DNA from: Giardia intestinalis | Taxonomy: Eukaryota | NCBI GenBank assembly: GCA_000002435.2 | Contig: CM018793.1 | Length of the DNA stretch: 64,000 nucleotides | Direction: 5' to 3' (one strand) | Part shown: one piece after another, positions 1-64,000 of the stretch | Numbering within the stretch: the first letter of the stretch is position 1 | How the letters are laid out: every line of letters begins with the position of its first letter | The notes under the pieces: generated by a model | Told to the model about the DNA's origin: nothing | Database searches by the model: none | Seen by the model: only the letters and a program-made list of their open reading frames with translations | Program-made: the position numbers and the translations under genes

Positions 1-7
1 AATTCAC

Positions 8-607
8 TCAGGTAAAGCGTATCTGGCAGGTTTCCATCGCCCTGGCCCTGCAGTAGGGGCATTTGGCGTCTACACGCATTAGCAGCTCCGCGCAGGAGCT
101 GCAGACGCACAGATGCCCGCAGGGGACGAAGGCGTGCGTGCTCTGCTTATCTAAGCAGACGCAGCACTCCCCGTCGGGCAGCTGCACCCTCTTGACGGCT
201 TTGGGGCGGCGGCGGCGTAGGGCGGCTTGCTGTCTCCTGATTATCGTTTGAGCCTTGGCTAAATCGAAACCAAGGCTTCTCGCTGCCCCTTCCGCCCTAT
301 CAAGCTGCTCGTAGAGCTCAGATAGGGCGGTCCCCGCCGTTGTGTATTTGGCCAGGCGCTGCTCTAAAGAGCACTTCTCTTTCCTGGCCTGCGCGCGCTC
401 TGCCCAAAGCTTTTCGCGGAGCCTCTTCACTTTGAGGCCCCGACGCTTCGCCTGGCTGCTCGCCATTGCGAGCAGCTCTTCGGCCGATCGGAGGAGGTCC
501 AGCTCGTCCACCGTAGTGGAATCGAGCTGGAAATCCTCGTCCGGCGTTTGTGGGAAGCCCACAAAGCCGGGGAAGCCGATCATGCAGTCAAAAGGCGGAG
601 TAGTCAT
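8..607 (-). CDS. C-terminal C3HC4 RING-finger protein (E3 ligase-like) with a coiled-coil middle region
   Basis: 199-aa ORF. The C-terminus reads CCVCLDKQSTHAFVPCGHLCVCSSCAELLMRVDAKCPYCRA, which has C-x2-C...C-x-H-x2-C-x2-C...C-x2-C spacing. The region upstream of the ATG is A-rich. The stop lies inside AGTGAAT (reverse complement of nt 1-12). Confidence 0.7.
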   Translation of the reverse strand: MTTPPFDCMIGFPGFVGFPQTPDEDFQLDSTTVDELDLLRSAEELLAMASSQAKRRGLKVKRLREKLWAERAQARKEKCSLEQRLAKYTTAGTALSELYEQLDRAEGAARSLGFDLAKAQTIIRRQQAALRRRRPKAVKRVQLPDGECCVCLDKQSTHAFVPCGHLCVCSSCAELLMRVDAKCPYCRARAMETCQIRFT

Positions 608-702
608 CTGAACGGGACTTTTTCTCTATTTGCAATTTCAATTTAAAATGCTTCTCCGACGTTTATTATCCCTATACTCGTCAATATAGTGTAAATAAGA
701 AA

Positions 703-1191
703 ATGGGCAAGGTCATAAGAGCAGTAAACAGGACAAAGAAGGGCTATGTAGGCGCCCCGCGCAGCGCCCGCTCGACGGAGGTGGTAATTACGCTGCCTCC
801 GCGCGAGTACAGGCGCCTCAGACGCAGCCTCGGGATGACCCGCCCCCCGCCCGAGTTCGCCGAGAAGGGGCGCATTATAAGACACAATAAGCCCTCCCCG
901 GCGCGCAAACGGGCCAGGATAGCCGCCCTAGAGGCCCTGAGGGCGGCCAGGGAGGAGGAGCTCGCCCGCAAGCGCTTCCCGGAGGACAAGGAGTACATAC
1001 TGAGGATCCTCCGCAAGTGGCTGGGCGAGGCGGCGGCGCACGAGAACGCCCAGATCGTGGACTCCCGCGCCGTCTGCGGGCCGAGGGCCGTCCGCCGCAA
1101 GACCGCCGTCCGCCTCCTCCCTCTGGTGCGCCAGTGGCTGCTGGAGCCCCTCAAGGACCTCGTGGCGAGGCTTGAGGCGGCCGAGAAGTAA
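703..1191 (+). CDS. hypothetical basic protein (162 aa, Arg/Lys-rich)
   Basis: The ATG is preceded by gtaaataagaaa. The stop TAA is embedded in AGTAAAT. The competing overlapping ORFs look like GC-rich frame noise. Confidence 0.5.
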   Translation: MGKVIRAVNRTKKGYVGAPRSARSTEVVITLPPREYRRLRRSLGMTRPPPEFAEKGRIIRHNKPSPARKRARIAALEALRAAREEELARKRFPEDKEYILRILRKWLGEAAAHENAQIVDSRAVCGPRAVRRKTAVRLLPLVRQWLLEPLKDLVARLEAAEK

Positions 1192-1206
1192 ATTGCACCG
1201 TTTACT
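1187..1206. terminator. two-armed stop/poly(A) palindrome AGTAAA-N8-TTTACT shared by convergent genes
   Basis: Stops at 1189-1191 (+) and 1202-1204 (-). Each arm reads AGTAAAY on its own strand. Confidence 0.55.
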
Positions 1207-1675
1207 CGTCGTAGCCCTCCTCGAAGAGGTCCCAGGCATGGTAGAAGCTCTCCAGGGCCGCGCACTTGTCGACGTGCTCGAGCTTGAGCGCCCGCCGCTT
1301 CTCCGGGTCGGGCTCGCGCCAGAAGGCCATCGAGCTGATCTTCTGGAAGGCCCGGAGCGCCCGGATCTGGAGGCGACCGTCCCGGGGCGAGAGGACGGCG
1401 GGGAGCAGCTTCTGGCCGAGGAGCCCCTTCCGCGCCATGTACAGCTCGATCATCTCCGCCCGCCAGCGGGTGAGGCAGCGGATCTGGCCCGCGCGGCGCG
1501 CGCTCCGCCTTCTGAACGCGCGGAGGGGGAGCCTCCCGCGCGGGCACTTATCGCAGCGCAGCCAGAACAGGTGGTCCGAGTAGAACGTGATCAGCTCCCA
1601 GAGCTTCCCCTGGGAGACGGAGGCCGGCTGGGCCAGGATCTCGGGCACGAAGCCGAAGGGAGGGAGGTAGGGCAT
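1202..1675 (-). CDS. hypothetical protein (157 aa)
   Basis: The 308-aa ORF was trimmed to Met152 (MPYLPPFGF...) because that ATG follows gaaagaaaaagggcg and the longer form overlaps the next gene. The stop lies in AGTAAAC. Confidence 0.45.
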   Translation of the reverse strand: MPYLPPFGFVPEILAQPASVSQGKLWELITFYSDHLFWLRCDKCPRGRLPLRAFRRRSARRAGQIRCLTRWRAEMIELYMARKGLLGQKLLPAVLSPRDGRLQIRALRAFQKISSMAFWREPDPEKRRALKLEHVDKCAALESFYHAWDLFEEGYDE

Positions 1676-1775
1676 CGCCCTTTTTCTTTCCCGTCCGCAG
1701 AAGCCGATTTGAAGTGGTTTGCAACACATATGTTGCTTGGCCGTTCTGCAACACATATGCTGCCGCGAATAAATA
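1676..1775. promoter_or_regulatory. divergent promoter region with a duplicated GCAACACATATG(T/C)TGC inverted-repeat motif
   Basis: 100-bp spacer between divergent ATGs. The sequence is ttgcaacacatatgttgc...ctgcaacacatatgctgc. The first copy is GCAACA-cata-TGTTGC (6-bp arms). aataaataATG lies at the right end. Confidence 0.4.
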
Positions 1776-4205
1776 ATGACGCGGCGCATCCAGTGCGGAG
1801 GCTCCAGCCTCGAGATCGACCCGCTGACCGGCGAGCTCTCCTTCGAGGACTTCCTGAACACGGCAGAGCCGCCCGAGCAGGACCCGATGCCCGTCCCGAA
1901 GATCGACGTCGGAGGATCGCTGGAGATACTTAACAGCCCGATTGTCGAGGCTATCTTCGGCGACGTCCTTGATAAGCTAGATCTTTTCAAGAAAGATGTC
2001 GACGCGTTCATTGCGATGCTCAAGCAGAAGACGAAGAACGCGATCAATTGGGGGTTAGCGTTAGTCGGCGTGACGACTGTCTCGGGCCTCATGGTCGTCA
2101 TGGTGAGAGAGATCACCATGGCCATCAAGCGCTGGCAGCGAACGAGAGAGTATCAGGACAGTCAGCAGCCAGAAGCCCAGCCGAAGATGATCTCCAAGGA
2201 GAACATGGAGAAGAAGGACGAGATCAGCGAGATTAGCGGCGAAGATGTGGAACCGCCGAGTCTCGGGGAGTACGAGGAGCAGGTGTATGACGAGAACGGC
2301 AACGCCATGTTGAATCCTGACGGCTCGCCGTTGACAAAGACAGTCGTTATCCCCCTCGATCGGGACATCTCCGACCAGTACGACCCAATTCCCGAACCCG
2401 ATGACATCTCAGAAGAGGAAGAGGAGATAGAAGAGGACGAAGTGGAAGAGGAGCCGCCCATCAAGATAACTGATGAGCTGATCAGCGATATCTTCTGGGA
2501 GTTCGACAAGCAGCCCATCCTCAACGAAGAGAACTTCGAGTTCCTCTACGACAGCGGCGTTTACATCATTCACATCCCCCACGTATATATGAAGCGTACA
2601 TGCAAGTTGGGCGGCGACTATGCGGCCTATCCCTGCAAGATGATCGAAAGCATCATCGGACCTGCCTTATGGGACAGATACGGCCATACATTCAAACTGC
2701 GCTTTCCAAACTGCTCACATCAAGTATCTGGTCCCATGGGCACTGAAATCTGTTGTAAGTGTCATATGAATGATTCAGTTCATTGGAGGATACGCGTAAT
2801 ACCGGACGATCAGCCTATATGGTATAACAACGACTGCACGTGCGGCGCTAATTGCAGTTGTCGTTGCCATACCAAGACTCCAGAGAGCGTCTTCACCGTA
2901 ACATACAATTGCGTTTTTTGGTGTGTTCCCTGTGCCACAAGATGTATCTATACCCAGTACGAATCTGACTGTTGGACTCATTACAATTTTTCCACGGATC
3001 GGGGCTTTAGATCAGAAAGTGTCGCCGATAGTAACGGTTTTAGTTCTGCATATATAATACCCGCAGGTAAAAAAATCATACGTTATGAGAGCGAAAACAA
3101 GAACTACCCATATAACTCGCGCGAGTGCTGTGACTTCTGCAAGGTGATGAAGAATTACTTTTACGAAACCGAGGGCTACAAGCTGCACCGCACCAACACA
3201 GAGGTCTACATCTTCTTCTCCCGCGGCGAGAACTCGACAATCTTCGAGAAATGCAACGACCTCTTCAATGGCTATGTGTCCCAGAAGATCCACGACCTTC
3301 TTTCAGACTGGGACGCTGGCAACAATAAGATCATGAATCGACTCAGCATCGACTGTAAGTGCGATGTGAAGCGGCCGCGCTGCACGGACGTCTTCCGAGG
3401 CCTGGGAGAGGTCCATGCTGATACCGTTGGTTTCCTAAAAGGCCATGCCCAGAAGGTCAAATGGATATACCTCCCCGACTACGATTCAAATCTCGGCTTG
3501 CCTTGGTGGTATGACGACCCGCACGACTACCAATCGATCTCGAAGGTCTGCGCATTCGAGGGCTTCCTCGAGCGCAACATCCCCGAGCACGTCATCCGCT
3601 TCTACTCTTACCGCAGACTCACAGACAAGAAGTGGTTCGGGAACCTCTACAAGCAGATCTGCGATGCGATACTCTTGGATTACCCAGACATGCCTGCGGG
3701 CATTGGGGCTGCTGCGCAGAAGTGGAAGGACTTCAACGCATGGAAAGGCATTGATAAGATGCTCAGCGACGTCGTTCCGGTTAAACAGATATATCCCGAA
3801 CAGGTTTATCCTGAGACGCGGCTCTTCACTAGCAAGCCGGCCAACTGGAACCAGCTGAAGCAGCGCGGCGCGAGTTGGACCGGCGAAGTAGAGCCAGAGC
3901 TCGCGTCCTTCAAGCGCTACCTCGACCTCCTCAACAAGTACTACCCGGGCTGGTGGGAGTTCCGGGAGACGCAGGAGCTCGGCTGGTGGGACAATTTCTG
4001 GACCCAGATACCCGACCTCAGGGACCTTGAGCGGACCTCCATCTTCTACTACGAGGACCTCACCATTGACGAGACCCACTATGAGATATACGGCGAACCT
4101 CCTTGGTGGCGCAGTTTCTGGGGGCCGACGATACGAGACAAGGCGCCCGACCCGGAGAGGCCGCGCACATACGAGGAAACAGTTGAAGTGGCAAGTCGAT
4201 ATTAG
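1776..4205 (+). CDS. membrane-anchored protein with an acidic linker, a Cys-rich central domain and a Trp-rich C-terminus (809 aa)
   Basis: A single hydrophobic span, WGLALVGVTTVSGLMVVMV, lies near aa 92-115. An EEEEEIEEDEVEEE tract follows. CxC/CxxC clusters are dense (CTCGANCSCRCH, CVFWCVPCATRC). The C-terminus has PGWWEF..GWWDNFW..PPWWRSFW. The stop lies in TAGTGAAT. Confidence 0.7.
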   Translation: MTRRIQCGGSSLEIDPLTGELSFEDFLNTAEPPEQDPMPVPKIDVGGSLEILNSPIVEAIFGDVLDKLDLFKKDVDAFIAMLKQKTKNAINWGLALVGVTTVSGLMVVMVREITMAIKRWQRTREYQDSQQPEAQPKMISKENMEKKDEISEISGEDVEPPSLGEYEEQVYDENGNAMLNPDGSPLTKTVVIPLDRDISDQYDPIPEPDDISEEEEEIEEDEVEEEPPIKITDELISDIFWEFDKQPILNEENFEFLYDSGVYIIHIPHVYMKRTCKLGGDYAAYPCKMIESIIGPALWDRYGHTFKLRFPNCSHQVSGPMGTEICCKCHMNDSVHWRIRVIPDDQPIWYNNDCTCGANCSCRCHTKTPESVFTVTYNCVFWCVPCATRCIYTQYESDCWTHYNFSTDRGFRSESVADSNGFSSAYIIPAGKKIIRYESENKNYPYNSRECCDFCKVMKNYFYETEGYKLHRTNTEVYIFFSRGENSTIFEKCNDLFNGYVSQKIHDLLSDWDAGNNKIMNRLSIDCKCDVKRPRCTDVFRGLGEVHADTVGFLKGHAQKVKWIYLPDYDSNLGLPWWYDDPHDYQSISKVCAFEGFLERNIPEHVIRFYSYRRLTDKKWFGNLYKQICDAILLDYPDMPAGIGAAAQKWKDFNAWKGIDKMLSDVVPVKQIYPEQVYPETRLFTSKPANWNQLKQRGASWTGEVEPELASFKRYLDLLNKYYPGWWEFRETQELGWWDNFWTQIPDLRDLERTSIFYYEDLTIDETHYEIYGEPPWWRSFWGPTIRDKAPDPERPRTYEETVEVASRY

Positions 4206-4215
4206 TGAATTTACT
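4204..4215. terminator. stop/poly(A) palindrome AGTGAATTTACT shared by convergent genes
   Basis: Stops at 4203-4205 (+) and 4214-4216 (-). Arms are AGTGAAT (+) and AGTAAAT (-). Confidence 0.55.
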
Positions 4216-7090
4216 AATAACTGATGTTTATAGCCGGGTTCTTTGCCCAGTACCAGATCTTCACCCGGTTACCTGAGCCAAGGGATCTCGAATTCGACCA
4301 TGTTAATCGTAGGTTAATGTACGAATCGCTAGTATAGTCCGACCACGAGACTATGATTGTGTCATATGTACTAACGCGACAATCATACGCCTGGATCGAG
4401 ACAATGTCGTCATTGGATCTGCTCTGCATGTCGCTCGGAAAGTCCGCGAGATTCAGTCGCATGAACCCGTTGCCGTCGGTCGTCTGACTCGGCACAAAGC
4501 TCTTCAGCAGACACGGCGTCTTGAGGGCGTTGCATATCCGCTCTGAGTAGCTGCACAGCGTCTCACAGTCAGTAATCCGGCTCAGCTGATTAGAGAGCTG
4601 AGAGGTGTTCTGAGCGATAGAAGCCAGAGCACCCGTGATCTTACCAGCTTGCTGACTGACGTTGTTCGAGATGACCTGCACCTGGTTGTAGAGCTGGTTA
4701 TAACAACTAATGTGCGAGTTCAGAGACGATTGGACACCGCTAATGCGATTCGTGTTCCCTAAGACAGAGTCCCAAATGCCGCGCTCATTCGACTCAAGCG
4801 CATTGATGCGAGTCTCCAGAGCAGGCACATTTCCAACATTGCCATCAAGACGAGTAAGGCTCTCTCGAATCTCGCTGATGCTCTGGTCGACTGCTGTCAT
4901 GTGGCGGTCATGTGCATCTAAGGCGTCCTGCGTAGAGTCTCTCAAGCTCTCTAGTCGACCGTTTATCTCTCTCGCTGAATTGTTAACTGCATCGATAGTA
5001 GTCGCGAACTCTGTCGTTGTCCTCTCTAACGAACCTATCTTCACCTCAGATGCTTCCACTGTCCTGCTCATCCGAGACAGCGATGAAGAGAAGGCTGCAT
5101 TGTCTGTCTCAAAGACGCCTACCTTTTCAGCGAGCCTTCGGATGATCTCGTCCTGTGCAGCAAGGCGTTCTTCAAAAGCGCTTGCCTTTGCGCGCTCCTC
5201 TTCTAACTGTCTCTCAAGAGAGTCGATACGCGCTGCCGTTAATTGAGCGCCCACCTTTGCCTCGACCTTCTGCTGGTCGATGAGCTCTCTGAGATAGTTG
5301 TACGCGCCCTCGAGGTCTCTCTTGATCGTCATAGCATCGATCAGACCTCCCTCGAAGTCGGGAACTGAGATGTCGTTCCGCTCAAAGAACTGTGCGACAA
5401 TGGTCATCAGAATCTCCATGCGGTTCCGGAACTCCATGAGACTGTCCTGGTTACCCTCGAGCACGCTCACGCGGTCCTTCGTTTCATCTAACTGAACGCG
5501 GTCATCGTCAGTGTGACTCGTCAAGTCCCGAATACGCTCTTCAGCTCGCTTTACTTCCAAATGGGTCAAGGTCATATCATCGTTTATGTGTGAGAACTCA
5601 TCCCAAATGAACTGGAAGCGTTTATAAAGATCATCAGTCAGAAACTTGTATATCTTGCCGAACTTATAGTCATGCTGGTCGAGGCGGTACTTCGCTTCCA
5701 CTGCATATGTAAGGGCTACCGCAGCGACGACGCCAAGACACGCGTCTATCACATATCCGGTAATCAAGTTAATCAGATTCAGCTTCCGGAAAAGACCGCC
5801 CCCTGCGGCGATAATAGTATCAAACTCGCCGAGCTTATCCTTCATCAGATCTTCCTTCGTGAACGTCTTCTTCTTGATGAGATCGATCTGGCCCTCGGCG
5901 CGCTTGATGCGAGCCTCTAGAGTCTTCCGCTGCTTCTCGAGACGGTTGATCTTTGAATCGGCTTTCATTGCGTGCTTAGCAAGATAACGCGTTTGATGTG
6001 AGATGCGTCCCTTGCTAAGCTTCTTGAGACTCTTAATGGCTGTAACGTTACCGCCGATCTTGTAGTACTTTCCGAGGTGCTTGCGAAGACCATTGTCCTC
6101 GTCGCCGTCCTCATCGAAGCCCTGAAGCTGTCGATAGAGCCACATTGTCTGCTGGTTGAGCGAGGCGGCCATGAAGTCTGCACGAGACACGCGACCATCG
6201 GGAGAGAGCTTCTGATTGCTGCGACCAGCAAGCGACCCGCCGACCATCTGATAGATATACTGGATCTGCTCGATGACCGGTTGGCTCTTCAAATCGTCTT
6301 CGCTAATAGCGCCCGTCACGCCCTTGATGGAGATATCAGCATCTCTTGCAGCTCGCAGCCCAAACGTCTCAGGCTTCTTTATCTTACGTGGCTTCTTCGG
6401 CTCCTTTGGCTTCCTCTCCTTCTTGAGCTTCTTCTTCTTATCTGTAAGCGGCAGAAGGTCCTCCCGAAAAGCATAGTTGCCCCTTACCATCCACGTGACA
6501 GCAAGGATCTTCTGAACAATCGTCAGGTCGCGCAAATAGTCGAGCTTGTTCGGCGCATTCATATAGTCCTCCGGCTGGAAGTTGTTGTTGAAGCCGACCA
6601 TTGGGACCGACTTGACCTTCGGCTTCGAGAGAGTCTGCCCGGTTAGAGACATCGTATAGAGATCCGCAGGCACAGTCTTGAAGCCCAGTATCTCCTCCAT
6701 GAACTTCACTAGAAACGCTAGACACGGACCCTTCACCGGAGACTCTCCGTCGAAGGCATTGCCGTTCCAGTTCTTGATTTCATAGTTCTCATGATTACAA
6801 TAGTACTTGATGCACTTCTTTCGCTGAGCGGGGTCAAGAAGCTGCACGGCGCAGTGTATTGTCTTCCCGCCAAAGTACCCCGATATGCAGTGAGTCTTGC
6901 TGAGATTCAGGTTAGACCCAAACAGAGCTTTGCGTTCGTCAGGCACTAAGGCACACTGCATCACGTAGTCTTTGATGAGGTTATAATGATACGATGAGAG
7001 TGCGCTGACCTTATCTGCGAACGACTGCATCGACTCTGTCGTCATGAAGACGCCGTCGAGCTGCTCCCTGCGGATGATGAGGTTGTTCAT
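4214..7090 (-). CDS. large protein (958 aa): N-terminal domain, basic KKKKLKKERKPKEPKKPRKIKKPE tract, one central hydrophobic span, long coiled coil and a beta-rich C-terminal head (fibre/spike-like architecture)
   Basis: Uninterrupted 958-aa ORF. The hydrophobic segment is LINLITGYVIDACLGVVAAVALTYAV. About 350 aa of heptad-like sequence follow (RIDSLERQLEEERAK, KIGSLERTTTEF, ETRINALESNERG). The terminal ~100 aa are rich in S/T/Y/W (VSWSDYTSDSYINLRLTWSNS...KIWYWAKNPAINISY). Confidence 0.75.
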   Translation of the reverse strand: MNNLIIRREQLDGVFMTTESMQSFADKVSALSSYHYNLIKDYVMQCALVPDERKALFGSNLNLSKTHCISGYFGGKTIHCAVQLLDPAQRKKCIKYYCNHENYEIKNWNGNAFDGESPVKGPCLAFLVKFMEEILGFKTVPADLYTMSLTGQTLSKPKVKSVPMVGFNNNFQPEDYMNAPNKLDYLRDLTIVQKILAVTWMVRGNYAFREDLLPLTDKKKKLKKERKPKEPKKPRKIKKPETFGLRAARDADISIKGVTGAISEDDLKSQPVIEQIQYIYQMVGGSLAGRSNQKLSPDGRVSRADFMAASLNQQTMWLYRQLQGFDEDGDEDNGLRKHLGKYYKIGGNVTAIKSLKKLSKGRISHQTRYLAKHAMKADSKINRLEKQRKTLEARIKRAEGQIDLIKKKTFTKEDLMKDKLGEFDTIIAAGGGLFRKLNLINLITGYVIDACLGVVAAVALTYAVEAKYRLDQHDYKFGKIYKFLTDDLYKRFQFIWDEFSHINDDMTLTHLEVKRAEERIRDLTSHTDDDRVQLDETKDRVSVLEGNQDSLMEFRNRMEILMTIVAQFFERNDISVPDFEGGLIDAMTIKRDLEGAYNYLRELIDQQKVEAKVGAQLTAARIDSLERQLEEERAKASAFEERLAAQDEIIRRLAEKVGVFETDNAAFSSSLSRMSRTVEASEVKIGSLERTTTEFATTIDAVNNSAREINGRLESLRDSTQDALDAHDRHMTAVDQSISEIRESLTRLDGNVGNVPALETRINALESNERGIWDSVLGNTNRISGVQSSLNSHISCYNQLYNQVQVISNNVSQQAGKITGALASIAQNTSQLSNQLSRITDCETLCSYSERICNALKTPCLLKSFVPSQTTDGNGFMRLNLADFPSDMQSRSNDDIVSIQAYDCRVSTYDTIIVSWSDYTSDSYINLRLTWSNSRSLGSGNRVKIWYWAKNPAINISY

Positions 7091-7159
7091 TATTTATTTT
7101 CCCCACTCACACCAACCATTTGAAAGTGGAATCTGTTCTGAGAAAATAAAATGACGTAA
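7091..7159. promoter_or_regulatory. conserved bidirectional intergenic cassette (copy C1) with a 2-codon uORF ATG-ACG-TAA abutting the polB ATG
   Basis: The sequence is tatttattttcc...CCAACCATTTGAAAGTGGAATCT...GAGAAAATAAAATGACGTAAATG. Related cassettes lie at 11795-11867, 18294-18365 and 19231-19343, with an orphan at 20700-20747. Confidence 0.5.
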
Positions 7160-10100
7160 ATGGCAACCACTAGGGAACTCCTGACCATGCATCCCCAGCA
7201 GATGTCCGAGGACCAGCTCGCCCAGCTCAAGACGTCGCTCGAGACGCTCAACTACACCCAGCTCCGACAATACGTGCTCGGCCGCGTCAAGCCCCTCATC
7301 GAGAACGTCCGCAAGCACATCCAGGAGGACCCCGTCGGCTCGGTAGATCAAGTCCTCGACTTCCAGGACGGCTTCTGGTCCAAGGACCTGATCCAGCGCG
7401 TCCGCTGGAACCTCGCCCAGTTCAGGGTAAACGAGAAGAACCCCCGCAGAGTGCCGACCAGCAGAGCGAAGGAGGCGCTGGAGCTGAACTACATGACCGA
7501 CTACTCCTTCCGGCGCATCGTCTACCCGATCGTCGCAGACCTCGCCAAGGCTCTTTATCTCCGCGCAGAGGAAGCTAACCGCCGCAACACCGACGCTTCG
7601 GTGCGCTATGTCCCGCTTCTTGTCATGTTCAACCAGCAGAACACGTTCGGCTATCCGCCCCGCGTCGCCTTCCTCGTGACGCCTGCCGTCATCACGTTCC
7701 TCCGCGGATGGAAGGTCTTCGCCGACGGAGACGACGCCCACCAGCACTACCTCAACGCGGTCACGAGGGACGCGGCGCAGATCCACGGCGTCCAGTCCGC
7801 AGAGCCTGGCGAGATGCTCTACTGCTTCAACTGGGACCCCATTTTCGCCGGCACAGAGAGCGACCCCGAGAACCCCCGCAACGCCATGTTCTCCTTCGGG
7901 ACGATGTACGAGCCCGTCTTCATCTTCCAGATCCAGATCATCCGCACCAGAGAGGGCCAGCGGAAGCTCATCCACCGCAGGGGAGGTATGGCGCCCTTCA
8001 CGAACGACTCGTTCTTCGACCTCACGCGCTACCAGATCGAGAAGACAGGCGAGGGCTTCAAGAACAGCAAGGACACGTGTTTCCTCTACGCCCTCAAGCA
8101 GAGCGGCGTGCTGAGCGACGACGAGATACGGGCCGCCGCCTTCCACATCAACCAGGCCTCTGTCACCTTCGCGATGATCGACGCCATCGGCAAGCAGCTC
8201 TTCGTCTGCTTCCACATGCACATGGCAGACAGGGTCGTCCTCAAGGGCGCGCAGAAGAACCGCAAGGTTCCGCCGGGCGTCGCGATCCGGAACATCCACC
8301 TGGGCTTCGACTTCAACCACTACTACATCTTCGACGAGAAGCTCCCCTACAGCAAGACGTACGTGAACAACGCAGCCGTCATGATGGAGCACCACACATA
8401 CCCCGCGAACACGAACCTGCGCGAGGTCAACGTCAGAGACACCTTCCACCCGCAGACCAGGGAGCCGACGAAGAAGGTCGTCTTCGGCTACCACCGCGAC
8501 GACGACCCCCATACATGCTCGAGTCGGGACCTCATCCTCTCGCTCCACAAGCAGGGCCTCCTCAAGCCCATCCGCTCCGACAGCCTGCTGGCCATCAAGG
8601 AGTCCTTCATCCGCGAAGAGCACTACGAGGAGGACGCGCTCAACTACTGCGAGGACCAGCTGAAGGAGATCACGCCGAAGAAGAAGACCCAGTCGCCCAA
8701 GGACGTCTGGTTCGCAGACTTCGAGACGACGACCGACGGGGACCAGCACCACCCGTTCCTCCTCTGCTTCCACGGGATCAACAACGTCACGGGGACGTAC
8801 TGGGCGAAGGACTACAACAGCATCGGGGACATGGTCCGAGCGGCCTTCAACCGCCTCGCGATGCTCAACCGGCCCCAGCTGGTGTACTTCCACAACCTCA
8901 ACTACGACGGGGCCTTCGTCCTCCCGTACTTCGACGTCAAGAAGGACAGCATCGTCACCCTCGGGGCGAGCAAGATCATCGCGTTCACGATCCATGTCCG
9001 GCTGAGCGACGACCGGAAGAACAAGCCGATCCCGATCCACTTCCGGGACTCCTACGCCCTGATCACGGCTCCCCTCAGCAAGTTCGGCAAGATGTTCAAC
9101 CTCAACGTGCACAAGGAGGTCCTCCCGTACTCGTTCTACACCCAGGACAACGTCAAGAAGCTGTGCCAGGGCTTCAAGCCGACGCTCGAGGAGTACCTCT
9201 CGTACGAGATCGAGAGCAGGAGGGAGGAGCTCGAGCAGCTGCTCCGTACGCTGCCGGAGATGCTGGTAATAGACAGGGTCGACGCCTTCAAGTACGCCCA
9301 CTACTACTGCGCAAGAGACTGCCACGTGCTCAAGGACGGGGTGATGGGCTTCAGACGCCAGCTCCTCGAGGTCACGGGCATCGACGCCTTCACATCCATG
9401 ACGCTCCCGAGCATTGCCTACAACTTCCTCATCAACGAGAAGTGCTTCGAGGGCTGCTTCAACCTCAACACGGCGCCGCTCCTCTTCGTACGCCAGTGCG
9501 TGACGGGCGGGCGCTGCATGCTCCGGTGCAACGAGAAGCAGTACGTCGAGGGCGAGGTCATGGACTTCGACGCCGTCTCGCTGTATCCGTCTGCCATGGC
9601 GCGCCTCCACACCCTCATGGGCCACCCGAAGATCGTCGACCCCGAGAAGCACGACCTCGGCTGGCTCCTCCGGCAGGACGGCTGCTTCCTCGAGATCGAC
9701 ATCGAGGTCGTCCCGAAGCAGCTCGACTTCCCCCTCATCAACAGGCAGACGGAGAAGGGGAGGCACTTCTCGAACGAGCCGGGCCCGATGTTCGCCGACA
9801 ACATCACGATCGAGGACATCATCGAGTACCACAAGGTCCCGATGAACCGGATCAGGGTCCTCCGGGGCTACTACTACGACGAGGGCAAGAACACGAACAT
9901 CCAGGCCGTCATCCGGAAGATCTTCGAAGCGCGGCTCAAGTTCAAGGCGGAGGGCAACCCGCTCGAGAGCATCTACAAGCTCATCATGAACAGCTGCTAC
10001 GGGAAGAGCATCCTCAAGCCCGTCTACAAGCGGATGAACACGGTCGACCACGCGGGCCTTGAGAGAGAGCTCCTCGACAACTCGGCCGATGTCCTCTGCT

Positions 10101-10756
10101 GGGAGCCGCTCTACGACGGCGGCCGCTTCCTCCTCAAGCAGAGCAAGCCCCTTCTGGAGGCGAACAGCTTCCCGACGTTCGGGGTCCAGGTGCTCTCGAT
10201 GAGCAAGCGCATCATGACGGAGGTGATGGCGACGGCCCAGGACCACGGGCTCCCGATCTACTACACAGACACGGACAGCATCCACATCGACAAGGCGTCC
10301 ATCGAGCCCCTCCGGAACTACTTCCACGCGCGCTTCCAGCGGGAGCTCATCGGGAAGAACCTCGGCCAGTTCCACTCAGACTTCCCCGACAGCCCCTCCG
10401 GGGAGATGTTCGTCAGCCGCTACTTCATCGGCGTCGGCAAGAAGGCATACCTCGACATCCTCCAGGACAGCCAGAACAACATGAGCTACCACGCGCGCCT
10501 CAAGGGCATCCCCGAGCAGGCGATCCTCAACGAGGCCCGGCAGCGCTGCTCCCACAACTTCCTCGGCGGGCTCTACAACCTCTACGCGGACCTCTACAAC
10601 GGCGTGCCCCAGACCTTCAACCTCATCTACGACGGCGCGGTGCGCTTCGTGCGAGACGCCAGCCTCGCCTACCGCTGCAGGGACGACTTCAAGCGGAGAG
10701 TCATCTTCGAGAGGGAGCCCGATGAGCCCCTGAACATATCAAAGCTGATGCAGTAA
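7160..10756 (+). CDS. family-B DNA polymerase of the protein-primed type (pPolB), 1198 aa, with a ~500-aa N-terminal extension
   Basis: Exo I is VWFADFETTTDG (aa ~517-527). Exo II is FHNLNYDGAF (aa ~577-586). Exo III is YYCARDCHVL (aa ~715-724). Motif A is DFDAVSLYPSAM (aa 802-813). Motif B is KLIMNSCYGKS (aa 940-950). Motif C is YYTDTDSIH (aa 1034-1042). A KKAY motif lies at aa ~1094-1097. The stop lies in AGTAAAT. Confidence 0.92.
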   Translation: MATTRELLTMHPQQMSEDQLAQLKTSLETLNYTQLRQYVLGRVKPLIENVRKHIQEDPVGSVDQVLDFQDGFWSKDLIQRVRWNLAQFRVNEKNPRRVPTSRAKEALELNYMTDYSFRRIVYPIVADLAKALYLRAEEANRRNTDASVRYVPLLVMFNQQNTFGYPPRVAFLVTPAVITFLRGWKVFADGDDAHQHYLNAVTRDAAQIHGVQSAEPGEMLYCFNWDPIFAGTESDPENPRNAMFSFGTMYEPVFIFQIQIIRTREGQRKLIHRRGGMAPFTNDSFFDLTRYQIEKTGEGFKNSKDTCFLYALKQSGVLSDDEIRAAAFHINQASVTFAMIDAIGKQLFVCFHMHMADRVVLKGAQKNRKVPPGVAIRNIHLGFDFNHYYIFDEKLPYSKTYVNNAAVMMEHHTYPANTNLREVNVRDTFHPQTREPTKKVVFGYHRDDDPHTCSSRDLILSLHKQGLLKPIRSDSLLAIKESFIREEHYEEDALNYCEDQLKEITPKKKTQSPKDVWFADFETTTDGDQHHPFLLCFHGINNVTGTYWAKDYNSIGDMVRAAFNRLAMLNRPQLVYFHNLNYDGAFVLPYFDVKKDSIVTLGASKIIAFTIHVRLSDDRKNKPIPIHFRDSYALITAPLSKFGKMFNLNVHKEVLPYSFYTQDNVKKLCQGFKPTLEEYLSYEIESRREELEQLLRTLPEMLVIDRVDAFKYAHYYCARDCHVLKDGVMGFRRQLLEVTGIDAFTSMTLPSIAYNFLINEKCFEGCFNLNTAPLLFVRQCVTGGRCMLRCNEKQYVEGEVMDFDAVSLYPSAMARLHTLMGHPKIVDPEKHDLGWLLRQDGCFLEIDIEVVPKQLDFPLINRQTEKGRHFSNEPGPMFADNITIEDIIEYHKVPMNRIRVLRGYYYDEGKNTNIQAVIRKIFEARLKFKAEGNPLESIYKLIMNSCYGKSILKPVYKRMNTVDHAGLERELLDNSADVLCWEPLYDGGRFLLKQSKPLLEANSFPTFGVQVLSMSKRIMTEVMATAQDHGLPIYYTDTDSIHIDKASIEPLRNYFHARFQRELIGKNLGQFHSDFPDSPSGEMFVSRYFIGVGKKAYLDILQDSQNNMSYHARLKGIPEQAILNEARQRCSHNFLGGLYNLYADLYNGVPQTFNLIYDGAVRFVRDASLAYRCRDDFKRRVIFEREPDEPLNISKLMQ

Positions 10757-10763
10757 ATTTACT
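10752..10763. terminator. perfect 12-bp stop/poly(A) palindrome AGTAAATTTACT
   Basis: Stops at 10754-10756 (+) and 10763-10765 (-). Confidence 0.6.
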
Positions 10764-11794
10764 TAGCGCTCCATAATCTCCTTGAACCTCCCAAAGGTTA
10801 GAGGCTCAGCATTGAAGAACTTCTTCTTCCTTGCCCACGCAGAGAGACGATCGAAGAAAGCCTCAGACGATATCTGCTTGTCCCCAATGGTAAAGCTGTA
10901 ACGACGATCATGATACTCATCAATATCGAACCAGGCGTCTGTGATCGCAAACTGACGCGTAACAGCAGCTGCCTTTATCAAACAGTACTGGCCACCGCTC
11001 CATATGGTTCCCACATGACCCGGCTCTATCGCGACAACTGGGTTGTAAATGCCCTTATGCTCGAGGAGGAACTCGTTCGTCTGCCTGATCGTGTCAAGCG
11101 CATCGACCTCGCACAGACGATGAGGATCATCCGAGGCCCTGTCCTTGATGTGGTCCTCACAGACAGCCGGGTCGATAGCGAAGCGCACATGGAAGGCCGG
11201 AAGGATGCCTGCGCGGAGCATGTAGTGGTCGATCAGGTAGTGGAGGTACTGGCCTTGCTCCTTCGTGATGTAGCCGTCACTCATCTTGAAGAGGATGAAC
11301 GCGCTAGTAGACGGCAGCCAGCGGTCGAAGATGATGAAGTCGTACTGCTGATACTCTTCGGCAAAACGGCAATGAAGAAGCTGCTTCCCCAGTGCATGGA
11401 CCACCTGCTCCTGGAACTGGAAAGCAAGCTCCCTGGGGTTCTTGTAGTACTCCTCGAGGGTGATGCCTCCGTTCTGTCCAAAGTGGTTGTCTGCCACGGC
11501 CTCCTCGATGATGGTAGCTTCGAAGCCTTGGTCGATCAGGTACTTCTTGAGATGCTTGCAGAAGGTGGACTTGCCTGCGCCGATGGGACCGTCAACAACG
11601 ATGATGCGAGGATCAATGACAACAGGCGGCACAACTCTCGAACTGAAATCGCTGAGCTTCCATACGAGGTTATCGTCCATGTTGATCCCGATGTCAACTG
11701 ACTCCAGAAAGTCTTCGACTGGCCAGTGTGATGATTTACTATCGATGAGGCCTGGCTCAGCTGGCTGGTTCTGGGGCTCGTAGTACTGGCTCAT
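10763..11794 (-). CDS. deoxynucleoside kinase family protein (dNK/dCK-like P-loop kinase) with N- and C-terminal extensions
   Basis: The start was trimmed to MSQYYEPQNQ, which follows ggaaaataaa. The P-loop is VVDGPIGAGKST. Other dNK-like motifs are IIEEAV, LEEYYKNPRELAFQFQ and IIFDRWLPSTSAF (ERS-like), plus the lid-like HIKDRASDD. Order and spacing resemble Drosophila dNK and dCK/dGK. Confidence 0.75.
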   Translation of the reverse strand: MSQYYEPQNQPAEPGLIDSKSSHWPVEDFLESVDIGINMDDNLVWKLSDFSSRVVPPVVIDPRIIVVDGPIGAGKSTFCKHLKKYLIDQGFEATIIEEAVADNHFGQNGGITLEEYYKNPRELAFQFQEQVVHALGKQLLHCRFAEEYQQYDFIIFDRWLPSTSAFILFKMSDGYITKEQGQYLHYLIDHYMLRAGILPAFHVRFAIDPAVCEDHIKDRASDDPHRLCEVDALDTIRQTNEFLLEHKGIYNPVVAIEPGHVGTIWSGGQYCLIKAAAVTRQFAITDAWFDIDEYHDRRYSFTIGDKQISSEAFFDRLSAWARKKKFFNAEPLTFGRFKEIMER

Positions 11795-11867
11795 TTTATT
11801 TTCCCAGTAGTGCACGTCTCAAGAGCCAAACCATTTTAAAGTGAATTCTCCCCACGGAAATAAAAGT
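11795..11867. promoter_or_regulatory. conserved bidirectional intergenic cassette (copy C2)
   Basis: The sequence is tttattttcc...GCCAAACCATTTTAAAGTGAATTCTCCCC..GGAAATAAAAGTATG. Confidence 0.5.
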
Positions 11868-12122
11868 ATGGCTGGCCACCTTCTCAACAGCAACGGGACC
11901 GCGAAGAACGAGAACAAGCTCTACACCCAGAAGCCGACGCCCTTCTACGACGCGGGCACGGTGCCGGTCCGTCTGTCCTCGGTACCCTTCGAGAGCCGCA
12001 ACGAGCCGATCCGCGTCCAGATCGACGAGCCGCCCAAGCAGCGCCCGCGAGCTGGTCTAGTGCGCACCCGCAAGAGGATGATCCCGAGGAACCGCTGGAA
12101 GAGGAACGGGAACAAGCAGTAA
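11868..12122 (+). CDS. small basic protein (84 aa), island-specific
   Basis: The start was trimmed to MAGHLL, which follows GGAAATAAAAGT. The C-terminus is basic (RAGLVRTRKRMIPRNRWKRNGNKQ). A paralog lies at 18366-18617. The stop lies in AGTAAAC. Confidence 0.55.
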   Translation: MAGHLLNSNGTAKNENKLYTQKPTPFYDAGTVPVRLSSVPFESRNEPIRVQIDEPPKQRPRAGLVRTRKRMIPRNRWKRNGNKQ

Positions 12123-12131
12123 ACGTTTACT
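12118..12131. terminator. perfect 14-bp stop/poly(A) palindrome AGTAAACGTTTACT
   Basis: Stops at 12120-12122 (+) and 12127-12129 (-). Confidence 0.6.
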
Positions 12132-12723
12132 TCGAGATCTCCTCGAGGAAGCGGTTGAAGGTGTTCGTCTCGGTGGAGGCGTTGAGGAAGCGCTGGATGC
12201 CGTCAGCCCACGCCTGGGCGCTCTCGTCGCTGATGCTGAGACAGGTGGCTGTGTACGTGCGCTTGTTCTTGGGAAGCCTCGAGAGCCTCACGAACTCGTC
12301 TCCGGTCTCCTCGTAGAGATAGAAGGCAGAGCGTGCTCCATCAGAAGCGCGTCTGCAGAAAGCGGTGTAGTGAGGGGCTTGCACGAACTCGTCCTCGGGT
12401 CGCTTGACGAAGCGGAAGACGACGCCCTGCTGGTTGAGCCACTTGCAGAACCAGGAGGTGACTCGCTGATAGTCCTCAGTACCCTCAGCGCACTCTGCGG
12501 TGACTCGACCGAGCAGTCTTCCGACCTGGCCGCAAAAGGACTTAAACGCGGGACTGGACGGGGCGGGAGGATTTGCCACTGGCAGAACGGGCTCGGCGTC
12601 GGCGGTCTGTCGCTGTCGGGTTCTAGAGGCAGACTTCCTATGAGTGGGCTCTCTGGAGGAAGGAATGACATCTTGAAGGAAGGGGTCCTCGGCGAAGTGC
12701 TCTGGTATGAATCCATCTGCCAT
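12127..12723 (-). CDS. hypothetical protein (198 aa), island-specific
   Basis: The protein begins MADGFIPEHF and the ATG follows aggaaaataaaataagc. A paralog lies at 18622-19230, with the C-terminal ~130 aa well conserved. Confidence 0.6.
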   Translation of the reverse strand: MADGFIPEHFAEDPFLQDVIPSSREPTHRKSASRTRQRQTADAEPVLPVANPPAPSSPAFKSFCGQVGRLLGRVTAECAEGTEDYQRVTSWFCKWLNQQGVVFRFVKRPEDEFVQAPHYTAFCRRASDGARSAFYLYEETGDEFVRLSRLPKNKRTYTATCLSISDESAQAWADGIQRFLNASTETNTFNRFLEEISK

Positions 12724-12754
12724 GCTTATTTTATTTTCCTGGGAGCCCTGTAAC

Positions 12755-12826
12755 CAGATCAGATCAGAATTGATTCCTGATCAATTCGGACGAAGCGACG
12801 ACTCCAGAAAAAAAAATAACGCTGAC
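12755..12826. repeat. partial copy of the 5' part of repeat module R (GATCA/GAATTGAT iteron-like array plus A9-TAACGCTGAC)
   Basis: Patchy match to 13702-13792 and 19809-19905. It includes the 8-bp inverted repeat GAATTGAT-tcctg-ATCAATTC. Confidence 0.6.
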
Positions 12827-12839
12827 GTGAATTCGATGT

Positions 12840-13679
12840 TTACTTTGCAAACAGCTTTACGATGTCTTCCTTGTCTCCGGCAATGGCCAACGCAAAAACC
12901 CTACCATTATTGATGTCCTTCTCCTTATCTGCCAACAAAGCAGCACAAGCAGCATGGCCATTTCTCACAGCCCACTCGAAAGCAGTACCACGGGCGTTAT
13001 TGCATAACCTGGCCTCCTTATCTAACAACAGCTTGACGATGTCTGCGTAACCACAGGATGCTGCTAGCATGAGAGCGGTCCAGCCGTCGTTATCCTTCAT
13101 GCCTGCCTCCTTCTCCGCTAATAGGTTAGCGCACTTAGTGTGACCCTTACACGCAGCCCACATGAGAGCAGTCCTACCATCTTTATTCTTCATGCCGGCC
13201 TCCTTCTCTAACAACAGCTTAACGCTGTATGCGGAATCCTTGGATGCTGCTATTATGAGAGCCGACCCGCAGCATCTCGCACATATACCGGCCTCCTTCT
13301 TCACTAGCAGGTCAACGCACTTAAAATTAAACTTACTCACAGCCCACATGAGGGCGGTCCTACCGATGACATCCTTCATACCAGCCTCCTTCTCTAACAG
13401 CAGCTTAACGCAGTCTGTATAGCCTTCGGATGCTGCTATCATGAGAGCCGTCAAGCCGTGTCCATCACTCATACCAGCCTCCTTCTCCACTAGCAGGTTA
13501 GCGCAGTTAGTATGACCCTCCCTCGCAGCCCACATGAGGGCAGTCCAGCTGTTGAAATCCCTCAGGCCAGCCTCCTTGTCTACTAGTTCCCTGACGACAT
13601 CGATGTTACCTTGCGCTGCTGCTTCTATGAGATCCCTAAAACCATATCCTGGCGACTTGTATTCTCGATAAGCCTTCAT
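12840..13679 (-). CDS. ankyrin-repeat protein (279 aa, ~8 repeats of the TALMWAA..GH..CV.LL..KEAG type)
   Basis: A regular ~33-aa ANK periodicity runs through the whole ORF. The start is ggaaaataaaatATG. The stop lies in AAGTAAAC. Confidence 0.88.
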   Translation of the reverse strand: MKAYREYKSPGYGFRDLIEAAAQGNIDVVRELVDKEAGLRDFNSWTALMWAAREGHTNCANLLVEKEAGMSDGHGLTALMIAASEGYTDCVKLLLEKEAGMKDVIGRTALMWAVSKFNFKCVDLLVKKEAGICARCCGSALIIAASKDSAYSVKLLLEKEAGMKNKDGRTALMWAACKGHTKCANLLAEKEAGMKDNDGWTALMLAASCGYADIVKLLLDKEARLCNNARGTAFEWAVRNGHAACAALLADKEKDINNGRVFALAIAGDKEDIVKLFAK

Positions 13680-13701
13680 ATTTTATTTTCCTCCCCGCCC
13701 T

Positions 13702-14161
13702 GAATCAATTAATCAGATCAGAATCAATTCGTCAGAATGGTTTGCACTTCCTGACTGCCGCCTCCCAGAAAAAAAAAATAACGCTGGCCTGCTTTCTGCT
13801 TTCGGGCTGTCTGTATGTCGCACTTCGGTGTCGTGCGGGCCCGGGGGCAGGGAGCAGACCAGGCTGGCCGGCAGCTGAACCGGGCGCGAACGCATCACAC
13901 ACATCCAAGGACAACGCGGTCTCCTCCCGGCGTGCACGGCACCACGCTGGGCGGTTCCGGGGGGAGGCCGCGATTTTTTTTGAAAATTTACAGGTTTTTT
14001 ATTCTGTTGAAAAGTAGGTAAACGAGCGCCAGCGTGTGGGAGCCTAGTGGGCGGACCGGCACACGCAGACGCACTTGTGGGGGACGCTTTCGTTTTTTTG
14101 GGCCCAGCCCCGTGCAGGCCCAAAAAAACGAAAGTGGGCACCACAAGGATATATACTACTG
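13702..14161. repeat. repeat module R, copy A (~460 bp)
   Basis: Colinear with 19809-20231. The order is a GAATCA array, A10-TAACGCT, a conserved core GTATGTCGCAC..GGTGTCGTGCGGGC, ~190 bp of GC-rich sequence, T8 and an AT-rich tract, an 18-bp-stem hairpin (14087-14134), then GGATATATACTACTG. Homology stops abruptly after this last motif. Confidence 0.85.
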
Positions 14162-17100
14162 ACGCCCGCCGTCATCACGTTCCTCCGCGGCTGGAAGGTC
14201 TTCGCAGACGGCGACGACGCGCACCGGCACTACCTCAACGCGGTTACGAAGGACGCGGCGCAGATCCACGGCGTCCAGTCTGCAGAGCCCGGCGAGATGC
14301 TCTACTGCTTCAACTGGGACCCGGTCTTCGGGGGCACTGAGAGCGACCCCGAGAACCCCCACAACGCGCTCTTCTCGTTCGGGACGATGTACGAACCCGT
14401 CTTCTTCTTCCAGATCCAGATCGTGCGCATGAAGGATGGCCAGCGGAAGTTCATCCACCGGCGCGGCGGCCTGGCCCCCTTCACGAACGACTCGTTCTTC
14501 GACCTCAACCGCTACCAGATCGAGCGGACAGGCGAAGGCTTTCGGAACAGCAAGGACACGTGCTTCCTCTACGCTCTCAAGCAGAGCGGGCAGCTGAACG
14601 ACGAGGAGATCAAGGCCGCGGCGCTCCACATCAACCAGGCGGCGGTCACGTTCGCGATGGTCGACGCGATCGGCAAGCAGCTCTTCATCTGCTTCCACAT
14701 GCACATGCCGGACAGGGTCGTCCTCCGGGGCGCACAGAAGGGCCGCAAGCTCCCGCCCGGCGTCGCACTCCGGAACATCCAGATAGGCTTCGACTTCAAC
14801 CACTACTACATCTTCGACGAGAAGCTCCCCTACAGCAAGGCGTACGTGAACCACGCGTCCGTGATGATGGAGCACAACGCGTACCCGGAGAACGCGAACG
14901 TCCGCGAGGTCAGCGTCCGGAACACCTTCCACCCGGAGACCCGGGAGCCGATGCAGAAGGTCGTCTTCGGCTACCACCGCGACGACGACCCCCACACGTG
15001 CACGAGCCGCGACCTCCTCCTCTCGCTCCACAAGCAGGGCCTCCTCCGCCCGATCCGCTCAGACGACCTCCTCGCCGTCAAGGAGTCCTTCATCCGCGAG
15101 GAACACTACGCGGAGGACAACCTCGAGTTCTGCGAGAACCAACTCAAGAAGATCGAGCCCAAGAAGAAGCAGGCCCCGCCGAAGGACGTCTGGTTCGCGG
15201 ACTTCGAGACGACGACCGACGGGGACCAGCACCACCCGTTCCTCCTCTGCTTCCACGGGGCGAACAATGTGACGGGGACTACTGGGCGAAGGACTACACA
15301 GCATCGGGGACATGGTCCAGCGGCCTTCCCGCCTCGCGACCTCAACCGGCCCCAGCTGGTTACTTCACAACCTCAACTACGACGGGGCCTTCGTCCTCCC
15401 GTACTTCGACGTCAAAAGGACAGCATCGTCACCCTCGGGGCGAGCAAGATCATCGCGTTCACATCCACATCCGACTGAGCGACGACCGGAAGAACAAGCC
15501 GATCCCGATCCACTTCCGGGACTCCTACGCCCTGATCACGGCGCCCCTCAGCAAGTTCGGGAAGATGTTCAACCTCGACGTCCACAAGGAGGTCCTCCCG
15601 TACTCGTTCTACACGCAGGAGAACGTCCGCAAGCTCGCAGAGGGCTACCGGCCGACCCTCGAGGAGTACCTCTCGTACGAGATGGAGAGCAGACGGACCG
15701 AGCTCGAGCAGCTGGTCCGCATGCTGCCGGGGATGCTCGTCGAGGACCGCGTCGATGCGCTCCGCTACGCCCACTACTACTGCGCGCGGGACTGTCACGT
15801 GCTCAAGGAGGGCGTCCTCCGCTTCCGGCAGCAGCTCCTCGAGGTCACCGGGATCGACGCGTTCACGTCCATGACTCTCCCGAGCGTCGCGTACAACTAC
15901 CTCATCAACGAGAAGTGCTTCGAGGGCTGCTTCAACCTCAACACGGCTCCGCTTCTCTTCGTGCGCCAGTGCGTGACGGGCGGGCGCTGCATGCTCCGGA
16001 ACAACGAGAAGCAGTACGTCGAGGGCGAGATCATGGACTTCGACGCGGTCTCCCTGTACCCGTCCGCAATGGCGCGCATCTACACCCTCAAGGGCCACCC
16101 GAAGGTCGTCGACCCCGAGAAGCACGACCTCGGCTGGCTCCTCCGCCAGGACGGCTGCTTCCTCGAGATAGACATTCAGATCGTCCCGAAGACCCTCGAC
16201 TTCCCCCTCATCAACCGCCAGACGGAGAAGGGCCGCCACTTCTCAAACGAGCCAGGCCCGATGTTCGCGGACAACATCACGATCGAGGACATCATCGAGT
16301 ACCACAAGGTCCCGATGAACCGAATCCGCGTCCTCCGGGGCTACTACTACGACGAGGGGAAGAACTTCGCCATCCAGACCGTTATCCGGAAGCTCTTCGA
16401 TACGCGCCTCAAGTTCAAGGCGGAGGGCAACCCCCTTGAGAGCATCTACAAGCTCATCATGAACAGCTGCTACGGGAAAAGCATCCTCAAGCCCGTCTTC
16501 AAGCGGATGAACACCGTCGACCGGGCCGGGCTCGAGCGGGAGCTCCTCGACAACTCCGCCGACATCCTCTGCTGGGAGCCGCTCTACGACGGCGGCCGCT
16601 TCCTCCTCAAGCAGAGCCGCCCGCTCCTCATGGCGAACAGCTTCCCGACGTTCGGCGTCCAGGTCCTCTCGATGAGCAAGCGCATCATGACGGAGGTGAT
16701 GGCAACGGCCCAGGACCACGCGCTCCCGATCTACTACACGGACACCGACAGCATCCACATCGACAAGCGGTCAATAGAGCCGCTCCGGAACTACTTCCAC
16801 GCGCGCTTCCACCGCGAGCTCATCGGCAAGAACCTCGGCCAGTTCCACTCGGACTTCCCCGACAGCCCCTCCGGCGAGATGTTCGTCAGCCGCTTCTTCG
16901 TCGGCGTCGGCAAGAAGGCGTACCTCGACATCCTCCAGGACAGCCAGGGCCACATGAGCTACCACGCGCGCCTCAAGGGCATCCCCGAGCAGGCGATCCT
17001 CAACGAGGCCCGCCAGCGCTGCGCCCAGAACTTCCTCGGCGGGCTCTACAACCTCTACGCCGACCTCTACAACGGCGTCCCCCAGACCTTCAACCTCATC

Positions 17101-17229
17101 TACGACGGCGCCGTCCGCTTCGTCCGCGACGCGCACCTCGCCTACCGCTGCCGCGACGACTTCAAGCGCCGCGTCATCTTCGAGAAGGAGCCCGACGCGC
17201 CCCTGAACGTCGTCAAGCTCATGCAGTGA
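14162..17229 (+). pseudogene. second pPolB copy, 5'-truncated (starts at the equivalent of aa ~173) and frame-broken around Exo II
   Basis: The 14075-15478 frame and the 14560-17229 frame together are colinear with polB aa ~173-1198. Motifs A, B, C and KKAY are intact (DFDAVSLYPSAM, KLIMNSCYGKS, YYTDTDS). A net 10 nt are missing between 15274 and 15474. There is no ATG or promoter at the 5' junction with module R. Confidence 0.85.
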
Positions 17230-17236
17230 ATTTACT
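17225..17236. terminator. stop/poly(A) palindrome AGTGAATTTACT
   Basis: Stops at 17227-17229 (+) and 17232-17234 (-). Confidence 0.55.
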
Positions 17237-18293
17237 CCATGCTGCTCTCCTCGTCGCGCGCAAGGACCTCCTGGAACTCATCAAACGACAAGGCCATCAT
17301 CTGCATGCGGCGCTTGAACGGATTGACGAACCTCCCATATGCGGTCCAATCGCAGAGCTCGTTGAAGAAGACAAACGCGTTGATCCTGCGCATCCCGATC
17401 TGGACGAAGTAGCGGCGGTCCTCGCCGAGGAAGAGAGTATTCTCGACAACGTACTGGCGCGTCACCCTCGCGGCCGCGACGAGCGAGAACTGGTTCCCCG
17501 CCGAGAAGGCCTTGCTCCACTCGGTGTCCGCTGGATGGTTCAGGTTGAAGACCGGCGTGTAGACGCCCTTGTGCTTGAGGAGGAACTCGTTCGTCTTACT
17601 CACGACCCCGAGCGCGTCCTCCTCGCACTGGCGGTGTTCCTCCTCAGCAGCGCGCTGGACGATACGCTGCGCACAGATCAGCGGGTCCGTCGCAAAGCGG
17701 ACGTGTGTCGCCGGAAGGATCCCCGCGTACGACATGTAGACGTCGATCAGGTAGTGGAGGTACATCGCCTGGCGGCCCGTAATATGGCCCTCCTGCACCT
17801 GGAAAAGGACGAACGCACTCGTCGAGGGCAGCCAGCGGTCGAAGATGACGAGGTCGTAGTCCTTGTACTTGTCCGTGAAGCGGTACTCGAGGAGCTGGTC
17901 TGCGAGAGCATGTGTGACGGCGAGCTGGAAGCGGTACGCGTTGGCGTGCGGGTCCCTGTAATACTCGTCGAGCGTGATCCCGTACGCGCTGAAGCACTCG
18001 AGCCCCACAACCTCCTCGATGACCACTGCCTTCAGCCCGCTGTCCTGGGCGTGCTCGACAAGGCGGCGGCAGAAGAGGGACTTGCCGGCCCCGATGGGTC
18101 CGTCGACGACAATCATGCGCGGATCGACGCACGCCGGCGGGATGACGGATGCGTGCCGCGCCAGGCTCAACCCGCGAAGAGTGGACAGCTTCGAGTTCAC
18201 CTCGAGCAGCTCCTCGGACACGTCGTAGTAGAGGCTCGAGTGGCGGACAAGCTCGGTCCCGGGCTGGTTCTGGGGCTCGTAGTACAGGCTCAT
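17232..18293 (-). CDS. deoxynucleoside kinase family protein, divergent paralog of 10763-11794
   Basis: The start was trimmed to MSLYYEPQNQ, which follows ggaaataaa. The P-loop is VVDGPIGAGKSL. Also present are LDEYYRDPHANAYRFQ, VIFDRWLPSTSAF and HYLIDVYM. The ORF is intact. Roughly half its residues are shared with copy 1. Confidence 0.72.
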   Translation of the reverse strand: MSLYYEPQNQPGTELVRHSSLYYDVSEELLEVNSKLSTLRGLSLARHASVIPPACVDPRMIVVDGPIGAGKSLFCRRLVEHAQDSGLKAVVIEEVVGLECFSAYGITLDEYYRDPHANAYRFQLAVTHALADQLLEYRFTDKYKDYDLVIFDRWLPSTSAFVLFQVQEGHITGRQAMYLHYLIDVYMSYAGILPATHVRFATDPLICAQRIVQRAAEEEHRQCEEDALGVVSKTNEFLLKHKGVYTPVFNLNHPADTEWSKAFSAGNQFSLVAAARVTRQYVVENTLFLGEDRRYFVQIGMRRINAFVFFNELCDWTAYGRFVNPFKRRMQMMALSFDEFQEVLARDEESSME

Positions 18294-18365
18294 TTTATTT
18301 CCTGGCGGCCTCCCCAATAAATGCCAAAGCATTTGAAAGTGAATTCTCCCGCCAAAAATAAAAGT
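18294..18365. promoter_or_regulatory. conserved bidirectional intergenic cassette (copy C3)
   Basis: The sequence is tttatttcc...GCCAAAGCATTTGAAAGTGAATTCTCCCGCCAAAAATAAAAGTATG. Confidence 0.5.
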
Positions 18366-18617
18366 ATGGCAGGCCACCTCCTCAGCAGCAAGGGGACCAC
18401 GAAAAACGAGAACAAGCTCTTCACCCAGAAGCCGACGCCCTTCTACGACGCAGGCACCGTCCCGGTCCGCCTCGCGTCCGTGCCCTTCGAGAACCGCAAC
18501 GAGCCGATTCGCGTCCAGATCGACGAGCCGCCCAAGCCCCGCCCTCGCGCAGGCCTCGTCCGCACCCGCAAGAGGCTGATCCCGAGGAACCGCTGGAAGA
18601 AGAACACGTACCAGTAA
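18366..18617 (+). CDS. small basic protein (83 aa), paralog of 11868-12122
   Basis: The protein reads MAGHLLSSKGTTKNENKLFTQKPTPFYDAGTVPVRL... About 70 of its first 79 residues are identical to copy 1. Confidence 0.55.
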   Translation: MAGHLLSSKGTTKNENKLFTQKPTPFYDAGTVPVRLASVPFENRNEPIRVQIDEPPKPRPRAGLVRTRKRLIPRNRWKKNTYQ

Positions 18618-18626
18618 ATGTTTACT
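18613..18626. terminator. stop/poly(A) palindrome AGTAAA-tg-TTTACT
   Basis: Stops at 18615-18617 (+) and 18622-18624 (-). Confidence 0.55.
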
Positions 18627-19230
18627 TCGAGATCTCCTCGAGGAAGCGAGCGAACGTGCCCGGCTCGGTCGAGGCGTTGAGGAAGCACTGGATGCCCTCT
18701 GCCCACTGCAGCGCCTGCTCGTCGGTGAGGCACGGACTTGTCGCCGTGTACGAGCGCTTGAACTTCGGGAGCCGCGACAGCCTCACTAACTCCTCCCCGG
18801 TCTCCTCTAAGAGGTAGAAGGCAGAGCGCACTCCATCTGATGCTCGCCTGCAGAAGGCGGTGTAGTGGGGCGCGCGCACGAACTCGTCCTCGGGCCTCTT
18901 GACGAAGCGGAAGATGACCCCGAGCTGGTTGAGCCACTGGCAGAACCAGGCCGTGACTCGCTCGTAGTCCTCCGTGCCCTCGGCGCAGTCGGCAGTAATG
19001 CGGCCCAGTAGTCTTCCCACCTGGCCACAGAAGCTCTTGAAGGGCGGGCCGGCGCGGGCGGATGTCTGCTGTGCGGGCTCGGGGTGCGAAGTCTGCTGAA
19101 CGGGGTCGGGGTCGGCGTGCGCTCGAGCCTTGAGGGGGCTTCGCTTGCGAGAGGATCCTCGAGGAGGGAGGGCGATGTCTTGCGTGAAGAGGTCCTCGGT
19201 GTAATGCTCAGGAATGATGCCATCTGCCAT
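18622..19230 (-). CDS. hypothetical protein (202 aa), paralog of 12127-12723
   Basis: The start was trimmed to MADGIIPEHY, matching copy 1. The core FKSFCGQVGRLLGR.TA.CAEGTEDY.RVT.WFC.WLNQ.GV.FRFVKRPEDEFV.APHYTAFCRRASDG is shared. Confidence 0.6.
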   Translation of the reverse strand: MADGIIPEHYTEDLFTQDIALPPRGSSRKRSPLKARAHADPDPVQQTSHPEPAQQTSARAGPPFKSFCGQVGRLLGRITADCAEGTEDYERVTAWFCQWLNQLGVIFRFVKRPEDEFVRAPHYTAFCRRASDGVRSAFYLLEETGEELVRLSRLPKFKRSYTATSPCLTDEQALQWAEGIQCFLNASTEPGTFARFLEEISK

Positions 19231-19343
19231 GCGTCCTTTTATTTTCTTGACGCTCCTATCATAAAGACGCAAACCATTTCAAATCCACTTCTACCAAACA
19301 ATATTAAATTCACTTCCTTCCGGCGTCTGCAGAAAAAAAAAAA

Positions 19344-19787
19344 ATGCTGGACCTCCGCAAGCTTAACAAGGAGGACTTCGAGCAGGCCATAGCCACCTTC
19401 ATCGAGCGTGCTCTTGACCTCGAACGGCCGGAAGATCTGAACAAAGACGAGCCGATTTATAACAGAAGCTATCTCCAGATCGACCCCGTCACGCACGGAG
19501 AGTATAACCTCACCCCGGCCGTTCTCTGGTCGCTGATAGTTATGACACTGACCTCCTATGGCCTTACAATGTTTACTGAGGACGACTGTCTTTGCGTGCA
19601 ATATGGCAAAATATACAAGTTTCCCATCGAGCCGGCAGACGAAGACGTTCTCAGAGAGATACACTATGCCATACACGTTGAAGCGACAGAAGACTTGGAA
19701 CTCTTCCCCCAGACCGAAGAGGAGATCGTGGCAGCGTTCAAACAGATACTTGGCGGACAGATAGAATTCCACATCCGACCCAAGTAA
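19344..19787 (+). CDS. hypothetical acidic protein (147 aa), found only in unit 2
   Basis: The ATG directly follows an ~11-nt A-run. The stop lies in AAGTAAAC. No paralog is present in unit 1. It occupies the slot held by the ankyrin gene in unit 1. Confidence 0.5.
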   Translation: MLDLRKLNKEDFEQAIATFIERALDLERPEDLNKDEPIYNRSYLQIDPVTHGEYNLTPAVLWSLIVMTLTSYGLTMFTEDDCLCVQYGKIYKFPIEPADEDVLREIHYAIHVEATEDLELFPQTEEEIVAAFKQILGGQIEFHIRPK

Positions 19788-19808
19788 ACCTGCGCTCCTC
19801 GGTCATGC

Positions 19809-20231
19809 GAATCAATTCCCGAATCAGAATCAAATCAAAATCAATTCGTCACAATTAATTGCACGAGGGGTCTCACAGGGCTCAGAAAAAAAAAATTACG
19901 CTGACCTGCCGGGCTGTCTGTATGTCGCACCTCGGTGTCGTGCGGGCCCGACAGGCTGGCTGGCTGGCCGGCAGCTGAACTGAGCCTCGAACGTACCACA
20001 CCCACAACGCGTCTCCTCCCGGCGTGCACAGTTCACGCTGGGCGGTTCCGGGGGGAGGCGCGTTTTTTTTAGAAAAATTACAGGTTTTTTATTCTATCAA
20101 AAATCATAATGTTTGGACGGGAGATTGCAGCAGGGAGAACAAAATCGCGGCGGTCGTTTTCGTTTTTTTGGGTAAGGCCCCCGGCCGGCCCAAAAAAACG
20201 AAAGCGGGCGCCTCGAGGATATATACTACTG
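19809..20231. repeat. repeat module R, copy B (~423 bp)
   Basis: Same element order as copy A: GAATCA array, A10-TTACGCT, GTATGTCGCACCTCGGTGTCGTGCGGGC, GC-rich core, T8, hairpin at 20158-20203, GGATATATACTACTG. Confidence 0.85.
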
Positions 20232-20359
20232 GCGTGCTCCCTGTAGAGGTGATCGCGCTCTCTACGTTGATCGAGCACGATATTGTACAACTTCTTCACT
20301 TTGAGGTTGCGGCGCCTTATTTGGGTTCTAGCTCGTTCAAAGAGCTCCCCGTCGGTTCT

Positions 20360-20445
20360 AACAGGCCCCAGCTCGTCCACTTCCACAGCCTCAACTACGA
20401 CGGGGCTTTCATCCTTCGACATCAAGGAGGACTCCATCGTCACCG
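20360..20445 (+). pseudogene. third, isolated pPolB fragment covering only the Exo II region
   Basis: It translates to RPQLVHFHSLNYDGAFI....DSIVT, compared with polB NRPQLVYFHNLNYDGAFVLPYFDVKKDSIVT. The flanks are unrelated to polB. Confidence 0.65.
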
Positions 20446-20699
20446 CACGAGGCACCCCGCAGGTCCGGGAGGGCCCGAGCATCGGCCAATCCACGACAGC
20501 ACCAACGATGGCGAAGCAGACCCACAACCATCCCACACTCTGGGCCGGACTCCCGCCCCGCGGGCCCTACTCTGCCCCGCCGCCGCTGGCCCTGCGCCCT
20601 GGGTCGGAGCGGCGGCCCGCGCCCCCGCAAGCCTCTCGGCCGCCGGAGATGCCGCGGCGCCACGCGCTGGGCCGCCCCGGGACCCGGCGCCGTCTTCCA

Positions 20700-20800
20700 A
20701 AAAACCCAAACCATTGCAAATCGGAATCTCTCCCGGAAAATAAAATGACGCCGGCGCTGCCGGTATGTCGCACCGAGGTGTCGTGCGGGCGCCTGGAAGG
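20700..20800. repeat. orphan copy of the polB-type promoter cassette fused to the R-module core
   Basis: The sequence is ACCCAAACCATTGCAAATCGGAATCTCTCCCGGAAAATAAAATGACG (compare 7112-7156), followed by GGTATGTCGCACCGAGGTGTCGTGCGGGC (compare 13812-13840). Confidence 0.6.
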
Positions 20801-20864
20801 CCTTTCCTCAAGCCCCTCTGCGGAGGGCAGGGCAAGAGCCTGCGCGGCCTGCCCTGGGCGCTGT

Positions 20865-21098
20865 TTACTTCGGCTGGCTCCCGTGGGAGAGCACAACCGA
20901 GACCTTGCGGCAAGCCCTCCCCTGGCCGAGCGTGAACCTGACAGTGAGCTGGTCCAGGCGCATCACAGCGCGGAACGCGGCTCGAACGGTGCGGGGGAGG
21001 GCTCGAACGGCTCGAGCGATGCAGAGGAGCCTCGAGAAGATCCCGGGCGGCCTCGGGGGGTGCTCCAGAGGCGGCGTCGGAATGGTGGCATCAGACAT
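20865..21098 (-). CDS. possible small ORF (77 aa). It is the only ORF in the GC-rich block with both a host-type initiator and a poly(A) motif.
   Basis: The ATG follows ggaaataaaaagcagcgacc. The stop TAA lies inside AAGTAAAC. It sits in very GC-rich sequence where random ORFs abound. Confidence 0.3.
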   Translation of the reverse strand: MSDATIPTPPLEHPPRPPGIFSRLLCIARAVRALPRTVRAAFRAVMRLDQLTVRFTLGQGRACRKVSVVLSHGSQPK

Positions 21099-24000
21099 GG
21101 TCGCTGCTTTTTATTTCCGGACACCAGGTCAACCCGAGGCCGAATCAAAATCAATTCGGAATCTGTCCGCCAAATAGTTTAGACGAGAAGTCAGACAGGC
21201 CCGAAAAGACGCGACCCGCCGCCGGTGTGCTTCGCCGCGGCGCCGCGCGAGTGGATGCACCAGTCGACCCGAGCGGCGAGAACCAGGCGGGGCAGACGGC
21301 TGGCGTGGGGTAGGAGGGCCCAGGCGCAGATGTGGGTGGCCGCCTCCCCCTAACGCTCTGCACTGTGGCTCCACCGCGCCCGAGGCAAGCAGATGGGCAG
21401 GTGGGCGCACCGACGCGCGGCGCCTGGGCCAAGACCAGGAGGTGAGGCACTAATCCTGCTAGAATAGCTATACGCCGAACCCAACGGAACGCTCGACTCC
21501 ACCTCCTTGGAAAGCACCCGACCACCCAAAAGTGGAAGAGGCCGCCGCTAAGATAGGCACTATGTTGCCCGCAGGCAGCGGCCTCAGCTACAGCACACAG
21601 AACCAAACACAACGCACGCCTTAGCCGCTGGCTCCCCCACCGGGCCATACCTGACGGCGCCCTGGCTAGCTTTGAGGTGCAAGGAAACAACTAGCTTCAC
21701 TCCTGTACACCCTCCCCAGACCAGCCGCCTATCAATCCGCTCGGCTCGCCACAGACGCTCAGTCTGTGTCGGCGCAGCCGTTGAGCTCCGCATTCACAAG
21801 AGTGGATACCAAGCACCACGCAGGCACTAAGGAGGATGGCTCCGTGCAACTGGACCTTGAGCGCAGGACGGCACAGCGTCATCCAGACGGGCTCATAGAG
21901 GTCGACGTCGTCCTGATGACCCGTTTTTGCGGGAGGAAGCCCGGCTACGTGAGATAGACATAGGCCATCCTCACACACGGACACAGTGCTTACCCTCTCA
22001 CCTTGTGGTGCTCCATGTGGCTTCCCATCTATTCATGAAGCCCGCCATGATAACACCTAGTGCACCAACGTCGGTCTTGTGCGCCCACCTGCGGCGCCCT
22101 CTATGGATCCGAGACGCTCTGGTCCCTCGCATTGTGTCGCTCAAACTGCTGGCTCCTCGAGTCTGTGTGCCCCCAGGGGCTCGGTCGAACCAAGAACAAC
22201 GAATCTCAGGCTTGCCCATGAGCTGGAACACGTCCAGGAGCCAGGCACCGTGCAAGCGGCTACCGCTCCCCAGGCGTCAGCTCCAGACTGTGGGGAGGTT
22301 CGCCCGGACACCCGCTGGCCCAGGGGTGGCGGCCCGCCAGGCTCCCAGCCCCCGGATCAATGTCCAAGGGCGGCCGCACAGCAGAAGACCGCCCCGGTGC
22401 CACGGCCGGCGACAGACAACTATTTACAGTGACGCTGCGGCTGCAGAGGCGGGGCCTCGGAGCGCCGGCCTGCCGACACGCTCCGCCGGCTCAGAGAGAG
22501 AGCCCTGGACCCGGCGCGGCTCCGCGAATAGGAGATGCAGCCGTCCTGCTTGGCGCTCTGCAGCAGGGCTATGTTCTCCTCGAAGGACATGGGCGGCGCA
22601 ACGGCCCCGGCCCTTATCACGACCGGCGGGGCATCCCTTAGCCTTGGGCCAACCGGGCGCCGCCCATGAGCCTCGCTGTCAGGTGATGTAGCGTCTTCAG
22701 GCCCCAACGACGCTCGTCACTGTCTCATCGTGCTTTGTGACTTAACTCGTGTGGCCCTTGGCTTGTCCTTGCCACAGAATGCACTCTTGAAGTCGGATGA
22801 GCGGAAACTGATGGTCGACTGTAGCTCGCTGCAACGTTTGTGTGTCGACCACCTACCCAGCCACGCTCAGAGATCAATGACCCGGCCAACTCTTCTTGGA
22901 CAACAAAAAGGCCACCGGCAGACTCGAAATCCTTGTGGACGACACAGGGAAGGGATCCTCGCTGGCATCGATCTTGTCGGGGTCGTGGAGGTAGGTAAGG
23001 ATGATGACGATCTGCTCCATGATGGAGAGCACTGTATCGGTAGGGTTACCGGTTCTTGCACAATCGGCAACCACATCTTGAGGCACCGATCCCAGCGGTC
23101 CATAACGATGACATGGAGTGGGCGTCTCTGAGCACCCGGTAGTGCCTAATGGCATCTAGGTGTCAGCGTCTGGAAATGGTGGCCAGCGCGACCCAGTGGC
23201 CTCCGTGAGCTTCCCACTCTGAGCCTTGGGTAGCTACCTATCACATGGACAGTACCAAAGCTGCCCACATCAAGCACCCCTCCTCGCATCGATGCAGCTC
23301 GTCAAGAGCGAACACGGAATATCGGGTGCGCCGTCCCCAGCCATGACGGTGTCAACGGCGCTGTGCAGAGCACGCTCGGGGGCAGGGGAGTGGCCACCCC
23401 TTTTCCCGGTTGCTGGCTGGCTGGCGAAGTATACGAGGCGCACCCGCTTGTCAGGCAGCTGTCTGAGATGAGGGCATTCCCGGCCCGGAGAGGCCCCTGC
23501 TTAGAACAGGTCACCAATTGTGTAGTAGAAGGAGCACGATCCTTGACATCCTTCCGTGCCAGACTGAAGGAACAAGCTCTGATGCGCTCCTTGCATTTTC
23601 TATTATCATAAACAGTGCTCGATAAGGTAGACGGTATCCCTAAGGAGACACACCGATGCGCTGTGCGAGTCGTCAACCACTTTCCGATCAATCTTATATG
23701 GGTGCGTCTCAGTATGGCCCATATGTTCGCAACATCACAACCGCCGCAGTTGCTATTTACAAAAAGTGGGCCATCAGTGAATGAAGCCAACAAACCCTGG
23801 ACTGTGAGGGAGACGCCTTTTCACGCCTGTCTCATGCCAGTACTTTGGGCCCTCGAATACTTATTGCCGCAAACCAAGCCAATCTATCGGCGTGTCAGGC
23901 GTATCGTTGCGACCATAAGGCTCAGTTTCTTTCATAATTAGCCCTGCTACCATCCACATCGCTGCGAGTGTCCCGCAATAGACTTGAGTAGGAAGCGCTT

Positions 24001-24297
24001 TAAACCCTTGACAAAAGCCCGCAGGCGGCACTAAACGCGCAGTTGATAAGCAAAATGGCCTTAGCCCCAGTAGTCTGTACAGCGCTGGTTGCGCCACGTA
24101 GCAGGCTTTCGGAGCACCCGTCTTCCCCTTCTTCCACAAGGGGTCCCGCTGTTGGTCATGGTGTTCTGAAATTGGACTGTTTTAGGCACATCCAGAATAC
24201 TCACACCCACCCTACTAGCGCACCTAATGCCTGTGCCGGATGAAATAGTGAGCGCGATCCATTTAACCTCAGTTTTCTGCGTTCAAAGTAAAAATTA

Positions 24298-25077
24298 ATG
24301 TGGAGCTGGGAGAGATCGCACTTTCACCACCATCATCACTACTGTCACCACCATAGTGTCCCTGAGTATGGGGTGCTTGGGGGTTTTGGCGGGCTCATCG
24401 GAGGACTCATAGGGGGCGCCATCGGGGCTAATCTGGGTCGCAAAAAAGAGAGAAAAGAGAAAGAAGTTATAGTCCAGCAGCAGCAGATCTCGCCCCCGCA
24501 GCAGAGTAAAGACAAGGAGGTTCACATCCACATTAACCAGTACACCCCGCCAAATAACGCTGCTCCCTCTCCAGCGGCAAACAATGCTAGCAAGCAAGCT
24601 GGGAGCAGTGCAGAGCCGTCTACACAACACATAGAGGCAGGGCTAGCGTCACTGGAGAAGCTTATGTATCTCGGCAACATAGAGGCGGCTAGGCTGCAAA
24701 TGCCGGCATTCAAGAAGTGGTACTTCTCCGAGCGCGAGAAGTTCACCGACCTCAATCTGCTGGGGGTGTACGACACGCGGCTACTGACTGTAGACATGTG
24801 GCTGGTTAACGATGCCGCAAGGGTTGTTAAGGCGCCACAAGGCCCCTTTACGGAGAACGATGCCAAGAAGGTTATGGAGCGCCTGGTAACCAAGGATGGC
24901 CAGCAACAGTTTGTGCAACTGTTCCAACCCGCCCCCATAATGGAGGGTGATAAGCACGAAGACAAAAGCTCAGAGGAACCACTCTTCCTGCGAAGCCTGA
25001 GGAACGCCAATCTCGCCCCCCGCAGCTCTGTTTCAGCCGACCCCATGCAGGCCTACCCGGGCCTAAGAATGAAGTGA
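24298..25077 (+). CDS. hypothetical protein (259 aa) with a His-rich N-terminus and a Gly-zipper-like segment
   Basis: The start is aaaaattaATG. The protein contains HFHHHHHYCHHH and GGFGGLIGGLIGGAIGANLG. Confidence 0.5.
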   Translation: MWSWERSHFHHHHHYCHHHSVPEYGVLGGFGGLIGGLIGGAIGANLGRKKERKEKEVIVQQQQISPPQQSKDKEVHIHINQYTPPNNAAPSPAANNASKQAGSSAEPSTQHIEAGLASLEKLMYLGNIEAARLQMPAFKKWYFSEREKFTDLNLLGVYDTRLLTVDMWLVNDAARVVKAPQGPFTENDAKKVMERLVTKDGQQQFVQLFQPAPIMEGDKHEDKSSEEPLFLRSLRNANLAPRSSVSADPMQAYPGLRMK

Positions 25078-25106
25078 CCCTGTACGCGATCGTGCAAGGA
25101 CTCTCT

Positions 25107-26000
25107 TTACTGTTCAACCAGGGCGGTGACCGTGTTTCCAAACAAGTTTTCTGGTTCTAGGGAGGCTACGTCCCGGCGCACTTTATAGTGCGGGTTGTCC
25201 CCCGCCTTTAGCCATGAAAAGTCGCGAACGGTGAAGCACTGGGTCTCGTCTAGCACTGGGTCCAAACCCGACTGCAGTAAACGCTTGTTGAACTCAGGAT
25301 CTAACTTGCCGAGGAGGGCCGTGTGTGCCTCAATGGTGGCACGTGTGAGCGGCGCAAACTGCAGATCAAGGCTGTGCTCAATGATAGGGGAACTTCCGAC
25401 AGCCACGACAAACGTCGAGGACGCTGTGTGGTGGATCCGCAGCTGATGGCAGGAAGCGATGACCACCAGCCCGCGACAGCGCTCCATGTGTAATGCTCCA
25501 GACACGCTGCTGCAAAAGATCATGCAGCCATCACAATCATCGACGTACAATGTAGATAATTGGGTTGGGAGGACTATTCGCGCGTTGACGCACTTGCGCA
25601 GAGTATAGTCCGTGCCTTCTTTGTCCGGCTCGAGTCGAAAGCTAGCGTCAACAATGTCGCAGGTAACGTTTTCATCGATGTACTGAATCACGGGAGCGCT
25701 CGGGGTTTCTACCGCGCTGTCCTTCTTGATATATTTCCTGCTAGAAAAGGCGAAAGCCTTGCGGGGGACCTTGAGCTGCCTCGCTGCAGCCAAATTGTAA
25801 GCCAGCTTAGTCAGCTGGATATTTGTGACGCGCCTGTCATAAGCGCTCAGAGAAGACGTTATTTGTGCCCGGCGCTCATATGCGCGTAGCTGGGCTGCCA
25901 GACCCCGGAGCACCGCCTCTGCCTCGTCCCTGTCTGTGATGGCTCTAAGCTCTCCCAAGGCAGCGTTAAACGCGTCCACCTCTGCGTTCGCTAGGGTCAT
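25107..26000 (-). CDS. tubulin-folding cofactor C (TBCC / C-CAP-like beta-helix domain) protein
   Basis: CHQLRIHHTASSTFVVAVGSSPIIEHSLDLQFAPL and VRDFSWL align with human TBCC CQQLRIHSTKDTRIFLQVTSRAIVEDCSGIQFAPY and VDDFNWL. The start was trimmed from a GTG to the first ATG (MTLANAE). Confidence 0.75.
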   Translation of the reverse strand: MTLANAEVDAFNAALGELRAITDRDEAEAVLRGLAAQLRAYERRAQITSSLSAYDRRVTNIQLTKLAYNLAAARQLKVPRKAFAFSSRKYIKKDSAVETPSAPVIQYIDENVTCDIVDASFRLEPDKEGTDYTLRKCVNARIVLPTQLSTLYVDDCDGCMIFCSSVSGALHMERCRGLVVIASCHQLRIHHTASSTFVVAVGSSPIIEHSLDLQFAPLTRATIEAHTALLGKLDPEFNKRLLQSGLDPVLDETQCFTVRDFSWLKAGDNPHYKVRRDVASLEPENLFGNTVTALVEQ

Positions 26001-26070
26001 CGGGGTCGACGAGCGCAAGGAAAATAAAACGGGTAAAGGCACAATTCACTGAGCCTGACAAAAGCCTGTC

Positions 26071-26877
26071 TTAGAAGACAAACTTCTCCTCCTGGTCGTC
26101 CTCTGGACGAATGAAGGTCGAGATCTTCTTCATGTTGTTCTGGAGACCGTCGAGGACAGAGCCCATGGTCCTCACAATCTCGTCGTAGCTGGTCTTGCGG
26201 GTCGCAATCAGCTCAGCAACGACGCCGGCGAGAACCTTGCACTCTGCAGACAGCGAGACGACACCGTCGCGTGCGATGGACTCATAGTGCCTGCTCAGGA
26301 TCTCGGAGTCGCGGAGGTACTCGTCGATGCTCTGCTCACGGTCTGCACGCGCACGGTCATTCATGTCGGTGGCATGCTTGAGGTCGCGGTCCACCTTGCT
26401 GTAGATCTCTGTCGCCAGCGCCATCCTGGTATTGCGCTCGTTGGTGAGATTGCCAATAAAGGCGCCAAAGGACTCCTCGGCACTGGTCTTGAAGTAGCGG
26501 ATAGACTCCAGCAGATCGTCGTGCTCCTGGGCGATCTTCGCCATGGCGTGTCTGCACTTGTGGGCGAGGTCGGAGAAGTTGTCATTGTTCTCCTTCGTGT
26601 GGAGGCTCACAGAGGCCCCGAGCGCATCTCTTGTGTCCATTATGCGGGTGGTGAACTTCTTGCGGATGTCATCGAGGCGCTTGGTCGCTCGCTCGGTCTC
26701 CAACTGGAGGATCTTGTCAAGGTGCTCAATCCCGTTCTGGATGAGCTCGAACCTCTCGAGGTCAACCTGCTTGGTCTCGTCAACCTGCCTCTTGAAGTCC
26801 TCGTGAAAGTCGGTCACACGGCTGTTGATCTTTGCGAGGCGGTCCTTGAGAGAAAACGACGTGGAGACGGTGGTCAT
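26071..26877 (-). CDS. SF-assemblin / giardin-family coiled-coil cytoskeletal protein
   Basis: NSRVTDFHEDFKRQVDETKQVDLERFELIQNGIEHLDKILQLETERATKR parallels the beta-giardin N-terminus NQRVSRFHDKMENEIEVRRVDDDTRVKMIKDAIAHLDRLIQTESRKR. The start was trimmed to MTTVSTSF, which follows an A7 run. Confidence 0.7.
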   Translation of the reverse strand: MTTVSTSFSLKDRLAKINSRVTDFHEDFKRQVDETKQVDLERFELIQNGIEHLDKILQLETERATKRLDDIRKKFTTRIMDTRDALGASVSLHTKENNDNFSDLAHKCRHAMAKIAQEHDDLLESIRYFKTSAEESFGAFIGNLTNERNTRMALATEIYSKVDRDLKHATDMNDRARADREQSIDEYLRDSEILSRHYESIARDGVVSLSAECKVLAGVVAELIATRKTSYDEIVRTMGSVLDGLQNNMKKISTFIRPEDDQEEKFVF

Positions 26878-27214
26878 TTTTTTCTGGCGCAAAAGCGGAC
26901 TATTAATAATTATGAAACAGAGGGCAGAAGGCGCGCATTTGGCCCTGACCATGCACCTGCAGCGTGGCCGGTAGTGCTAGGCGTCTCCTTGCCGTCGAAG
27001 GGTCTGGCTTAGGAATCCGCATCGGCACTCTGCCCGCGGCCAGCCTTTCAGAGCACCAAAATTAGTTTAAGGAACAATCGTCAGCGGAAATCCGTCCATC
27101 GAACAAGGAAAGATCAAGGGTGCATAGCCACTAGCACTACGGTGCAGGATGTTGTGGTAAATTTCCGATTTCACGTGTCTGGACAGGCAGCAGCTTCTGG
27201 GCTCCATCTAAAAA

Positions 27215-30181
27215 ATGCTCCTCTCTCTTCCTGTCCAACCTCTCAGACTACGGCACCTCAAGAGTCACCAGTTGCTCGTGCAGGTCCAGAAGTACTGGGA
27301 GGCAAAGAAAAAGTCGCGTGCAGATGAAGAGTGCCGGTTCTGCGATGCAGCGCGAGACTCCGCTGAAATTTTAGAACAGGAGCATCTTGAGTCAGATACT
27401 GCACTCCGAGAGTATCAGCGGTATTGCGCCATGACAAGCTCTGTCCACTCTTTAACGACCTGGAACAACAATACCCTCTTGCAGCTTACAACCAAGAATC
27501 ACCCAAATGTGTGGCAGTTTTGTGCTACAGATAGCGCTTCCTATCAAAGCACATGTCTCTACAATGATATATTCAGCTCCTTTTACAGTTCTTTCGCCAT
27601 TTTATTCAATGCTTGCTGTGCACAGGCCTCTGCTGGCACTGGTCCCTTAAACGCCGTTCTTCCTCACAAGAGATTCCTGTTCAAAACTATTCTTGAGCTT
27701 TCTAGCATTATCCGTGACTCCTTTGCATGCTACCTCCCCGATGAGCTTTTGAGCACCGAACTCGCCCGCTGCCTCCACAGCGACGCATTTGATGCTCTGT
27801 TTTCTCTTGTTGACCTTTCGATGATAGAGCTACTACTTGCAATTGACATTGATAGGATTGAACAAGGCGGTCCTTCAGATATGCAAAGCTTTTTGTCCGT
27901 TACTTTTCTCTACACAGATATATCTACCTCTTTGCAACAGCAGCTCTTGAGCATCCACGACAAAGATCCTATCTTCCTTGCTATTCAGCAGGATCTTGCT
28001 GTTCGAACACCACTTTTTCTTGCATATACCTACTGTTCCTTTGCGAAAGCAATGATGACATCAGACAGTCTGCCGTTGGCAGGTACATATGCACAAAAAG
28101 CGTACAGCTTCCTGGAGCGGTTCCCCTCCAAGAACAGTGCACCCACCGCTACGATAGATCCAAATCTGGTATCGCCGCCAGAAGATATCAGATTGTTTGT
28201 CCAGCGCTTGCGGAGTGAGATTAACGAAATCGTAGAAAGGTGTGGCACAACAGAATTAGCGGACGTGCCATCTCCCCCGCCTCTGTCTATAGAGCGTGTT
28301 CGTGAGATGCTGCTGGCAGACGATGCAGACTATGAAGTACTCGAGCACTATCGACTTCTTCTAAGCTGGGATCACGAGAAGAAACGACTTGTATTCACAC
28401 CGCCTATGAAGGACTCCACTGGATCGTTCGACATGGAAGGTGATGACATTGATTTTGAGAGCATGCAAGGAGGCTCTCGGTCTATCCAAAAGGGGCTTGA
28501 CTTAGATAACGAGGACCTTCCAGACTTTAAATCAAACCCCTCCGAGCCCACTGATAAGCAGGAGTCTGCTGGTTTGGATGCAGAAGAGAAAGCTGTGGAG
28601 GACCCATCTTCGGATGCTCATCATTCGGACCGGGCTTCGTCCAAAAGCTCTCAACCATCTATGGTGTACATCGAACATACGCCGACCATGAATGGGCTCT
28701 CAGTGAAAGGAGAGCACTCTCTGGATGTGATGGAGACCCCGTCAATAGAGCTACCCACCCTTGCTATTGAAAAGCCAAGCAAAATACCAACTCCCACCTT
28801 TACGAGCAGTTATGTTGACCGCATGGCCACAGAGGATATTCCTTCGGATCCTACATACAAAACAAAGCTACCTGCACTGGAAGGCATGCCGCTCCCCAGG
28901 TCTATGCCTGCTGTTATCAAGCCAGAGTGCTGCGATAAGCGAGATAACCTCGATCCCTCGCTACCCCTTGATCTCTTGTCAGATAGCTCCAGTTCCTTAC
29001 CATTTAATTACGAATCCAAGCCAACGGAGAGTGATGTCCTAGATGTACCTCCTGCACCAGCTCAGCCTTCAGTAATGTCGACATTTGATCATGGAGATCT
29101 CCATACTCCAGAAGACCAGGAGAAGGTGAGCGCGAAAGAGAGCTCGCAGCATCCTGCTGAAGCGCTACAGTCACACGATTTGCAGGATACACACAAGCCT
29201 TCGGGCGACCCAGAGGAGGCCTCTCACGAGCTCTATCTTGGAGCGCCTTCAGATGTCGTGGCCATTGATCGGGATGCGGTCTTTCCAAACGACTCTCCTT
29301 CTGTTGAGAATTGTCCGCCATCGACAGACAAGCTCTCTGGAGACGATGACCTTGACAGTATGACCACTAAAGACTTGATATGCAGTAACGGTGTACATGA
29401 TTCGTTTGAGCACGATTCTATGGAAGAAAAGGAGCCAGAAGATGATGGCAACAGACCGACAGCTTTACTCGATGAGATTGCAATTGGCATGCAACAATCG
29501 ACGCAGAGCGGATGTTTCATGGATAACTCCTCCAGGATAACTGAACCGGTGCGAGAGACAGAGCTAGAACTAGACATGATCGTCAATGAAATGAATATCG
29601 CGCAGAGTGACGACTCTCTGAAGATAAGCTCACATACCAGCATTCATAGTAGTGGGAATGAGCCTGCAATTTCACGGGTGTCTCCCAGCTTGGTTAAGCC
29701 TGGCTCAGCGGTTACATTATCTGCGCCGCCTAACGTTAATTCATCAACAGTTGCAGTCGATGTCAATGCAGTGTTAGCAGAAAAGATAAACCCAGAGGAG
29801 GCCATGAATGTAGCCGCGCCGGTGTTTATGGCAAACATGCGCTCCACTTCATTAGGGCCCACGTCAACCTTGATAGAGAACGCGCTGTCGTACTGCGAAG
29901 AGGTTTCCCTTCACCACTCTGTCACTTCGAGCAACGTTAACAATATAGTTCTTTCCATTGGTTCTGGTGCCAGTTTCTCCACGTCTGCTGATTCTATTAA
30001 GAAGTTTCTGTCTGATTCTCAGACAAGCCTGGGGATGAATCAATCCGTCTCTCTTGGTCACAGTTACATTGACAAAGCACGCATACGCACAAGACTTCGT
30101 CTTCTACAATCGCGTGCCGAGCGAGCAATTCTCATTGCCCTGCTAATTACCTTTGTAATAGCAATAGTATGCACACTATAA
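27215..30181 (+). CDS. hypothetical tail-anchored protein (988 aa) with a Ser/Asp/Pro-rich disordered middle
   Basis: The start is ctaaaaaATG. The C-terminal hydrophobic segment is AILIALLITFVIAIVCTL. Confidence 0.6.
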   Translation: MLLSLPVQPLRLRHLKSHQLLVQVQKYWEAKKKSRADEECRFCDAARDSAEILEQEHLESDTALREYQRYCAMTSSVHSLTTWNNNTLLQLTTKNHPNVWQFCATDSASYQSTCLYNDIFSSFYSSFAILFNACCAQASAGTGPLNAVLPHKRFLFKTILELSSIIRDSFACYLPDELLSTELARCLHSDAFDALFSLVDLSMIELLLAIDIDRIEQGGPSDMQSFLSVTFLYTDISTSLQQQLLSIHDKDPIFLAIQQDLAVRTPLFLAYTYCSFAKAMMTSDSLPLAGTYAQKAYSFLERFPSKNSAPTATIDPNLVSPPEDIRLFVQRLRSEINEIVERCGTTELADVPSPPPLSIERVREMLLADDADYEVLEHYRLLLSWDHEKKRLVFTPPMKDSTGSFDMEGDDIDFESMQGGSRSIQKGLDLDNEDLPDFKSNPSEPTDKQESAGLDAEEKAVEDPSSDAHHSDRASSKSSQPSMVYIEHTPTMNGLSVKGEHSLDVMETPSIELPTLAIEKPSKIPTPTFTSSYVDRMATEDIPSDPTYKTKLPALEGMPLPRSMPAVIKPECCDKRDNLDPSLPLDLLSDSSSSLPFNYESKPTESDVLDVPPAPAQPSVMSTFDHGDLHTPEDQEKVSAKESSQHPAEALQSHDLQDTHKPSGDPEEASHELYLGAPSDVVAIDRDAVFPNDSPSVENCPPSTDKLSGDDDLDSMTTKDLICSNGVHDSFEHDSMEEKEPEDDGNRPTALLDEIAIGMQQSTQSGCFMDNSSRITEPVRETELELDMIVNEMNIAQSDDSLKISSHTSIHSSGNEPAISRVSPSLVKPGSAVTLSAPPNVNSSTVAVDVNAVLAEKINPEEAMNVAAPVFMANMRSTSLGPTSTLIENALSYCEEVSLHHSVTSSNVNNIVLSIGSGASFSTSADSIKKFLSDSQTSLGMNQSVSLGHSYIDKARIRTRLRLLQSRAERAILIALLITFVIAIVCTL

Positions 30182-30223
30182 TCGTGATTGTAAATCGCCC
30201 CGTTCACACTAAAAGCTGGCTCC

Positions 30224-32332
30224 CTACTCGCCAGAAAAGGTGAAGGCCCCCACTTGCACATGGCCTCGACCTTCGGGAACGTAATGGAGAATGGGAATCC
30301 CATTCTCAAGCCTGTCAAAGTAGTAGAAGCCCCACCTTTCCAGCTGCAGAGTCTCCTTCGGCTTGACGTATTGTAGTATATTCCCCTGGACGTATGCATC
30401 GAACGTCTTGAAGGAACTCTTGTTAACGAAGTCTCTGAAGTCGTCATCAGGCCCAAGAATGTCCTTGGTTATTAGGTGACCGAAGTAGCACGTCCGCACA
30501 CGCTTCACTGTCCTTGACTTCCCGACCCACGTGATCTTCAAGGTGCCTGAGTAGTCTGTATCCTCAGGAACATGCCTTAGGGCCAGTGTCTGGGCGCCGT
30601 AGTCAACGGCCTCGATCTGCATGTTACCCCACGTCATAAGAGTGAGTTTATCGCCGACCTTCAAGCCCTGGTCCTCCATCTGCTTAAAGTCCGAAGAGTC
30701 GATGAGAACCTCGGGACGATAGAGGACCTGCTTTGTGCCCAAGTCTGCATTCTTTGCATGCAGTGGGACATCCCGCAGCGCGTAGAACGCATGCTTCGGC
30801 GTGAAGTTCACGATTCGGGCAGTGACAGCGTCATCTGAGTGGACGGCGTGGAACCTCTTAGCAATGGGCTCTATGAATTGCTTATTCACGGCCCAGATCT
30901 TCGACCACTCCTGATAGTTGTTGCGGCGCGACGGGCCCTGATCCAATATGAACTTCCGCAAGGCATCGGGGCGCAGTCCTCTGCGCATGAGACCCTGGAC
31001 GGTGGGAAAACGCGGATCGAACCAGCCTTCCACGAGTCCTTCCTCCACAAACCACTGCAGATGACGCTTGCTCATGATACTGTATTGCATACGAAGACGC
31101 GAGAAATCGTATAGCTCAGGCTTGCGTAGGCCTAGCTTATCGCAGAACCACCAGTACTGGTTGTTTCTATCTAGAAACTCCGTGGTGCGAAGGGCGTGCG
31201 TGATTCCTTCCACAGAGTCGACAATCGGACACGCAAAGTCATAGGTTGGATAGACCTTGTATTTTGTCCCGGTCCTGTGGTGCTCGTCCTTGACGTTCAC
31301 CCTGTAGATCACTGGGTCGCGCATGCACTTGTTAGGATCGTCGATGGATATCTTTGCCCGCAAGCACGTCAACTGGCCTTCCTCGCTGCCCTTTTTCATC
31401 TCCTCCCACAGACGGAGAGACTCTCCAACAGCTGTATCACGAAAGTCGGATGCAACTCCATCAAATCGCCTCTTCTGCATCTCTTCTGACGGGGTTTTGT
31501 CGCAGTACGCCAGCCCGTCGAGAATGAGCTTCTCCGCCAACTGGAGCATCAAGTCAAAGTGGTCAGAAGTATAGGAAAAGGAATCGAAGTCGAGCTGCAG
31601 AGACTTCATATCACGCTTCAAATTTTCGACAAACTCCGGGTTTTCGCGCCCGGGATTAGTGTCGTCCATGCGAAAGTGCAGGCGACCCTTATATGCGCGA
31701 GCAAAGTAATGATTGAGCATGGCCGCCTTTGCGTGACCAATGTGCAGGTACCCGGACGGCTCGGGCGGGAAGCGAGTGCAGACCTTTCCGAGCTCCGCGT
31801 TGTTAAGCACAGGCCCGTCTTTCGGCAGAAGAGACCGGGTGTAGTTCTTCACAGCCATGCTTGTCTGCCCGCGGGCAACCTTAAGGGCAACATCTGAAGC
31901 GTATGCCTCAAGCAGAGAAGCTGTCCTAGGGTGTCCGGCGAGGACATCAGCGTGAGGAGCGCCGACGATGATATAGTCAAGCTCCTTGTGTCCTGTTGAG
32001 ACAGGCGTATCCTGCGCTATTGCAGAGACTATCGTCTCTAGCATATCGGGCTGCGCTGGCTGGTCGATTAAATAGAGAAGAGGAAGAACGGCGGTAGAAA
32101 TAAGCATCTCGACCTCAACAGGCATAGACGGCCAAAGGATCCTAAAAAGCTCCAGATAGCCCGTCGTGAGGACGCCGTCGGGCGCCTTGTACGTTGGTTC
32201 GGTCAAATCGGCCTCAGCAACGTAGTTTGCGTGGACGCCCCCCACGTAGGCCAGGAGAGCTAGTGACACGGGGGCCCGATCGGCGCGAAACGTGATGGTT
32301 GCGGCTGGTGTCTTGTCCTTCTTCGCGCACAT
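30224..32332 (-). CDS. glutamyl-tRNA synthetase (class I Glu/Gln-RS, closer to the eukaryotic GluRS pattern) with an N-terminal extension
   Basis: RFPPEPSGYLHIGHAKAAMLNHYFA...RMDDTNP carries the HIGH motif. IMSKR is the KMSKS-like motif. Confidence 0.85.
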   Translation of the reverse strand: MCAKKDKTPAATITFRADRAPVSLALLAYVGGVHANYVAEADLTEPTYKAPDGVLTTGYLELFRILWPSMPVEVEMLISTAVLPLLYLIDQPAQPDMLETIVSAIAQDTPVSTGHKELDYIIVGAPHADVLAGHPRTASLLEAYASDVALKVARGQTSMAVKNYTRSLLPKDGPVLNNAELGKVCTRFPPEPSGYLHIGHAKAAMLNHYFARAYKGRLHFRMDDTNPGRENPEFVENLKRDMKSLQLDFDSFSYTSDHFDLMLQLAEKLILDGLAYCDKTPSEEMQKRRFDGVASDFRDTAVGESLRLWEEMKKGSEEGQLTCLRAKISIDDPNKCMRDPVIYRVNVKDEHHRTGTKYKVYPTYDFACPIVDSVEGITHALRTTEFLDRNNQYWWFCDKLGLRKPELYDFSRLRMQYSIMSKRHLQWFVEEGLVEGWFDPRFPTVQGLMRRGLRPDALRKFILDQGPSRRNNYQEWSKIWAVNKQFIEPIAKRFHAVHSDDAVTARIVNFTPKHAFYALRDVPLHAKNADLGTKQVLYRPEVLIDSSDFKQMEDQGLKVGDKLTLMTWGNMQIEAVDYGAQTLALRHVPEDTDYSGTLKITWVGKSRTVKRVRTCYFGHLITKDILGPDDDFRDFVNKSSFKTFDAYVQGNILQYVKPKETLQLERWGFYYFDRLENGIPILHYVPEGRGHVQVGAFTFSGE

Positions 32333-32365
32333 TTTTATTTACTAGGGAACAGCAGTGCGGGTGCA

Positions 32366-33898
32366 TCAGAGCTTGTTTGCTACAAGGTACTTGGCTGTGG
32401 AGACGAGCCGTCGATAGTCTTTGACCACCTTGTTGATGGCCTTCAGGAAGTCGGCCTCGGAGATCAGACGTCTTTTATCACGCAAACAGTACATGCCTGC
32501 CTCTGTACATATTGAGCGTATCTCGGCTCCGCTGGCGTTGGGGCTGAGGCGCGCAAGAAGCTTGACGCGGATGTTCTTTTCTACGCTCATCTTCCGGAGG
32601 TAGATCTCGTATATTTCTTCACGGCCCTTCTGGTCCGGCAAGCCAAACTCTATCTTCTTATCAATTCTCCCTGGACGCGTCAGTGCAGCATCCAGGATGT
32701 CTGGCCTGTTGCTCGCCATGATCACCTTCACATTTCCCCTCTGCTTGAACCCGTCCAGCTGCGTGATTAGCTCAAGCATCGTCCTCTGTACCCCAGTGTC
32801 TCCTGTCTCACTTGCATTAACTGATCTCTTCAGCCCCCACGAATCTACTTCGTCAAAGAAGAGGATCGCTGACTTCTTTGTCCTCGCCAAGCTGAAGATC
32901 TCACGAACTAGTCGTGCTCCCTCGCTGGAGTATTTCGAGATGAGCTCCGAGCCCAGAATACGAATGAAAGTGGACTCTGTACGGTTGGCCACTGCACGGG
33001 CTGTGAGGGTCTTGCCGCTGCCCGGAGAGCCGTAGAACAAGAGGCCCTTGCAAGGCTCTATGCCCAGGTTTGTGAATCTCTGAGGATGGAGCAGCGGAAG
33101 CTCTAGAGACTCGCGTATCAGCTTCAGCTGCTTAGCGCAACCGCCAATGTCTCTGTACGTTAGGTTAGGTCTATCATCAACCTGCATAAGGGAAACAAGA
33201 GGGTCAATCAAAGGCGGCAGAGGAAAACGGATGGCATACTTGGAGCGGTCGCAGGCCACGCGCATGCCCTCCTCAAGGTCTGCTGGCGCTATGTTTTCAT
33301 CTTTGCTGACAACGTAGTTGAGGTGCCCAAAAAGATCGATGCATGCACGCCACACAGGCTGTGTGCCCCCAAACCGCCTTGACTGGTCGGAAAAGAGCTG
33401 AGGAACCCCCAGGTCGCCTCCGTCAAGCGTGTGCAGATCAGCGGAGGCGGATGTGTCAGAGTCAGGGGGTCTGGGGATCTTGCTCGCCGCTTCCTGAAGT
33501 GCAGCCCCTGGGTCATGCGAAGAGGCAGGTCCGCCTTGCTGTGGAGCGACTCCGGTAGGTGTTATAACTGTGTTGTCATAGCCCAGTATGTTGGTAATTG
33601 TTGCTATTTGCAATGCCATGAAGTTGCGTACAATCGCTGCATCTCCCTCAATGTCCCATTGGCTTGGAGGCGCTAGGCCACAGTCAAGATCCTCGAGGCC
33701 GGAGTTTGTCTTAATGGTGTTGGCTAGGCGCGTTATGGACGTCTCTAGCTTTTCCAGCTCAGATGAATAGGGCCCCTTCCCGATCTGTTTGAGAAGGTCC
33801 AACTCGCTCTGATCGAGAGTTGGCATATTGGCTACAAACTCATCCATATCCGATTCTGTGTCGTCTCTGTATCGCCTCTTCTGGGCCTGTGGGGGCAT
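32366..33898 (-). CDS. RPT1: 26S proteasome regulatory AAA-ATPase subunit Rpt1 (PSMC2/S7-like)
   Basis: LGIEPCKGLLFYGSPGSGKTLTARAVANRTESTFIRILGSELISKY, MSVEKNIRVKLLARLSPNASGAEIRSICTEAGM and NKVVKDY closely parallel human PSMC2. Confidence 0.9.
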   Translation of the reverse strand: MPPQAQKRRYRDDTESDMDEFVANMPTLDQSELDLLKQIGKGPYSSELEKLETSITRLANTIKTNSGLEDLDCGLAPPSQWDIEGDAAIVRNFMALQIATITNILGYDNTVITPTGVAPQQGGPASSHDPGAALQEAASKIPRPPDSDTSASADLHTLDGGDLGVPQLFSDQSRRFGGTQPVWRACIDLFGHLNYVVSKDENIAPADLEEGMRVACDRSKYAIRFPLPPLIDPLVSLMQVDDRPNLTYRDIGGCAKQLKLIRESLELPLLHPQRFTNLGIEPCKGLLFYGSPGSGKTLTARAVANRTESTFIRILGSELISKYSSEGARLVREIFSLARTKKSAILFFDEVDSWGLKRSVNASETGDTGVQRTMLELITQLDGFKQRGNVKVIMASNRPDILDAALTRPGRIDKKIEFGLPDQKGREEIYEIYLRKMSVEKNIRVKLLARLSPNASGAEIRSICTEAGMYCLRDKRRLISEADFLKAINKVVKDYRRLVSTAKYLVANKL

Positions 33899-34031
33899 GA
33901 TATTTTTTTATTGTTGGTTCCATCGGGATCTACAGTTCTTGACATGGAACTTTTGCACCATGCACAAAGCGTGCCAGTGTGTTAGGACCCGAAAAATAAA
34001 TTCCATCTGCGTTGAAAATTCAGAACCCCTT

Positions 34032-36605
34032 ATGTCTCTAACGGCCGTAAGCGATCTTCTTAAGGAAAGCGATGCCATGCTGGATGAGGTCCTGCGGATC
34101 AGAACCATTATTCAGCAGTCCAAAGACGCGTCTGCAGCAGAGCTTCTACGCCGCGTTCGCTATGAGGCGGCAGCCGCCCAGTTCATTCCCTCAGATACCA
34201 TAACCACGCAGCAACTGGAGGAAAATGCTAGGCTCTTGAAGGAGCAAGCGGAGGTCTCCAGTGACGCCTTTGATGATCTTAGGCTCACAGATGAGGAGGT
34301 GCACCAATTTGAGCTTGAGCTTCAGGAGAGAGCAGCAGAGGGCATCGATAAAGTTCCGAAGAGCAATCCTACCGGTGGACCGCCTAAACCCGGCTCTCGG
34401 CGTGGCCAACGAAATGTGAAGGGGTCTTCGGGTAAGCCACATCTCCAGGGTAAGTCCCGGGGTAGTGATCGCCTCCAGAAAGGGACTAGCCAGCCTCAGG
34501 GACCGTCCCGTGTACTAAGCGCTGATAGCTCCATGTCAGCAGAGCAAAGCGATTCGTCGCACAACTGTGGAGACTCAGCAGTTCTTCTCTCTGTCATTCT
34601 GCAAGAAGGCACCTCTTATGCACCAGAGAACCCTGACGGGGACCGCTGTGATGCAAACAGCGGAGTGCTCTCAGAGACGCAGGATCTTGATGAGATGCTT
34701 GACGGCCTTCTGGAGTACCACGAGAAACTGGAAAACGACCGTGTGGACGGGTGTCGGGGTCGGGTTTTCCAGACAGAATTGCCAACCATCCTGGAGTCTC
34801 AGACATCGTCCCCAGGCGCTTCCCAGTACACTGCATCTGAGGCATCCCTTCTTCCAGATCCAACATACAACCCCAATAACATCTACAATCCGAACTTTAC
34901 AGTACTATTAACTGAAAAAGAAAACGACAAAGTTGAGAAACTTTTGGCAGAGGATCTCCCCACTGAAAATGCGTTTCGGCTTTCAAACGAAGACATCCGC
35001 CGCGATGCCGAGATATGCGCACAGCTGTCCATGCTTGTTCCGCTGGACCGTAGCGACATGATCTATGCCCCAACCTTCACAACAGAAGCCTCTGCCGACG
35101 AAACCGTAGAGACGGCCTCTAAGCGGCCATCACGTCCTTACACGCACAACTCGTCCTCAACGCTCGTGACTTTGTCAGAGCCTTCCCATATGACGGAGCG
35201 AGGGCGGGAACTTTGGGCCAAGCATACCAGAGGCCTGTCACTGGGCGAGCCACTGGACATCTTTGTTCCTCGCCTCAAGTCTGGAGTCCCTGACTATTTG
35301 AAGGAGCAGCGGCGAGACAACATCTTGGTCCAATATTACTCTGCGATTTCACAGTGCTTGAACGAGCTTAAAAAAGACAGAAGCCTCATCCACATGACAG
35401 GAGAGAGAGTGAAAGAACTCCTCACGGACTTCTATATGACCCCAACAAACTTTGAACTAGTAGGAGACCTCCACAAAGCCATGGATAGTGTTGCGTCGAG
35501 CTCTCTTCCCTTGCGCAGTATAGGAGACGATGAGACCCCCCTAACACCTCAACTCATCCAGAAACCTGAAGACCTTGTACGGAACATCCTTCCTCCAGAA
35601 GATCGTGAAAAGCTAGACGACATTCTCTCAAGGGTGCGTAGCGATGCGTTGGAAGTTATTGAAACAGATGAGTATTACAAAGATCTGGATCTGACGGAGT
35701 ATATTAAGACGGCCACGGCTTTGCAGGACTTGAATGCCGATCCTGAATCCTCTCCTAAAAGCTACACAGCATATTCACGTGCACTAGATGTTGATGATAA
35801 TCCAGGGATACAGGATCCACTTCTTCTTAAGATCTACCGTGAGAGGCAGGCCGCTGCTCAAAACGCCGATAATATCGAGAACAGCAGCTGCGACTACAGC
35901 AGCATCAGTGATGATTATGATTTCGAAGATTATAAATCTAACCAACTTCTAACAGACCAAGAAATTAAGCGCGAGACCAAGAAGTTATTAGATGGAAAAG
36001 ATCAGGAGGGAGGGAAGTTGTATACGATATTGCAAGACGGAACAGGCCTAAACACCGAAGTAATGTCAGGGGCTGCAGGCCCTACCATAGCCCACTTCTC
36101 TCTGCACCAGGGCACTGACGTCAGCACTGCAGGGCTGGGAGGCACAACGGCAACATCTGAGGCAACTGATAGGACTGCCAACAAGACCAAGATCAAAACC
36201 AAAAAGCAGCTCACGAACACTGAACTGTTGGCCAAAAAGAGCAAAAATCTTAGCAACAAGTTCCAAGAGATAATAAACCGTTCTAAGCCATCAGAGATGA
36301 CTGCAGAGCTTAACCGCGTCTACGAGGATCTCCAGCCAGATGACGTAGACAAGATCCTTTCGGGTCCACAGGCCAATCAGCATATCCAGACACTCAAAAG
36401 GCAAGGGATAGCTTTACTGGATCTAGAGCCGGTCGGCACGGAGTGTTCAGGTCAGTCGATGACGACCCAGAACACGTCTGCATCGTCAACTGTGCTTGGA
36501 GCCTCATCTGGAAGAAGCTCTGCCAAGCCTGTCCTGGCAAAGTCGGGCACAAAGGCGTCGTCTTCAAAAGTTCATAGCAGAATTCCGCAAATACAAGATC
36601 ACTAG
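34032..36605 (+). CDS. hypothetical protein (857 aa), largely disordered and acidic
   Basis: The 925-aa ORF was trimmed to Met69 (MSLTAVSDLL) because the longer form overlaps the Rpt1 start on the other strand. gaaaaataaa lies upstream. Confidence 0.5.
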   Translation: MSLTAVSDLLKESDAMLDEVLRIRTIIQQSKDASAAELLRRVRYEAAAAQFIPSDTITTQQLEENARLLKEQAEVSSDAFDDLRLTDEEVHQFELELQERAAEGIDKVPKSNPTGGPPKPGSRRGQRNVKGSSGKPHLQGKSRGSDRLQKGTSQPQGPSRVLSADSSMSAEQSDSSHNCGDSAVLLSVILQEGTSYAPENPDGDRCDANSGVLSETQDLDEMLDGLLEYHEKLENDRVDGCRGRVFQTELPTILESQTSSPGASQYTASEASLLPDPTYNPNNIYNPNFTVLLTEKENDKVEKLLAEDLPTENAFRLSNEDIRRDAEICAQLSMLVPLDRSDMIYAPTFTTEASADETVETASKRPSRPYTHNSSSTLVTLSEPSHMTERGRELWAKHTRGLSLGEPLDIFVPRLKSGVPDYLKEQRRDNILVQYYSAISQCLNELKKDRSLIHMTGERVKELLTDFYMTPTNFELVGDLHKAMDSVASSSLPLRSIGDDETPLTPQLIQKPEDLVRNILPPEDREKLDDILSRVRSDALEVIETDEYYKDLDLTEYIKTATALQDLNADPESSPKSYTAYSRALDVDDNPGIQDPLLLKIYRERQAAAQNADNIENSSCDYSSISDDYDFEDYKSNQLLTDQEIKRETKKLLDGKDQEGGKLYTILQDGTGLNTEVMSGAAGPTIAHFSLHQGTDVSTAGLGGTTATSEATDRTANKTKIKTKKQLTNTELLAKKSKNLSNKFQEIINRSKPSEMTAELNRVYEDLQPDDVDKILSGPQANQHIQTLKRQGIALLDLEPVGTECSGQSMTTQNTSASSTVLGASSGRSSAKPVLAKSGTKASSSKVHSRIPQIQDH

Positions 36606-36625
36606 AGGCTAGCGCGTGTCTACTA

Positions 36626-37753
36626 CTACTTCTTCATGCCAAGAACTCGGAGTATCGCGTCATCTCCCCCCACAACCGTGACCTTGGCCTCCTCATTGAT
36701 TCCTATCTTATTAATCCCACCTCTGCACACAGGAACCCTAAGGACTACCTCTTCTAGTTCATTGTTCCAGATCGTGAGTGTTCCGTCAGAGTGCCCGCAA
36801 TATATCAAGAAGGTTTTCTCCACGAATCGATGCGCAATAGACATGATTGGAACCTTATCAGTAATGGTTACATGGTTGAGTTTAGAGATATCTCCTTCAT
36901 AGTTTTCATAAATAGCGAGAGTTCCATCTGAGTGGCCTACGAAGAGAAGATCATCGTCGGCAGTGAATGCAGTGACTCGCCCGCAATTGTTACTTGGAAA
37001 TGCTAAGTAGTCGGAGCAAGAAGAGGCAACCGCTGCTGCATCAGTCGACCCCCCTGGATTGACAAAGATAGTCTGACCATCGGCGCCACCGAAAACACAC
37101 ATGCTACCGAATGGATAGCACGCAATGACAGATTGTGTAAAGGCCTTCTTCTTCCAGAGGATGTCTCCGTTGCTCTTGTCGAGGACGAAGATACCTCCGT
37201 CTCGGGCGCCTATGCCCACATACTTTCCCCCAAAAATGCAGCAGGTCATTAGATTGGGCGCCGCCTTCATCTTTGGCAGGACAGACGTTTGCCAAACGAG
37301 CCTTGTTTGGTGCATGAGGCAGACCGTTGCATGGGACCCTCCGAAGACACTCTCTTGGGTTTCCCTGTCGAAGAACCCGTTGGCGATCGATCCCATCTGA
37401 ACCTGTTCCGTCCCCTTTGCGCCACCCTTCGCCCACGAGATGACACGCCCGTCCAGGCCTGCGCTGAGAATGTCGCCCGACCGGAGAATCGCAACAAAGG
37501 TGACCCACTCCACGTGACCGCCCTGCTTAAACAGTGTCCTGACGTGCTTCCCGTTGGGCAGGGTAAATACACGGATACTGTGATCTCCAGAAGCGCTGGC
37601 AACAAGCCATGGATCGGTACCATAGTTGTGCTGCTCCCAGTGAAAGTCGAAGAGGGCCCCATGACCCTCGTCGTGACCCCTGCATTCCAAAACGTGGGTG
37701 AAGAAGGGGTTCTGCGGCATGTCAACGCGGACAGTCTCAAAGCCCCCACTCAT
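36626..37753 (-). CDS. WD40-like beta-propeller protein (375 aa)
   Basis: Repeated GH/GD...D-G-x-I/V-x-W/V units, for example ASGDHSIRVF, GLDGRVISW, GHSDGTLAIY, GHSDGTLTIW and GGDDAILRV. Confidence 0.65.
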   Translation of the reverse strand: MSGGFETVRVDMPQNPFFTHVLECRGHDEGHGALFDFHWEQHNYGTDPWLVASASGDHSIRVFTLPNGKHVRTLFKQGGHVEWVTFVAILRSGDILSAGLDGRVISWAKGGAKGTEQVQMGSIANGFFDRETQESVFGGSHATVCLMHQTRLVWQTSVLPKMKAAPNLMTCCIFGGKYVGIGARDGGIFVLDKSNGDILWKKKAFTQSVIACYPFGSMCVFGGADGQTIFVNPGGSTDAAAVASSCSDYLAFPSNNCGRVTAFTADDDLLFVGHSDGTLAIYENYEGDISKLNHVTITDKVPIMSIAHRFVEKTFLIYCGHSDGTLTIWNNELEEVVLRVPVCRGGINKIGINEEAKVTVVGGDDAILRVLGMKK

Positions 37754-37792
37754 TTTTTACTTTTGTCCATCACTCTGCTCTACGCCTCTGAC

Positions 37793-38452
37793 TTACTCCT
37801 CCCGTCCAGAAATGGCCATGAGGATAATCATTCCGAAAAGCAGAACCTTCGCCCATTTGTGCTCTTGTAAAAGAATCGTCATGTATCCCAGGCCCGGAAG
37901 ATTGATTAGCATTTTCCCGACCAACTCATACGGCTCAAGGTACACTCTCCCCGTAGTATAAAGGAACGTGTCCTTGACTTTGTTTGCGTCTCCCTTTGTG
38001 ATGAATGCCAGTCTGCGACAGGGACTGGGCAGTGCTGGAGGGTTTGCAGCTTTTGCAATACTGGAAGGACCGTGATGCAACACGACTCCAGTAGCGTCTA
38101 CTACAGTGCTATTCACGTCACAAGGAAAGTCGTTGTCGATAATGACACGTCTCTCGGTAACTCTGTGGGATATCGGGATAGCCCTATGCATCAGCGAATA
38201 CCCCACGATGTCTCCGACTTCTATTCCCAGATTGTGGTTGGTGCTCTTAATTGCTGAGATGTCTCCTCGCATGAACCCGGGCACCATGGACCCCGTCAGA
38301 ACTACTATGCCCGGCATATCGTTGTTTAGAAAAAGCTTGAGGAGGTTCCAGTGCATGTAAGCTGTGCATATGGAAAGGACGAACTTCAGTATGTAGTAAA
38401 GAACGTCGAAAACAGAGAGCGAGCGCACGCGCTGGAGGGTCTTGGAGAGCAT
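37793..38452 (-). CDS. SEC11: signal peptidase complex catalytic subunit SEC11
   Basis: VVLTGSMVPGFMRGD (compare VVLSGSMEPAFQRGD), GDIVGY...IPISHRV, ITKGDANKVKD and LPGLGYMTIL. It carries a ~45-aa insertion relative to yeast Sec11. Confidence 0.88.
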   Translation of the reverse strand: MLSKTLQRVRSLSVFDVLYYILKFVLSICTAYMHWNLLKLFLNNDMPGIVVLTGSMVPGFMRGDISAIKSTNHNLGIEVGDIVGYSLMHRAIPISHRVTERRVIIDNDFPCDVNSTVVDATGVVLHHGPSSIAKAANPPALPSPCRRLAFITKGDANKVKDTFLYTTGRVYLEPYELVGKMLINLPGLGYMTILLQEHKWAKVLLFGMIILMAISGREE

Positions 38453-38478
38453 AGTTTTTAAATTGGAAGCCTTACCAA

Positions 38479-40056
38479 CTAGGTCTTTGTAGCGGATTCC
38501 TCGTACTTTGCCGCATGTGGTCCGCGAAGGAATAGTTCACAGAGGTTCTGAATAGTGAACTCTGCTCCTCTAGTATCATCACTGTCCAAATTGAGGATAA
38601 TGCTACAGTCGCTAATCATATCCGTAGAGGTCAGACAATGAGACACGCAGAAGATCTGGTCAATTTCGTGACTGAGTCGATTGTAGACACTACTATTTAG
38701 AGTTAGTCGCACCCATACAGTGTATCGGTTGGCCGTCAAAGCTAGTGACCAGTCCAGATACTTAAGGATTGCCTCTTGGATGTCTGTCAGACACGTCTGA
38801 GGCGGCAGAGTTAAGAGCTCGTTTGCGTTGGCAAACAATGTGGTTTCTATCTCTGGCAGGAAGAACGTTTGGGGAAGAGATGGCCTATCTCCAGAGTGGG
38901 TAGTGGAGTAAAATGTATTAGCCGATGCCTTAAGCAACGATTCGCGGGAAGGCAAAAGAGTTTGGCTAAGAGAGCTATTTAGAGTGATGGCTTGAAGGTC
39001 GCCAACGTAAGGTAGGGTAATCGAGGACGTCACCTCATCGCATGCCTGGTTCAATGCTTTCCCCACATCTTGGCAACGAGAGAGAAGGCCCGCATATTCC
39101 TTCAGCGTGTATATAGGTATATTTGTGAGAAGAGCAAAGATCACAATAGGGCTTATCCAGAGCTCCACGGCATCCACCAAACACAACATCGCGTCTCTGT
39201 TGGCCATCACTAGACTCCAGTTATATGCAAGCTGTGCAAACAAATCGAAGAGCCGCCGGATCAGAACGTACTTACCCTTTAGGGAGTCTCCATACCAGCC
39301 AGTCGACCCCGCAGTTGATGCATTTGTGCCTCCAAGCAGTCGCGGAAGTATCTCATCCAATTCTGAGGTGTCCTGGCACGTGGTAAGAATGTAGAGGGTG
39401 TCGCACTTGGGCTGCAAAACAGTCAGTGACAAGCTAGACTCATCGAGAACAGATGAAAAGGAGTTCTCCTGTGCTGTTGGTGTGAAGGGGTTCTGTCTTA
39501 GAATGAAGCTAGGGTGCATCCGAAACCGAGCAGAGGCCAGGACTTTGCTAACGGAGGGCTGCTCCAGGACTGTCTTGGATAAATCGGAGAGACACATGCT
39601 TGCCTGATTGGCGTCCTTGATGCTAATGATTGCGGAAGATACGGTAGCAAACTCTTCGTGCCGGACGCCAACAGGATCCGCGTCCGCTGTAGAAAAACGT
39701 GCAGAGGGCTGCCAATTATTACCAGATACTGACAGGTGAGTGTGCTGCGATACGTCTCGCTCGTGCTTATCTAAATAAAACGCTACAGTGTATGTGCCAC
39801 GCTGGCTTGCCGAGATGCTAAATGGAGGTTTAAATGCAAAGCTGTCCGTGGATATACGGCTCCACGTGCCATTGACGGGCTTAAAATACATGGACTTTGG
39901 ATAGCTTTCGAGGTAGACCTTCCCATCGTTCATGCGAAACGTCACCTGTAGAAGAGCATTTGGAGGAAACCAGCGAGGAGCTATGTCATGCAGAAACCCG
40001 GTCTTCAAGCTGCCGGTCTCCCACTTCTTGTTTTTGTGCCGAAAGATAATACGCAT
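38479..40056 (-). CDS. hypothetical protein (525 aa)
   Basis: Long uninterrupted ORF of host-like composition. No recognisable motif. Confidence 0.55.
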   Translation of the reverse strand: MRIIFRHKNKKWETGSLKTGFLHDIAPRWFPPNALLQVTFRMNDGKVYLESYPKSMYFKPVNGTWSRISTDSFAFKPPFSISASQRGTYTVAFYLDKHERDVSQHTHLSVSGNNWQPSARFSTADADPVGVRHEEFATVSSAIISIKDANQASMCLSDLSKTVLEQPSVSKVLASARFRMHPSFILRQNPFTPTAQENSFSSVLDESSLSLTVLQPKCDTLYILTTCQDTSELDEILPRLLGGTNASTAGSTGWYGDSLKGKYVLIRRLFDLFAQLAYNWSLVMANRDAMLCLVDAVELWISPIVIFALLTNIPIYTLKEYAGLLSRCQDVGKALNQACDEVTSSITLPYVGDLQAITLNSSLSQTLLPSRESLLKASANTFYSTTHSGDRPSLPQTFFLPEIETTLFANANELLTLPPQTCLTDIQEAILKYLDWSLALTANRYTVWVRLTLNSSVYNRLSHEIDQIFCVSHCLTSTDMISDCSIILNLDSDDTRGAEFTIQNLCELFLRGPHAAKYEESATKT

Positions 40057-40063
40057 ACCCTCT

Positions 40064-42358
40064 TTAATTTACCACCGTTGGGGTTACAACGATGCGGTCA
40101 GCCAATAGCCGAAGACTCGCCATTAGCCGTCTGCTGTGACCAAGGTTTTCCCGAGAGACCCGTGCCTTCTTTCTGTACATCACAAGAGAAGAGTAGAGCA
40201 CCTTCAACGACTCCGCAACAATCTCGTTGGCTACAAAGAACAAGGAGGTATTTTCGATTAGAGATAAATAGTCTTGCAATGTATCACATGCAATGCTAGC
40301 GATCTCCGCGTCTGCATCAAAGGACGCTTGTTGCCTTTGCACAGCACGTATTGTACGAAATACGTACTTTAGCCGCAGAAGAGAAAAGCCCTTGCCGCCT
40401 CCCTTGTTTCTCTCATTAGTTAGCGAACCGAGAGAGTCGAAAAATAAAGACCACAATCTACGAAGAAGAGCGCCCAGTGTGTAGCTATCAATCACTTCAG
40501 GATGCTTGATAATCTCCTCTATGGAAAGCTTTCCAATCAGAATGGCCATTAGGACCGCAAATTTGTGGTGTCGAATGCCAGATGCTTTCGGTTCTGCGGC
40601 ACTGTAGTGTTCGAACTGAGCCGTCTGTCGCTGACCCACATTGAGGGCAGGGTGTGTTGAGTGTTGGATGTCTCCTAGAGCCCCATCATTGAGCATCATG
40701 AAATCTATCCCGGCGTCGTCCAGGATCAACCCCGTGGTGTTGTCGCGACCTATCAAGAAGTCAAGCCCAATCATGTCGTCGATCAACTCGTCATTATTGG
40801 CCATGTCTTCTCTAAAGCGGTCTCCCGGACCGGCAGCATTAGCATATGTAGTTCCTAGATCGACGAAAAACTTGTGCATGTCCGTTATCGGCTCGGAGGC
40901 CGTGATGTTATAGAGCTTACGTTGAACGTTAATGATTGCAGTACTGAGACGCTTCACATCCCTAGCCTCCTTGTCCCCGAGGACGTATCCATACCACCCC
41001 CCGTAGAACCGTATGTCCCCTACGCCCATGCGGGCAGCGGTGGCCAAGAGGGAGTGGATCAGGAAGTCAAATAGATAGAGCAGGCATCCTGGACAAGAGT
41101 TGTTGTAAGAGTAGATGTGCAGAGGCAGCAGGTCTTTCAGATACGCTGGAGGAACACCGTAGTGGCAACATCCCTGGGTCACCTCCAAGGATAGCACCTG
41201 TGCCTCCTGCGCAAGGCTGTTGGCACGATTGAATGTTGCACTGAAACCGTTCCAATCCACTATGTAAAGGGACCGTGAGATGGACGAAAGGATGGTGTGC
41301 ATAAGTCTCACATCCTCAACGTAAAAGCAAGGAATTTGATCTCTGTAACGGTCTGGTACGTAGGAGCGCTTGTGGAAGAACCTTTTCCTGGCCATTTCTG
41401 CGGAACTCTGGCCTGGCTTGGCTTCTCCTAATCGACTGAAGAGCTCTGTACGTCTCCTGGCTTCGGCTCCGCTTTCTCCAAACTGAACTGCAATTGCATT
41501 GATATTGGTTGCATCCATAACATCGCTCTCTGCAGCTAAAATCTCAGCTACGCGTCTTGCTAATAAGTCATAGGTTTGCGCCCCAAAGCCAATGGAGAGC
41601 GATGCAGACACGGGCAGAAGCATGTCTGGTCGCTCCAAGATGTCTATTGGTCGTGAGACAAGTGCGCCGTGAAAGACTGCCACAAATCTTATCATTGCGA
41701 TGGACGGAAGGACCAGGTAGTAAATCATATGATAGTTCACGGCGATGGTGGACGGCGCATTCCGTACGAGAAGGTTGAGTAGCCATGCGACGCACGAGAA
41801 GAGGATTGTCCAGCGTATGGCAGCACTGAGAATAAAGATCAGGGTGACCTTGATCGAGTGGCGCAGACCCGCATAGATGCCGATGTAATATGGAGACGTG
41901 AGTCGCAGGGTACCCTTTGCGTGTACTATAGAGCGAAGAAAGAGAGTGAAGAGAACCGTGACAAGTGCATATACAAGAGCGTCTGTGCTTTCGAGCCAAG
42001 TCAAGTCCACAGGTGAGAAGCGCGAGGCCAGCGTAAAGACATCACTATTGGGGCTTGTGTAGGCAACTCTCGGCTCCAGATGCAAAAGCTCGAGTGTGAA
42101 TAGAAACCCGAAAACCAGAACGAGTGGGGTGCCCAGGGAATTGTTCCGAGAGTAGTAAAGGCATGATGTGAGGAAGGGTGACAGGAAGAGGAACAAGGTG
42201 GTAACAGGCGTCCGGTCGTAGACCTGGGGCATGCAGGCGTAAAAGACCATCGAGAGAAACGTATTACAGAGGATCGTCACAAACGCGCATCGGAATGTCC
42301 ACGTCCGCATGAACGAGCGAATGCTGTCGTTGGTGCTACATATAAACGATGGCAGCAT
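40064..42358 (-). CDS. multi-pass membrane protein (764 aa): N-terminal TM bundle plus a large soluble C-terminal domain
   Basis: At least six hydrophobic spans lie in the first ~250 aa. No family assignment is possible by eye. Confidence 0.6.
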   Translation of the reverse strand: MLPSFICSTNDSIRSFMRTWTFRCAFVTILCNTFLSMVFYACMPQVYDRTPVTTLFLFLSPFLTSCLYYSRNNSLGTPLVLVFGFLFTLELLHLEPRVAYTSPNSDVFTLASRFSPVDLTWLESTDALVYALVTVLFTLFLRSIVHAKGTLRLTSPYYIGIYAGLRHSIKVTLIFILSAAIRWTILFSCVAWLLNLLVRNAPSTIAVNYHMIYYLVLPSIAMIRFVAVFHGALVSRPIDILERPDMLLPVSASLSIGFGAQTYDLLARRVAEILAAESDVMDATNINAIAVQFGESGAEARRRTELFSRLGEAKPGQSSAEMARKRFFHKRSYVPDRYRDQIPCFYVEDVRLMHTILSSISRSLYIVDWNGFSATFNRANSLAQEAQVLSLEVTQGCCHYGVPPAYLKDLLPLHIYSYNNSCPGCLLYLFDFLIHSLLATAARMGVGDIRFYGGWYGYVLGDKEARDVKRLSTAIINVQRKLYNITASEPITDMHKFFVDLGTTYANAAGPGDRFREDMANNDELIDDMIGLDFLIGRDNTTGLILDDAGIDFMMLNDGALGDIQHSTHPALNVGQRQTAQFEHYSAAEPKASGIRHHKFAVLMAILIGKLSIEEIIKHPEVIDSYTLGALLRRLWSLFFDSLGSLTNERNKGGGKGFSLLRLKYVFRTIRAVQRQQASFDADAEIASIACDTLQDYLSLIENTSLFFVANEIVAESLKVLYSSLVMYRKKARVSRENLGHSRRLMASLRLLADRIVVTPTVVN

Positions 42359-42612
42359 TAGGGGCCCAACGACGCCGACTCAGCAAAATTTACTGACTGA
42401 AATCAAAACTGATAAACCAAGCCCCGCACCAACCAAGAAGGGGGACACCGGGCTATCCAGAAGCATTGCCAGGCGCACAGAAAAGGATATGCACAAAGGA
42501 ATTTTCTTTGCTCAATAGGAAGAGACGCGTTGCTTCGTGCTGACAGGCTTATAAAGCAGCTGACGCGTTCCTCGTGTCTTACACAGAAACCTCTGTCTCT
42601 CTGCCGGATCAC

Positions 42613-43476
42613 TCATTGAATACTGCTCCCTTTCAATGAAGCCCCTGGGATCTGAGCAAACTCAGGCCAATACCCCCGATCCAAAGCGCAGAGAACGCAG
42701 ATTGGAAGATCGGCTGGTCCAAGAGAAGAGGGGATTCTAGATGGAGGTTGGTTCACAGGACCAAGCGGACTCAGGGATCGCAGAGTCTTTTGTATAGTTG
42801 TGGAGGTAATTGTCGGTATCCTGCTCACCGTGCGCCTTTCTTTTTCCAGAGGTGGAAGTGCTTGCCACCTGTGAGAGGATAAAGCGTGAAACTCAGCTGT
42901 TAGATTCGGAAATAAAACGGGTGCTGCAGGAGTAATGGATGGCCTACGGGAGGCATTGAAACTTTGCTGTGTACTCCTGTTCGTCATCGTGCAAGGCTGA
43001 GAAGAACGACAGAGTAGGGTAGGGTACGTTGTAATCAGCTCTGCCTCCATCGAGCCGGTGCGCTCATGATGGATAAAGTCTCTTTGTAAACACTGCCCAG
43101 AGGTATCCTCATGTGGTGCTTGTGGTCCTGCATTCATGGTAACTAACTTCGAGGATGTGCTCCGGCCAAATGTTTTGAAATTGCTGGGATCAACTCTAGA
43201 ATAGCCTAAGACTTCTTCTATGCAGGCGATGGACTTTCCAAAGAGCTCCTCAGAGGCAGGATCCTCAAGAGAAAGGATCCGTTCAGAAAGGTCTGGCCGG
43301 GCAAGAAGCTCGGATGCCGCTTCCGTGAGCATGAGCTTTTTTCTCTGCTTGGATGCGATTTTGGGATCGACATGGCGGAATACAAGTCTCGCGTCGTCAT
43401 GGCTCTTAGAGATATCGGAGATCAAGTCTGTAGAGAAGGATACCTTCGTATCTGGTTTGCTATTCAACGGGCCCAC
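42613..43476 (-). CDS. hypothetical protein. The annotated start is GTG. The gene either starts at Met49 (43332) or continues the upstream ORF.
   Basis: The first in-frame ATG follows cagagaaaaaagctc. See the finding on the 43476/43482 junction. Confidence 0.4.
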   Translation of the reverse strand: MGPLNSKPDTKVSFSTDLISDISKSHDDARLVFRHVDPKIASKQRKKLMLTEAASELLARPDLSERILSLEDPASEELFGKSIACIEEVLGYSRVDPSNFKTFGRSTSSKLVTMNAGPQAPHEDTSGQCLQRDFIHHERTGSMEAELITTYPTLLCRSSQPCTMTNRSTQQSFNASRRPSITPAAPVLFPNLTAEFHALSSHRWQALPPLEKERRTVSRIPTITSTTIQKTLRSLSPLGPVNQPPSRIPSSLGPADLPICVLCALDRGYWPEFAQIPGASLKGSSIQ

Positions 43477-43481
43477 TGCTT

Positions 43482-44150
43482 TTATATTTGTGGCAAATCA
43501 TCTGATGTATCTGTGTATGTAGCGAGGGTGGCACTGAGAACGGTAGAAAGTTTACGAAGACTATACAATTTGCTGACCGTCCTTCCCCTCAAGCACTGAT
43601 GTGAAAGCTCTGCCGATCTAACGGGCCGTCCGTGAAGCAGCGGTCCTAGAATGATGGCCCTGTTGATCCCCTGGACAGCAGCAGCGCGGGCCAACGGGGA
43701 CTCTTCTACTTGGCTTATGCTGGGCACCTCTGCTGGGCACAGGCTGCCATTGAGTGGCATGGGTGAGACGGCCAGCCCGATACTGACAGCCTGCTCACTG
43801 GGTTGCATATCGTGATCAAGTATGCGTATGACAGCAGACTCATTGGAGTCAGCAGACCCCCTCTCTACGGGAGTACATCCTATGTCGATAGTCTCACCGG
43901 CGGAACTACCTCTCAAGTGTATATTCTCAGCGGCTTTGGCAGCAATTTCAATAGTAGGAGCTGTGGCAGAACGCGATGTGTGCCTCTTGTCTTCAATCGC
44001 TTTGGAAGTCATAGCAGGTACTGGTTCCCATAATGCTGTGTCGAGGGGAGTGAGCTGGATGCAGCTTTCTTCCTCAATAGTAACTAGGCGTGGCTCCTGT
44101 GCTTGTGGAATGCCTACGAGAGGGGATAGCAAGGGTCTTTTAGTCCTCAT
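43482..44150 (-). CDS. hypothetical protein (222 aa)
   Basis: The ATG is separated by the 7-nt spacer AAAATAA from the divergent gene at 44158. No AGTRAAY follows its stop. Confidence 0.45.
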   Translation of the reverse strand: MRTKRPLLSPLVGIPQAQEPRLVTIEEESCIQLTPLDTALWEPVPAMTSKAIEDKRHTSRSATAPTIEIAAKAAENIHLRGSSAGETIDIGCTPVERGSADSNESAVIRILDHDMQPSEQAVSIGLAVSPMPLNGSLCPAEVPSISQVEESPLARAAAVQGINRAIILGPLLHGRPVRSAELSHQCLRGRTVSKLYSLRKLSTVLSATLATYTDTSDDLPQI

Positions 44151-44157
44151 AAAATAA

Positions 44158-45312
44158 ATGGGCGAAACGGATATTTTGCCATCACGGCAGGCTTCCCCAA
44201 GGGCGAGTGCAGAAGCCTCTGCGCAGCTCTATAAGCCGTGGGAGTACTTGAAACGCGCACAGGCCCTCCAGCCGAACCTACAAGAGACCAGCCCGTGTCA
44301 GCGAGGGCCTTACAATCTAGCCTCCGAGGATCCCGGAGACAGAATACCCCTGTCTAAACATGATCGGCTAGTGACAAGCCCGCAGAAAATCGATGATGCA
44401 GACGGGGTCGCGCTTCCGGTTCTCCGTCAACCGCCTTCCGTCAAGGAAGGTGTGGCTGGGCGGTCTAAGAAGCGATCTTCCAGCTTGGCTACAGTACGGG
44501 CTACAGCCGGAACTGCCGACTACTCCTCAGCAGAGCCTCGCAGCGGTAAGCGTGCGCCTTACCAGAACCTAAACCCCATTCGGTATCGACTTTTCCTTGA
44601 CCAACTATCGTTCCGCAAGAAGACGAACAGTGTTCCAGAGCCCAGCCTGCTCTTGTCTCCACTCGAAACCAGCCTTCTCTCCAACGACAAGCAAAGACTC
44701 CCCGCCGCAAAGCCATGGATTGGATTCCGCTACAACCTGAAACGATCGGATCCGGTAGTCTTCTCCCCTGTTCTCGTCACTAACAGTGATTTATTGGATT
44801 ATGACGGCGCCCCTAGCCTGGCAGACTCACATCGATATAAGATGTTCACTCAGAGCGGGAGCAAATCCATGACAGTCAGCGCTCCGGTCCTGCAGACGAC
44901 TCCCTTAAACTCCTCAACTATCCTTTCTAAGGCTGATGAGTCTCTTCTCTGTGGCTATAACACCATTAGTGCATGCAAGAAAATGCTTGCGCGGTCATTT
45001 TCCAAGCGATCCTCCAGTACAGTCACCCACCGAAGCCTGTCTACCGGTCTAGCAGACGCAGAACAGACCAAGAGTACGACCAACAGCCCGTACGACTCAA
45101 TTTTGCTGGAATTTGCAGACGATGTTGTTCCATTTGCTGAATCATCCAATCACACTCCTCACCAACGGGCCCTAATCAAGGCTCAAGAGCAGCGAATACA
45201 ACACCTAGTAGATACGCAGCCCGATGTGCTAGCAGAGGCCGAGCCCCCCTCCTTTGCCAGCTACTACGTGCGATCAAGAAGGGGGTCCACGGGGATCAAC
45301 AGCGTAAGTTAG
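44158..45312 (+). CDS. hypothetical Ser/Pro-rich protein (384 aa)
   Basis: The start is aaaataaATG. The ORF is long with host-like composition. Confidence 0.5.
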   Translation: MGETDILPSRQASPRASAEASAQLYKPWEYLKRAQALQPNLQETSPCQRGPYNLASEDPGDRIPLSKHDRLVTSPQKIDDADGVALPVLRQPPSVKEGVAGRSKKRSSSLATVRATAGTADYSSAEPRSGKRAPYQNLNPIRYRLFLDQLSFRKKTNSVPEPSLLLSPLETSLLSNDKQRLPAAKPWIGFRYNLKRSDPVVFSPVLVTNSDLLDYDGAPSLADSHRYKMFTQSGSKSMTVSAPVLQTTPLNSSTILSKADESLLCGYNTISACKKMLARSFSKRSSSTVTHRSLSTGLADAEQTKSTTNSPYDSILLEFADDVVPFAESSNHTPHQRALIKAQEQRIQHLVDTQPDVLAEAEPPSFASYYVRSRRGSTGINSVS

Positions 45313-45449
45313 CGCAATTGCCGGCCCATGGAGTCAGCAGCCCTCTCGGTAAATTATTTTCCTCGTGTTTAGGCTTTACTACTAATCATCACATTTGACC
45401 TACACCTTTGATAGGGTTTAAAACATATTCTTTTGTTTGACAATCATAA

Positions 45450-48400
45450 ATGTCGGGCACTCGTCTTCGGACCGCACCGTCGTACACCCCTGAAGATTTG
45501 GCGAGCGTGATTGCCGGGACCGCCAGTGACGCTGTGATCAAGGCGGTCCTGAACACGGCCGTTGCCAAGCGAGAGCTAGATGTCCTCGAGAGGCTCCGCG
45601 CTGAGGGCCCATTCAGCATCCAGCGCTGCGCAGAGCGCCGTCTGAAGGTTCCGGCCATTGCCAAGCTGATCAGGAACTCGGGCGCGGCTCCTCCTCCCTC
45701 TCTGCCATCGTTCGATTCCTTCACCGGTAACTTTAATCCTTCTATCTTCAAGAGAGCCGTCAAGTCGTTTTACAGGCAGACCCGCCAGCTTCCGTGTGAG
45801 GCGCTTTACAGCGTGTACTTCATCCAGGGCAGCTTTGCCGTTTTCCCCCGTTGCTTTGAGGCGGGCTTCCAGGCCTTTATGCTCAATAAGCTGAGCCTTG
45901 CTTTAGATGACTACAGGGCGAAGTTCACCCTTGACGAGACCCAGACAGCCGAGTCGTCAGATGCGTTGGTGAGGCTCAGAAACATCTGTGCCTACTACGA
46001 GAAGCTGTACTCTCTGGAAGGTATTCGCATCTACTGCTCAGCCCCATCTCAAGGCGTTCCCCTGTCAAGGGAGCAGAGGAAGGCTTGTTCTAGACAGGAA
46101 TTCGCCAACTTCAAAGACCCCCTGGCGGTCAGACAATGCAAGTATCCCCACGAGCTTATCCTGGAGAAGCTTCCCACCAAGGCATTTCTGACGATTCTTT
46201 CGGGATCCTCTTATCCGTCGATTCCCTTCGTTAAGCAGGCAGCCTCGATGAACCCCGTGAAGACTCTTCTGCTGCTCGGCGTCTTGAGCGAGCCCAACGG
46301 CACCGAGGCCCCACGGGTCAACTTCTCCATCTTCGACATGCGCCTCCGCGATGACCTTGTTGTCTATGCGGCCAACGATAGAGGCTTCAAGCTGGCCTAT
46401 TCGTATCACAACCTGACACACTGGTGGATAAACACTTATCTGATTGAGCTTCTGGACACGGGGTTGATGAAGAATCTCGTCAACTCGGGCTACTTCGACC
46501 TCGAAACTGTCTTTGTGCTTACCTTTATGAAGCATCGGGACCCCACTGAAATAGGGCCATCTCTCGACCTCCTTACCTCGTACTTTGCGAAAGTATCACA
46601 GGGGCTCATTCCATTCTTTTCTGGTGACATGATCGAGGTGGATCGGACTCTCCGGGGAGGGGAAAAGGCGGACCCCCATCACGTGCTCGATAAGATGGTC
46701 TCCTCAACCGCGAAGCTGCTTCTCATTTTCCTGGAGTATATGGTCTGCTGGACGCTCGGGATCGGCCGGAAACAGCTTCTTTCGGAGCAAGACCTTGCAG
46801 CTCTGAAGCCGGAGGAGGTTTACACGTGTGTCTCGACCAGTACCATTCTGTCGGCCTTCATGGCGAAGACAAAGAGCTTAGCAAGCGCGCAGTCTGCGTT
46901 CACACTCTACATCCTTGCCCACCAAGTAGCGGTGCTTCACAAGGCCCAGGGAATGGACTGCCCGAAGATCATTTCTAATCTGTCTCTCCAGCAGTACATA
47001 GAGAAGTCGCACCTCCTGACAAACAAGGATGCGCATATCCGCTCTTCTGTTCTTGTCTCTCTCTGCAGACACTGTGAAGCCTTTGCGTCCATGGCCCGCA
47101 TCACGGCTTCGTGCAAGCAGCTACACAAGGTCTTCCTGGACGAGGCTCACGAGACAGCCACATACATCAGGTCCATTGTCGACAAGTTCCTAAAGGACAA
47201 GGAAGCCTTGAGCAACGCTTCCAACTATCTTAACTCGAGATTTGATTCTGATGAGGCCGTTTATAACCTTTTCTATGTTGCGCGGCTCCACGACGTGCTG
47301 TTCCGACTCTGCCCTGAGAAGGCGTCGACTGAGTTTTTCACGAGAGCCTTGAGGGTCTACTTGCGGTTCTCAGGGGATGGTTCGATCAGCATCTCTGATA
47401 GTTACTCTGTCCTCTGTAAAATCTCTACCAGATGGCAGGAAAAGCTTCAGGGAACAATGGATCCCAGCTACAAGTATACTCCGACGCACTACCCGAGCGG
47501 CTGTCTTGTGTCAGTAGAGTATCCGCACCACGTTGACCAGCTGACCTACGACACCTTGTCCAGTGAGATACGGAGTGCCTTGTCGTGTGAAGATCTTTCC
47601 TTGCTCTCCCCTGTGGACATGTCTCGCTACATTGCCCCACGGATTGAGCCGTCCGCCTTCTACGTCGGTCCTGGGTACATGTACAGACGGCACCATCCTG
47701 TCGTTGCAGTCCCACTCCTGTCAGCCTCTTCGGCAGACTCAGTCCTGCTTTCGGTTCCTCTTCGCGTGGCGCCTCGTGACCCGACAAAGAAGGCCGCTAC
47801 GCCATCCCTCAGCGAGAAGACAGAAAAGATTCTCCAGGGCTTGTCCTATTTGCTATTCCGGGACAGGTTTGCCGGCCTGAAGAAGAGCCTGCAACATCTC
47901 GTTCTCCACAAAGACGTCTTGGCTCCTGCCGTGAACGGAGGGGCGCCAGTTGCCGAGAGACTCTTCCAGTATGTGCAGTCTCTTCACAGTTATGTCACGC
48001 GCCTTCTGGGAACTCTGGCTAGAGTTCCAATCTACGACAAGAGCATGCTTATTTGTCACAACAAGGATTTGACAGAGGAACAGGCGCTTTCCCTCGCTAC
48101 AAGAGCCTCCGCGATTGTCCTGAATTATTCCAACAGAAACCTCAAGGACCTGCAGAGTGTTCTTGAAAAGTACATCTCAGTCTTCTTTGAGACTACCCTC
48201 TCCATTAAGAGCGTCAGCGAGCACATCGTGAAGCCAATTTCACTTTTGATTCCGTCGAATGACATGAAGGTATCGCTGCAGCGTAAGCACAATCAACTTC
48301 TTAGGGCGCAGGACCCGTACTTCGCCTCTCCTCCGACAAATGTCCAGATCAGGTTCGACTTCAAGGGCACAGAGGAGTACTACAAAACTCTGATGAGCCT

Positions 48401-51164
48401 CCCCATCATTTCTAAGAACTTGAGGTCTCAGATGAGCACAGACACGGTCACTGCCGTCATCCAGTTTTCCTTGGTTCAGCTTCTTACGGACGACCTCCTC
48501 CCGGTCACCAAGGGAGTCTTCGCTAATTCCTTCAGAGAGAATTTGCTTTTGTACCTGAACTACACAACCCTCTACACAACCCAGAAGAGGCTTGCTGACG
48601 TCATATCTCGCGGGTACGGCACGTTCTTCAGCAACGTCCATGCACACAAGCAGTATGAGAAGGCCTGGAGCTCCCTCGTCAAGAACGTGAGTATAAAGCT
48701 TGACGACTTTGTGAAGGTCCGCGAAGCTATGATTAGCCACAACCACAGGGACTACGTAGAGAACATCTGCAAAGTGCGTACATCCAAGACTTTCATGGGC
48801 GATTGTGAGCATATCTTCTACAAAGCGCTCTGCTTGATGATCGACGACAGAAATCTGAAAGTGGTTGACCAGCTGTCCGACGAGGCTAGGAAATACTTGC
48901 ATCCGTTCGACCCCGACCAGCCCCAGGCACAGCGCGCCTTCGACACAGAAGGATTCAATAGGCTATTTGGGTGGATGATCCTCCTGTGTGAGTGCATCAT
49001 CAGCTATAGCGTTCTCGAGGAGGACGTCCTGGACTCCCCTGACCTTGGCTTCCTTTGTACAAAGCTGGACGACATAGAGAAGATCTTGGGTGCAGCCGGG
49101 CTGCTTTGCAAGGAAAAGGCTTGCACTTTGAACATCGGGGCGTTCATGACTTCTCTCAGGAGCATCTCTACAGGCAGTGGCCTCGCGGTTGCGCACCGGT
49201 CCCTCCTGATCATGCTGTCTACCTCGGTTGTGGTGACTGCCCACCTGGCGCCTGTCCCAGCCGAAAGGTCCAACGTCGATCTTAAGCCTCTGCAGCCCAG
49301 CTTCGTCAAATATGTGAAGGAGCACATCAGGGTGTACATGAGACACGCTTGCCCTGCCCCGGTTCCAATGAAGATGGCGCGGACGGGCATGGCGGCCAGA
49401 GCCTGTGCAGTAGATTCAGCCCAGCCTATGATGCTCTGCGCTGCATCGAATCGTGTTGTCCCAGAACGAGAGACGAAGCGCAAGAAGCTCGTTCGTGGCG
49501 GACGAGGAAATCAGCGTGTCTTTAAGCATGTGGACTATCTGGTTTCGATCATGGCTCGCTTTTATCGTGCCGCCAGCATGAAGCTAGCGATCACTGCGGG
49601 TGTTCTGCTCATTTCCAGCAACACAAATGCCTTTGTCTCCCCGCTGATCTCGATTTTACAGGCATCCGTTTTGAATGAGTCGGATGTCACCTCCGTGATC
49701 GAGTCGTTGGAGGCCATCACGGCCAAGTCCTTCTCCGTGGCATCTATGTCTATGATCGTCAAGATCATCACGCTCCCCGTTCTCCTGCAGCACCCGCGGG
49801 CTCCGGAGTTCTTGTTCAAGAAGGTCGTCTTCTCCCACTTCGACGTCGACCTTCTGCTTATCCGGTGCTGCATCATGCAGTTTAATACCGACCGCGCCAT
49901 GGAGGTCATCGAGCACTACATAGATAGGATCTCCAAGGGCTACCATAATGCGTGTGCAAATCCTGGCAAAGATGATGGAATTGTGGAGTCGCTCAAGATT
50001 GGAGCAACGGACAATATCACAGAGATCCCGCAGGATGATGACCTCGTTGCGTTGCCGAAGAACGTCGAGACCGCCCTGCGCTATATGGCCATTATTCCTA
50101 CCATGCTGAACCCGGAGATCCGTCCCCGTGGCTTCAGCGGGGACATCCTTCCCAAGAGCGACCAGGAGAAGTATCCCCTCATCGTCACCAAGGAGTCGAA
50201 GCGTGACGCCTTCATTGAGCCCGAGCGGATCCTCCGCCTCGTTCAGCTCACTGAGTTCTTGATAGATCTGCCCAATCCATTTAAGACGGGCCAAGTCGCC
50301 GAAATCAAGATGGCGTGGTTCGTCAACGCTGTTACACACGGCTACTTTAAGAAGTCTGTCATGGACACGGCGTTCACGTTTCTGGACAATTGCAACGGTA
50401 AGAGCCTGAAGTACCTGATACCAGGAGCATCCGAGGCGGAGCTCCGCTACCTCCATGAGAACATATCGGCGATCTCTGAAGCGAGTGTCCTCTGCGTCGC
50501 AAGCCTTGTTAGGGCTGGCGAGAAAGAAAAGGAGGACTTCGCCGCCGACAGGTTCATCAACAACATGAAGTTCATCGTCAGCACGGCCACCTCAGAACCG
50601 GATTACCGCGTAGACTCGTGCATCTTCACCTACTTCGATCTTGCTCGGGAACTGGTTCAGCGCCAGCAGGATGCCCACGGGTATTGCTGCGACGCGTGCG
50701 GCGGCGATCGCGTGCCGCATACAGAGTGCACGCTCTACAAGGACATGTGCTTTATGGTCCGACTGATTGAGTGGGCTGCTGAATACAGGACCTCGTTGCC
50801 GGACTTTGTTAAGTTCCGGACTCTCTACAAGAGTCTTCCCATAGACGAGATTGACGCGATGGGCTCGTTCGCCCTCGCGATCGTCAAGAACCACGAGGCC
50901 CCGGGTGAGTCTTCCTGCCTTAATGCCGTAAGCGCTGAATTGGCCAAGTTCGCGACCGCGGCCATCGCCATGGGCGTAAACATTCGTGTGGATAGGTCGT
51001 ACGTGAGTGTCTACACGCCTGTCGTCTATTCCGATGCACCTCTATTCACTCGCGGGATCTTTGCCAAAACCTTCAACCTGCATGACGCTATGAGTGACAT
51101 CTTAGCTCAAATGACTCTTGAGGAGAGGAGCAAGCTGTTTGCATACCTCTGTTACTGTTTGTAG
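45450..51164 (+). CDS. very large hypothetical protein (1904 aa), probably helical-repeat
   Basis: Uninterrupted 5.7-kb ORF. The start is caatcataaATG. The stop lies in TAGTGAAT. Confidence 0.7.
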   Translation: MSGTRLRTAPSYTPEDLASVIAGTASDAVIKAVLNTAVAKRELDVLERLRAEGPFSIQRCAERRLKVPAIAKLIRNSGAAPPPSLPSFDSFTGNFNPSIFKRAVKSFYRQTRQLPCEALYSVYFIQGSFAVFPRCFEAGFQAFMLNKLSLALDDYRAKFTLDETQTAESSDALVRLRNICAYYEKLYSLEGIRIYCSAPSQGVPLSREQRKACSRQEFANFKDPLAVRQCKYPHELILEKLPTKAFLTILSGSSYPSIPFVKQAASMNPVKTLLLLGVLSEPNGTEAPRVNFSIFDMRLRDDLVVYAANDRGFKLAYSYHNLTHWWINTYLIELLDTGLMKNLVNSGYFDLETVFVLTFMKHRDPTEIGPSLDLLTSYFAKVSQGLIPFFSGDMIEVDRTLRGGEKADPHHVLDKMVSSTAKLLLIFLEYMVCWTLGIGRKQLLSEQDLAALKPEEVYTCVSTSTILSAFMAKTKSLASAQSAFTLYILAHQVAVLHKAQGMDCPKIISNLSLQQYIEKSHLLTNKDAHIRSSVLVSLCRHCEAFASMARITASCKQLHKVFLDEAHETATYIRSIVDKFLKDKEALSNASNYLNSRFDSDEAVYNLFYVARLHDVLFRLCPEKASTEFFTRALRVYLRFSGDGSISISDSYSVLCKISTRWQEKLQGTMDPSYKYTPTHYPSGCLVSVEYPHHVDQLTYDTLSSEIRSALSCEDLSLLSPVDMSRYIAPRIEPSAFYVGPGYMYRRHHPVVAVPLLSASSADSVLLSVPLRVAPRDPTKKAATPSLSEKTEKILQGLSYLLFRDRFAGLKKSLQHLVLHKDVLAPAVNGGAPVAERLFQYVQSLHSYVTRLLGTLARVPIYDKSMLICHNKDLTEEQALSLATRASAIVLNYSNRNLKDLQSVLEKYISVFFETTLSIKSVSEHIVKPISLLIPSNDMKVSLQRKHNQLLRAQDPYFASPPTNVQIRFDFKGTEEYYKTLMSLPIISKNLRSQMSTDTVTAVIQFSLVQLLTDDLLPVTKGVFANSFRENLLLYLNYTTLYTTQKRLADVISRGYGTFFSNVHAHKQYEKAWSSLVKNVSIKLDDFVKVREAMISHNHRDYVENICKVRTSKTFMGDCEHIFYKALCLMIDDRNLKVVDQLSDEARKYLHPFDPDQPQAQRAFDTEGFNRLFGWMILLCECIISYSVLEEDVLDSPDLGFLCTKLDDIEKILGAAGLLCKEKACTLNIGAFMTSLRSISTGSGLAVAHRSLLIMLSTSVVVTAHLAPVPAERSNVDLKPLQPSFVKYVKEHIRVYMRHACPAPVPMKMARTGMAARACAVDSAQPMMLCAASNRVVPERETKRKKLVRGGRGNQRVFKHVDYLVSIMARFYRAASMKLAITAGVLLISSNTNAFVSPLISILQASVLNESDVTSVIESLEAITAKSFSVASMSMIVKIITLPVLLQHPRAPEFLFKKVVFSHFDVDLLLIRCCIMQFNTDRAMEVIEHYIDRISKGYHNACANPGKDDGIVESLKIGATDNITEIPQDDDLVALPKNVETALRYMAIIPTMLNPEIRPRGFSGDILPKSDQEKYPLIVTKESKRDAFIEPERILRLVQLTEFLIDLPNPFKTGQVAEIKMAWFVNAVTHGYFKKSVMDTAFTFLDNCNGKSLKYLIPGASEAELRYLHENISAISEASVLCVASLVRAGEKEKEDFAADRFINNMKFIVSTATSEPDYRVDSCIFTYFDLARELVQRQQDAHGYCCDACGGDRVPHTECTLYKDMCFMVRLIEWAAEYRTSLPDFVKFRTLYKSLPIDEIDAMGSFALAIVKNHEAPGESSCLNAVSAELAKFATAAIAMGVNIRVDRSYVSVYTPVVYSDAPLFTRGIFAKTFNLHDAMSDILAQMTLEERSKLFAYLCYCL

Positions 51165-51170
51165 TGAATC

Positions 51171-53501
51171 CTATGGTTCGTCGCTGGAGTAGTAGTCCGA
51201 GCTTTCTTCCTCGGAGCTCGAGACCCAGCCCCTGTAGCGCCACACAGCTGGGTTCTTCTTCCTTCTGCCGCCTGTCTTGCGTCGTGCTGCCTTGGATGTT
51301 TTGGCTATGTCGACCAGCTGGATGGCGAGCTGTGCATAATCTTTGTCGTAGATAGGCAGCCTGTGCCCTTGTTCGTCTGTGGCCGGTTTGCTGTGCGCCA
51401 TCTGATCTAGTAGCGCTCCTCTATCCACGTGGCCGTGTGGCTGTTCTCCTCCTGGAGCTGAAACAGCAGCAGGCGACAGTAGTGGAGGTGGCGAGGTGTC
51501 TCTGAGCCTTTTCCGCGATCTGGTATGCCGCGGCGCCTCAGGAGTGTTCAATTGCTGCTGAATCTCTGTGTCTGCACCCAGCTCTGCCTTCAGCAACTCC
51601 AGGTCTAAGTCTGCTTCTGTAAAAAAGAGAGGAGAGGGCGGTACAAAGTGATAGTCGTAGAGCCGCCTACTAAGCACGAAGCACGGCACCATAGCAAGCT
51701 TTCTACCGCTGCCATTCACTTCTTCGCTGGCTGCAGAGGCACCCAAGAAGAGCTGCATGACATCTTTATAGCTGGAGTGCTTGACAACAGGCTTCTTCGG
51801 GGCAGCAAAGTAGCGATGATTAACGCCCGACTCTGCCGTGGAGCTATTAAGCCGCGTCTTGTAAACATAGTAAAGGCGCTTGTACTGCTCCTTTGCTAGC
51901 TGCTGCTCCCTTTGGAGAGAGGCCAGGGACAGCTTTACAATATCCTGTATGTACTTACGCTCGGACTCGCCTATGTATGTCTTGCAGCATGTTGGCGGCA
52001 GGGTCAAAAAGAGATACTGATAGAACGCTCCGAATGCACAAAGCATGTCCCCATGGGGAGACCACGACACACAAGTTAGAAAAGCTGTTTGGTAGCTCTC
52101 TCCCTTGAACACGGCTATGCAAGAAAAGTCCTGGGTAGTATAAAAGTGAACGTCACAGCCTGCGACGATGGCAAAGATCATGCTGTAAGGAAGCCCAGAG
52201 TAGTTTGGAATTCCCGGACACAGCTCATAAAGATGTGGTGAGAAGGCAACGTCTACAGACGGAAAGCGGTGTCCGGGCAAGACAATGTCAGGAGCCATGG
52301 ACTTGTCTCTGTCCAGGAGAAGAGACTGACGAGACAGGACATACGAGCAGAAGGTGTACCCCAGTATATCGTCTTCCCGGTTGTCTGGTACAACTGGGAG
52401 GAATCCGCAGGTAGCAACAAGGAACGACCCGTCTGGAGAGTATGCACAGCCGCGTCGGTAGAGAGATATGGCGTACATGGTCCGCAAAGAGCGCCGTTCC
52501 TGATTCATGGCCTTTTCAGGTCCACGTTCCAGAAAAAGACTGACAGTGGAGGGAGAGGTGGCGTGTTCAGAAAGACTCTTGGATCCTTGGGTAAGCAAAG
52601 CCATCTGAGCCCTGGCAAGTTCTTCAGGCTGTTGAGGTGGATTTATTATTCCCCCACTATCATCTCGCAAGAAGCAATCTCTGAGATATCTTTCATATTC
52701 ACCGGGAGTAGTCATGCGCCCGAAGGCTAGGAACTCTCCCAGAAGCTTTATATCCACTGAAGACACTTTGGATCTGAGAGAGTAGGACGCGTGTCCGTTC
52801 TTAGTGCGTGTTCGAAGAATGAGAAATAGGGACGACAGAGATTGAGCAGCTAGGATGGATCCACAAGGGGACCACGATATGCTCAGGAGTTGTGACGAGC
52901 TAACTTTGACTGTTTGTGGATTTGAGTCCCGCGGACGCTCGTCGCTGACTGAGTTGTAAAAGAGGTTGTCTGTACAAACTGGGATAATAGTGATCGTTCC
53001 GTTTCCTCCAGCGAGTGCAATCGACGTTCCATCCGGAGACCACACGATGCTCGTGGGCCAAGTATCTATCAAGAAGCGTCGGAAGTGCGTCAGCATATTG
53101 CCCTCGGAGTCAGACAGCACAGAAAAATCACTGGGGAGGATGGCAGCAGAAGTAGGCACTAGGTTAGGAAGAGTTTCAAGGCCCTGGATCTCGGCCGTGC
53201 TCGGCCGGAAGTGGTAGACCAAGAGCTTGTATGATTCAGAGTCACAGCCCGCCACAGCCAAAAATCTGCCGCTGGGAGAGAAGCGCAAGGCCTCGACAGA
53301 GTTCAGAGGGAGTACCTCTTCGAGGGAGACCTCAAACATGTTCTCGTCTGGGCCGCACTGAGAGCGTCTGCACACAAACTTGACCGCTCCAGACTCCTTG
53401 TATATTCCACCGGCAGCTAGGACGCAGAGCTGCGGGTGAAAATCTATGTGCTTTGCAATGATGTTGTCCTTGGGATCCAGCCCAAGGTTGTAGGCGTCCA
53501 T
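51171..53501 (-). CDS. WD40-repeat protein (776 aa) with a basic/acidic C-terminal tail. A HIRA/CAF-1 p60-like layout is possible.
   Basis: Contains FSPSGRFLAVAG, VWSPDGTSIALAGGNGTITI, SWSPCGSILAA, YSPDGSFLVA and SWSPHGDMLCA. Confidence 0.6.
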   Translation of the reverse strand: MDAYNLGLDPKDNIIAKHIDFHPQLCVLAAGGIYKESGAVKFVCRRSQCGPDENMFEVSLEEVLPLNSVEALRFSPSGRFLAVAGCDSESYKLLVYHFRPSTAEIQGLETLPNLVPTSAAILPSDFSVLSDSEGNMLTHFRRFLIDTWPTSIVWSPDGTSIALAGGNGTITIIPVCTDNLFYNSVSDERPRDSNPQTVKVSSSQLLSISWSPCGSILAAQSLSSLFLILRTRTKNGHASYSLRSKVSSVDIKLLGEFLAFGRMTTPGEYERYLRDCFLRDDSGGIINPPQQPEELARAQMALLTQGSKSLSEHATSPSTVSLFLERGPEKAMNQERRSLRTMYAISLYRRGCAYSPDGSFLVATCGFLPVVPDNREDDILGYTFCSYVLSRQSLLLDRDKSMAPDIVLPGHRFPSVDVAFSPHLYELCPGIPNYSGLPYSMIFAIVAGCDVHFYTTQDFSCIAVFKGESYQTAFLTCVSWSPHGDMLCAFGAFYQYLFLTLPPTCCKTYIGESERKYIQDIVKLSLASLQREQQLAKEQYKRLYYVYKTRLNSSTAESGVNHRYFAAPKKPVVKHSSYKDVMQLFLGASAASEEVNGSGRKLAMVPCFVLSRRLYDYHFVPPSPLFFTEADLDLELLKAELGADTEIQQQLNTPEAPRHTRSRKRLRDTSPPPLLSPAAVSAPGGEQPHGHVDRGALLDQMAHSKPATDEQGHRLPIYDKDYAQLAIQLVDIAKTSKAARRKTGGRRKKNPAVWRYRGWVSSSEEESSDYYSSDEP

Positions 53502-54007
53502 CGAAATTTTTAAAATGGCACCCCAATGAGGTCATCGAGGCACAACGGCTTCACTGGCTGTCATCGCTCTATGTGGGGACGTGTCCCGCCACAGCTGCCA
53601 AAACTCTAGCTCTCCGTGCCAACCAGCTTTTGAGGTAAAGAGTGACTTGACAGGAGCTAAGAACTGGGACAAAAGATGGTCTACGTTGGTCAATAACTAA
53701 TCCGTATAAGAATATAATCAAGGTAGGCAGAGTGTTGAGCCTCCAAGAAAGCTGTCGGAATGGAGCACTACTGTAGATCTAATGACGCGTGTTCCTATAC
53801 CCGGCGCACGACGCCTGGTGGCAACAGTTGACCGCGTCTAACTGTGTTGCAAAATTTATAAGGAAAAGATGTTGATACATATTCAGTTTAAGTTGGTACG
53901 CTGTTGTGGCTGTAGTCCCATGCAGTTATTAATTAGATGGCTGAGATAATCATAATTGACCCAAAACCTTTTAACTGAAATTCCCATTCCAAATAATTAA
54001 ACTGGCC

Positions 54008-57000
54008 ATGCTTTTTGCGGCGTTGGCGGTCCTGTTTAGCTCTGCGTCCTCTCCGGGATGCATAGATCCTACACAGAACCCAGACGGCGAGTACGAGTGC
54101 CAGCACGGAGGCGTCTGCACGAGGTTCGAGACGCTTCTCAGCTCCGGCTTTATCTGCGACTGTCCTCGCGGGTCCTTCGGCCGCGCATGTAACTTCTGCG
54201 ACCGGTCATTCATGCTCATCAATGATCGGTGTGTCAGCCCCGCTTGCGTCCTTGATGGTGTGAGCGTTTGCGGGGGCAGCGGCGAGTGCCTCTACACCGA
54301 GGACACAGACTCATGGTCGTGTTCGTGCAGAGATGGATTCGTTAACATCGCAGGGACGTGCGTCTCCTCCTCATGCATTAATCCAGAGAGTCCGGATCTC
54401 ATTTGCAGCGGCAACGGCAGCTGTAGGTCTCTTCCAGGTGGGGAAACAGGCGATGACTATCTCTGCGACTGTAACGATCTCCACTTGGGCGACCATTGTG
54501 AGGCATGTAATCGCAGAACGTCTAAGCCCGTGACTACAAACGGGGTGACAGAGTGTGTTTCCCTGGAATGCTTTACTGAAGATGAGGAGCTACCCTGCGG
54601 CGGTCACGGACACTGTGGCAGCTACCCTGTCGATGGGAAACTCTCCTATACTTGCATGTGCGGGTTTGGATACTCTCTCGTGAACAAGACATGTGTAGCA
54701 TCATCGTGTATTTTTGAATACAGTAACGGACATCATGTCTGCGGCTACGACGACTCCTTCAAGACGGCGTGCGTAGAAAGTGCCCAAGGTGAGTGGTCCT
54801 GTAGATGCCCGTCCGACACTACATTCATGGACGGCTATGGCTGTGTTTCTAGCCAGTGCATCGAGAATAGTGGCGAGCCTCCATGCGGTGGCGTTGGTGG
54901 ATGTTATGTATTCCAGATTAGCGGTGAGACGAAGACGTACAAGTGTCAATGCCCGCATTACACTGTTGGAAACTTTTGCAAGACTTGTTCTCCTAACGAG
55001 GCAACGAACATAGACGGTGTTTGCGTTCCTAATGATTGTATTTATGGCAACACATCGTGTAATGACCACGGGGTGTGTCATAGTCTTTTAGTTCATAGCT
55101 TCTGCGAATGTGAGTCGGAATTTGACACTGTTGATGAGATGAAGCACTACTGCGGGATACCGGAGTGCCATGACCCCAACACAAAGATGCTTTGCTCCGG
55201 GGCTGGTGCGTGTAACGAGCAAACGCGGGTCTGCGTGTGCATCAACGGTTTTCAGTATCAATCATATGGCGGCTGTGTTCCTGATAAACTAATTAACGAG
55301 AATGGTGTTTGCAATGGGCGCGGAACGGCCTCCCTGAAGGACCCGTGGGACCTTCCTGCCAACGAAAAGCTTAATGCCACAAACCCCGAGCATTGGATCT
55401 GCGTGTGTGGTACTCTATACACTGGCGAAACTTGTGACCAATGCAACCCATCAACATCCTTCACGCCAACAGCTTCCCCACCAGAATCACAACCTACGGG
55501 TGCTCCTCCTCAACTACCAACTTGCACGCCTCGTGATTGTTATAATGATGGGTATGAGTTGAAGGATCCTGATCCTCCTGTCGATCCTAATCAGCCGTCT
55601 GATCCTACTTATATCGATCAGCCTACTAAGCTATGCACGAATCCTTTACAGGAGAATAACAGTCCCTTGGGTACGTGTGAGAGCTACAAGATAGAGGACG
55701 AAGACATGTTCATATGCACCTCGAACGATCCGAATCAGTACCAGCAGGCCTATAATTCTTCCTCCATCTATCCCGTCGCCTGTACGACACCGGGACAGCA
55801 TTACGTTCGCCAAAATTTCATGTGCGGGCTTCTACAGGGCAAAACAGCTCCTCTTGAGATCAGGATGGTTAGCTGTAGCACTACCGAAACCAACGGTTAC
55901 AACTGTACGTGCAATGGAGAGTACAACTGGGTTAGCAGGACGATCAATGGCGTGATACACTACAGCTGTATGCACGACGAGTGTCTTAACGATGGGGCTA
56001 CTTCCGGGTCTTCAGACATTAACGACTATTGCTCCGGGCTGGGCGATTGCATACTGGATCTTACTGGAACAACTCACACTTGCGCCTGCAGCGCCAACGC
56101 CGTGTTCTACAAGAATAAGTGCATTCCAAGAGCGTGTGTTTCTGGGTGGAAAGATGAGCAGACGCCAATCATATGCGGCGGCCGTGGAACCTGCACACAC
56201 TGGGGAGACGGCGACTGGGGCTGCAAGTGCATGGATGTCGATCACTATACTTACGTGAGCGGGGGCTGCTATCCGAATTCTTGTGTCTATCTCTGGCAAA
56301 ATCCTACCGATGGCGCCTCATACATCCAACTCTGCGGTGGTGATAGCGTGGTTGCAGGGGGCACGTGCATCGTTGACGAGGCTGATCCTTCGAAGTCCTA
56401 TTGTGAGTGCAATGCCGACTTCGTGAGATATGGGCAGACGTGTGTGCATAAGAAGTGCACATCTGTGGATTATCACAACGACTTTCAGGTAACCCCCGAC
56501 TCCATCTGTTCTGGAAACGGCTACTGTCTGTTCAACTCCCGTACCAATATGTCCACCTGCTTCTGCACGAAGGGGACTGCCTACGGTCCATTTTGCTCCG
56601 TCGAACCATGCATTACGAATATTGAGTATGAGTTTGGAGATACTTGGGGTGAGATAACTCTGAATTGCGGAAGGCCTGGGGCCGGCGTTTGTAACATCAC
56701 TGGGGAGTCCACCGGCGAATGCTCATGCAATCCCGATTATGAGCTTTTGCCACCAACTTCTGAGCATCCAGAACTGGCCAAAATTTGCGTCAATACAGGG
56801 TGCATCGACAATGGAGTATACTGTGGCGGAGACCTGGCCGCAGTTTGTGGTATATCCAGAGCCGTGGCTACGTGCCTATGCAGCCAGGCATTCGAGGCCG
56901 TGAACAACACATGTGTGCCGAAGATGTGCTATGCGCCGAATCCAGACGGGATGATGGCCGTCTGTGGCGGCGTGGGAACGTGCGAAAAGGAATCAGGCTC

Positions 57001-60000
57001 TAATGTGTACTCTTGCAAGTGCCCCACGAGCGGCTACACAGCTGCTCAGATGAAATATAACGGTAACACAGTCTGGACTTGCGCCCCGCAGAGCTGCGTC
57101 AATGGCACAGACAGTAGCGCCACAGTGTGTGGAGGAACTACTGGGGGGTCTTGCGTAGGCTCCGGCGGGCAGTATCGCTGTTCATGTAGTGACGGATTCT
57201 TCCTTATCACCCCCACCCAGTGCGTCAGCAACAATTGCCTCTCGCAGAATATGAATGGTCAGATTTCCGTTTGCAGCGGGGTAGGAACGTGTTCTGAGAG
57301 TACAATGGGCATGTTCACTGAGTACTACTGTACTGGCTGTACTACTGGTTTCAAAGCTATAGATGGAAAATGCGTCAGCGAGAGCTGCTACTTCCAAATC
57401 GATTCCCTGAGCAAGTACTACGTTTGTGGAAAGCTGGGCAACTTCGGCGAGTGCGTGGGGACGGGTTCGGGATTCACCTGCTCTTGCTCCTACGGCTTTT
57501 TCCTAGCCGAGAAATACTGCGTCCCTAATCAGTGCACAGATAACCGCAGACACCCGGCAGAGTGTGGGGGCCATGGCGAATGCAAGCTTAAGAGCCTGGC
57601 CGAGTTCACCTGCGTTTGTAATGCCAACTATGAAACTGTCGACACCGATGAGCTTGGACTTCACTATTGTGTCGCCCAAGCTTGCATGGTGAAGGATAAC
57701 GGAGTTGTTACATCCATATGTAATGGTCATGGCTTGTGCAGGAAAGATAGGTGTTCCTGTTATGAAGGATATGCAGACGATCCATCTGCATCAACTAATG
57801 ATCCAACAGGAAACTGTACGGTTTGTGCTACTGGTTATAAAGAGTATCCTGCTCCTAACACTCTCACCGCCATCGCAGCCAACGCAAACTGCGTCAAAAA
57901 TAACTGCGGCCGGTCGACTCAAGACGATGACTGCGGCGGGTCCACTGTTGCCAATAATCCCTCCTGTGTGTACTCGTCTAAGACTTCGACCTATGAGTGC
58001 TCTTGCAAGACAGGCCACTACTCTAACAATGGAATTTGTAAGGTCTCCAGCTGTACGGACGGCGACTCCACTGTAGAGTGCGGTGGCTCTCAATTTGGCA
58101 CGTGTGATAACACAAACAATATATGCACGTGCGTCTCTGGGATGGTTTTGGTCAAGCCGTACCTTTGTGTCTCCCCGCGCTGCATCTCCAACAGTGCAAC
58201 GAACGAGGTCTGCAATGGGCACGGAACCTGCGCAATAAATCCTCGCACGCAGATAGCCGCCTGTAGGTGTACTGACGACTACGTTACAGCCAGGGACGGT
58301 CTGTGCTACCTCAGCACTTGCTTCAACGATCCCGAGCATTCTCAGCCAGTGGTTTGTGACGGTGCTGACAACAGCTGCAATACAGGAGGTGAATGCTCTT
58401 GCACACCGCCGTTCGTTAAATTCGCTGGCCAGAACGGGTGCGTGCATAGCAATTGTATCCAGAACGGGGTCGTTTGTGGAGGTCGCGGCGTGTGCCGTGC
58501 AAACCTTCTTTACACGCAGTACTCGTGTTTCTGCAATGATGAGTACATCCTAGCGTCAGACGGAACATGCCAGCCTAGGTCCTGCTCCCGAGACGGGGTG
58601 ACCGTCTGCGACAACAACGGCACCTGCGAGGCGGATGCAAGTGGCTCGACATATAGCTGTAAGTGCAATGGTACAACTATACTCTACATGAATGGCTGCG
58701 TTCCACGCGCCTGTTTCCCGCAATACAATCCTCGAGCATCTCTTTGCGGAGGAAATGGTCTATGTGATATGTCATCTGGGATGTGCCAATGCAATAGCGA
58801 CGCGTCGCTTACGGACGAACTTCTCTGCCAGCCAACCGACTGCGTTAATCCTCAGTACTCGGCAACAGTGTGCACGAATAACGGAGTGTGCAATTCTGTC
58901 AGCAACGTTTGTTTGTGTGTCGAGGGAAGCTCTGGGAAGTACTGTGAGTCGTGTGCCTCCGGATATAAGAAGTACACTAGTAACGACGAGTACAACGGCA
59001 GGTGCGTCAAGGACTCCTGCGGAAGCAAGAATTGTGGGACCCCAGGAAAATGCATCTTCGACTCCGACATCATCGAATATCGCTGCCTATGCAATGACGG
59101 GTTCTACTACAGCACATCCGAGCAGGAGTGCCGCCGATGCCTCATGGATAACTGCGTTACCTGCAACGGGGAGTCTTCATGCGCCGTTTGCGAGGATGGC
59201 TATTATTCCAACGGAGGGCGCTGCAGGGAGTGCGACGATGATTGTCGGACCTGCTCAGGACCAGAGGAGAGCCATTGCTTGAGTTGCATGCCGGGGAAGG
59301 TCCATAGCACAGGGGTCGGTCCCGCAAATTGCATTGACGAGTGCAAGGAGAATGAGGACGGATGCGCGACGTGTGGCTCGGTGATTGCGGGAAGCAGGTA
59401 TTGCTCCGTCTGTCGTGGACAGACCAGCTTCCCTCTCGAGGGTACCTGCCATGCGAAGACCTCCCGGGCCGGCGACGCCTGCGAGAGCGTCGTGGCAGGC
59501 AGGTGCACCAGGTGCTTGGGAAACTACTTCCTTTACGAAGGCGGATGTTATAGTAGCAGTCGTCTTCCTGGGAGCCAAGTGTGTTCCGTGGTTCTCGGGG
59601 GCAACTGCCTGAAGTGTGCCGACGGGTACTATAAGGCCGGGAGCGACGTCGAGCACGCATGCGTGTCATGCGATGGTCTGATGGAAGGATGCACTAAGTG
59701 CATGGCAAGCGGTTGCACAGAGTGCAAGGCTGGGTACTATCCAGACACTTCCAATGGACGGTGCATGGAGTGCGCCAGCCCATGCAAGACGTGTAACGGC
59801 GCTGGCGGTCGGTGCACATCCTGCGCGAAAGGATATTTCGCTCAGTTCATGGCCGATGATCTGAACAACTACGGTGAGTGCCGGAATTGTAGCAACACCA
59901 CCGCAGACAACGGGCTGGTTGGTGTGAGGAATTGCAAGGAGTGCGTCGTTTTTGCAGTCGGATCCCTTTCGCAACCGGAGATGGTCCACTGTAGCGAATT

Positions 60001-60238
60001 CTCCTCCGTCAAGTCGTCGGCCGGCGTCATAGCGGGCTCTGTCATAGCAGTGCTTCTTGTGCTAGGCGGAGTCATCGGGTTCTGTGTCTGGTGGTTCCTG
60101 GTCCGCGGCAAGAAGGGTCAGGCAGCTCAGAAAGGACGACGTGGAAAGTCCTATTCTGGCCGAAAGTATGTGCGGACTGTTTCCGATCCTGACAGCACGT
60201 CGTTGCTATCCACAGACATGACTAACTCGCTTCTTTAG
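54008..60238 (+). CDS. high-cysteine membrane protein (2076 aa) of the EGF-like/CXXC-repeat, VSP-related family
   Basis: The signal-like N-terminus is MLFAALAVLFSSASS. Dozens of C-x-C/CxxC/GxC units run throughout, and the distal part has furin-like CxxCxxGYY repeats. A single C-terminal TM, AGVIAGSVIAVLLVLGGVIGFCVWWFLV, is followed by a basic tail that does not match the VSP CRGKA ending. Confidence 0.85.
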   Translation: MLFAALAVLFSSASSPGCIDPTQNPDGEYECQHGGVCTRFETLLSSGFICDCPRGSFGRACNFCDRSFMLINDRCVSPACVLDGVSVCGGSGECLYTEDTDSWSCSCRDGFVNIAGTCVSSSCINPESPDLICSGNGSCRSLPGGETGDDYLCDCNDLHLGDHCEACNRRTSKPVTTNGVTECVSLECFTEDEELPCGGHGHCGSYPVDGKLSYTCMCGFGYSLVNKTCVASSCIFEYSNGHHVCGYDDSFKTACVESAQGEWSCRCPSDTTFMDGYGCVSSQCIENSGEPPCGGVGGCYVFQISGETKTYKCQCPHYTVGNFCKTCSPNEATNIDGVCVPNDCIYGNTSCNDHGVCHSLLVHSFCECESEFDTVDEMKHYCGIPECHDPNTKMLCSGAGACNEQTRVCVCINGFQYQSYGGCVPDKLINENGVCNGRGTASLKDPWDLPANEKLNATNPEHWICVCGTLYTGETCDQCNPSTSFTPTASPPESQPTGAPPQLPTCTPRDCYNDGYELKDPDPPVDPNQPSDPTYIDQPTKLCTNPLQENNSPLGTCESYKIEDEDMFICTSNDPNQYQQAYNSSSIYPVACTTPGQHYVRQNFMCGLLQGKTAPLEIRMVSCSTTETNGYNCTCNGEYNWVSRTINGVIHYSCMHDECLNDGATSGSSDINDYCSGLGDCILDLTGTTHTCACSANAVFYKNKCIPRACVSGWKDEQTPIICGGRGTCTHWGDGDWGCKCMDVDHYTYVSGGCYPNSCVYLWQNPTDGASYIQLCGGDSVVAGGTCIVDEADPSKSYCECNADFVRYGQTCVHKKCTSVDYHNDFQVTPDSICSGNGYCLFNSRTNMSTCFCTKGTAYGPFCSVEPCITNIEYEFGDTWGEITLNCGRPGAGVCNITGESTGECSCNPDYELLPPTSEHPELAKICVNTGCIDNGVYCGGDLAAVCGISRAVATCLCSQAFEAVNNTCVPKMCYAPNPDGMMAVCGGVGTCEKESGSNVYSCKCPTSGYTAAQMKYNGNTVWTCAPQSCVNGTDSSATVCGGTTGGSCVGSGGQYRCSCSDGFFLITPTQCVSNNCLSQNMNGQISVCSGVGTCSESTMGMFTEYYCTGCTTGFKAIDGKCVSESCYFQIDSLSKYYVCGKLGNFGECVGTGSGFTCSCSYGFFLAEKYCVPNQCTDNRRHPAECGGHGECKLKSLAEFTCVCNANYETVDTDELGLHYCVAQACMVKDNGVVTSICNGHGLCRKDRCSCYEGYADDPSASTNDPTGNCTVCATGYKEYPAPNTLTAIAANANCVKNNCGRSTQDDDCGGSTVANNPSCVYSSKTSTYECSCKTGHYSNNGICKVSSCTDGDSTVECGGSQFGTCDNTNNICTCVSGMVLVKPYLCVSPRCISNSATNEVCNGHGTCAINPRTQIAACRCTDDYVTARDGLCYLSTCFNDPEHSQPVVCDGADNSCNTGGECSCTPPFVKFAGQNGCVHSNCIQNGVVCGGRGVCRANLLYTQYSCFCNDEYILASDGTCQPRSCSRDGVTVCDNNGTCEADASGSTYSCKCNGTTILYMNGCVPRACFPQYNPRASLCGGNGLCDMSSGMCQCNSDASLTDELLCQPTDCVNPQYSATVCTNNGVCNSVSNVCLCVEGSSGKYCESCASGYKKYTSNDEYNGRCVKDSCGSKNCGTPGKCIFDSDIIEYRCLCNDGFYYSTSEQECRRCLMDNCVTCNGESSCAVCEDGYYSNGGRCRECDDDCRTCSGPEESHCLSCMPGKVHSTGVGPANCIDECKENEDGCATCGSVIAGSRYCSVCRGQTSFPLEGTCHAKTSRAGDACESVVAGRCTRCLGNYFLYEGGCYSSSRLPGSQVCSVVLGGNCLKCADGYYKAGSDVEHACVSCDGLMEGCTKCMASGCTECKAGYYPDTSNGRCMECASPCKTCNGAGGRCTSCAKGYFAQFMADDLNNYGECRNCSNTTADNGLVGVRNCKECVVFAVGSLSQPEMVHCSEFSSVKSSAGVIAGSVIAVLLVLGGVIGFCVWWFLVRGKKGQAAQKGRRGKSYSGRKYVRTVSDPDSTSLLSTDMTNSLL

Positions 60239-60278
60239 AGTGAATTCCTATCTACCGCTGTTTACTATCCGAACAAAA

Positions 60279-60710
60279 ATGGTCAACGACGAGGGGACGG
60301 CTCTCCTCTATGCTAAAGAGGCATCCGAGTCGACGAGAAGAACGCAAATCTATAGTATGGAGCCGTACGCGTCTCCAGGCGAGATACCGTTCCAGGAGCA
60401 GGCGTCTCCATGGCCAAACACCGGTTCTCTTATCCACCTGAGCCCAAGTGTTGAGCCTGTGAAGAAGAATGAGTATGCCCTTCAGCCTGGCATGCCGCTC
60501 TGCACGATACTGTTTGTCATGGGCTGTCTACTCCCTCCAGTGCTCTGGCTAGTCGGCCCTATATTAAGTGCTAGCCCTACTGTGCACCCGGATGTGCGCA
60601 CCAGGTTCTTCTACGCGACAGTGGCTTCCCTGGCATTCACAAGCATGCTTGCACTGGCAGCCCTAGTGACAAGTTTCATTCTCTACAACCAGACGGTCTC
60701 ATCTGAGTAA
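60279..60710 (+). CDS. small membrane protein (143 aa, two hydrophobic spans)
   Basis: The start was trimmed to MVNDEG, which follows gaacaaaa. Its 3' end overlaps the convergent gene by 12 nt. Confidence 0.45.
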   Translation: MVNDEGTALLYAKEASESTRRTQIYSMEPYASPGEIPFQEQASPWPNTGSLIHLSPSVEPVKKNEYALQPGMPLCTILFVMGCLLPPVLWLVGPILSASPTVHPDVRTRFFYATVASLAFTSMLALAALVTSFILYNQTVSSE

Positions 60711-63700
60711 AGCGGCATTTTTGTTGAACCATTCAATGAAATCTGCCCATTCATGACACTCAGTGTAGTAGTAACTTCTACGGTAGCGAATGACGACTCC
60801 ATCGACAACAATATAAAGGCGGAGCTCTCGGACAGGGCCAGTTGGGAGGAGCTTGAAGAGGACGGTATAGGAATGGTTGCTCAGTTTCTCAATAAAGACG
60901 CGGTAGCCAGGTTTTGATGATTGAAGAAGCGTCTGTTTGGCTTGCTCCTTTGCAGGCTCGCCCTCCTCGTCTTTTCCGCTCACAAAGTAGCTGCTTCGCG
61001 CGATGGAGCGCAGAAAGTTATTAATCGGTCGGACAAAGTCTCGTATGATGCTCTCCAAAGAGTCAAAAACACGCTCGTTGGGAAAGGAAAGGGCCTCGTC
61101 GGGTAAGACCAGCTGCCTGATCACCAGTTTCTTGCTCACTGCCAGAGAGTTGCGTTGCCCGTTTGGAAGGAGAGGTTTGTAGCGCTCATCCTCCTGAATA
61201 GTGAAGTACATTAGCGACCTTGTGGTCTGCTGAGCCTCGGGGACACACATCACTAAGCGCAGCTTGTTGGGCCCGTTTCTGTGCGGTACAAAAATGAATG
61301 GTCGCTCGTCCACCTCTCGTTGAGCGTTCAGATACTCATATATCTTGCTCCCAAAGATATTCCTGAAATAAGGGTCGCTGATCTCTCTGCGAACGATGCT
61401 TGGGCGGAGGTCCTGCTGCTGTCGGTGAAGATGGTCTGCGTATCGCTGGGAGCCAATAAAAAGAAGGACAGGAATGTAAGTGAAGTAGTTCCAGTGGGCC
61501 TCCCTGCAGAGAAAGACAAGAGGCATGTGTGTCTCCACCGTTAGCCTGTCTAAGAACACTTGGTCAGCCCTTTCTAGTGGGTCAGAAATGTCACTGTACT
61601 CTGCCAAAATAGATGCCAGCTCAGTCCGGAGCTGCGGATGTCGGTCCTCGATAGTGCCGATATTGTTCAAGAAGTAACTCAGATAGTTAGCGAATAGCTC
61701 ATCAATCCTAAACGCGTTACTGAAAAAGCCTCTGTCGCCAAATAGCTCATTCAGCTGCGTCTGCAGGGCCTTGTTCAAAAGGTCCCGATACAAGCTCCCA
61801 ATAATGGTCCCGGACGACCCGGATAGAAGAGTGTACAGAGCAAGCCTAGTGAACGTTCTACACTGGGTTTGCCTCGTTTCGCCAGGATCAGATATGCCTA
61901 CGTCTGACAGTGCTCTGAGGAGATGCATTAGTGCCTCGCTGATGGAGACGGGTTTCTCCAAAAATGAGGCGAATTTCTTTGGCATCTTGTCGATTCTATT
62001 AAAGTACGTATTGGTTATAGAGGTGCTTAGCTTGCTGTACCTATAGCATTGTTCTGTACTCAAAATTGCATCCAGAAGACGAAGCTGTAGCTTATTCATG
62101 TGAAGCTGAGGAAGACAGTCCACTACCTTGACCTGCCTGTCAAACGCTGCGTCTTCGTCACGGGAGAGCGTGACCACAAGGGAAAGGACATTTTGATGAA
62201 GATCTATGCCAAAAAGGTAAGCATCAAACTCTGTTTCGATGGCACCCTCAGTTTCCAGTGTGGAAAGATCAGACAGCAAGGAAACCTGGCCTGTAAGACC
62301 TTCGTAACGGCTCACGCGCACCCGCTTCATCACAGAGTTGGTAATCCACTGAGCTGCAGGACAGAACACCTTGAATGCCCTATACCGCGAAAAAACTGCA
62401 GGGTTGGATTCCCCAGATAAAGATATGAAGATTATCTCCTTGCTGTACTCAATGAACGGCCGTCCCGCATCGATAAGCTCCATTGTGGGATAACGGAGCT
62501 GGTGATAGCGCGTTGCTTGGGTAATGACATCCAGTACTTGGGAGAGAACGGGCCGAATATTCTCGGCAGAGCACAGAAGATCCCGCAAAAGAGGATCTAT
62601 TGTCATAAGTTGGGAGCATAGGAAAATGAACCCCTCTGTGAAGTCCTTCTTCCCGCTACCAAGCTCATCACCGGAACTGCTTCTTGCAGTTCGATTGAGC
62701 CGCCCAACCAAGTACTTTACCAGCTCCTGCTGAAGAACGGATGCCGACCCTCCTGCGACAGAGGAGTGCTCCACGTAGTCGTCGCCAATGCTAGACACAT
62801 ACGTCTCTTTAAATCCCTTGTAAAAAGCCAGCAATAGGTTTTCAACAGGCTCTTCGTCACCAAGTTTGTCTAGTTCTCGGTCCATTCCTTTGTAGAGAGT
62901 ACAGATCTTTTTATAGTCATCGAGCTCCTCAAGATACAGTTGCAGCGCTTTGTTGTCCCCACTCTGCTTTATAGATAAATACCTGTAAAGCTCTTTGGCA
63001 AATAGAAGCCTAGACGGTTGAGGATTTAGATCCTTTAGTGGCACGCCCTCTGCTATGCTTGGCTGTATTCTTCCTAGCCAGTTTGGAGCCTCTTCCAAGG
63101 CAAGCTGATTGATCGAGCTGAAAAATTGGCGATGATTTTCTTCAGCCTTATTATGCAACTCGTTACGAAGACCGTCCAGCGCAGATCTTAAATCAGTGCC
63201 TCTGTTAAATAAAGGGTCAGCAATCAAACTACTACATGATGCCTTAAACAGCAGGCTTGTTAATATTAGTGCAAGGTTCCTAGCGGCACAATAGTCTGTC
63301 TGATACAAACCCATCTTGAGGGTCAAGTTGTGTAGAAAATCATCAAGCTTTTTGGAACCTTTAAACAAGCAAAACTTGAGGAAAAGACTAGCAACTAGTT
63401 GGGTCTCTTTACCAGATAGAGACACCATGTCATGATAGGTGAGCCCCATAAATTCCTTCAGCTCCAAACTGCTCAGGTAGTTAGTAAGGTTTTCAGGCCA
63501 GAAGATGGCATCTGAGTACAGAGTCTGCGGCTGGGTCCTTTCCGTCAAGCTTTCATTTGTGTAGCCATCCTCCTCATCCTGCACACTATTAGAAAATGCA
63601 TTGATGGAGACACTATGATAAAGCTGGGTGTAGTACAACTCCAACGAATTTTGTATCAGCATAGTACGATCGATAGCGTGTCGGTACCTGTTAAATGAAA

Positions 63701-63938
63701 AATCTTTAATTCGTGGCCCAATCCAACGTAGAAGCAGTGTAGTTACAATATTAGGATTCTCAGCAGTGTAGGCAGCAGAGTATGCTCCACCCGGGTAGCT
63801 CAATATCACGTCATGTGTGATCGAACACCCGTGGGCCAACGCGACGTTAACCAACTCGATGTATTTGCAGACTCTTTTCATGACATTCGTGGGGGTGTAC
63901 TTTGGATTGGTAAAGAAATCTATTAAGCTCTTCTTCAT
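60699..63938 (-). CDS. large hypothetical protein (1079 aa)
   Basis: Uninterrupted 3.2-kb ORF with no recognisable motif. The window ends 62 nt upstream of its ATG. Confidence 0.65.
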   Translation of the reverse strand: MKKSLIDFFTNPKYTPTNVMKRVCKYIELVNVALAHGCSITHDVILSYPGGAYSAAYTAENPNIVTTLLLRWIGPRIKDFSFNRYRHAIDRTMLIQNSLELYYTQLYHSVSINAFSNSVQDEEDGYTNESLTERTQPQTLYSDAIFWPENLTNYLSSLELKEFMGLTYHDMVSLSGKETQLVASLFLKFCLFKGSKKLDDFLHNLTLKMGLYQTDYCAARNLALILTSLLFKASCSSLIADPLFNRGTDLRSALDGLRNELHNKAEENHRQFFSSINQLALEEAPNWLGRIQPSIAEGVPLKDLNPQPSRLLFAKELYRYLSIKQSGDNKALQLYLEELDDYKKICTLYKGMDRELDKLGDEEPVENLLLAFYKGFKETYVSSIGDDYVEHSSVAGGSASVLQQELVKYLVGRLNRTARSSSGDELGSGKKDFTEGFIFLCSQLMTIDPLLRDLLCSAENIRPVLSQVLDVITQATRYHQLRYPTMELIDAGRPFIEYSKEIIFISLSGESNPAVFSRYRAFKVFCPAAQWITNSVMKRVRVSRYEGLTGQVSLLSDLSTLETEGAIETEFDAYLFGIDLHQNVLSLVVTLSRDEDAAFDRQVKVVDCLPQLHMNKLQLRLLDAILSTEQCYRYSKLSTSITNTYFNRIDKMPKKFASFLEKPVSISEALMHLLRALSDVGISDPGETRQTQCRTFTRLALYTLLSGSSGTIIGSLYRDLLNKALQTQLNELFGDRGFFSNAFRIDELFANYLSYFLNNIGTIEDRHPQLRTELASILAEYSDISDPLERADQVFLDRLTVETHMPLVFLCREAHWNYFTYIPVLLFIGSQRYADHLHRQQQDLRPSIVRREISDPYFRNIFGSKIYEYLNAQREVDERPFIFVPHRNGPNKLRLVMCVPEAQQTTRSLMYFTIQEDERYKPLLPNGQRNSLAVSKKLVIRQLVLPDEALSFPNERVFDSLESIIRDFVRPINNFLRSIARSSYFVSGKDEEGEPAKEQAKQTLLQSSKPGYRVFIEKLSNHSYTVLFKLLPTGPVRELRLYIVVDGVVIRYRRSYYYTECHEWADFIEWFNKNAALLR

Positions 63939-64000
63939 GTAAATCCGTGTCAGCTTAGTGAAGTAGACATTTGCTATAAGATACCGAGTAGCGTCTGCAG

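What the first reader, a model, noticed from the sequence alone, without database searches (positions are those of the whole stretch)
1..20450. Virus-like island built around a protein-primed DNA polymerase, expressed with host-type signals but lacking all canonical Polinton/adenovirus partners
Seen: a complete pPolB-type polymerase with every Exo and Pol motif. It sits in a block of 9-10 tightly packed genes whose orientation strictly alternates (- + - + ...). The block includes a dNK, a RING protein, two large membrane-anchored proteins and several orphans. It is followed by truncated or scrambled extra copies of its own genes. Established: in eukaryotes, pPolB genes are hallmarks of Polintons/Mavericks, adenoviruses and linear plasmids, not of chromosomal replication. 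Inference: this is an integrated or resident self-replicating element or endogenous virus of a diplomonad. Every island gene uses the same A/T-rich initiator-at-ATG and AGTRAAY-at-stop grammar as the host genes at 24-64 kb. That argues for long nuclear co-adaptation rather than a recent foreign insertion. I could not recognise an rve/tyrosine integrase, a double-jelly-roll capsid, an FtsK-type packaging ATPase or an adenain-like protease. So either these lie outside the window (the left edge is cut) or the element is of a new type.
Basis: partly seen in the sequence, partly recalled or inferred. Interest (0 to 1): 0.85.

Follow-up and report, generated by a model that had tools for sequence, protein, structure and literature searches.

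The report
Integrated Polinton-like virus in Giardia
The island is the right-hand half of a roughly 26-kb integrated Polinton/Maverick-type DNA virus in the Giardia intestinalis WB chromosome; its capsid, packaging and integrase genes lie just left of the window, so it is a new member of a known kind of element, not a new type.

Summary
Window 1-13,679 carries ten packed genes, including a complete protein-primed DNA polymerase, a deoxynucleoside kinase and a RING protein. Nine of the genes alternate in strand. Degraded extra copies follow up to position 20,444.

The interpretation "lacks all canonical partners" comes from where the window was cut. The window is Giardia intestinalis WB. The 11.4 kb directly to its left encodes:
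- an A32-type packaging ATPase (above the Pfam threshold);
- an rve-type integrase.

The element is about 26 kb long. It has terminal inverted repeats of about 480 bp that end in 5'-AGTAGTATATATCC next to a conserved hairpin. The right end is at window 14,160.

The "extra copies" are not local duplications. They are remnants of a second, different lineage and of a third copy. Each full-length terminus abuts an internal breakpoint of an older copy.

Related elements occur in assemblages A1, A2, B and E and in unnamed samples. They are mosaic (dS 0.04-0.99 from gene to gene) and under purifying selection.

Two things are unusual. No maturation protease was found, and the integrase has Asn where the catalytic Glu is expected. 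No description of this element was found in the searchable literature.

The parts
8..607 (-). RING-finger protein (199 aa). It is the first element gene inside the window; the element continues to the left.
   Evidence: Pfam zf-C3HC4_3, E=2.9e-13. Orthologues sit at the same position in L004, L007, L012 and L015. It is only 47% identical to the SRR27755824 copy.
703..1191 (+). 162-aa basic orphan protein (GL50803_19667).
   Evidence: Intact ORF. 94% identical in L007, dN/dS 0.28. No family match.
1202..1729 (-). 175-aa orphan protein.
   Evidence: Called as 175 aa in independent assemblies. 96% identical in L007, dN/dS 0.42. Its stop and poly(A) signal overlap those of the convergent 162-aa gene.
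1776..4205 (+). 809-aa protein (GL50803_3666). It has a conserved N-terminal module with one hydrophobic segment (aa 90-113) and an acidic stretch, followed by a Cys/Trp-rich region of about 570 aa.
   Evidence: Hydropathy scan. The alignment shows that only the first ~230 aa are shared with the 247-aa protein of the distant relative L006. dN/dS 0.25. No family match. A role as a virion membrane or entry protein is inference only.
4214..7090 (-). 958-aa protein (GL50803_16686). It has a central hydrophobic segment (aa 437-466), long coiled coils and a beta-rich C-terminal domain.
   Evidence: Only coiled-coil-type matches (SMC, tape measure). Hydropathy scan. The C-terminal ~400 aa are conserved in L006 at 33% identity, E=5e-46 to 1e-65. 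dN/dS 0.17. A spike or fibre role is inference only.
7091..7159 (.). 69-bp divergent promoter region between the 958-aa gene and the polymerase gene. It holds two opposed GAAAATAAA motifs.
   Evidence: Motifs at 7093-7101(-) and 7142-7150(+). The window has 8 such motifs where 0.18 are expected by chance, and 7 of them lie in the island, mostly directly before an ATG.
7160..10756 (+). [quoted passage not shown] About 515 aa lie N-terminal to the exonuclease domain and may act as the terminal (priming) protein.
   Evidence: PF03175, E=5e-37. PHROG DNA polymerase, 7e-40. Motifs aligned to phi29 polymerase. Twelve homologue clusters at 54-98% identity. dN/dS 0.12. The terminal-protein role of the N-terminal region is inferred by analogy with linear plasmids.
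10763..11794 (-). Element-encoded deoxynucleoside kinase (343 aa, KAE8305705.1).
   Evidence: PF01712, E=1.4e-15. Weak match to Drosophila dNK in the PDB. Conserved in every lineage, including L006. It is distinct from the two cellular non-TK1 dNKs named in PMC11662666.
11868..12122 (+). 84-aa basic, proline-rich protein (old GL50803_26442). It is the most conserved gene of the element.
   Evidence: 87-98% identical across lineages in which the polymerase is 78-85% identical. dN/dS 0.05. A DNA-condensing or core-protein role is inference.
12127..12723 (-). 198-aa orphan protein (GL50803_60433).
   Evidence: Orthologues in all G. intestinalis-type lineages at 55-95% identity. dN/dS 0.13. No family match.
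12840..13679 (-). Ankyrin-repeat protein (279 aa). It is the right terminal, inward-facing gene of the element.
   Evidence: Pfam Ank_2, E=4e-61. Present at the same place in the 25.5-kb contig of SRR27755824 (84% aa identity). The 26 nt before its ATG are identical to the 26 nt before the ATG of the left terminal 148-aa gene, so its promoter is part of the inverted repeat.
13680..14160 (.). Right terminal inverted repeat of copy 1 (481 bp). It ends with the terminus 5'-AGTAGTATATATCC, read on the minus strand at 14147-14160.
   Evidence: Window 13725-14159 is the reverse complement of the left flank of L012 (positions 1-434) at 92.7% identity. The inner 30-mer lies at 13695-13724. The terminal motif is conserved in six further termini, and two contigs end at it: L006 exactly, and L012 one base short of the first A.
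14087..14134 (.). Conserved palindrome (hairpin or dimer-binding site) 27 nt inside the terminus.
   Evidence: DNA fold -27.2 kcal/mol, z=-6.3. The palindrome is kept with different sequences in L001, L019 and L006.
14161..17229 (+). Copy 2: polymerase pseudogene. It lacks codons 1 to ~165-172 and is broken by several frameshifts around ExoII.
   Evidence: It is closer to the L004 lineage (87.5% nt over the whole of copy 2) than to copy 1. It starts at the base after the terminus of copy 1.
17232..19230 (.). Copy 2: dNK (17232-18332, -), 84-aa-like gene (18366-18617, +; GL50803_1499) and 198-aa-like gene (18622-19230, -).
   Evidence: These are 44-46%, 89% and 65-66% identical in protein to the copy-1 genes, but 76%, 88% and 74% identical to the L004 lineage.
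19344..19787 (+). 147-aa orphan ORF at the position where copy 1 has the ankyrin gene. Possibly a lineage-specific terminal cargo gene.
   Evidence: No homologue in any fetched locus and no family match.
19818..20230 (.). Degenerate right terminal inverted repeat of copy 2, with an intact terminal motif at 20217-20230.
   Evidence: 72-73% identical to 13699-14164. Terminal motif and hairpin shown.
20330..20444 (+). Copy 3: polymerase remnant of about 100 nt (ExoII region).
   Evidence: A further piece resembling the inverted repeat lies at 20750-20790.

Best explanation
Window 1-14,160 is the right-hand 14 kb of an integrated virus of about 26 kb of the Polinton/Maverick (polintovirus) kind in the Giardia intestinalis WB chromosome.

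Gene content (shown):
- The left half lies outside the window. It carries the virion module (penton-like protein, A32-type packaging ATPase, double-jelly-roll major capsid protein) and an rve-type integrase.
- The right half is the finding. It carries the replication module (protein-primed polymerase and dNK), accessory genes (RING, ankyrin) and two large proteins, each with one predicted membrane segment.
- The element is bounded by inverted repeats of about 480 bp.

How it probably works (inferred):
- The genome replicates as linear DNA from both ends by protein priming. The N-terminal ~515 aa of the polymerase may act as the primer. The doubled AGT at the terminus (AGTAGT) would allow a jump-back, as at the adenovirus CATCAT end.
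- The dNK supplies dNTPs in a host that has no ribonucleotide reductase.
- Genes are transcribed by the host machinery from short A-rich promoters at each ATG, and are polyadenylated at AGTRAAY signals that overlap the stop codons.
- The capsid genes package the genome.
- The integrase joins the exact termini to chromosomal DNA.

The sequence from 14,161 to about 20,800 is not a duplication of copy 1. It holds the remnants of an older copy from another lineage and of a third copy. Each is cut at an internal point, with the intact terminus of a younger copy abutting it. The locus is therefore a nest of successive insertions.
For: Identity of the window: exact matches to G. intestinalis WB proteins on a 4.02-Mb chromosome.

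Left half:
- L008 and L016 are 100% identical to window 1-7536 and continue 11.4 kb to the left.
- The genes there are annotated in the WB reference as consecutive hypothetical proteins, KAE8305690-98.

ATPase: Pfam Pox_A32 at 25.4 and 26.9 bits, against a cut-off of 22.8, in two orthologues.

Integrase:
- Weak but concordant matches to rve, IS481, IS30 and a phage transposase over the same residues.
- A match at E=3.9e-4 in a search of 1.84 billion proteins to P0265, which itself passes the Pfam thresholds for rve and Chromo.

Ends: inverted repeats and a conserved terminus.

Lineage of copy 2.

Termini abutting internal breakpoints: seen in WB twice, in DH and in L019.

Selection and mosaicism: dN/dS 0.05-0.55 for the ten window genes, and dS from 0.04 to 0.99 depending on the gene.

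Spread:
- The capsid family has 38 clusters, including P15, DH and GS proteins.
- The ATPase cluster includes WB, P15, DH and GS.
Against: - No adenain/Ulp1-like maturation protease was found.
- The integrase scores below the Pfam threshold. It has Asn, invariant, where the catalytic Glu is expected, so its activity is unproven.
- Both structure models have modest confidence (pLDDT 58 and 62).
- No target-site duplication could be read, because the DNA to the left of the left terminus in WB could not be fetched.
- The left inverted repeat of the WB copy is inferred from a near-identical copy in another sample (L012).
- No expression, particle or episome data were available.
- At 26 kb it is larger than the 15-20 kb usually quoted for Polintons (PMC4642659).
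Confidence: 0.9

Rival explanations
1. One reading: a new type of polymerase-based element with no capsid, packaging ATPase or integrase, which maintains itself by other means.
For: Inside the window itself no such genes are detectable.
Against: The genes lie immediately to the left, on DNA that is 100% identical to the window over 7.5 kb. They fall between the same inverted repeats and are syntenic in five lineages.
Confidence: 0.02
2. A domesticated or host-co-opted element. The island is a fixed, vertically inherited locus that Giardia keeps for its own use, for example as an antiviral defence like integrated virophages or PLVs, or as a source of dNK activity.
For: - All ORFs of copy 1 are intact and under purifying selection.
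- It uses host-type signals.
- The integrase lacks the canonical catalytic Glu, which could mean loss of mobility.
- Giardia depends on deoxynucleoside salvage (PMC11662666).
Against: - Many diverged lineages coexist, with capsid proteins 41-96% identical.
- Divergence is mosaic along the element.
- Different terminal cargo genes occur, and degraded copies sit beside intact ones.
- Precise termini are joined to different internal breakpoints in WB, DH and L019.
- Among named genomes, intact polymerases appear only in WB and P15.
These are features of an active mobile population, not of one fixed locus.
Confidence: 0.05
3. Copy 1 is really an extrachromosomal linear virus or plasmid genome that was joined to the chromosome by the assembly.
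For: - Short-read contigs of WB-type samples stop at the inverted repeat.
- Two metagenome contigs end at or within one base of the AGTAGTA terminus.
Against: - In the window, the terminus of copy 1 runs without a break into the truncated polymerase of copy 2, and on into housekeeping genes.
- Contig breaks at a 480-bp inverted repeat are expected from short reads.
- The same kind of terminus-to-internal junction is seen in the independent DH and L019 assemblies.
Confidence: 0.03

Closest known systems
Polintons/Mavericks (polintoviruses), as defined in PMC4642659; they include the copies in the metamonad Trichomonas vaginalis
   Same: Protein-primed family B polymerase plus an rve-type integrase. 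In the relative P0265 the integrase carries a C-terminal chromodomain; in the Giardia protein there is an SH3-like region instead. Also shared: double-jelly-roll capsid protein, penton, A32/FtsK-type packaging ATPase, long terminal inverted repeats, and integration in a eukaryotic chromosome in several copies.
   Different: No maturation protease was detected. The integrase has Asn in place of the catalytic Glu. At about 26 kb it is larger than the quoted 15-20 kb. It carries extra genes (dNK, RING, ankyrin, two large proteins with predicted membrane segments). The capsid protein of the G. intestinalis lineages has an insertion of about 375 aa between the two jelly rolls. A target-site duplication was not verified.
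Mavirus-type virophages
   Different: Mavirus has a cysteine protease and depends on a giant virus. There is no sign of a giant-virus partner in Giardia. The capsid model is closer to the PBCV-1 and ASFV capsid proteins than to that of mavirus.
Adenoviruses and adintoviruses
   Same: Linear DNA with inverted terminal repeats. The terminus begins with a doubled trinucleotide followed by an A/T-rich stretch (AGTAGTATATAT here; adenovirus CATCATCAAT is recalled from memory). Both use a protein-primed polymerase and a double-jelly-roll capsid. A small, very basic protein is present.
Polinton-like viruses (PLVs)
   Same: Capsid protein, penton and ATPase without a maturation protease. They integrate in protist genomes and have mosaic gene content.
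   Different: By the definition in PMC4642659, PLVs generally lack the polymerase-plus-integrase pair that this element has.
Cytoplasmic and mitochondrial linear plasmids
   Same: Protein-primed polymerase with a long N-terminal extension, and terminal inverted repeats.
   Different: Plasmids have no capsid, packaging ATPase or integrase, and they are not chromosomal.

Membership tests
Polinton/Maverick (polintovirus) | [quoted passage not shown] | tested here: met
   PF03175, E=5e-37, 128 bits against a cut-off of 25.8. Exo and Pol motifs are present and align to phi29 polymerase.
Polinton/Maverick (polintovirus) | Retrovirus-like (rve) integrase gene in the same element | tested here: met
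   GL50803_34151, 342 aa, lies about 4 kb to the left of the window. It matches Pfam rve at 20.5 bits (below the 32.6 cut-off), a PHROG transposase at 8e-4, and IS30/IS481 at about 0.01, all over residues 8-92. In a search of 1.84 billion proteins it matches P0265 at E=3.9e-4, and P0265 passes the thresholds for rve (37.2 bits) and Chromo (40.1 bits). Homology is therefore supported through an intermediate sequence.
Polinton/Maverick (polintovirus) | Intact D,D,E catalytic triad in the integrase | tested here: not met
   D15 and D71 are present. At the position of the Glu in the ERFNRTLK motif of P0265, the WB, DH, SRR27755824 and L006 proteins all have Asn (INRFCRSLR). E96 and D99 are invariant nearby. 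Activity cannot be judged from sequence.
Polinton/Maverick (polintovirus) | Double-jelly-roll major capsid protein | tested here: met
Polinton/Maverick (polintovirus) | Penton (minor capsid) protein | tested here: met
Polinton/Maverick (polintovirus) | FtsK/HerA (A32-like) packaging ATPase | tested here: met
   Pfam Pox_A32 at 25.4 bits (WB) and 26.9 bits (L006), against a cut-off of 22.8.
Polinton/Maverick (polintovirus) | Adenain/Ulp1-like maturation protease (present in nearly all Polintons) | tested here: inconclusive
   None of the 19 proteins matches a protease family in Pfam, and those also scanned against PHROGs or NCBIfam match none there either. The small orphans were not folded, so a divergent protease cannot be excluded.
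Polinton/Maverick (polintovirus) | Long terminal inverted repeats | tested here: met
   About 480 bp. The window's right end matches the left end of the near-identical copy L012 at 92.7%. The inner 50 bp are inverted at both ends of the 25.5-kb contig.
Polinton/Maverick (polintovirus) | Short target-site duplication flanking the insertion (6 bp is recalled from memory) | not testable with these tools
   Both flanks of the same copy were never available. The DNA to the left of the WB left terminus could not be fetched.
Adenoviridae / adintoviruses | Hexon-type capsid protein, adenain protease, separate terminal-protein gene | tested here: not met
Linear plasmids with protein-primed polymerase | No virion genes; extrachromosomal | tested here: not met
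   Capsid, penton and ATPase genes are present. The element is embedded in a chromosome next to housekeeping genes.
Polinton-like viruses (PLV) | Capsid module without the polymerase-plus-integrase pair | tested here: not met
   Both the polymerase and the integrase are present.

The most novel reading that the evidence does not exclude
Copy 1 is a replication-competent, possibly infectious DNA virus of Giardia. This family of 20-26-kb linear viruses would circulate and recombine among G. intestinalis assemblages and related diplomonads. They would replicate by protein priming from AGTAGT termini and integrate with an unusual D,D,N integrase. Two metagenome contigs that stop at or within one base of the terminus would then be free virus genomes. 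To my knowledge, recalled from memory and not checked, only RNA viruses have been isolated from Giardia, so this would be its first dsDNA virus and a natural starting point for a large-capacity vector.
Probability: 0.35. Interest if true: 0.8.

Novelty: new member of a known kind. Interest (0 to 1): 0.55.

Why it matters
- Giardia is usually described as almost free of DNA transposons, and only RNA viruses have been isolated from it (both recalled from memory). A complete Polinton-type virus with every reading frame intact sits in the reference strain, where nearly all of its genes are annotated as hypothetical proteins.
- It varies among assemblages A1, A2, B and E. It would therefore extend this virus class to diplomonads.
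- It would explain a block of isolate-variable "hypothetical" genes.
- It adds element-encoded dNKs to an organism whose DNA synthesis depends wholly on deoxynucleoside salvage, a pathway under study as a drug target.
- It offers candidate tools: defined replication ends, compact promoters and poly(A) signals, and an integrase.
- The conserved terminus with its hairpin, and the Asn-for-Glu integrase, are concrete and testable oddities.

Tried and rejected
- The polymerase was searched against IMG/VR viral contigs. No pattern matched.
- Single sequences were searched against PDB sequences for the capsid candidate, the penton candidate, the L006 693-aa protein and the polymerase. Nothing useful came back. 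The polymerase profile gave only a weak phi29 match at E=0.05. The integrase profile matched no integrase.
- At first I read the 25,504-bp contig that ends in 50-bp inverted repeats as a free linear genome. I rejected this once L012 showed that the repeat extends about 435 bp further out, so the contig ends are repeat-induced breaks.
- I considered that copy 2 is a local duplication of copy 1. I rejected this because copy 2 is closer to the L004 lineage than to copy 1.
- I looked for a protease among the 209-aa, 198-aa and small orphan proteins, by alignment and by Pfam at E<=1. No catalytic pattern or match appeared.
The job went through after the sequences had been looked up in the protein collection.
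- I tried to reach the DNA to the left of the WB left terminus through several protein look-ups. Only short-read contigs that stop at the repeat were returned.
- Paper searches for the gene identifiers and for Giardia together with Polinton, Maverick, adintovirus or capsid terms found no description of the element. They found only the polymerase used as a leaf ("Giain") in a tree in PMC4642659.

Full report
**Where the window comes from.** Exact protein look-ups place the window on a 4.02-Mb chromosome of Giardia intestinalis WB (ATCC 50803). The polymerase is XP_001707488.1, "putative DNA polymerase". Most of its neighbours are annotated as hypothetical proteins. From about 24 kb rightwards the window carries ordinary housekeeping genes: SF-assemblin/giardin, Glu/Gln-tRNA synthetase, a proteasome ATPase, WD40 proteins and an Spt6-like protein.

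**The observation.** The described genes are all there.
- The 1198-aa ORF at 7160-10756 matches Pfam DNA_pol_B_2 at E=5e-37.
- It carries ExoI, ExoII and motifs A, B and C. A profile built from 11 family members aligns these to the same motifs of phi29 polymerase.
- A dNK, a RING protein and an ankyrin-repeat protein are recognised by Pfam.
- The 809-aa and 958-aa proteins each have one strongly hydrophobic segment.
- Nine consecutive genes alternate in strand. The tenth, the ankyrin gene, does not.
- Self-comparison shows that 14,160-19,249 repeats 7,677-12,741, and that about 100 nt at 20,330-20,444 repeat part of the polymerase.

**The island continues to the left.** The polymerase has 12 homologue clusters at 54-98% identity, from WB, P15 and unnamed ENA and Logan assemblies. 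The contigs that carry them keep the gene order 809/958/polymerase/dNK/84/198 and show further conserved genes upstream of the RING gene.

Looking up the window's own RING protein returned contigs that are 100% identical to window 1-7536 and run on to the left. Together they cover 11.4 kb. Going leftwards from the RING gene, that stretch encodes proteins of:
- 209 aa;
- 773 aa;
- 342 aa (integrase);
- 872 aa (major capsid protein);
- 181 aa;
- 129 aa;
- 314-342 aa (packaging ATPase);
- 445-488 aa (penton-like protein);
- 148 aa.

In the WB reference these are the consecutive hypothetical proteins KAE8305690-98.

**What the left-hand genes are.**
- *ATPase.* It passes the Pfam Pox_A32 threshold in WB and in a distant relative (25.4 and 26.9 bits, cut-off 22.8).
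- *Integrase.* The 342-aa protein gives weak but concordant matches to rve, IS481, IS30 and a phage transposase over residues 8-92. A search of 1.84 billion representative proteins found only seven relatives. One of them, P0265 (E=3.9e-4), is a canonical rve-plus-chromodomain integrase.
- *An oddity in the integrase.* The aligned catalytic Glu of P0265 (ERFNRTLK) is an invariant Asn in all Giardia-type sequences and in another distant relative.
- *Protease.* No protease was found.

**Ends of the element.**
- A 25,504-bp contig (L014 plus L007) runs from the 148-aa gene to the ankyrin gene and ends in 50-bp inverted repeats.
- The same inner repeat lies at window 13,695-13,724.
- The repeat is longer than that. 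Window 13,725-14,159 is the reverse complement of the 434 bases outside the inner repeat at the left end of a near-identical copy, L012, at 92.7% identity.
- The inverted repeat is therefore about 480 bp. It reaches from each terminus to the ATG of an inward-facing terminal gene, and the 26 nt before the two ATGs are identical.
- The outer end reads 5'-AGTAGTATATATCC. This motif recurs at the end of copy 2 (20,217-20,230), in L001, L019 and DH, and in the distant relative L006. The L006 contig stops exactly there, and the L012 contig stops one base short of the first A.
- Next to the terminus is a palindrome with an 18-bp stem (fold z=-6.3). Other lineages keep the palindrome with a different sequence.
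- From these landmarks copy 1 spans roughly window -11,850 to 14,160, about 26 kb. The WB left repeat is inferred from L012.

**The extra copies.**
- Copy 2 (14,161-20,230) is 87.5% identical in DNA to the L004 lineage over its whole length. Against copy 1 it is only 68-89% identical, depending on the gene. So it comes from another lineage and is not a duplicate of copy 1.
- Its polymerase starts at about codon 165-172, directly after the terminus of copy 1, and has several frameshifts.
- It has its own degenerate repeat with an intact terminus, followed by a third small remnant.
- In DH, the terminus of an inverted copy abuts codon 173 of the 809-type gene of another copy.
- In L019, a terminus abuts fragments of a 198-type gene.
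- Precise termini joined to varied internal breakpoints fit integrase-mediated insertion into resident copies. In a compact genome these may be the only tolerated targets. This remains an inference, because no target-site duplication could be read.

**Dynamics.**
- Between copy 1 and the SRR27755824 element, dN/dS is 0.05-0.55 for all ten window genes. dS ranges from 0.04 (175-aa gene) and 0.08 (polymerase) to 0.90 (RING) and 0.99 (958-aa gene).
- In the left half, the capsid proteins are only 54% identical, whereas the integrase is 99% identical.
- This is a recombining population of functional elements, not a static island.
- The relative L006 is about 20 kb, with a polymerase 54% identical to the window's. 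It has the same core genes in a different order, the same terminus, and the same A-rich-ATG and AGTRAAY grammar. Its host is therefore probably also a Giardia-like organism.

**Signals.**
- AGTRAAY overlaps the stop codon in 16 of 19 element genes. Among 14 host genes in the window it occurs within -9 to +35 of the stop in only 5.
- GAAAATAAA occurs 8 times in the window where 0.18 are expected, 7 of them in the island.
It shows adaptation of the virus lineage to Giardia's transcription machinery, not the age of this insertion.

**Literature.**
- PMC4642659 defines Polintons by the polymerase-plus-integrase pair. It says most also have the ATPase and the protease, and that they encode both capsid proteins. 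It includes a Giardia polymerase in a tree.
- I found no paper that describes the element or its capsid genes. The library is incomplete.
- PMC11662666 counts two non-TK1 dNKs in Giardia, and neither is the element's gene.

**Verdict.** The reading "no canonical partners, or a new type" is refuted by the DNA just outside the window. The element is a Polinton/Maverick-type integrated virus, apparently undescribed in diplomonads. Its notable peculiarities are the missing protease, the D,D,N integrase, the extra dNK, RING, ankyrin and predicted membrane proteins, the AGTAGT terminus with its hairpin, and the nested insertions.

Noticed in passing
window 14087-14134; also L001 ~16,700-16,790, L019 ~5,490-5,560, L006 ~17,900-17,965: A palindrome with an 18-20-bp stem and a T7/A7 tract lies about 27 nt inside every terminus. 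The pairing is kept although the sequence differs between lineages, which suggests a protein-binding or hairpin element of the replication origin.
   Followed up: partly
L016 6512-7540 (integrase GL50803_34151, about 4 kb left of the window): The third catalytic residue of the rve triad is an invariant Asn (INRFCRSLR, against ERFNRTLK in the canonical relative P0265). The family has only seven relatives among 1.84 billion representative proteins.
   Followed up: partly
window 10763-11794 and 17232-18332: WB carries two element-encoded dNK genes, 44-46% identical to each other, in addition to the two cellular non-TK1 dNKs counted in the literature. Giardia has no de novo dNTP synthesis, so these could matter for work on nucleoside-analogue drugs.
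   Followed up: partly
window 20,450-24,300: A G+C-rich stretch (59-63%) between the last element remnant and the first housekeeping gene. It has no ORF of 300 aa or more starting at ATG, GTG or TTG, and no match to any element protein. Its origin is unknown.
   Followed up: partly
L019 1-5,482: A second element copy lies inverted. The two termini face each other 1.4 kb apart, around a palindromic pair of 198-type gene fragments. Both are preceded by the same CCCTCATTACAC. This could be a real inverted duplication or a chimera of the long-read assembly.
   Followed up: no
L016 3878-6496 compared with L006 16196-17722: The capsid protein of the G. intestinalis lineages (868-1024 aa) carries an insertion of about 375 aa, partly helical and of low complexity, between the two jelly rolls. 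The L006 lineage has a compact form of 505-509 aa.
   Followed up: partly
window 11868-12122: The 84-aa basic, proline-rich protein is the most conserved gene of the element (dN/dS 0.05; 87-98% identity across lineages). It was dropped from the current WB annotation: only the old GL50803_26442 entry matches it.
   Followed up: partly
window 7094-10375 (-), 7708-10062 (+), 14156-15031 (-) and others: Very long ORFs run antisense to, or out of frame with, the polymerase genes. They are rich in Arg, Ala, Glu and Val. They look like by-products of the G+C-rich codon usage, not genes.
   Followed up: no
L016 1871-2899 and 476-1942: Gene models for the ATPase (342 or 314 aa) and the penton (445 or 488 aa) differ between annotations. 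The 314-aa and 488-aa pair avoids an overlap and agrees with the other lineages.
   Followed up: partly

What the first reader, a model, noticed from the sequence alone, without database searches (positions are those of the whole stretch)
1187..18626. Every convergent gene junction in the island is a two-armed AGTRAA/TTTACT palindrome containing both stop codons
Seen: six of six convergent junctions share this form. They are 1187-1206 (AGTAAA-N8-TTTACT), 4204-4215 (AGTGAATTTACT), 10752-10763 (AGTAAATTTACT, perfect), 12118-12131 (AGTAAACGTTTACT, perfect), 17225-17236 (AGTGAATTTACT) and 18613-18626 (AGTAAAtgTTTACT). The two stop codons lie only 2-10 nt apart, and each forms part of its own arm. 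Established: AGTRAAY is the Giardia polyadenylation signal. Inference: one compact palindrome serves as the stop and 3'-end signal for both strands, and it could form a hairpin in either transcript. Host convergent pairs in this window (25077/25107, 30181/30224, 51164/51171, 60699-60710) do not form the two-armed palindrome. This is therefore an island-specific economy feature.
Basis: partly seen in the sequence, partly recalled or inferred. Interest (0 to 1): 0.5.

Follow-up and report, generated by a model that had tools for sequence, protein, structure and literature searches.

The report
Back-to-back stop/poly(A) signals in Giardia island
In a silent, virus-like gene cluster of the Giardia genome, genes that face each other end in the parasite's own stop-plus-poly(A) signal and are packed so tightly that the two signals touch and read as a short palindrome. 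This is a tidy but expected result of known signals plus extreme compaction, not a new kind of element.

Summary
All six AGTRAA-N(0-8)-TTYACT sites exist at the stated coordinates. They are the only such sites in 64 kb (about 0.05 expected by chance), and each lies at a convergent gene junction with stop codons 2-10 nt apart.

Three corrections apply:
- Two pairs of sites (10752/17225 and 12118/18613) are homologous copies within a duplicated segment, so there are four independent junctions.
- Three of the 12 stop codons only overlap their arm by 1-2 nt.
- The element's next convergent junction, just outside the window, has a 125-nt spacer.

The window is Giardia intestinalis WB chromosome 5. 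The island is the published "silent gene cluster", which looks like a Polinton-like endogenous virus.

Each arm is the Giardia poly(A) signal WGURAA followed by a pyrimidine, used as a "dual-use" stop and poly(A) signal. That phenomenon is already described for 7-15% of Giardia genes. In the island, 15 of 15 gene ends have it, against 9 of 38 sampled host gene ends. The arrangement is conserved in diverged relatives.

The palindrome follows geometrically from two abutting signals. Hairpin energies are negligible (0 to -3 kcal/mol). No 3' ends can be checked because the cluster is untranscribed in trophozoites. Interest is modest.

The parts
1187..1206 (.). Two facing poly(A)/stop signals, AGTAAA-N8-TTTACT. 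The stops are TAA 1189-1191 (+, 162-aa ORF 703-1191) and TTA 1202-1204 (-, about 157-aa ORF 1202-1675).
   Evidence: Both hexamers are followed by a pyrimidine.
4204..4215. Abutting signals AGTGAA|TTTACT (N=0). The stops are TAG 4203-4205 (+, 809-aa Cys-rich ORF 1776-4205, named GL50803_003666 and listed as GL50803_3666 in the 2013 RT-qPCR set) and CTA 4214-4216 (-, 958-aa coiled-coil ORF 4214-7090, GL50803_0016686). Each stop shares only AG with its arm. The local palindrome extends to about 4200-4219 with one G.T pair.
   Evidence: Relatives have TAGTGAATTCACA or TAGTAAATTCACA here.
10752..10763 (.). Perfect 12-nt palindrome AGTAAATTTACT. The stop TAA 10754-10756 belongs to protein-primed PolB (7160-10756, +). 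The stop of the dNK-like kinase (10763-11815, -) is TTA 10763-10765, displaced by a 6-7-nt extension while the AGTAAA arm is retained.
12118..12131 (.). Perfect 14-nt palindrome AGTAAACGTTTACT. The stops are TAA 12120-12122 (+, conserved 83-aa basic ORF, ATG at 11871) and TTA 12127-12129 (-, 198-aa ORF 12127-12723, GL50803_0060433).
   Evidence: The small ORF has dN/dS of 0.06-0.29.
17225..17236 (.). AGTGAA|TTTACT, the homologue of 10752-10763 in the second copy. The stops TGA 17227-17229 (+, frameshifted and N-truncated PolB copy 14075-17229) and TTA 17232-17234 (-, second dNK copy 17232-18377) are 2 nt apart, the minimum possible spacing.
18613..18626 (.). AGTAAAtgTTTACT, the homologue of 12118-12131 in the second copy. 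The stops are TAA 18615-18617 (+, 83-aa ORF) and TTA 18622-18624 (-, 204/216-aa ORF 18622-19272).
3..8 (-). Single dual-use signal AGTGAA at the end of the RING-finger gene (8-607, -). The stop TGA shares its A with the hexamer.
12839..12844 (-). Single dual-use signal AG-TAA-A at the end of the ankyrin-repeat gene (12840-13679, -). This is a tandem junction, not a convergent one.
19783..19788 (+). Single dual-use signal AG-TAA-A at the end of the 147-aa ORF 19344-19787.
1..24200 (.). Right-hand part of the high-GC (0.55-0.63) island. This is the silent gene cluster of G. intestinalis WB chromosome 5, a Polinton-like endogenous viral element with a partly duplicated PolB-dNK-83aa-198aa module and degraded fragments at 19.9-24 kb.

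Best explanation
**What each arm is.** Each arm is an ordinary Giardia poly(A) signal, the hexamer WGURAA followed by a pyrimidine, that also contains or touches the stop codon of its gene. This is a "dual-use" stop and poly(A) signal.

**Why a palindrome appears.** The island is an extremely compact, virus-like (Polinton-like) element. Nearly every gene in it ends this way, and convergent genes are pushed together until the two hexamers abut (N=0) or nearly abut (N=2 or 8). Two copies of one asymmetric signal placed tail to tail on opposite strands necessarily read as an inverted repeat. The palindrome is therefore a by-product, not a separate signal.

**Inferred mechanism when the element is transcribed.** Host RNA polymerase II transcripts from either strand would be recognised by Giardia's reduced cleavage and polyadenylation machinery at their own hexamer. 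They would be cut 8-9 nt past the hexamer, which is 13-15 nt from its first A. That point lies just beyond the partner arm. The result would be 3' UTRs of about 8-12 nt, and the two mRNAs would overlap by only about 14-18 nt. The first T (or C) after each hexamer, often supplied by the partner arm, is the 3' pyrimidine that best marks genuine sites. No hairpin is required.

**Shown versus inferred.** Shown here: sequence, position, statistics, conservation and weak folding. Inferred: use of the hexamers as poly(A) signals and the cleavage positions.
For: **The sites**
- The six sites are the only matches in 64 kb, against 0.05 expected.
- All 15 island gene ends in the window have AGTRAA overlapping the stop and followed by a pyrimidine. 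This includes the three non-convergent ends at 3-8, 12839 and 19783, which shows the signal belongs to each gene and not to the junction.

**Island versus host**
- The remaining island genes on L008 have the signal at 4/7 ends, and relatives at 33/50.
- Host G. intestinalis has it at 9/38 ends with WGTRAA, or 7/38 with strict AGTRAA.
- Fisher tests (on the strict-AGTRAA host count, 7/38) give P = 2.7e-8, or 1.1e-6 when only the 11 independent island ends are counted.

**Literature**
- AGUAAA or AGUGAA is the signal in 60% of genes, and cleavage is 13-15 nt from the first A. Dual-use stops occur in about 15% of genes and give a median 11-nt UTR (PMC9014877).
- The consensus is WGURAA. The downstream pyrimidine explains more than 70% of the discrimination of genuine sites. 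Dual use is 7.4% in assemblage A (PMC11529991).

**Conservation**
- The junctions stay compact in relatives with 55-85% PolB identity. There the stop-to-stop gap is 2-5 nt at most junctions, with 15 and 22 nt at two others and the conserved 124-125-nt junction as the exception. They keep WGTRAA arms despite dS of 0.3-2.1 in the flanking genes, which are under purifying selection with dN/dS of 0.06-0.6.
- The last sense codon varies among Q, K and E but stays NAG.
- In dNK copy 1 the stop moved, yet the AGTAAA arm was kept.
- TAG-terminated genes are followed at once by TGAA or TAAA, which completes the hexamer.

**Folding**
- Core hairpins are 0 to -3.0 kcal/mol.
Against: - No transcript 3' ends are available. 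The cluster is essentially untranscribed in trophozoites (PMC3610916), and its genes were absent from the held parts of the poly(A) supplements.
- Sense-strand WGTRAA is not depleted inside island coding regions relative to synonymous shuffles: 12 observed against 6.7 expected, and 4 against 1.5 with the 3' pyrimidine. That selection signature of a used signal is therefore missing.
- One conserved convergent junction of the element keeps a 124-125-nt spacer, so compaction is not universal.
- The host comparison rests on only 38 genes and 7 convergent junctions, plus published genome-wide percentages.
Confidence: 0.75

Rival explanations
1. The inverted repeat is itself the signal. It folds into an RNA hairpin that directs 3'-end formation on both strands, as in the Mimiviridae "hairpin rule".
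For: - The element is virus-like.
- The sites are true inverted repeats placed exactly at transcript ends.
- With 10-nt flanks, two sites (1187 and 4204) fold somewhat better than shuffles, with z about -2.4 to -2.7.
Against: - Core minimum free energies are 0, 0, 0, -0.9, -0.9 and -3.0 kcal/mol.
- With N=0 only a 4-bp A/U-rich stem can form.
- The z-scores vanish with 25-nt flanks, and four sites show no excess at all.
- Palindromy outside the hexamers is not conserved in relatives.
- Mimivirus hairpins are not conserved at the sequence level (PMC4402537). Here the conserved feature is the host hexamer itself.
- Non-convergent island genes carry a single arm with no partner.
Confidence: 0.04
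2. The palindromes are DNA-level sites for a dimeric protein, for example a viral transcription termination, recombination or replication factor, and coincide with gene ends.
For: - They are short, perfect or near-perfect palindromes conserved across relatives.
- The element has other conserved palindromic motifs in its promoters, such as GCAACACATATGYTGC.
Against: - The spacer between the arms varies (0, 2, 8 nt, and 13 or more in relatives), which is unlike a dimer-binding site.
- The arm sequence is exactly the host poly(A) hexamer.
- Arms also occur singly at tandem gene ends.
- Arms tolerate the changes the poly(A) signal tolerates, namely A/G at position 4 and A/T at position 1.
Confidence: 0.04
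3. There is no signal function at all. The pattern is a relic or a coding and compositional side effect (C-terminal K/Q/E codon plus TAA/TGA plus A) in a silenced, decaying insertion.
For: - The cluster is transcriptionally silent.
- The second PolB copy is frameshifted and further fragments are degraded.
- Internal hexamers are not depleted in island coding sequence.
Against: - Shuffles give about 0.05 sites per window against 6 observed.
- The NAG-TRA-A-Y context is kept while the encoded last residue changes.
- The hexamer is kept when the stop lies outside it, as at the TAG stops and in dNK copy 1.
- The genes are under purifying selection across at least 6 independent relatives, so the family has been functional.
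Confidence: 0.12

Closest known systems
Dual-use stop codon and poly(A) signals of diplomonads: Giardia WGURAA and Spironucleus AGUGA (PMC9014877, PMC11529991, PMC7641422, PMC3916229)
   Same: The hexamer is identical, the stop codon lies inside or touches it, a 3' pyrimidine follows, and ultrashort 3' UTRs are predicted. This is the mechanism I assign to each arm.
   Different: In the G. intestinalis host only 7-15% of genes do this. In the island 19 of 22 gene ends do. At convergent pairs the two signals are fused back to back with 0-8 nt between them. That arrangement was not mentioned in the papers read here.
Pervasive tail-to-tail transcript overlap in Giardia (PMC3610916: 1,321 tail-to-tail pairs; 81% of the 1,097 pairs with mapped UTRs overlap)
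   Same: Convergent neighbours have 3' ends that cross. Facing signal pairs also occur at host junctions (window 30189-30208; L013 4444-4470).
   Different: In the host the signals usually lie beyond the stops, and UTRs are longer (median 80 nt in that study). The island junctions would limit the overlap to about 14-18 nt.
Mimiviridae "hairpin rule" for polyadenylation (PMC4402537, citing Byrne et al. 2009)
   Same: It is a viral context in which a palindrome at the gene end can serve both strands of tail-to-tail genes.
   Different: Those palindromes form stable hairpins, are not conserved in sequence, and are processed by viral enzymes in the cytoplasm. Here the arms are 6 nt, folding is negligible, and the sequence is the host nuclear signal.
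Polinton/Maverick-type endogenous viruses
   Same: The island encodes a protein-primed family B DNA polymerase, an A32-like packaging ATPase and possibly an rve integrase. It is integrated in a protist chromosome.
   Different: No capsid proteins, protease or terminal inverted repeats were identified here. The locus is about 41 kb with internal duplications, which is larger than the classical 15-20 kb.

Membership tests
Giardia WGURAA poly(A) signal used as a dual-use stop codon | Hexamer WGURAA at the gene's 3' end | tested here: met
   All 12 arms are AGTAAA or AGTGAA. In relatives some arms are TGTGAA or TGTAAA, both within the consensus, and one is GGTAAA.
Giardia WGURAA poly(A) signal used as a dual-use stop codon | The hexamer overlaps the stop codon, using the search window of 2 nt upstream to 5 nt downstream from PMC11529991 | tested here: met
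   15/15 island gene ends in the window meet it. 12/15 have the stop fully inside the hexamer.
Giardia WGURAA poly(A) signal used as a dual-use stop codon | A pyrimidine immediately 3' of the hexamer, the main discriminator of genuine sites | tested here: met
   15/15 island hexamers are followed by C or T.
Giardia WGURAA poly(A) signal used as a dual-use stop codon | Mapped cleavage and poly(A) addition 8-9 nt after the hexamer | not testable with these tools
   The cluster is not transcribed in trophozoites. Its genes are absent from the held supplement text.
Giardia WGURAA poly(A) signal used as a dual-use stop codon | Depletion of the hexamer inside coding sequence | tested here: not met
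   Island coding sequence has 12 sense hexamers against 6.7 +/- 2.4 in synonymous shuffles. The numbers are small and the expected value is low because of the high GC content.
Hairpin-rule polyadenylation (Mimiviridae type) | A stable hairpin-forming palindrome at the transcript end | tested here: not met
   Core minimum free energies are 0 to -3.0 kcal/mol. There is no consistent excess over shuffles.
Hairpin-rule polyadenylation (Mimiviridae type) | The palindrome is defined by structure, not by conserved sequence | tested here: not met
   The conserved feature is the hexamer sequence. Flanking palindromy is not conserved.
Polinton/Maverick-like endogenous virus (the island) | Protein-primed family B DNA polymerase | tested here: met
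   Pfam DNA_pol_B_2, E = 5e-37. The protein is identical to the WB "putative DNA polymerase".
Polinton/Maverick-like endogenous virus (the island) | A32/FtsK-type packaging ATPase | tested here: met
   L008 16037-17065: Pox_A32 at 25.4 bits against a cutoff of 22.8, E = 1.1e-5. The match is only just above the threshold.
Polinton/Maverick-like endogenous virus (the island) | Retroviral-type (rve) integrase | tested here: inconclusive
   L008 11396-12424: rve with E = 5.9e-4, 20.5 bits, below the cutoff of 32.6.
Polinton/Maverick-like endogenous virus (the island) | Double jelly-roll major capsid protein, penton protein and maturation protease | tested here: inconclusive
   There were no Pfam or PDB sequence hits for the large ORFs. 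Fold-level search was not possible for proteins encoded outside the window.
Polinton/Maverick-like endogenous virus (the island) | Terminal inverted repeats and target-site duplication | not tested
   The left end lies outside the window. No inverted repeats of 40 nt or more were found in 1-25000.

The most novel reading that the evidence does not exclude
The silent chromosome-5 cluster may be an endogenous copy of a still-circulating lineage of Polinton-like DNA viruses of Giardia. In this reading its transcription units are fully adapted to the Giardia-specific WGURAA machinery. Genes alternate in orientation, so that every spacer is either a shared bidirectional promoter or a minimal bidirectional stop/poly(A) palindrome. 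The back-to-back signals would then be selected in their own right as bidirectional terminators that keep convergent transcripts from forming long double-stranded RNA.
Probability: 0.3. Interest if true: 0.55.

Novelty: new member of a known kind. Interest (0 to 1): 0.3.

Why it matters
If the reading is right, the junctions show how far the known dual-use stop/poly(A) device can be pushed. Two genes on opposite strands would be terminated and polyadenylated by 12 nt of shared DNA, which is the physical minimum.

It also shows that a virus-like element in Giardia has adopted the host's derived poly(A) signal at almost every gene. That implies nuclear, host-dependent expression and a long association with Giardia.

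The 12-mer AGTAAATTTACT would make a convenient minimal bidirectional terminator for Giardia constructs.

The finding does not reveal a new mechanism of 3'-end formation.

Tried and rejected
- **Hairpin model.** I folded the cores and the +/-10 and +/-25-nt contexts on both strands against dinucleotide shuffles. The model is rejected.
- **Mapped 3' ends.** I searched the supplements of PMC9014877 and PMC3610916 for the island genes. Nothing was found. The files were truncated when stored, and the cluster is silent.
- **Selection against internal signals.** I tested this in island coding sequence (one search timed out). There was no depletion, so this line of support failed.
- **Genome-wide host frequency.** It could not be computed. 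Only about 89 kb of G. intestinalis host sequence could be gathered (the host part of the window, L013 and L014). L018 turned out to be the orthologue of L013, and L001 overlaps the window.
- **G. muris.** One locus (L012, 14 genes) showed 3/14 overlaps and no compact palindrome. The sample is too small to generalise.
- **Free viral relatives.** The IMG/VR scan with PolB found none.
- **tRNA genes.** An apparent tRNA-like stretch in L008 was not confirmed, and no tRNA genes were found in the window or in four related loci (L002, L005, L007, L008).
- **Capsid and other hallmark proteins.** Pfam and PDB sequence searches found none.
- **Exact-protein lookup of PolB.** It failed at first, although the protein is identical to the WB entry.
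Full report
**1. What is in the sequence**

- 1187-1206
- 4204-4215
- 10752-10763
- 12118-12131
- 17225-17236
- 18613-18626

Dinucleotide-preserving shuffles give a mean of 0.05 such sites per window and 0.014 for the first 20 kb, and never more than one.

Each site lies where a + strand ORF and a - strand ORF terminate. The stop-to-stop gaps are 10, 8, 6, 4, 2 and 4 nt.

Nine of the twelve stop codons lie fully inside their hexamer (AG-TAA-A or AG-TGA-A). The two TAG stops at 4203-4205 and 4214-4216 share only the AG with their arm. The dNK stop at 10763-10765 shares one base.

**2. Independence of the six sites**

The segment 7677-12740 recurs at 14160-19247 with 72-93% identity. It carries PolB, a dNK-like kinase, an 83-aa ORF and a 198-aa ORF. 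Sites 10752 and 17225 are therefore homologous, as are 12118 and 18613. The six sites represent four independent junctions.

The two copies are nevertheless old. The dNK copies share 48% amino-acid identity with dS of about 1.6. The 83-aa ORF copies have dS of about 0.4. Retention of the motif in both copies is therefore informative.

**3. What the island is**

The host part of the window encodes typical Giardia proteins: SF-assemblin/beta-giardin, a VSP-type high-cysteine membrane protein, and TBCC.

Island proteins are identical to G. intestinalis WB entries. These include the RING protein, GL50803_003666, GL50803_0016686 and GL50803_0060433. The PolB is 100% identical to the WB "putative DNA polymerase".

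[quoted passage not shown] 2013. That cluster spans about 41 kb and holds 28 ORFs with FPKM <= 0.5 (one at 0.59) in trophozoites. RT-qPCR confirmed the low expression (PMC3610916).

The window begins inside this cluster. Its leftward continuation (locus L008) adds an A32-like ATPase (25.4 bits, above the Pfam cutoff) and a weak rve integrase match. Together with the protein-primed PolB (E = 5e-37), this makes a Polinton/Maverick-like endogenous virus the most plausible identity. I found no capsid proteins, protease or terminal repeats. No paper in the searchable library describes it as such. A Giardia pPolB does appear in a Polinton tree (PMC4642659).

**4. What the arms are**

The Giardia poly(A) signal is AGURAA. 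AGUAAA occurs in 45% of genes and AGUGAA in 15%. Cleavage is mostly 13-15 nt from the first A (PMC9014877).

[quoted passage not shown] Stop codons embedded in the hexamer are a described "dual-use" device:
- about 15% of genes (or 7.4% by another count) in assemblage A, with a median 3' UTR of 11 nt;
- 18.3% by the 2024 count in G. muris (described as "most genes" in the 2020 genome paper), and predominant in Spironucleus salmonicida.

Every arm of the six sites is AGTAAA or AGTGAA followed by C or T.

**5. The key point: the signal belongs to the gene, not to the junction**

All 15 island gene ends in the window carry the hexamer overlapping the stop. This includes three ends with no convergent partner: the RING gene at 3-8, the ankyrin gene at 12839-12844, and ORF 19344-19787 at 19783-19788.

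| Set | Gene ends with hexamer overlapping the stop | Source |
|---|---|---|
| Island, inside the window | 15/15 | |
| Island, rest (L008) | 4/7 | |
| Five related elements | 33/50 | |
| Host G. intestinalis (window, L013, L014), WGTRAA | 9/38 | |
| Host G. intestinalis, strict AGTRAA | 7/38 | |

The Fisher test for island against host (strict-AGTRAA host count, 7/38) gives P = 2.7e-8, or 1.1e-6 when only the 11 independent island ends are counted.

Two such signals on opposite strands, brought together, must read as AGTRAA...TTYACT. With N=0 the hexamers are as close as they can be, because they cannot overlap. With both stops embedded, that configuration gives the 2-nt stop-to-stop gap seen at 17225 and in several relatives. 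The palindrome follows from near-universal dual use plus zero-length tail-to-tail spacers.

**6. Conservation**

PolB relatives with 54-98% identity exist in ENA and Logan assemblies. Six loci were read.

- Gene order is conserved for 809aa>, <958aa, PolB>, <dNK, 83aa>, <198aa.
- The junctions remain compact. Stop-to-stop gaps are 2-5 nt at most of them, with 15 and 22 nt at two others; the 124-125-nt junction described below is the exception.
- Arms are AGTRAA in most cases. Some are TGTGAA or TGTAAA, which are within WGURAA, and one is GGTAAA.
- The flanking genes have diverged to dS of 0.3-2.1 under purifying selection, with dN/dS of 0.06-0.6. The 83-aa ORF is included, so it is a real gene.
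- The last sense codon changes between CAG, AAG and GAG (Q, K and E) but stays NAG.
- TAG-terminated genes are followed directly by TGAA or TAAA.
- In dNK copy 1 a 6-7-nt extension moved the stop out of the hexamer, yet AGTAAA was retained.

These details point to selection on the hexamer as a signal, not merely on a stop codon.

**7. Hairpin**

Minimum free energies of the cores are 0, 0, 0, -0.9, -0.9 and -3.0 kcal/mol. With 10-nt flanks only two sites (1187 and 4204) reach z of about -2.4 to -2.7, and with 25-nt flanks none stands out. The extra palindromy at 4200-4219 is not conserved in relatives.

The Mimiviridae "hairpin rule" relies on hairpin-forming palindromes that are not conserved in sequence (PMC4402537). 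Here the situation is the reverse.

**8. Limits of "every junction" and of "island-specific"**

The element's next convergent junction lies outside the window (L008 8952/9078). It has a 125-nt spacer in which the arms are crossed (TTTACT ... AGTAAA), which predicts about 100 nt of antisense overlap. This arrangement is conserved in L002, L005 and L007.

On the host side, the junction 30181/30224 contains TGTAAA-N8-TTCACA, and L013 4434/4486 contains AGTAAA-N15-TTCACT. In both, the arms lie between the stops. Facing signal pairs are therefore a general Giardia solution. What distinguishes the island is their fusion with the stops and the loss of the spacer: 0 of 7 sampled host convergent junctions are compact, against 4 of 5 independent island junctions (P = 0.01).

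A full genome-wide count could not be made with the sequence available. From published figures (1,321 tail-to-tail pairs, 7-15% dual use) I infer that at most a few tens of host pairs could have both arms on their stops.

**9. Weak points**

- No 3' ends can be examined because the cluster is silent in trophozoites.
- Its genes do not appear in the held parts of the relevant supplements.
- Sense-strand hexamers are not depleted inside island coding sequence: 12 observed against 6.7 expected. That expected signature of an actively used signal is missing, though the numbers are small.

**10. Verdict**

The interpretation as a stop-plus-3'-end signal for both strands is reasonable.

The "two-armed palindrome" is not an element in its own right, and the hairpin suggestion is not supported. 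It is a very compact instance of the known diplomonad dual-use stop/poly(A) signal, concentrated in a Polinton-like, transcriptionally silent island and conserved in that element's relatives. Interest is modest. The more interesting by-product is the nature of the island itself.

Noticed in passing
window 1-24200, continuing left of the window (locus L008): The island is the published "silent gene cluster" of G. intestinalis WB chromosome 5. It carries a protein-primed PolB, an A32-like ATPase and a weak rve integrase hit, so it looks like a Polinton/Maverick-like endogenous virus. Twelve PolB relatives (54-98% identity) occur in independent ENA and Logan assemblies, with genes under purifying selection. 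No paper in the library describes it this way.
   Followed up: partly
window 8-12723: Nine consecutive genes alternate strictly in orientation (- + - + - + - + -). Every spacer is therefore either a shared divergent promoter region (about 69-100 nt, AT-rich) or a shared convergent terminator (2-10 nt). The order is conserved in relatives L002, L005 and L017.
   Followed up: partly
window 1721-1736 and 1748-1763: A paired near-palindromic motif, GCAACACATATGTTGC and GCAACACATATGCTGC, lies upstream of the 809-aa gene. It is conserved at the same place in L002, L005 and L008, and is also paired upstream of the 209-aa gene in those loci. It may be a promoter or regulatory site of the element.
   Followed up: partly
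L008 8952-9078 (also L002 2063-2189, L005 1770-1896, L007 14065-14190): This convergent junction has a conserved 124-125-nt spacer in which the two poly(A) hexamers are crossed (TTTACT ... AGTAAA). If both genes are transcribed, about 100 nt of sense/antisense overlap is predicted, which could be a substrate for small-RNA production. PMC3610916 notes that a small RNA was reported from one ORF of the cluster.
   Followed up: no
window 13800-14165, 19910-20235 and 20384-20433: About 360 nt of repeated sequence precedes each truncated PolB copy, and a third short PolB fragment follows. The region 19.9-24.2 kb has no long intact ORFs. This suggests tandem or nested rearrangement, or repeated integration, of the element.
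   Followed up: partly
window 10757-10765: Relative to the second copy and to relatives, dNK copy 1 has a 6-7-nt extension (ATGGAG-CGC-TAA-G...). It moves the stop codon out of the hexamer while the AGTAAA arm stays intact.
   Followed up: yes
window 30189-30208; L013 4444-4470: These host convergent junctions have facing WGURAA hexamers (TGTAAA-N8-TTCACA and AGTAAA-N15-TTCACT) that lie between the stop codons, not on them. Two-armed signal pairs are therefore not confined to the island.
   Followed up: yes
window 24200-64000 (host coding sequences): In host coding sequence the antisense form TTYACW is, if anything, more frequent than synonymous shuffles predict (52 against 42). The sense form WGTRAA followed by a pyrimidine tends to be depleted (3 against 7.8). 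The island coding sequence shows no such depletion.
   Followed up: no

Follow-up and report, generated by a model that had tools for sequence, protein, structure and literature searches.

Baculovirus PIFs and the poxvirus entry-fusion-complex proteins A28, H2 and L5 are N-terminally anchored, Cys-rich and non-glycosylated. PRD1, an internal-membrane double-jelly-roll virus, combines the membrane-associated vertex protein P16 with the spikes P5 and P2, and nematode Mavericks reportedly bear a captured gB-like fusogen. We know of no lipid membrane or envelope demonstrated for Polinton-like viruses or adenoviruses and, to our knowledge and in the literature searched, the only characterised virus of Giardia is a dsRNA virus. 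Here we analysed a window of 64,000 nucleotides from Giardia intestinalis (contig CM018793.1) that contains a complete ORF (1776..4205, plus strand) whose 809-aa product is 100% identical to GL50803_3666 of Giardia WB, an orphan viral membrane protein.

GL50803_3666 resembles the baculovirus and poxvirus proteins in having a lone N-proximal hydrophobic anchor followed by a strictly conserved Cys domain, in that it probably works with other membrane proteins and in that glycosylation is apparently unimportant. Like PRD1 P16, it belongs to a double-jelly-roll virus in which a spike or fibre is paired with a small integral membrane protein, and its putative 244-aa ancestral form fits this picture; however, no homology was found, and the Giardia-type protein is much bigger and also contains a variable domain. 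As with the Maverick fusogen, it is an accessory membrane protein on a Maverick/Polinton-type element that could mediate entry. In contrast to that fusogen, no class III fold was detected in it, and its orphan family appears to have been built on a 244-aa viral membrane module of greater age instead of being captured from another virus. The recombination-swapped surface determinants of non-enveloped DNA viruses, namely the adenovirus fibre knob and hexon hypervariable regions and the receptor-binding cassettes of phages, offer a further parallel: they also join a conserved docking end to an exchangeable hypervariable domain, with sharp recombination boundaries between near-identical genomes, and adenovirus, like the virus described here, is double-jelly-roll and pPolB-replicating. 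These determinants have no sequence or fold similarity to GL50803_3666, their variable part is distal whereas that of GL50803_3666 is central, and the adenovirus fibre and hexon lack its membrane-type helix.

The gene and its viral setting

GL50803_3666 has 17 full-length metagenomic homologs at 44–77% identity, in which the hydrophobic helix and the acidic linker are kept, as are the Cys-dense region and the WW motifs. Giardia WB itself encodes a second, divergent paralog on the same chromosome, GL50803_16697 (44% identity). The gene is under purifying selection (dN/dS = 0.22 against the related locus L003). Pfam gave no match for the protein or for any of the 18 family members, and PHROGs, a PDB sequence profile search and the IMG/VR and JGI metagenome contigs returned nothing for it. 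A profile search of 1.84 billion representative proteins recovered only family members, fragments, a 244-aa short form and a bacterial repeat protein (P0026, E = 5.6e-4); the last was rejected as a relative, the match being a compositional one to the DDCAG...DDGNGN repeats of P0026. No relative among attachment, fusion or envelope proteins was found by sequence or by structure, and AlphaFold2 gave a model of no more than moderate quality (pLDDT 63, pTM 0.43). As far as these searches reach, the family is an orphan without known relatives. Literature searches with the gene and protein identifiers yielded nothing relevant and no expression or proteomic evidence for GL50803_3666.

The gene is of viral origin, as had been supposed from its letters: it was found only within a conserved virus-like gene order adjoining pPolB, in which all of its homologs are placed. 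The order RING, GL50803_3666, fibre-like gene, pPolB, dNK is fixed in seven loci (L001–L004, L009, L013 and the Giardia copy L005). Upstream of the target, the minus-strand gene for a RING-finger viral protein (8..607; PF13920, E = 2.9e-13) holds the same position in L002, L004, L005, L013 and L014. On the far side of the fibre-like gene, a plus-strand ORF matching PF03175 (7160..10756; E = 5e-37) is present in all related loci, with 97.8% amino-acid identity to L003.

The element encodes a double-jelly-roll major capsid protein, recognised by fold search alone; when the capsid candidate and the penton-like protein were compared with PDB sequences, neither gave a match. An A32-like (FtsK/HerA) packaging ATPase was detected in L009 (8032-8973; PF04665, E = 8.2e-6, 25.9 bits versus a cutoff of 22.8). 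Matches to an rve-like integrase were weak and below the curated cutoff (PF00665, E = 9e-4 and 1.8e-3), and a PHROG transposase was matched at E = 8.5e-4. Among the remaining ORFs, Pfam gave no match to an adenain/Ulp1-like protease or a penton. Judged by gene content, the island is an integrated Polinton/Maverick-like (Preplasmiviricota) double-jelly-roll DNA virus of Giardia, with a genome that we estimate at roughly 25–30 kb. No description of this lineage was found in the literature searched, where only its polymerase appears, in published trees. A role of GL50803_3666 as the terminal protein of protein-primed replication was considered and rejected: the polymerase has its own N-terminal extension of ~560 aa, and a swapped hypervariable domain is not expected in a terminal protein.

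Cys-rich surface proteins are numerous in Giardia, and the window itself includes a VSP gene (54008-60238), so that GL50803_3666 might be an ordinary host surface protein (a VSP or high-cysteine membrane protein) beside the island. VSPs share with it a Cys-rich, variable and membrane-anchored character. The VSP in the window matches PF03302 (E = 4e-56), whereas GL50803_3666 matches neither this nor any other Pfam family. Moreover, its anchor is N-proximal and that of VSPs is C-terminal, it has few CxxC motifs (only three), it is encoded by a virus, and no homolog occurs elsewhere among the 1.84 billion proteins. We give almost no credence to a host origin, which is contradicted by the Pfam result and by the viral gene order of all homologs.

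Candidate regulatory signals flank the gene. A 17-nt direct repeat, TGCAACACATATGYTGC, is present in two copies (1720-1736 and 1747-1763, plus strand) lying 13–56 nt upstream of the ATG and may be a gene-specific cis element. Apart from one 3-mismatch match on the minus strand at 1721-1737, overlapping the first copy, they are its sole matches in the window (0.17 expected by chance). Both copies are retained upstream of the orthologs in L003 and L005–L008, and one in L004. The AT-rich stretch GAATAAATA (1766..1775, plus strand) abuts the ATG and resembles a Giardia-type initiator; the same AATAAATAATG context precedes the ATG of the fibre gene on the minus strand. At the other end, AGTGAAT (4204..4210, plus strand) overlaps the stop codon and matches the Giardia polyadenylation consensus AGTRAAY. 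Along with the low dN/dS, such start and poly(A) contexts of Giardia type speak for a genuine gene under constraint.

Modular build and exchange of the central domain

The N-terminal core module (aa 1-217; 1776..2426, plus strand) holds the conserved peptide LEIDPLTGEL, amphipathic helices, the hydrophobic helix and an acidic/Pro-rich linker. It matches P0023, a complete 244-aa protein of smaller relatives (profile E = 3.6e-23; BLASTP E = 5e-14 over aa 5-217). In these viruses P0023 stands where the target does, tail-to-tail with a fibre homolog, and locus L015 shows them to encode the 244-aa short form together with a 918-aa fibre homolog. By this homology, aa 1-217 are the ancestral part of the protein, and the Cys-scaffolded central domain, with its hypervariable loops, would have been acquired in the Giardia-type lineage, onto this older module. 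The first ~40 codons (1776..1895, plus strand) belong to the conserved backbone and encode a candidate docking peptide. In 300-nt windows, DNA identity to L003 is 97–98% over 1297-1895 and drops to 69% at 1896-2192; at the protein level, aa 1-20 have the highest mean pairwise identity (0.78) of all 20-residue blocks.

The Cys-scaffold domain (aa ~235-553; 2478..3434, plus strand) contains 15 of the 16 invariant Cys of the family and is modelled by AlphaFold2 with a pLDDT of 70–89 in most 10-residue blocks. DNA comparisons mark it as hypervariable and swapped by recombination. Between L001 and L012 the flanks are 97–100% identical and the centre 27–59%; between L002 and L013 the corresponding values are ~96% and 44–56%. 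The centre and the flanks of the target give incongruent groupings, and dN/dS rises locally to ~1.0 at aa 317-354. The Trp-rich C-terminal domain (aa 554-809; 3435..4202, plus strand) is mostly helical and conserved: P0009 and P0013 agree throughout it (100% identity), whereas identity between their central domains is only 30–57%. In each of two independent virus pairs that are otherwise almost identical, these comparisons show the central domain to have been swapped. Exchanged in this way as a cassette, the Cys-rich domain has the behaviour of an exposed specificity determinant, and its swapping between strains suggests a host-recognition or entry protein.

Two other genes of the element also vary locally. 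A second large upstream gene, possibly penton-like, shows similar local divergence against conserved flanks, and the central insertion of the capsid protein is poorly conserved in its family. The variable regions of all these proteins would fit a shared surface-directed selection, if they are surface-exposed.

Membrane helix, cysteines and tryptophans

The sequence-only reading described an architecture resembling that of a type II surface glycoprotein, with a single hydrophobic span near aa 92-115, a poly-acidic linker, a Cys-dense region and Trp-rich, membrane-proximal-like segments. Exactly one hydrophobic span was found, a candidate transmembrane anchor at aa 92-110 (WGLALVGVTTVSGLMVVMV; 2049..2105, plus strand) with a Kyte-Doolittle 19-mer mean of 1.99. 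It is kept in 18 of 18 family members, with W92, L96, G98 and T101 invariant, and AlphaFold2 places it inside a long helix (aa 75-129) of low pLDDT. The sequence has no hydrophobic N-terminal signal peptide. The linker is equally real (aa 130-235; 2163..2480, plus strand), with 36 D/E versus 7 K/R in 106 residues, and is predicted to be largely disordered (AlphaFold2 pLDDT <50 at aa 131-161 and aa 194-224). Assigning an orientation by the positive-inside rule was dropped, since K+R within 15 residues of the helix are balanced (means of 3.4 N-terminally and 3.7 C-terminally).

The helix is followed by 25 Cys, 24 of them within aa 276-629 and most densely at 313-400, in agreement with the Cys-dense region expected. 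Sixteen Cys are invariant in the 18 sequences, as are H365 and H471; the patterns include CCxC, CxCx3CxCxCH and CxxC, and CxC clusters adjoin the invariant His. Sets of Cys and His ligands coordinate zinc in zinc-cluster domains such as pre-SET or CXC/tesmin-like ones. The patterns of GL50803_3666 would suit a reverse topology, in which the N-terminal 90 residues face the lumen or the exterior and the large C-terminal part lies in the cytosol or within the virion, with Cys and His binding zinc. The variable domain would then meet an intracellular host factor that evolves fast, acting for instance as a defence antagonist, or the protein would be an internal membrane-associated structural or penetration protein. 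The strongly acidic disordered linker, the absent glycosylation signal, the odd Cys numbers of many homologs and the helix-flanking charges, which give type II no preference, point the same way. However, no zinc-finger family in Pfam matches the GL50803_3666 family, the 16 invariant Cys are an even number compatible with eight disulfides, and exposed binding domains classically show such allelic exchange of a whole domain in which the Cys scaffold is conserved; we consider the reverse topology improbable. Cys parity gives no answer as to disulfides versus zinc, the count after the helix being odd in many homologs despite the 16 invariant residues.

The term glycoprotein was not supported. Five N-x-S/T sites do exist, but this is not above chance (3.8 expected, P = 0.32); homologs have 0–6 sequons, and no site is conserved, each being common to 1–8 of the 18 sequences. 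The WW repeats, on the other hand, bore out the sequence-only reading, with four WW dipeptides versus 0.71 expected (P = 0.0036) in a protein with 25 Trp (3.1%). All four motifs (LPWWYDD at aa 577-578, two copies of WWxxFWxxxI(P/R)D, and PGWWEF) fall within aa 554-809; WW at aa 577-578, 737-738 and 777-778 is invariant in the 18 sequences, and at aa 726-727 W726 alone is invariant. Far from being membrane-proximal, these segments are C-terminal, 600 residues away from the sole hydrophobic helix. Peaks of interfacial hydrophobicity at the WW motifs were not significant, the observed value being reached by 697 of 1000 shuffles of the Trp-rich sequence.

These features bear on the sequence-only reading taken strictly, in which the particle would be enveloped and GL50803_3666 would be its genuine fusion glycoprotein (class I-, II- or III-like). 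The Trp-rich segments would then serve as membrane-proximal region or fusion loops, and the Gly/Ala/Thr-rich helix would act like a fusion peptide. The helix does resemble a fusion peptide in its composition (G, A, V, T, S), the WWxxFW helices are aromatic, and the gB-like fusogen said to have been captured by nematode Mavericks would be a precedent. Against this, a signal peptide and a second membrane anchor are both absent, sequons are no commoner than chance, and the 244-aa short homolog entirely lacks the Trp-rich part, which therefore cannot carry the core function of the lineage. The combination typical of class I proteins (signal peptide, C-terminal anchor, and fusion peptide with two heptad repeats) was not found in GL50803_3666, nor was the beta-rich multi-domain build of class II/III folds (E/E1, gB/G/GP64 and the Maverick gB-like fusogen). 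A fusion glycoprotein seems highly improbable.

The fibre-like partner and the proposed role of the pair

The tail-to-tail arrangement with the fibre-like gene noted earlier was verified: the stop codon of the target ends at 4205 and the minus-strand stop at 4214, with 8 nt between them. The partner (958 aa; 4214..7090, minus strand) begins with an N-terminal domain, followed by a basic stretch and a hydrophobic helix at aa 442-460, then a long coiled coil and a beta-rich C-terminal head. Its homology to the 918-aa gene found in the small relatives extends over the full length (E = 1e-158). Among the proteins of the element, only the target (1.99) and the fibre-like protein (Kyte-Doolittle 2.14) have a strongly hydrophobic helix. 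Window and L003 DNA are 97–99% identical on both sides and 42–89% identical exactly over target codons >40 plus the fibre gene. The two genes are convergent in every locus examined. Because the convergent pair persists in relatives at only 27–32% identity, a functional tie between the two proteins is supported by these genomic comparisons.

Our preferred explanation, to which we assign a probability of about 45%, is that GL50803_3666 is a membrane-anchored host-recognition or entry protein working with the neighbouring transmembrane coiled-coil fibre. The N-terminal module would anchor it in the membrane of the fibre-like protein, either a lipid layer of the virion or the membrane where particles form, and its first 40 residues may serve for docking to virus components that are conserved. 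Its variable, Cys-rich domain would be exposed and set what the virus binds or escapes; on the simplest reading, this would be a variable Giardia surface receptor or gut antibody pressure. The aromatic C-terminal domain, whose WWxxFW helices would display aromatic stripes, may add a conserved membrane-interacting or partner-binding step of entry. Some observations run counter to an entry role: the large variable insertion of the capsid protein points to the capsid itself as the surface that is exposed, and the acidic disordered linker with its Cys clusters by invariant His suits a cytosolic zinc-binding domain equally.

The pair could instead act in the infected or lysogenic cell, GL50803_3666 being a non-structural viral protein that resides in the plasma membrane, the ER or the nuclear envelope and serves superinfection exclusion, cell-surface remodelling or particle egress together with the fibre-like protein, with the swapped domain setting exclusion or immunity specificity among virus lineages in competition. 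Cassette exchange is also typical of immunity and exclusion determinants, and GL50803_3666 and GL50803_16697 coexist on one WB chromosome as divergent paralogs, which makes competition between elements plausible. In addition, the single hydrophobic helix is confined to the target and its neighbour, and the variable capsid insertion suggests a naked capsid with no need of membrane spikes. However, the coiled-coil stalk and head of the partner are more typical of virion attachment structures, and the gene pair is kept beside morphogenetic genes in both small and large virus types. We regard this non-structural role as possible, if rather unlikely.

A bolder form of the entry explanation is that the Polinton-like Giardia viruses are an active lineage whose particles contain lipid and a two-protein membrane-anchored entry apparatus, fibre plus modular protein, the exchangeable Cys-scaffold domain of the latter being a receptor-binding module tracking the antigenically varying Cys-rich coat of Giardia or gut antibody pressure. 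This is doubtful. If true, it would establish a new class of entry proteins and the first membrane-bearing polinton-like virion, and might open a way to work with a DNA virus of an important human parasite.

Giardia is a parasite of major importance in human and veterinary medicine, and GL50803_3666 signals the presence in it of a DNA virus lineage that is intact, recombines and encodes a capsid. The protein is the clearest predicted host-facing, fast-diversifying component of the virus. If it sets host range or entry, it would be relevant to transmission, to the typing of virus lineages in Giardia isolates and to the design of a DNA vector for Giardia. It would also represent a case of Polinton-like viruses adding entry modules onto an older membrane-anchor protein, and it makes lipid carriage by these viruses a testable question.

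The integrated virus and its relatives

The right half of the window carries ordinary host genes of Giardia (TBCC, SF-assemblin, GlnRS, a proteasome ATPase and a VSP), and the left ~20 kb forms a virus-like island. This island encodes a protein-primed DNA polymerase (PF03175, E = 5e-37) and, on the minus strand, accessory virus genes for a RING-finger protein (8-607), a deoxynucleoside kinase (dNK, 10763-11815) and an ankyrin-repeat protein (12840-13679), the last being common to the related locus L003 (87% identity) and not seen in two others, L001 and L002. Upstream, longer contigs and the Giardia copy L005 also encode a packaging ATPase of the A32 type (PF04665, E = 8.2e-6, exceeding the curated cutoff), an rve-like integrase (weak matches only) and two large proteins. 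For the first of these large protein families, the short member (508 aa) was modelled with low confidence (pLDDT 53, pTM 0.47). The upstream genes, together with this model, therefore identify the island as an integrated Polinton/Maverick-like, capsid-forming virus.

The integrated virus is apparently intact, with all large ORFs open, and the window starts inside it (window 1-~14000; L005:1-10000). Giardia SRA assemblies place its left arm immediately before the start of the window; this arm carries the A32 ATPase, small ORFs, an 872-aa capsid protein, a 342-aa integrase and a 773-aa penton-like protein. The right arm is duplicated (window 14048-19300), with a second polymerase copy, 5'-truncated and frame-split (ORFs 14075-15478 and 14560-17229), followed by dNK, 98-aa and 216-aa genes; a third short polymerase fragment (~20330-20400) and a GC-rich degenerate stretch to ~24 kb precede the host genes. 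Long ORFs overlapping the polymerase gene in other frames, 7094-10375 (-, 1093 aa) and 7708-10062 (+, 784 aa), fall in the GC-rich segment of the island (about 56-61%); most likely they are composition by-products, not genes. In the related contig L009 (1-9733), a 6.5-kb inverted duplication (87% identity, centre near 4867) places two left arms head-to-head. Because the ~400-bp repeats at this junction also have matches at the right ends of L001 (21254-22019) and L002 (17518-18037), they may be the terminal inverted repeats of a linear genome.

The target, ORF 1776-4205 (+), encodes 809 aa and matches hypothetical protein GL50803_3666 of Giardia duodenalis WB at 100% identity. Seventeen full-length homologs (44-77% identity) were found in ENA and SRA assemblies, with the same gene order around every homolog locus looked up. 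Given this viral context and the lack of homologs outside the virus, a host VSP-like protein is an extremely improbable explanation. Related virus copies are present in the Giardia P15, DHA2 and GS-B assemblies. The same 4.0-Mb WB chromosome carries a second paralog, GL50803_16697 (824 aa; 44% identity to the target; cluster of protein P0018), annotated at a distance of about 15-23 genes, which implies a second, divergent virus copy nearby. The DHA2 copy L014 (AHGT01000070.1) is decayed: it retains capsid, integrase and RING genes, and only the first ~172 codons of the target homolog survive (13122-13646), with no match to the C-terminal part of the target, the fibre or the polymerase in the 16.5 kb of contig covered. 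A smaller sister lineage is represented by two ENA contigs, L015 and L010 (18.9 and 19.8 kb). These viruses have a capsid protein of 505-508 aa and a polymerase of 1148 aa, together with an ATPase, a short target form (244 aa) and a fibre homolog of 918 aa; one of the two contigs comes from the same sample as the large-type L009 (ERZ27273579). No description of this virus or gene was found in the searched literature, where only the Giardia polymerase appears, in trees only.

Features of the target protein

The architecture described in the sequence-only reading was confirmed. The protein has a single region of strong hydrophobicity (aa 92-110, Kyte-Doolittle 1.99), an acidic stretch at aa 130-235 (36 D/E per 106 residues), 25 Cys C-terminal to the helix with peak density at aa 313-400, and 25 Trp, with four WW dipeptides against 0.71 expected (P = 0.0036). 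The hydropathy scan revealed a hydrophilic N-terminus and no signal peptide. The weight placed on N-x-S/T sites was misplaced: five sequons against 3.8 expected (P = 0.32) is chance level, and none is conserved among the homologs, which have 0-6 each. A true class I/II/III-type fusion glycoprotein is very unlikely, considering these sequons, the single hydrophobic segment, the lack of a fold match and a short homolog devoid of the Trp-rich part. The envelope/entry interpretation survives in part, as a viral, membrane-anchored, fibre-linked and probably exposed protein; 'glycoprotein', 'fusion-protein-like' and 'type II' are unsupported or undecided.

Whole-gene dN/dS against L003 is 0.22, indicating purifying selection overall. 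The start context is AT-rich and a poly(A)-type signal, AGTGAAT, lies at the 3' end, both typical of Giardia genes. A 17-nt direct repeat, TGCAACACATATGYTGC, occurs in two copies directly upstream of the ATG (window 1720-1763); its only other match in the window is an overlapping reverse-strand one with three mismatches. The L003 and L005-L008 orthologs are preceded by the same conserved repeat, and the L004 ortholog by a single copy. At the N-terminus, MTRRIQCGG|S (aa 1-10, window 1776-1805), Q-x-G is invariant in the family and the Q-x-G-G motif resembles an Ulp1/adenain-type protease cleavage site, with G-S replacing G-G in two homologs. Polinton-like viruses usually encode such proteases; none was identified in this virus.

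Modules, cassette exchange and fibre pairing

The short form P0023, a complete 244-aa protein of the smaller (~19-kb contig) relatives, is homologous to aa 5-217 of the target (E = 5e-14; profile E = 3.6e-23) and shares the LxIDPLTGxL peptide, hydrophobic helix and acidic/Pro-rich tail of its N-module. The N-terminal module (aa 1-217) is the ancestral core.

The central domain (aa ~235-553) behaves differently. Outside codons ~235-553, DNA identity is 97-100% on either side between L001 and L012 and ~96% between L002 and L013; across these codons it drops to 27-59% and 44-56%, respectively. Protein identity matrices revealed incongruence between central-domain types and flank lineages. Sixteen Cys, H365 and H471 are invariant across all types, and local dN/dS reaches ~1.0 at aa 317-354. 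These comparisons show that the central domain is an exchangeable cassette. The C-terminal domain (aa 554-809) is conserved, mostly helical and Trp-rich; it contains all four WW motifs and two copies of WWxxFWxxxI(P/R)D.

As the sequence-only reading had noted, the target lies tail-to-tail with the gene of the 958-aa coiled-coil, fibre-like protein (4214-7090, -), with 8 nt between stop codons. The pairing of N-module and fibre is old and conserved, because the P0023 gene is likewise tail-to-tail with a 918-aa full-length fibre homolog (E = 1e-158). The WB copy and L003 are 97-99% identical in DNA through target codon 40 and again from the polymerase on, but 42-89% exactly over the rest of the target and the entire fibre gene; therefore, the first 40 codons go with the backbone and the remainder with the fibre. 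Among all element proteins, only these two have a strongly hydrophobic helix.

Other genes vary too. The capsid family (P0027-P0064, alignment A4; L005:704-3322) comprises short forms of 505-509 aa and long forms of 870-1020 aa; in the long forms, a poorly conserved central insertion of 350-500 aa, absent from the short ones, separates the conserved N- and C-terminal parts. A second large upstream gene of L002 (999 aa) is only 30-47% identical to L013 along most of its length (compared at L002 1727-3842), against 92-100% just downstream (4143-5042), and looks like another swapped or hypervariable module. It lies immediately 3' of a 347-aa ORF and is possibly penton-like.

A possible role in host recognition

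We tentatively propose, with a probability of about 0.45, that target and fibre form a membrane-anchored host-recognition/entry module. The comparisons establish that the gene is viral and constrained, where its domain boundaries lie, that its cassette is exchanged and that its pairing with the fibre gene is conserved; the target's place in the virion, its orientation, any receptor binding and any membrane activity are inferred. The N-module would anchor the target in the membrane that also carries the fibre-like protein, and the invariant N-terminal peptide would dock it to conserved components of the virus. The Cys-scaffold domain would lie exposed as a specificity-determining surface, and the aromatic C-terminal domain would serve a conserved membrane- or partner-interaction step.

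Several points count against entry. We know of no demonstration of lipid in Polinton-like virions, and the variable capsid insertion suggests a naked capsid. A non-structural membrane protein of the infected cell, acting for example in superinfection exclusion or egress, is a somewhat unlikely alternative. Charges beside the helix are balanced (3.4 versus 3.7 K+R), with no bias for the 'type II' label, and the Cys/His patterns and acidic linker would fit a cytosolic zinc-binding domain equally well; a reversed topology, with a zinc-binding variable domain that is cytosolic or internal, is distinctly unlikely. Nor was a fold relative found. The AlphaFold2 model is moderate overall (pLDDT 63, pTM 0.43), with most central-domain 10-residue blocks at 70-89.

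In function, the target is most like recombination-swapped surface determinants such as adenovirus fibre/hexon regions and phage receptor-binding cassettes. A second likeness is to the N-anchored, Cys-rich entry proteins found in large DNA viruses (baculovirus PIFs, poxvirus entry-fusion proteins), and a nematode gB-like fusogen is reportedly a precedent for a Maverick-borne entry protein. The target belongs to none of these families, because none of the defining features tested was clearly present in it. Pfam, PHROGs and PDB sequence-profile searches gave no matches, and an exhaustive HMMER profile search over 1.84 billion representative proteins brought up nothing beyond the family, fragments, P0023 and one spurious repeat protein. 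This orphan family is new and lineage-restricted, and was built onto an older viral membrane module. The virus itself is of a known kind, in a host from which no virus of that kind has been described.
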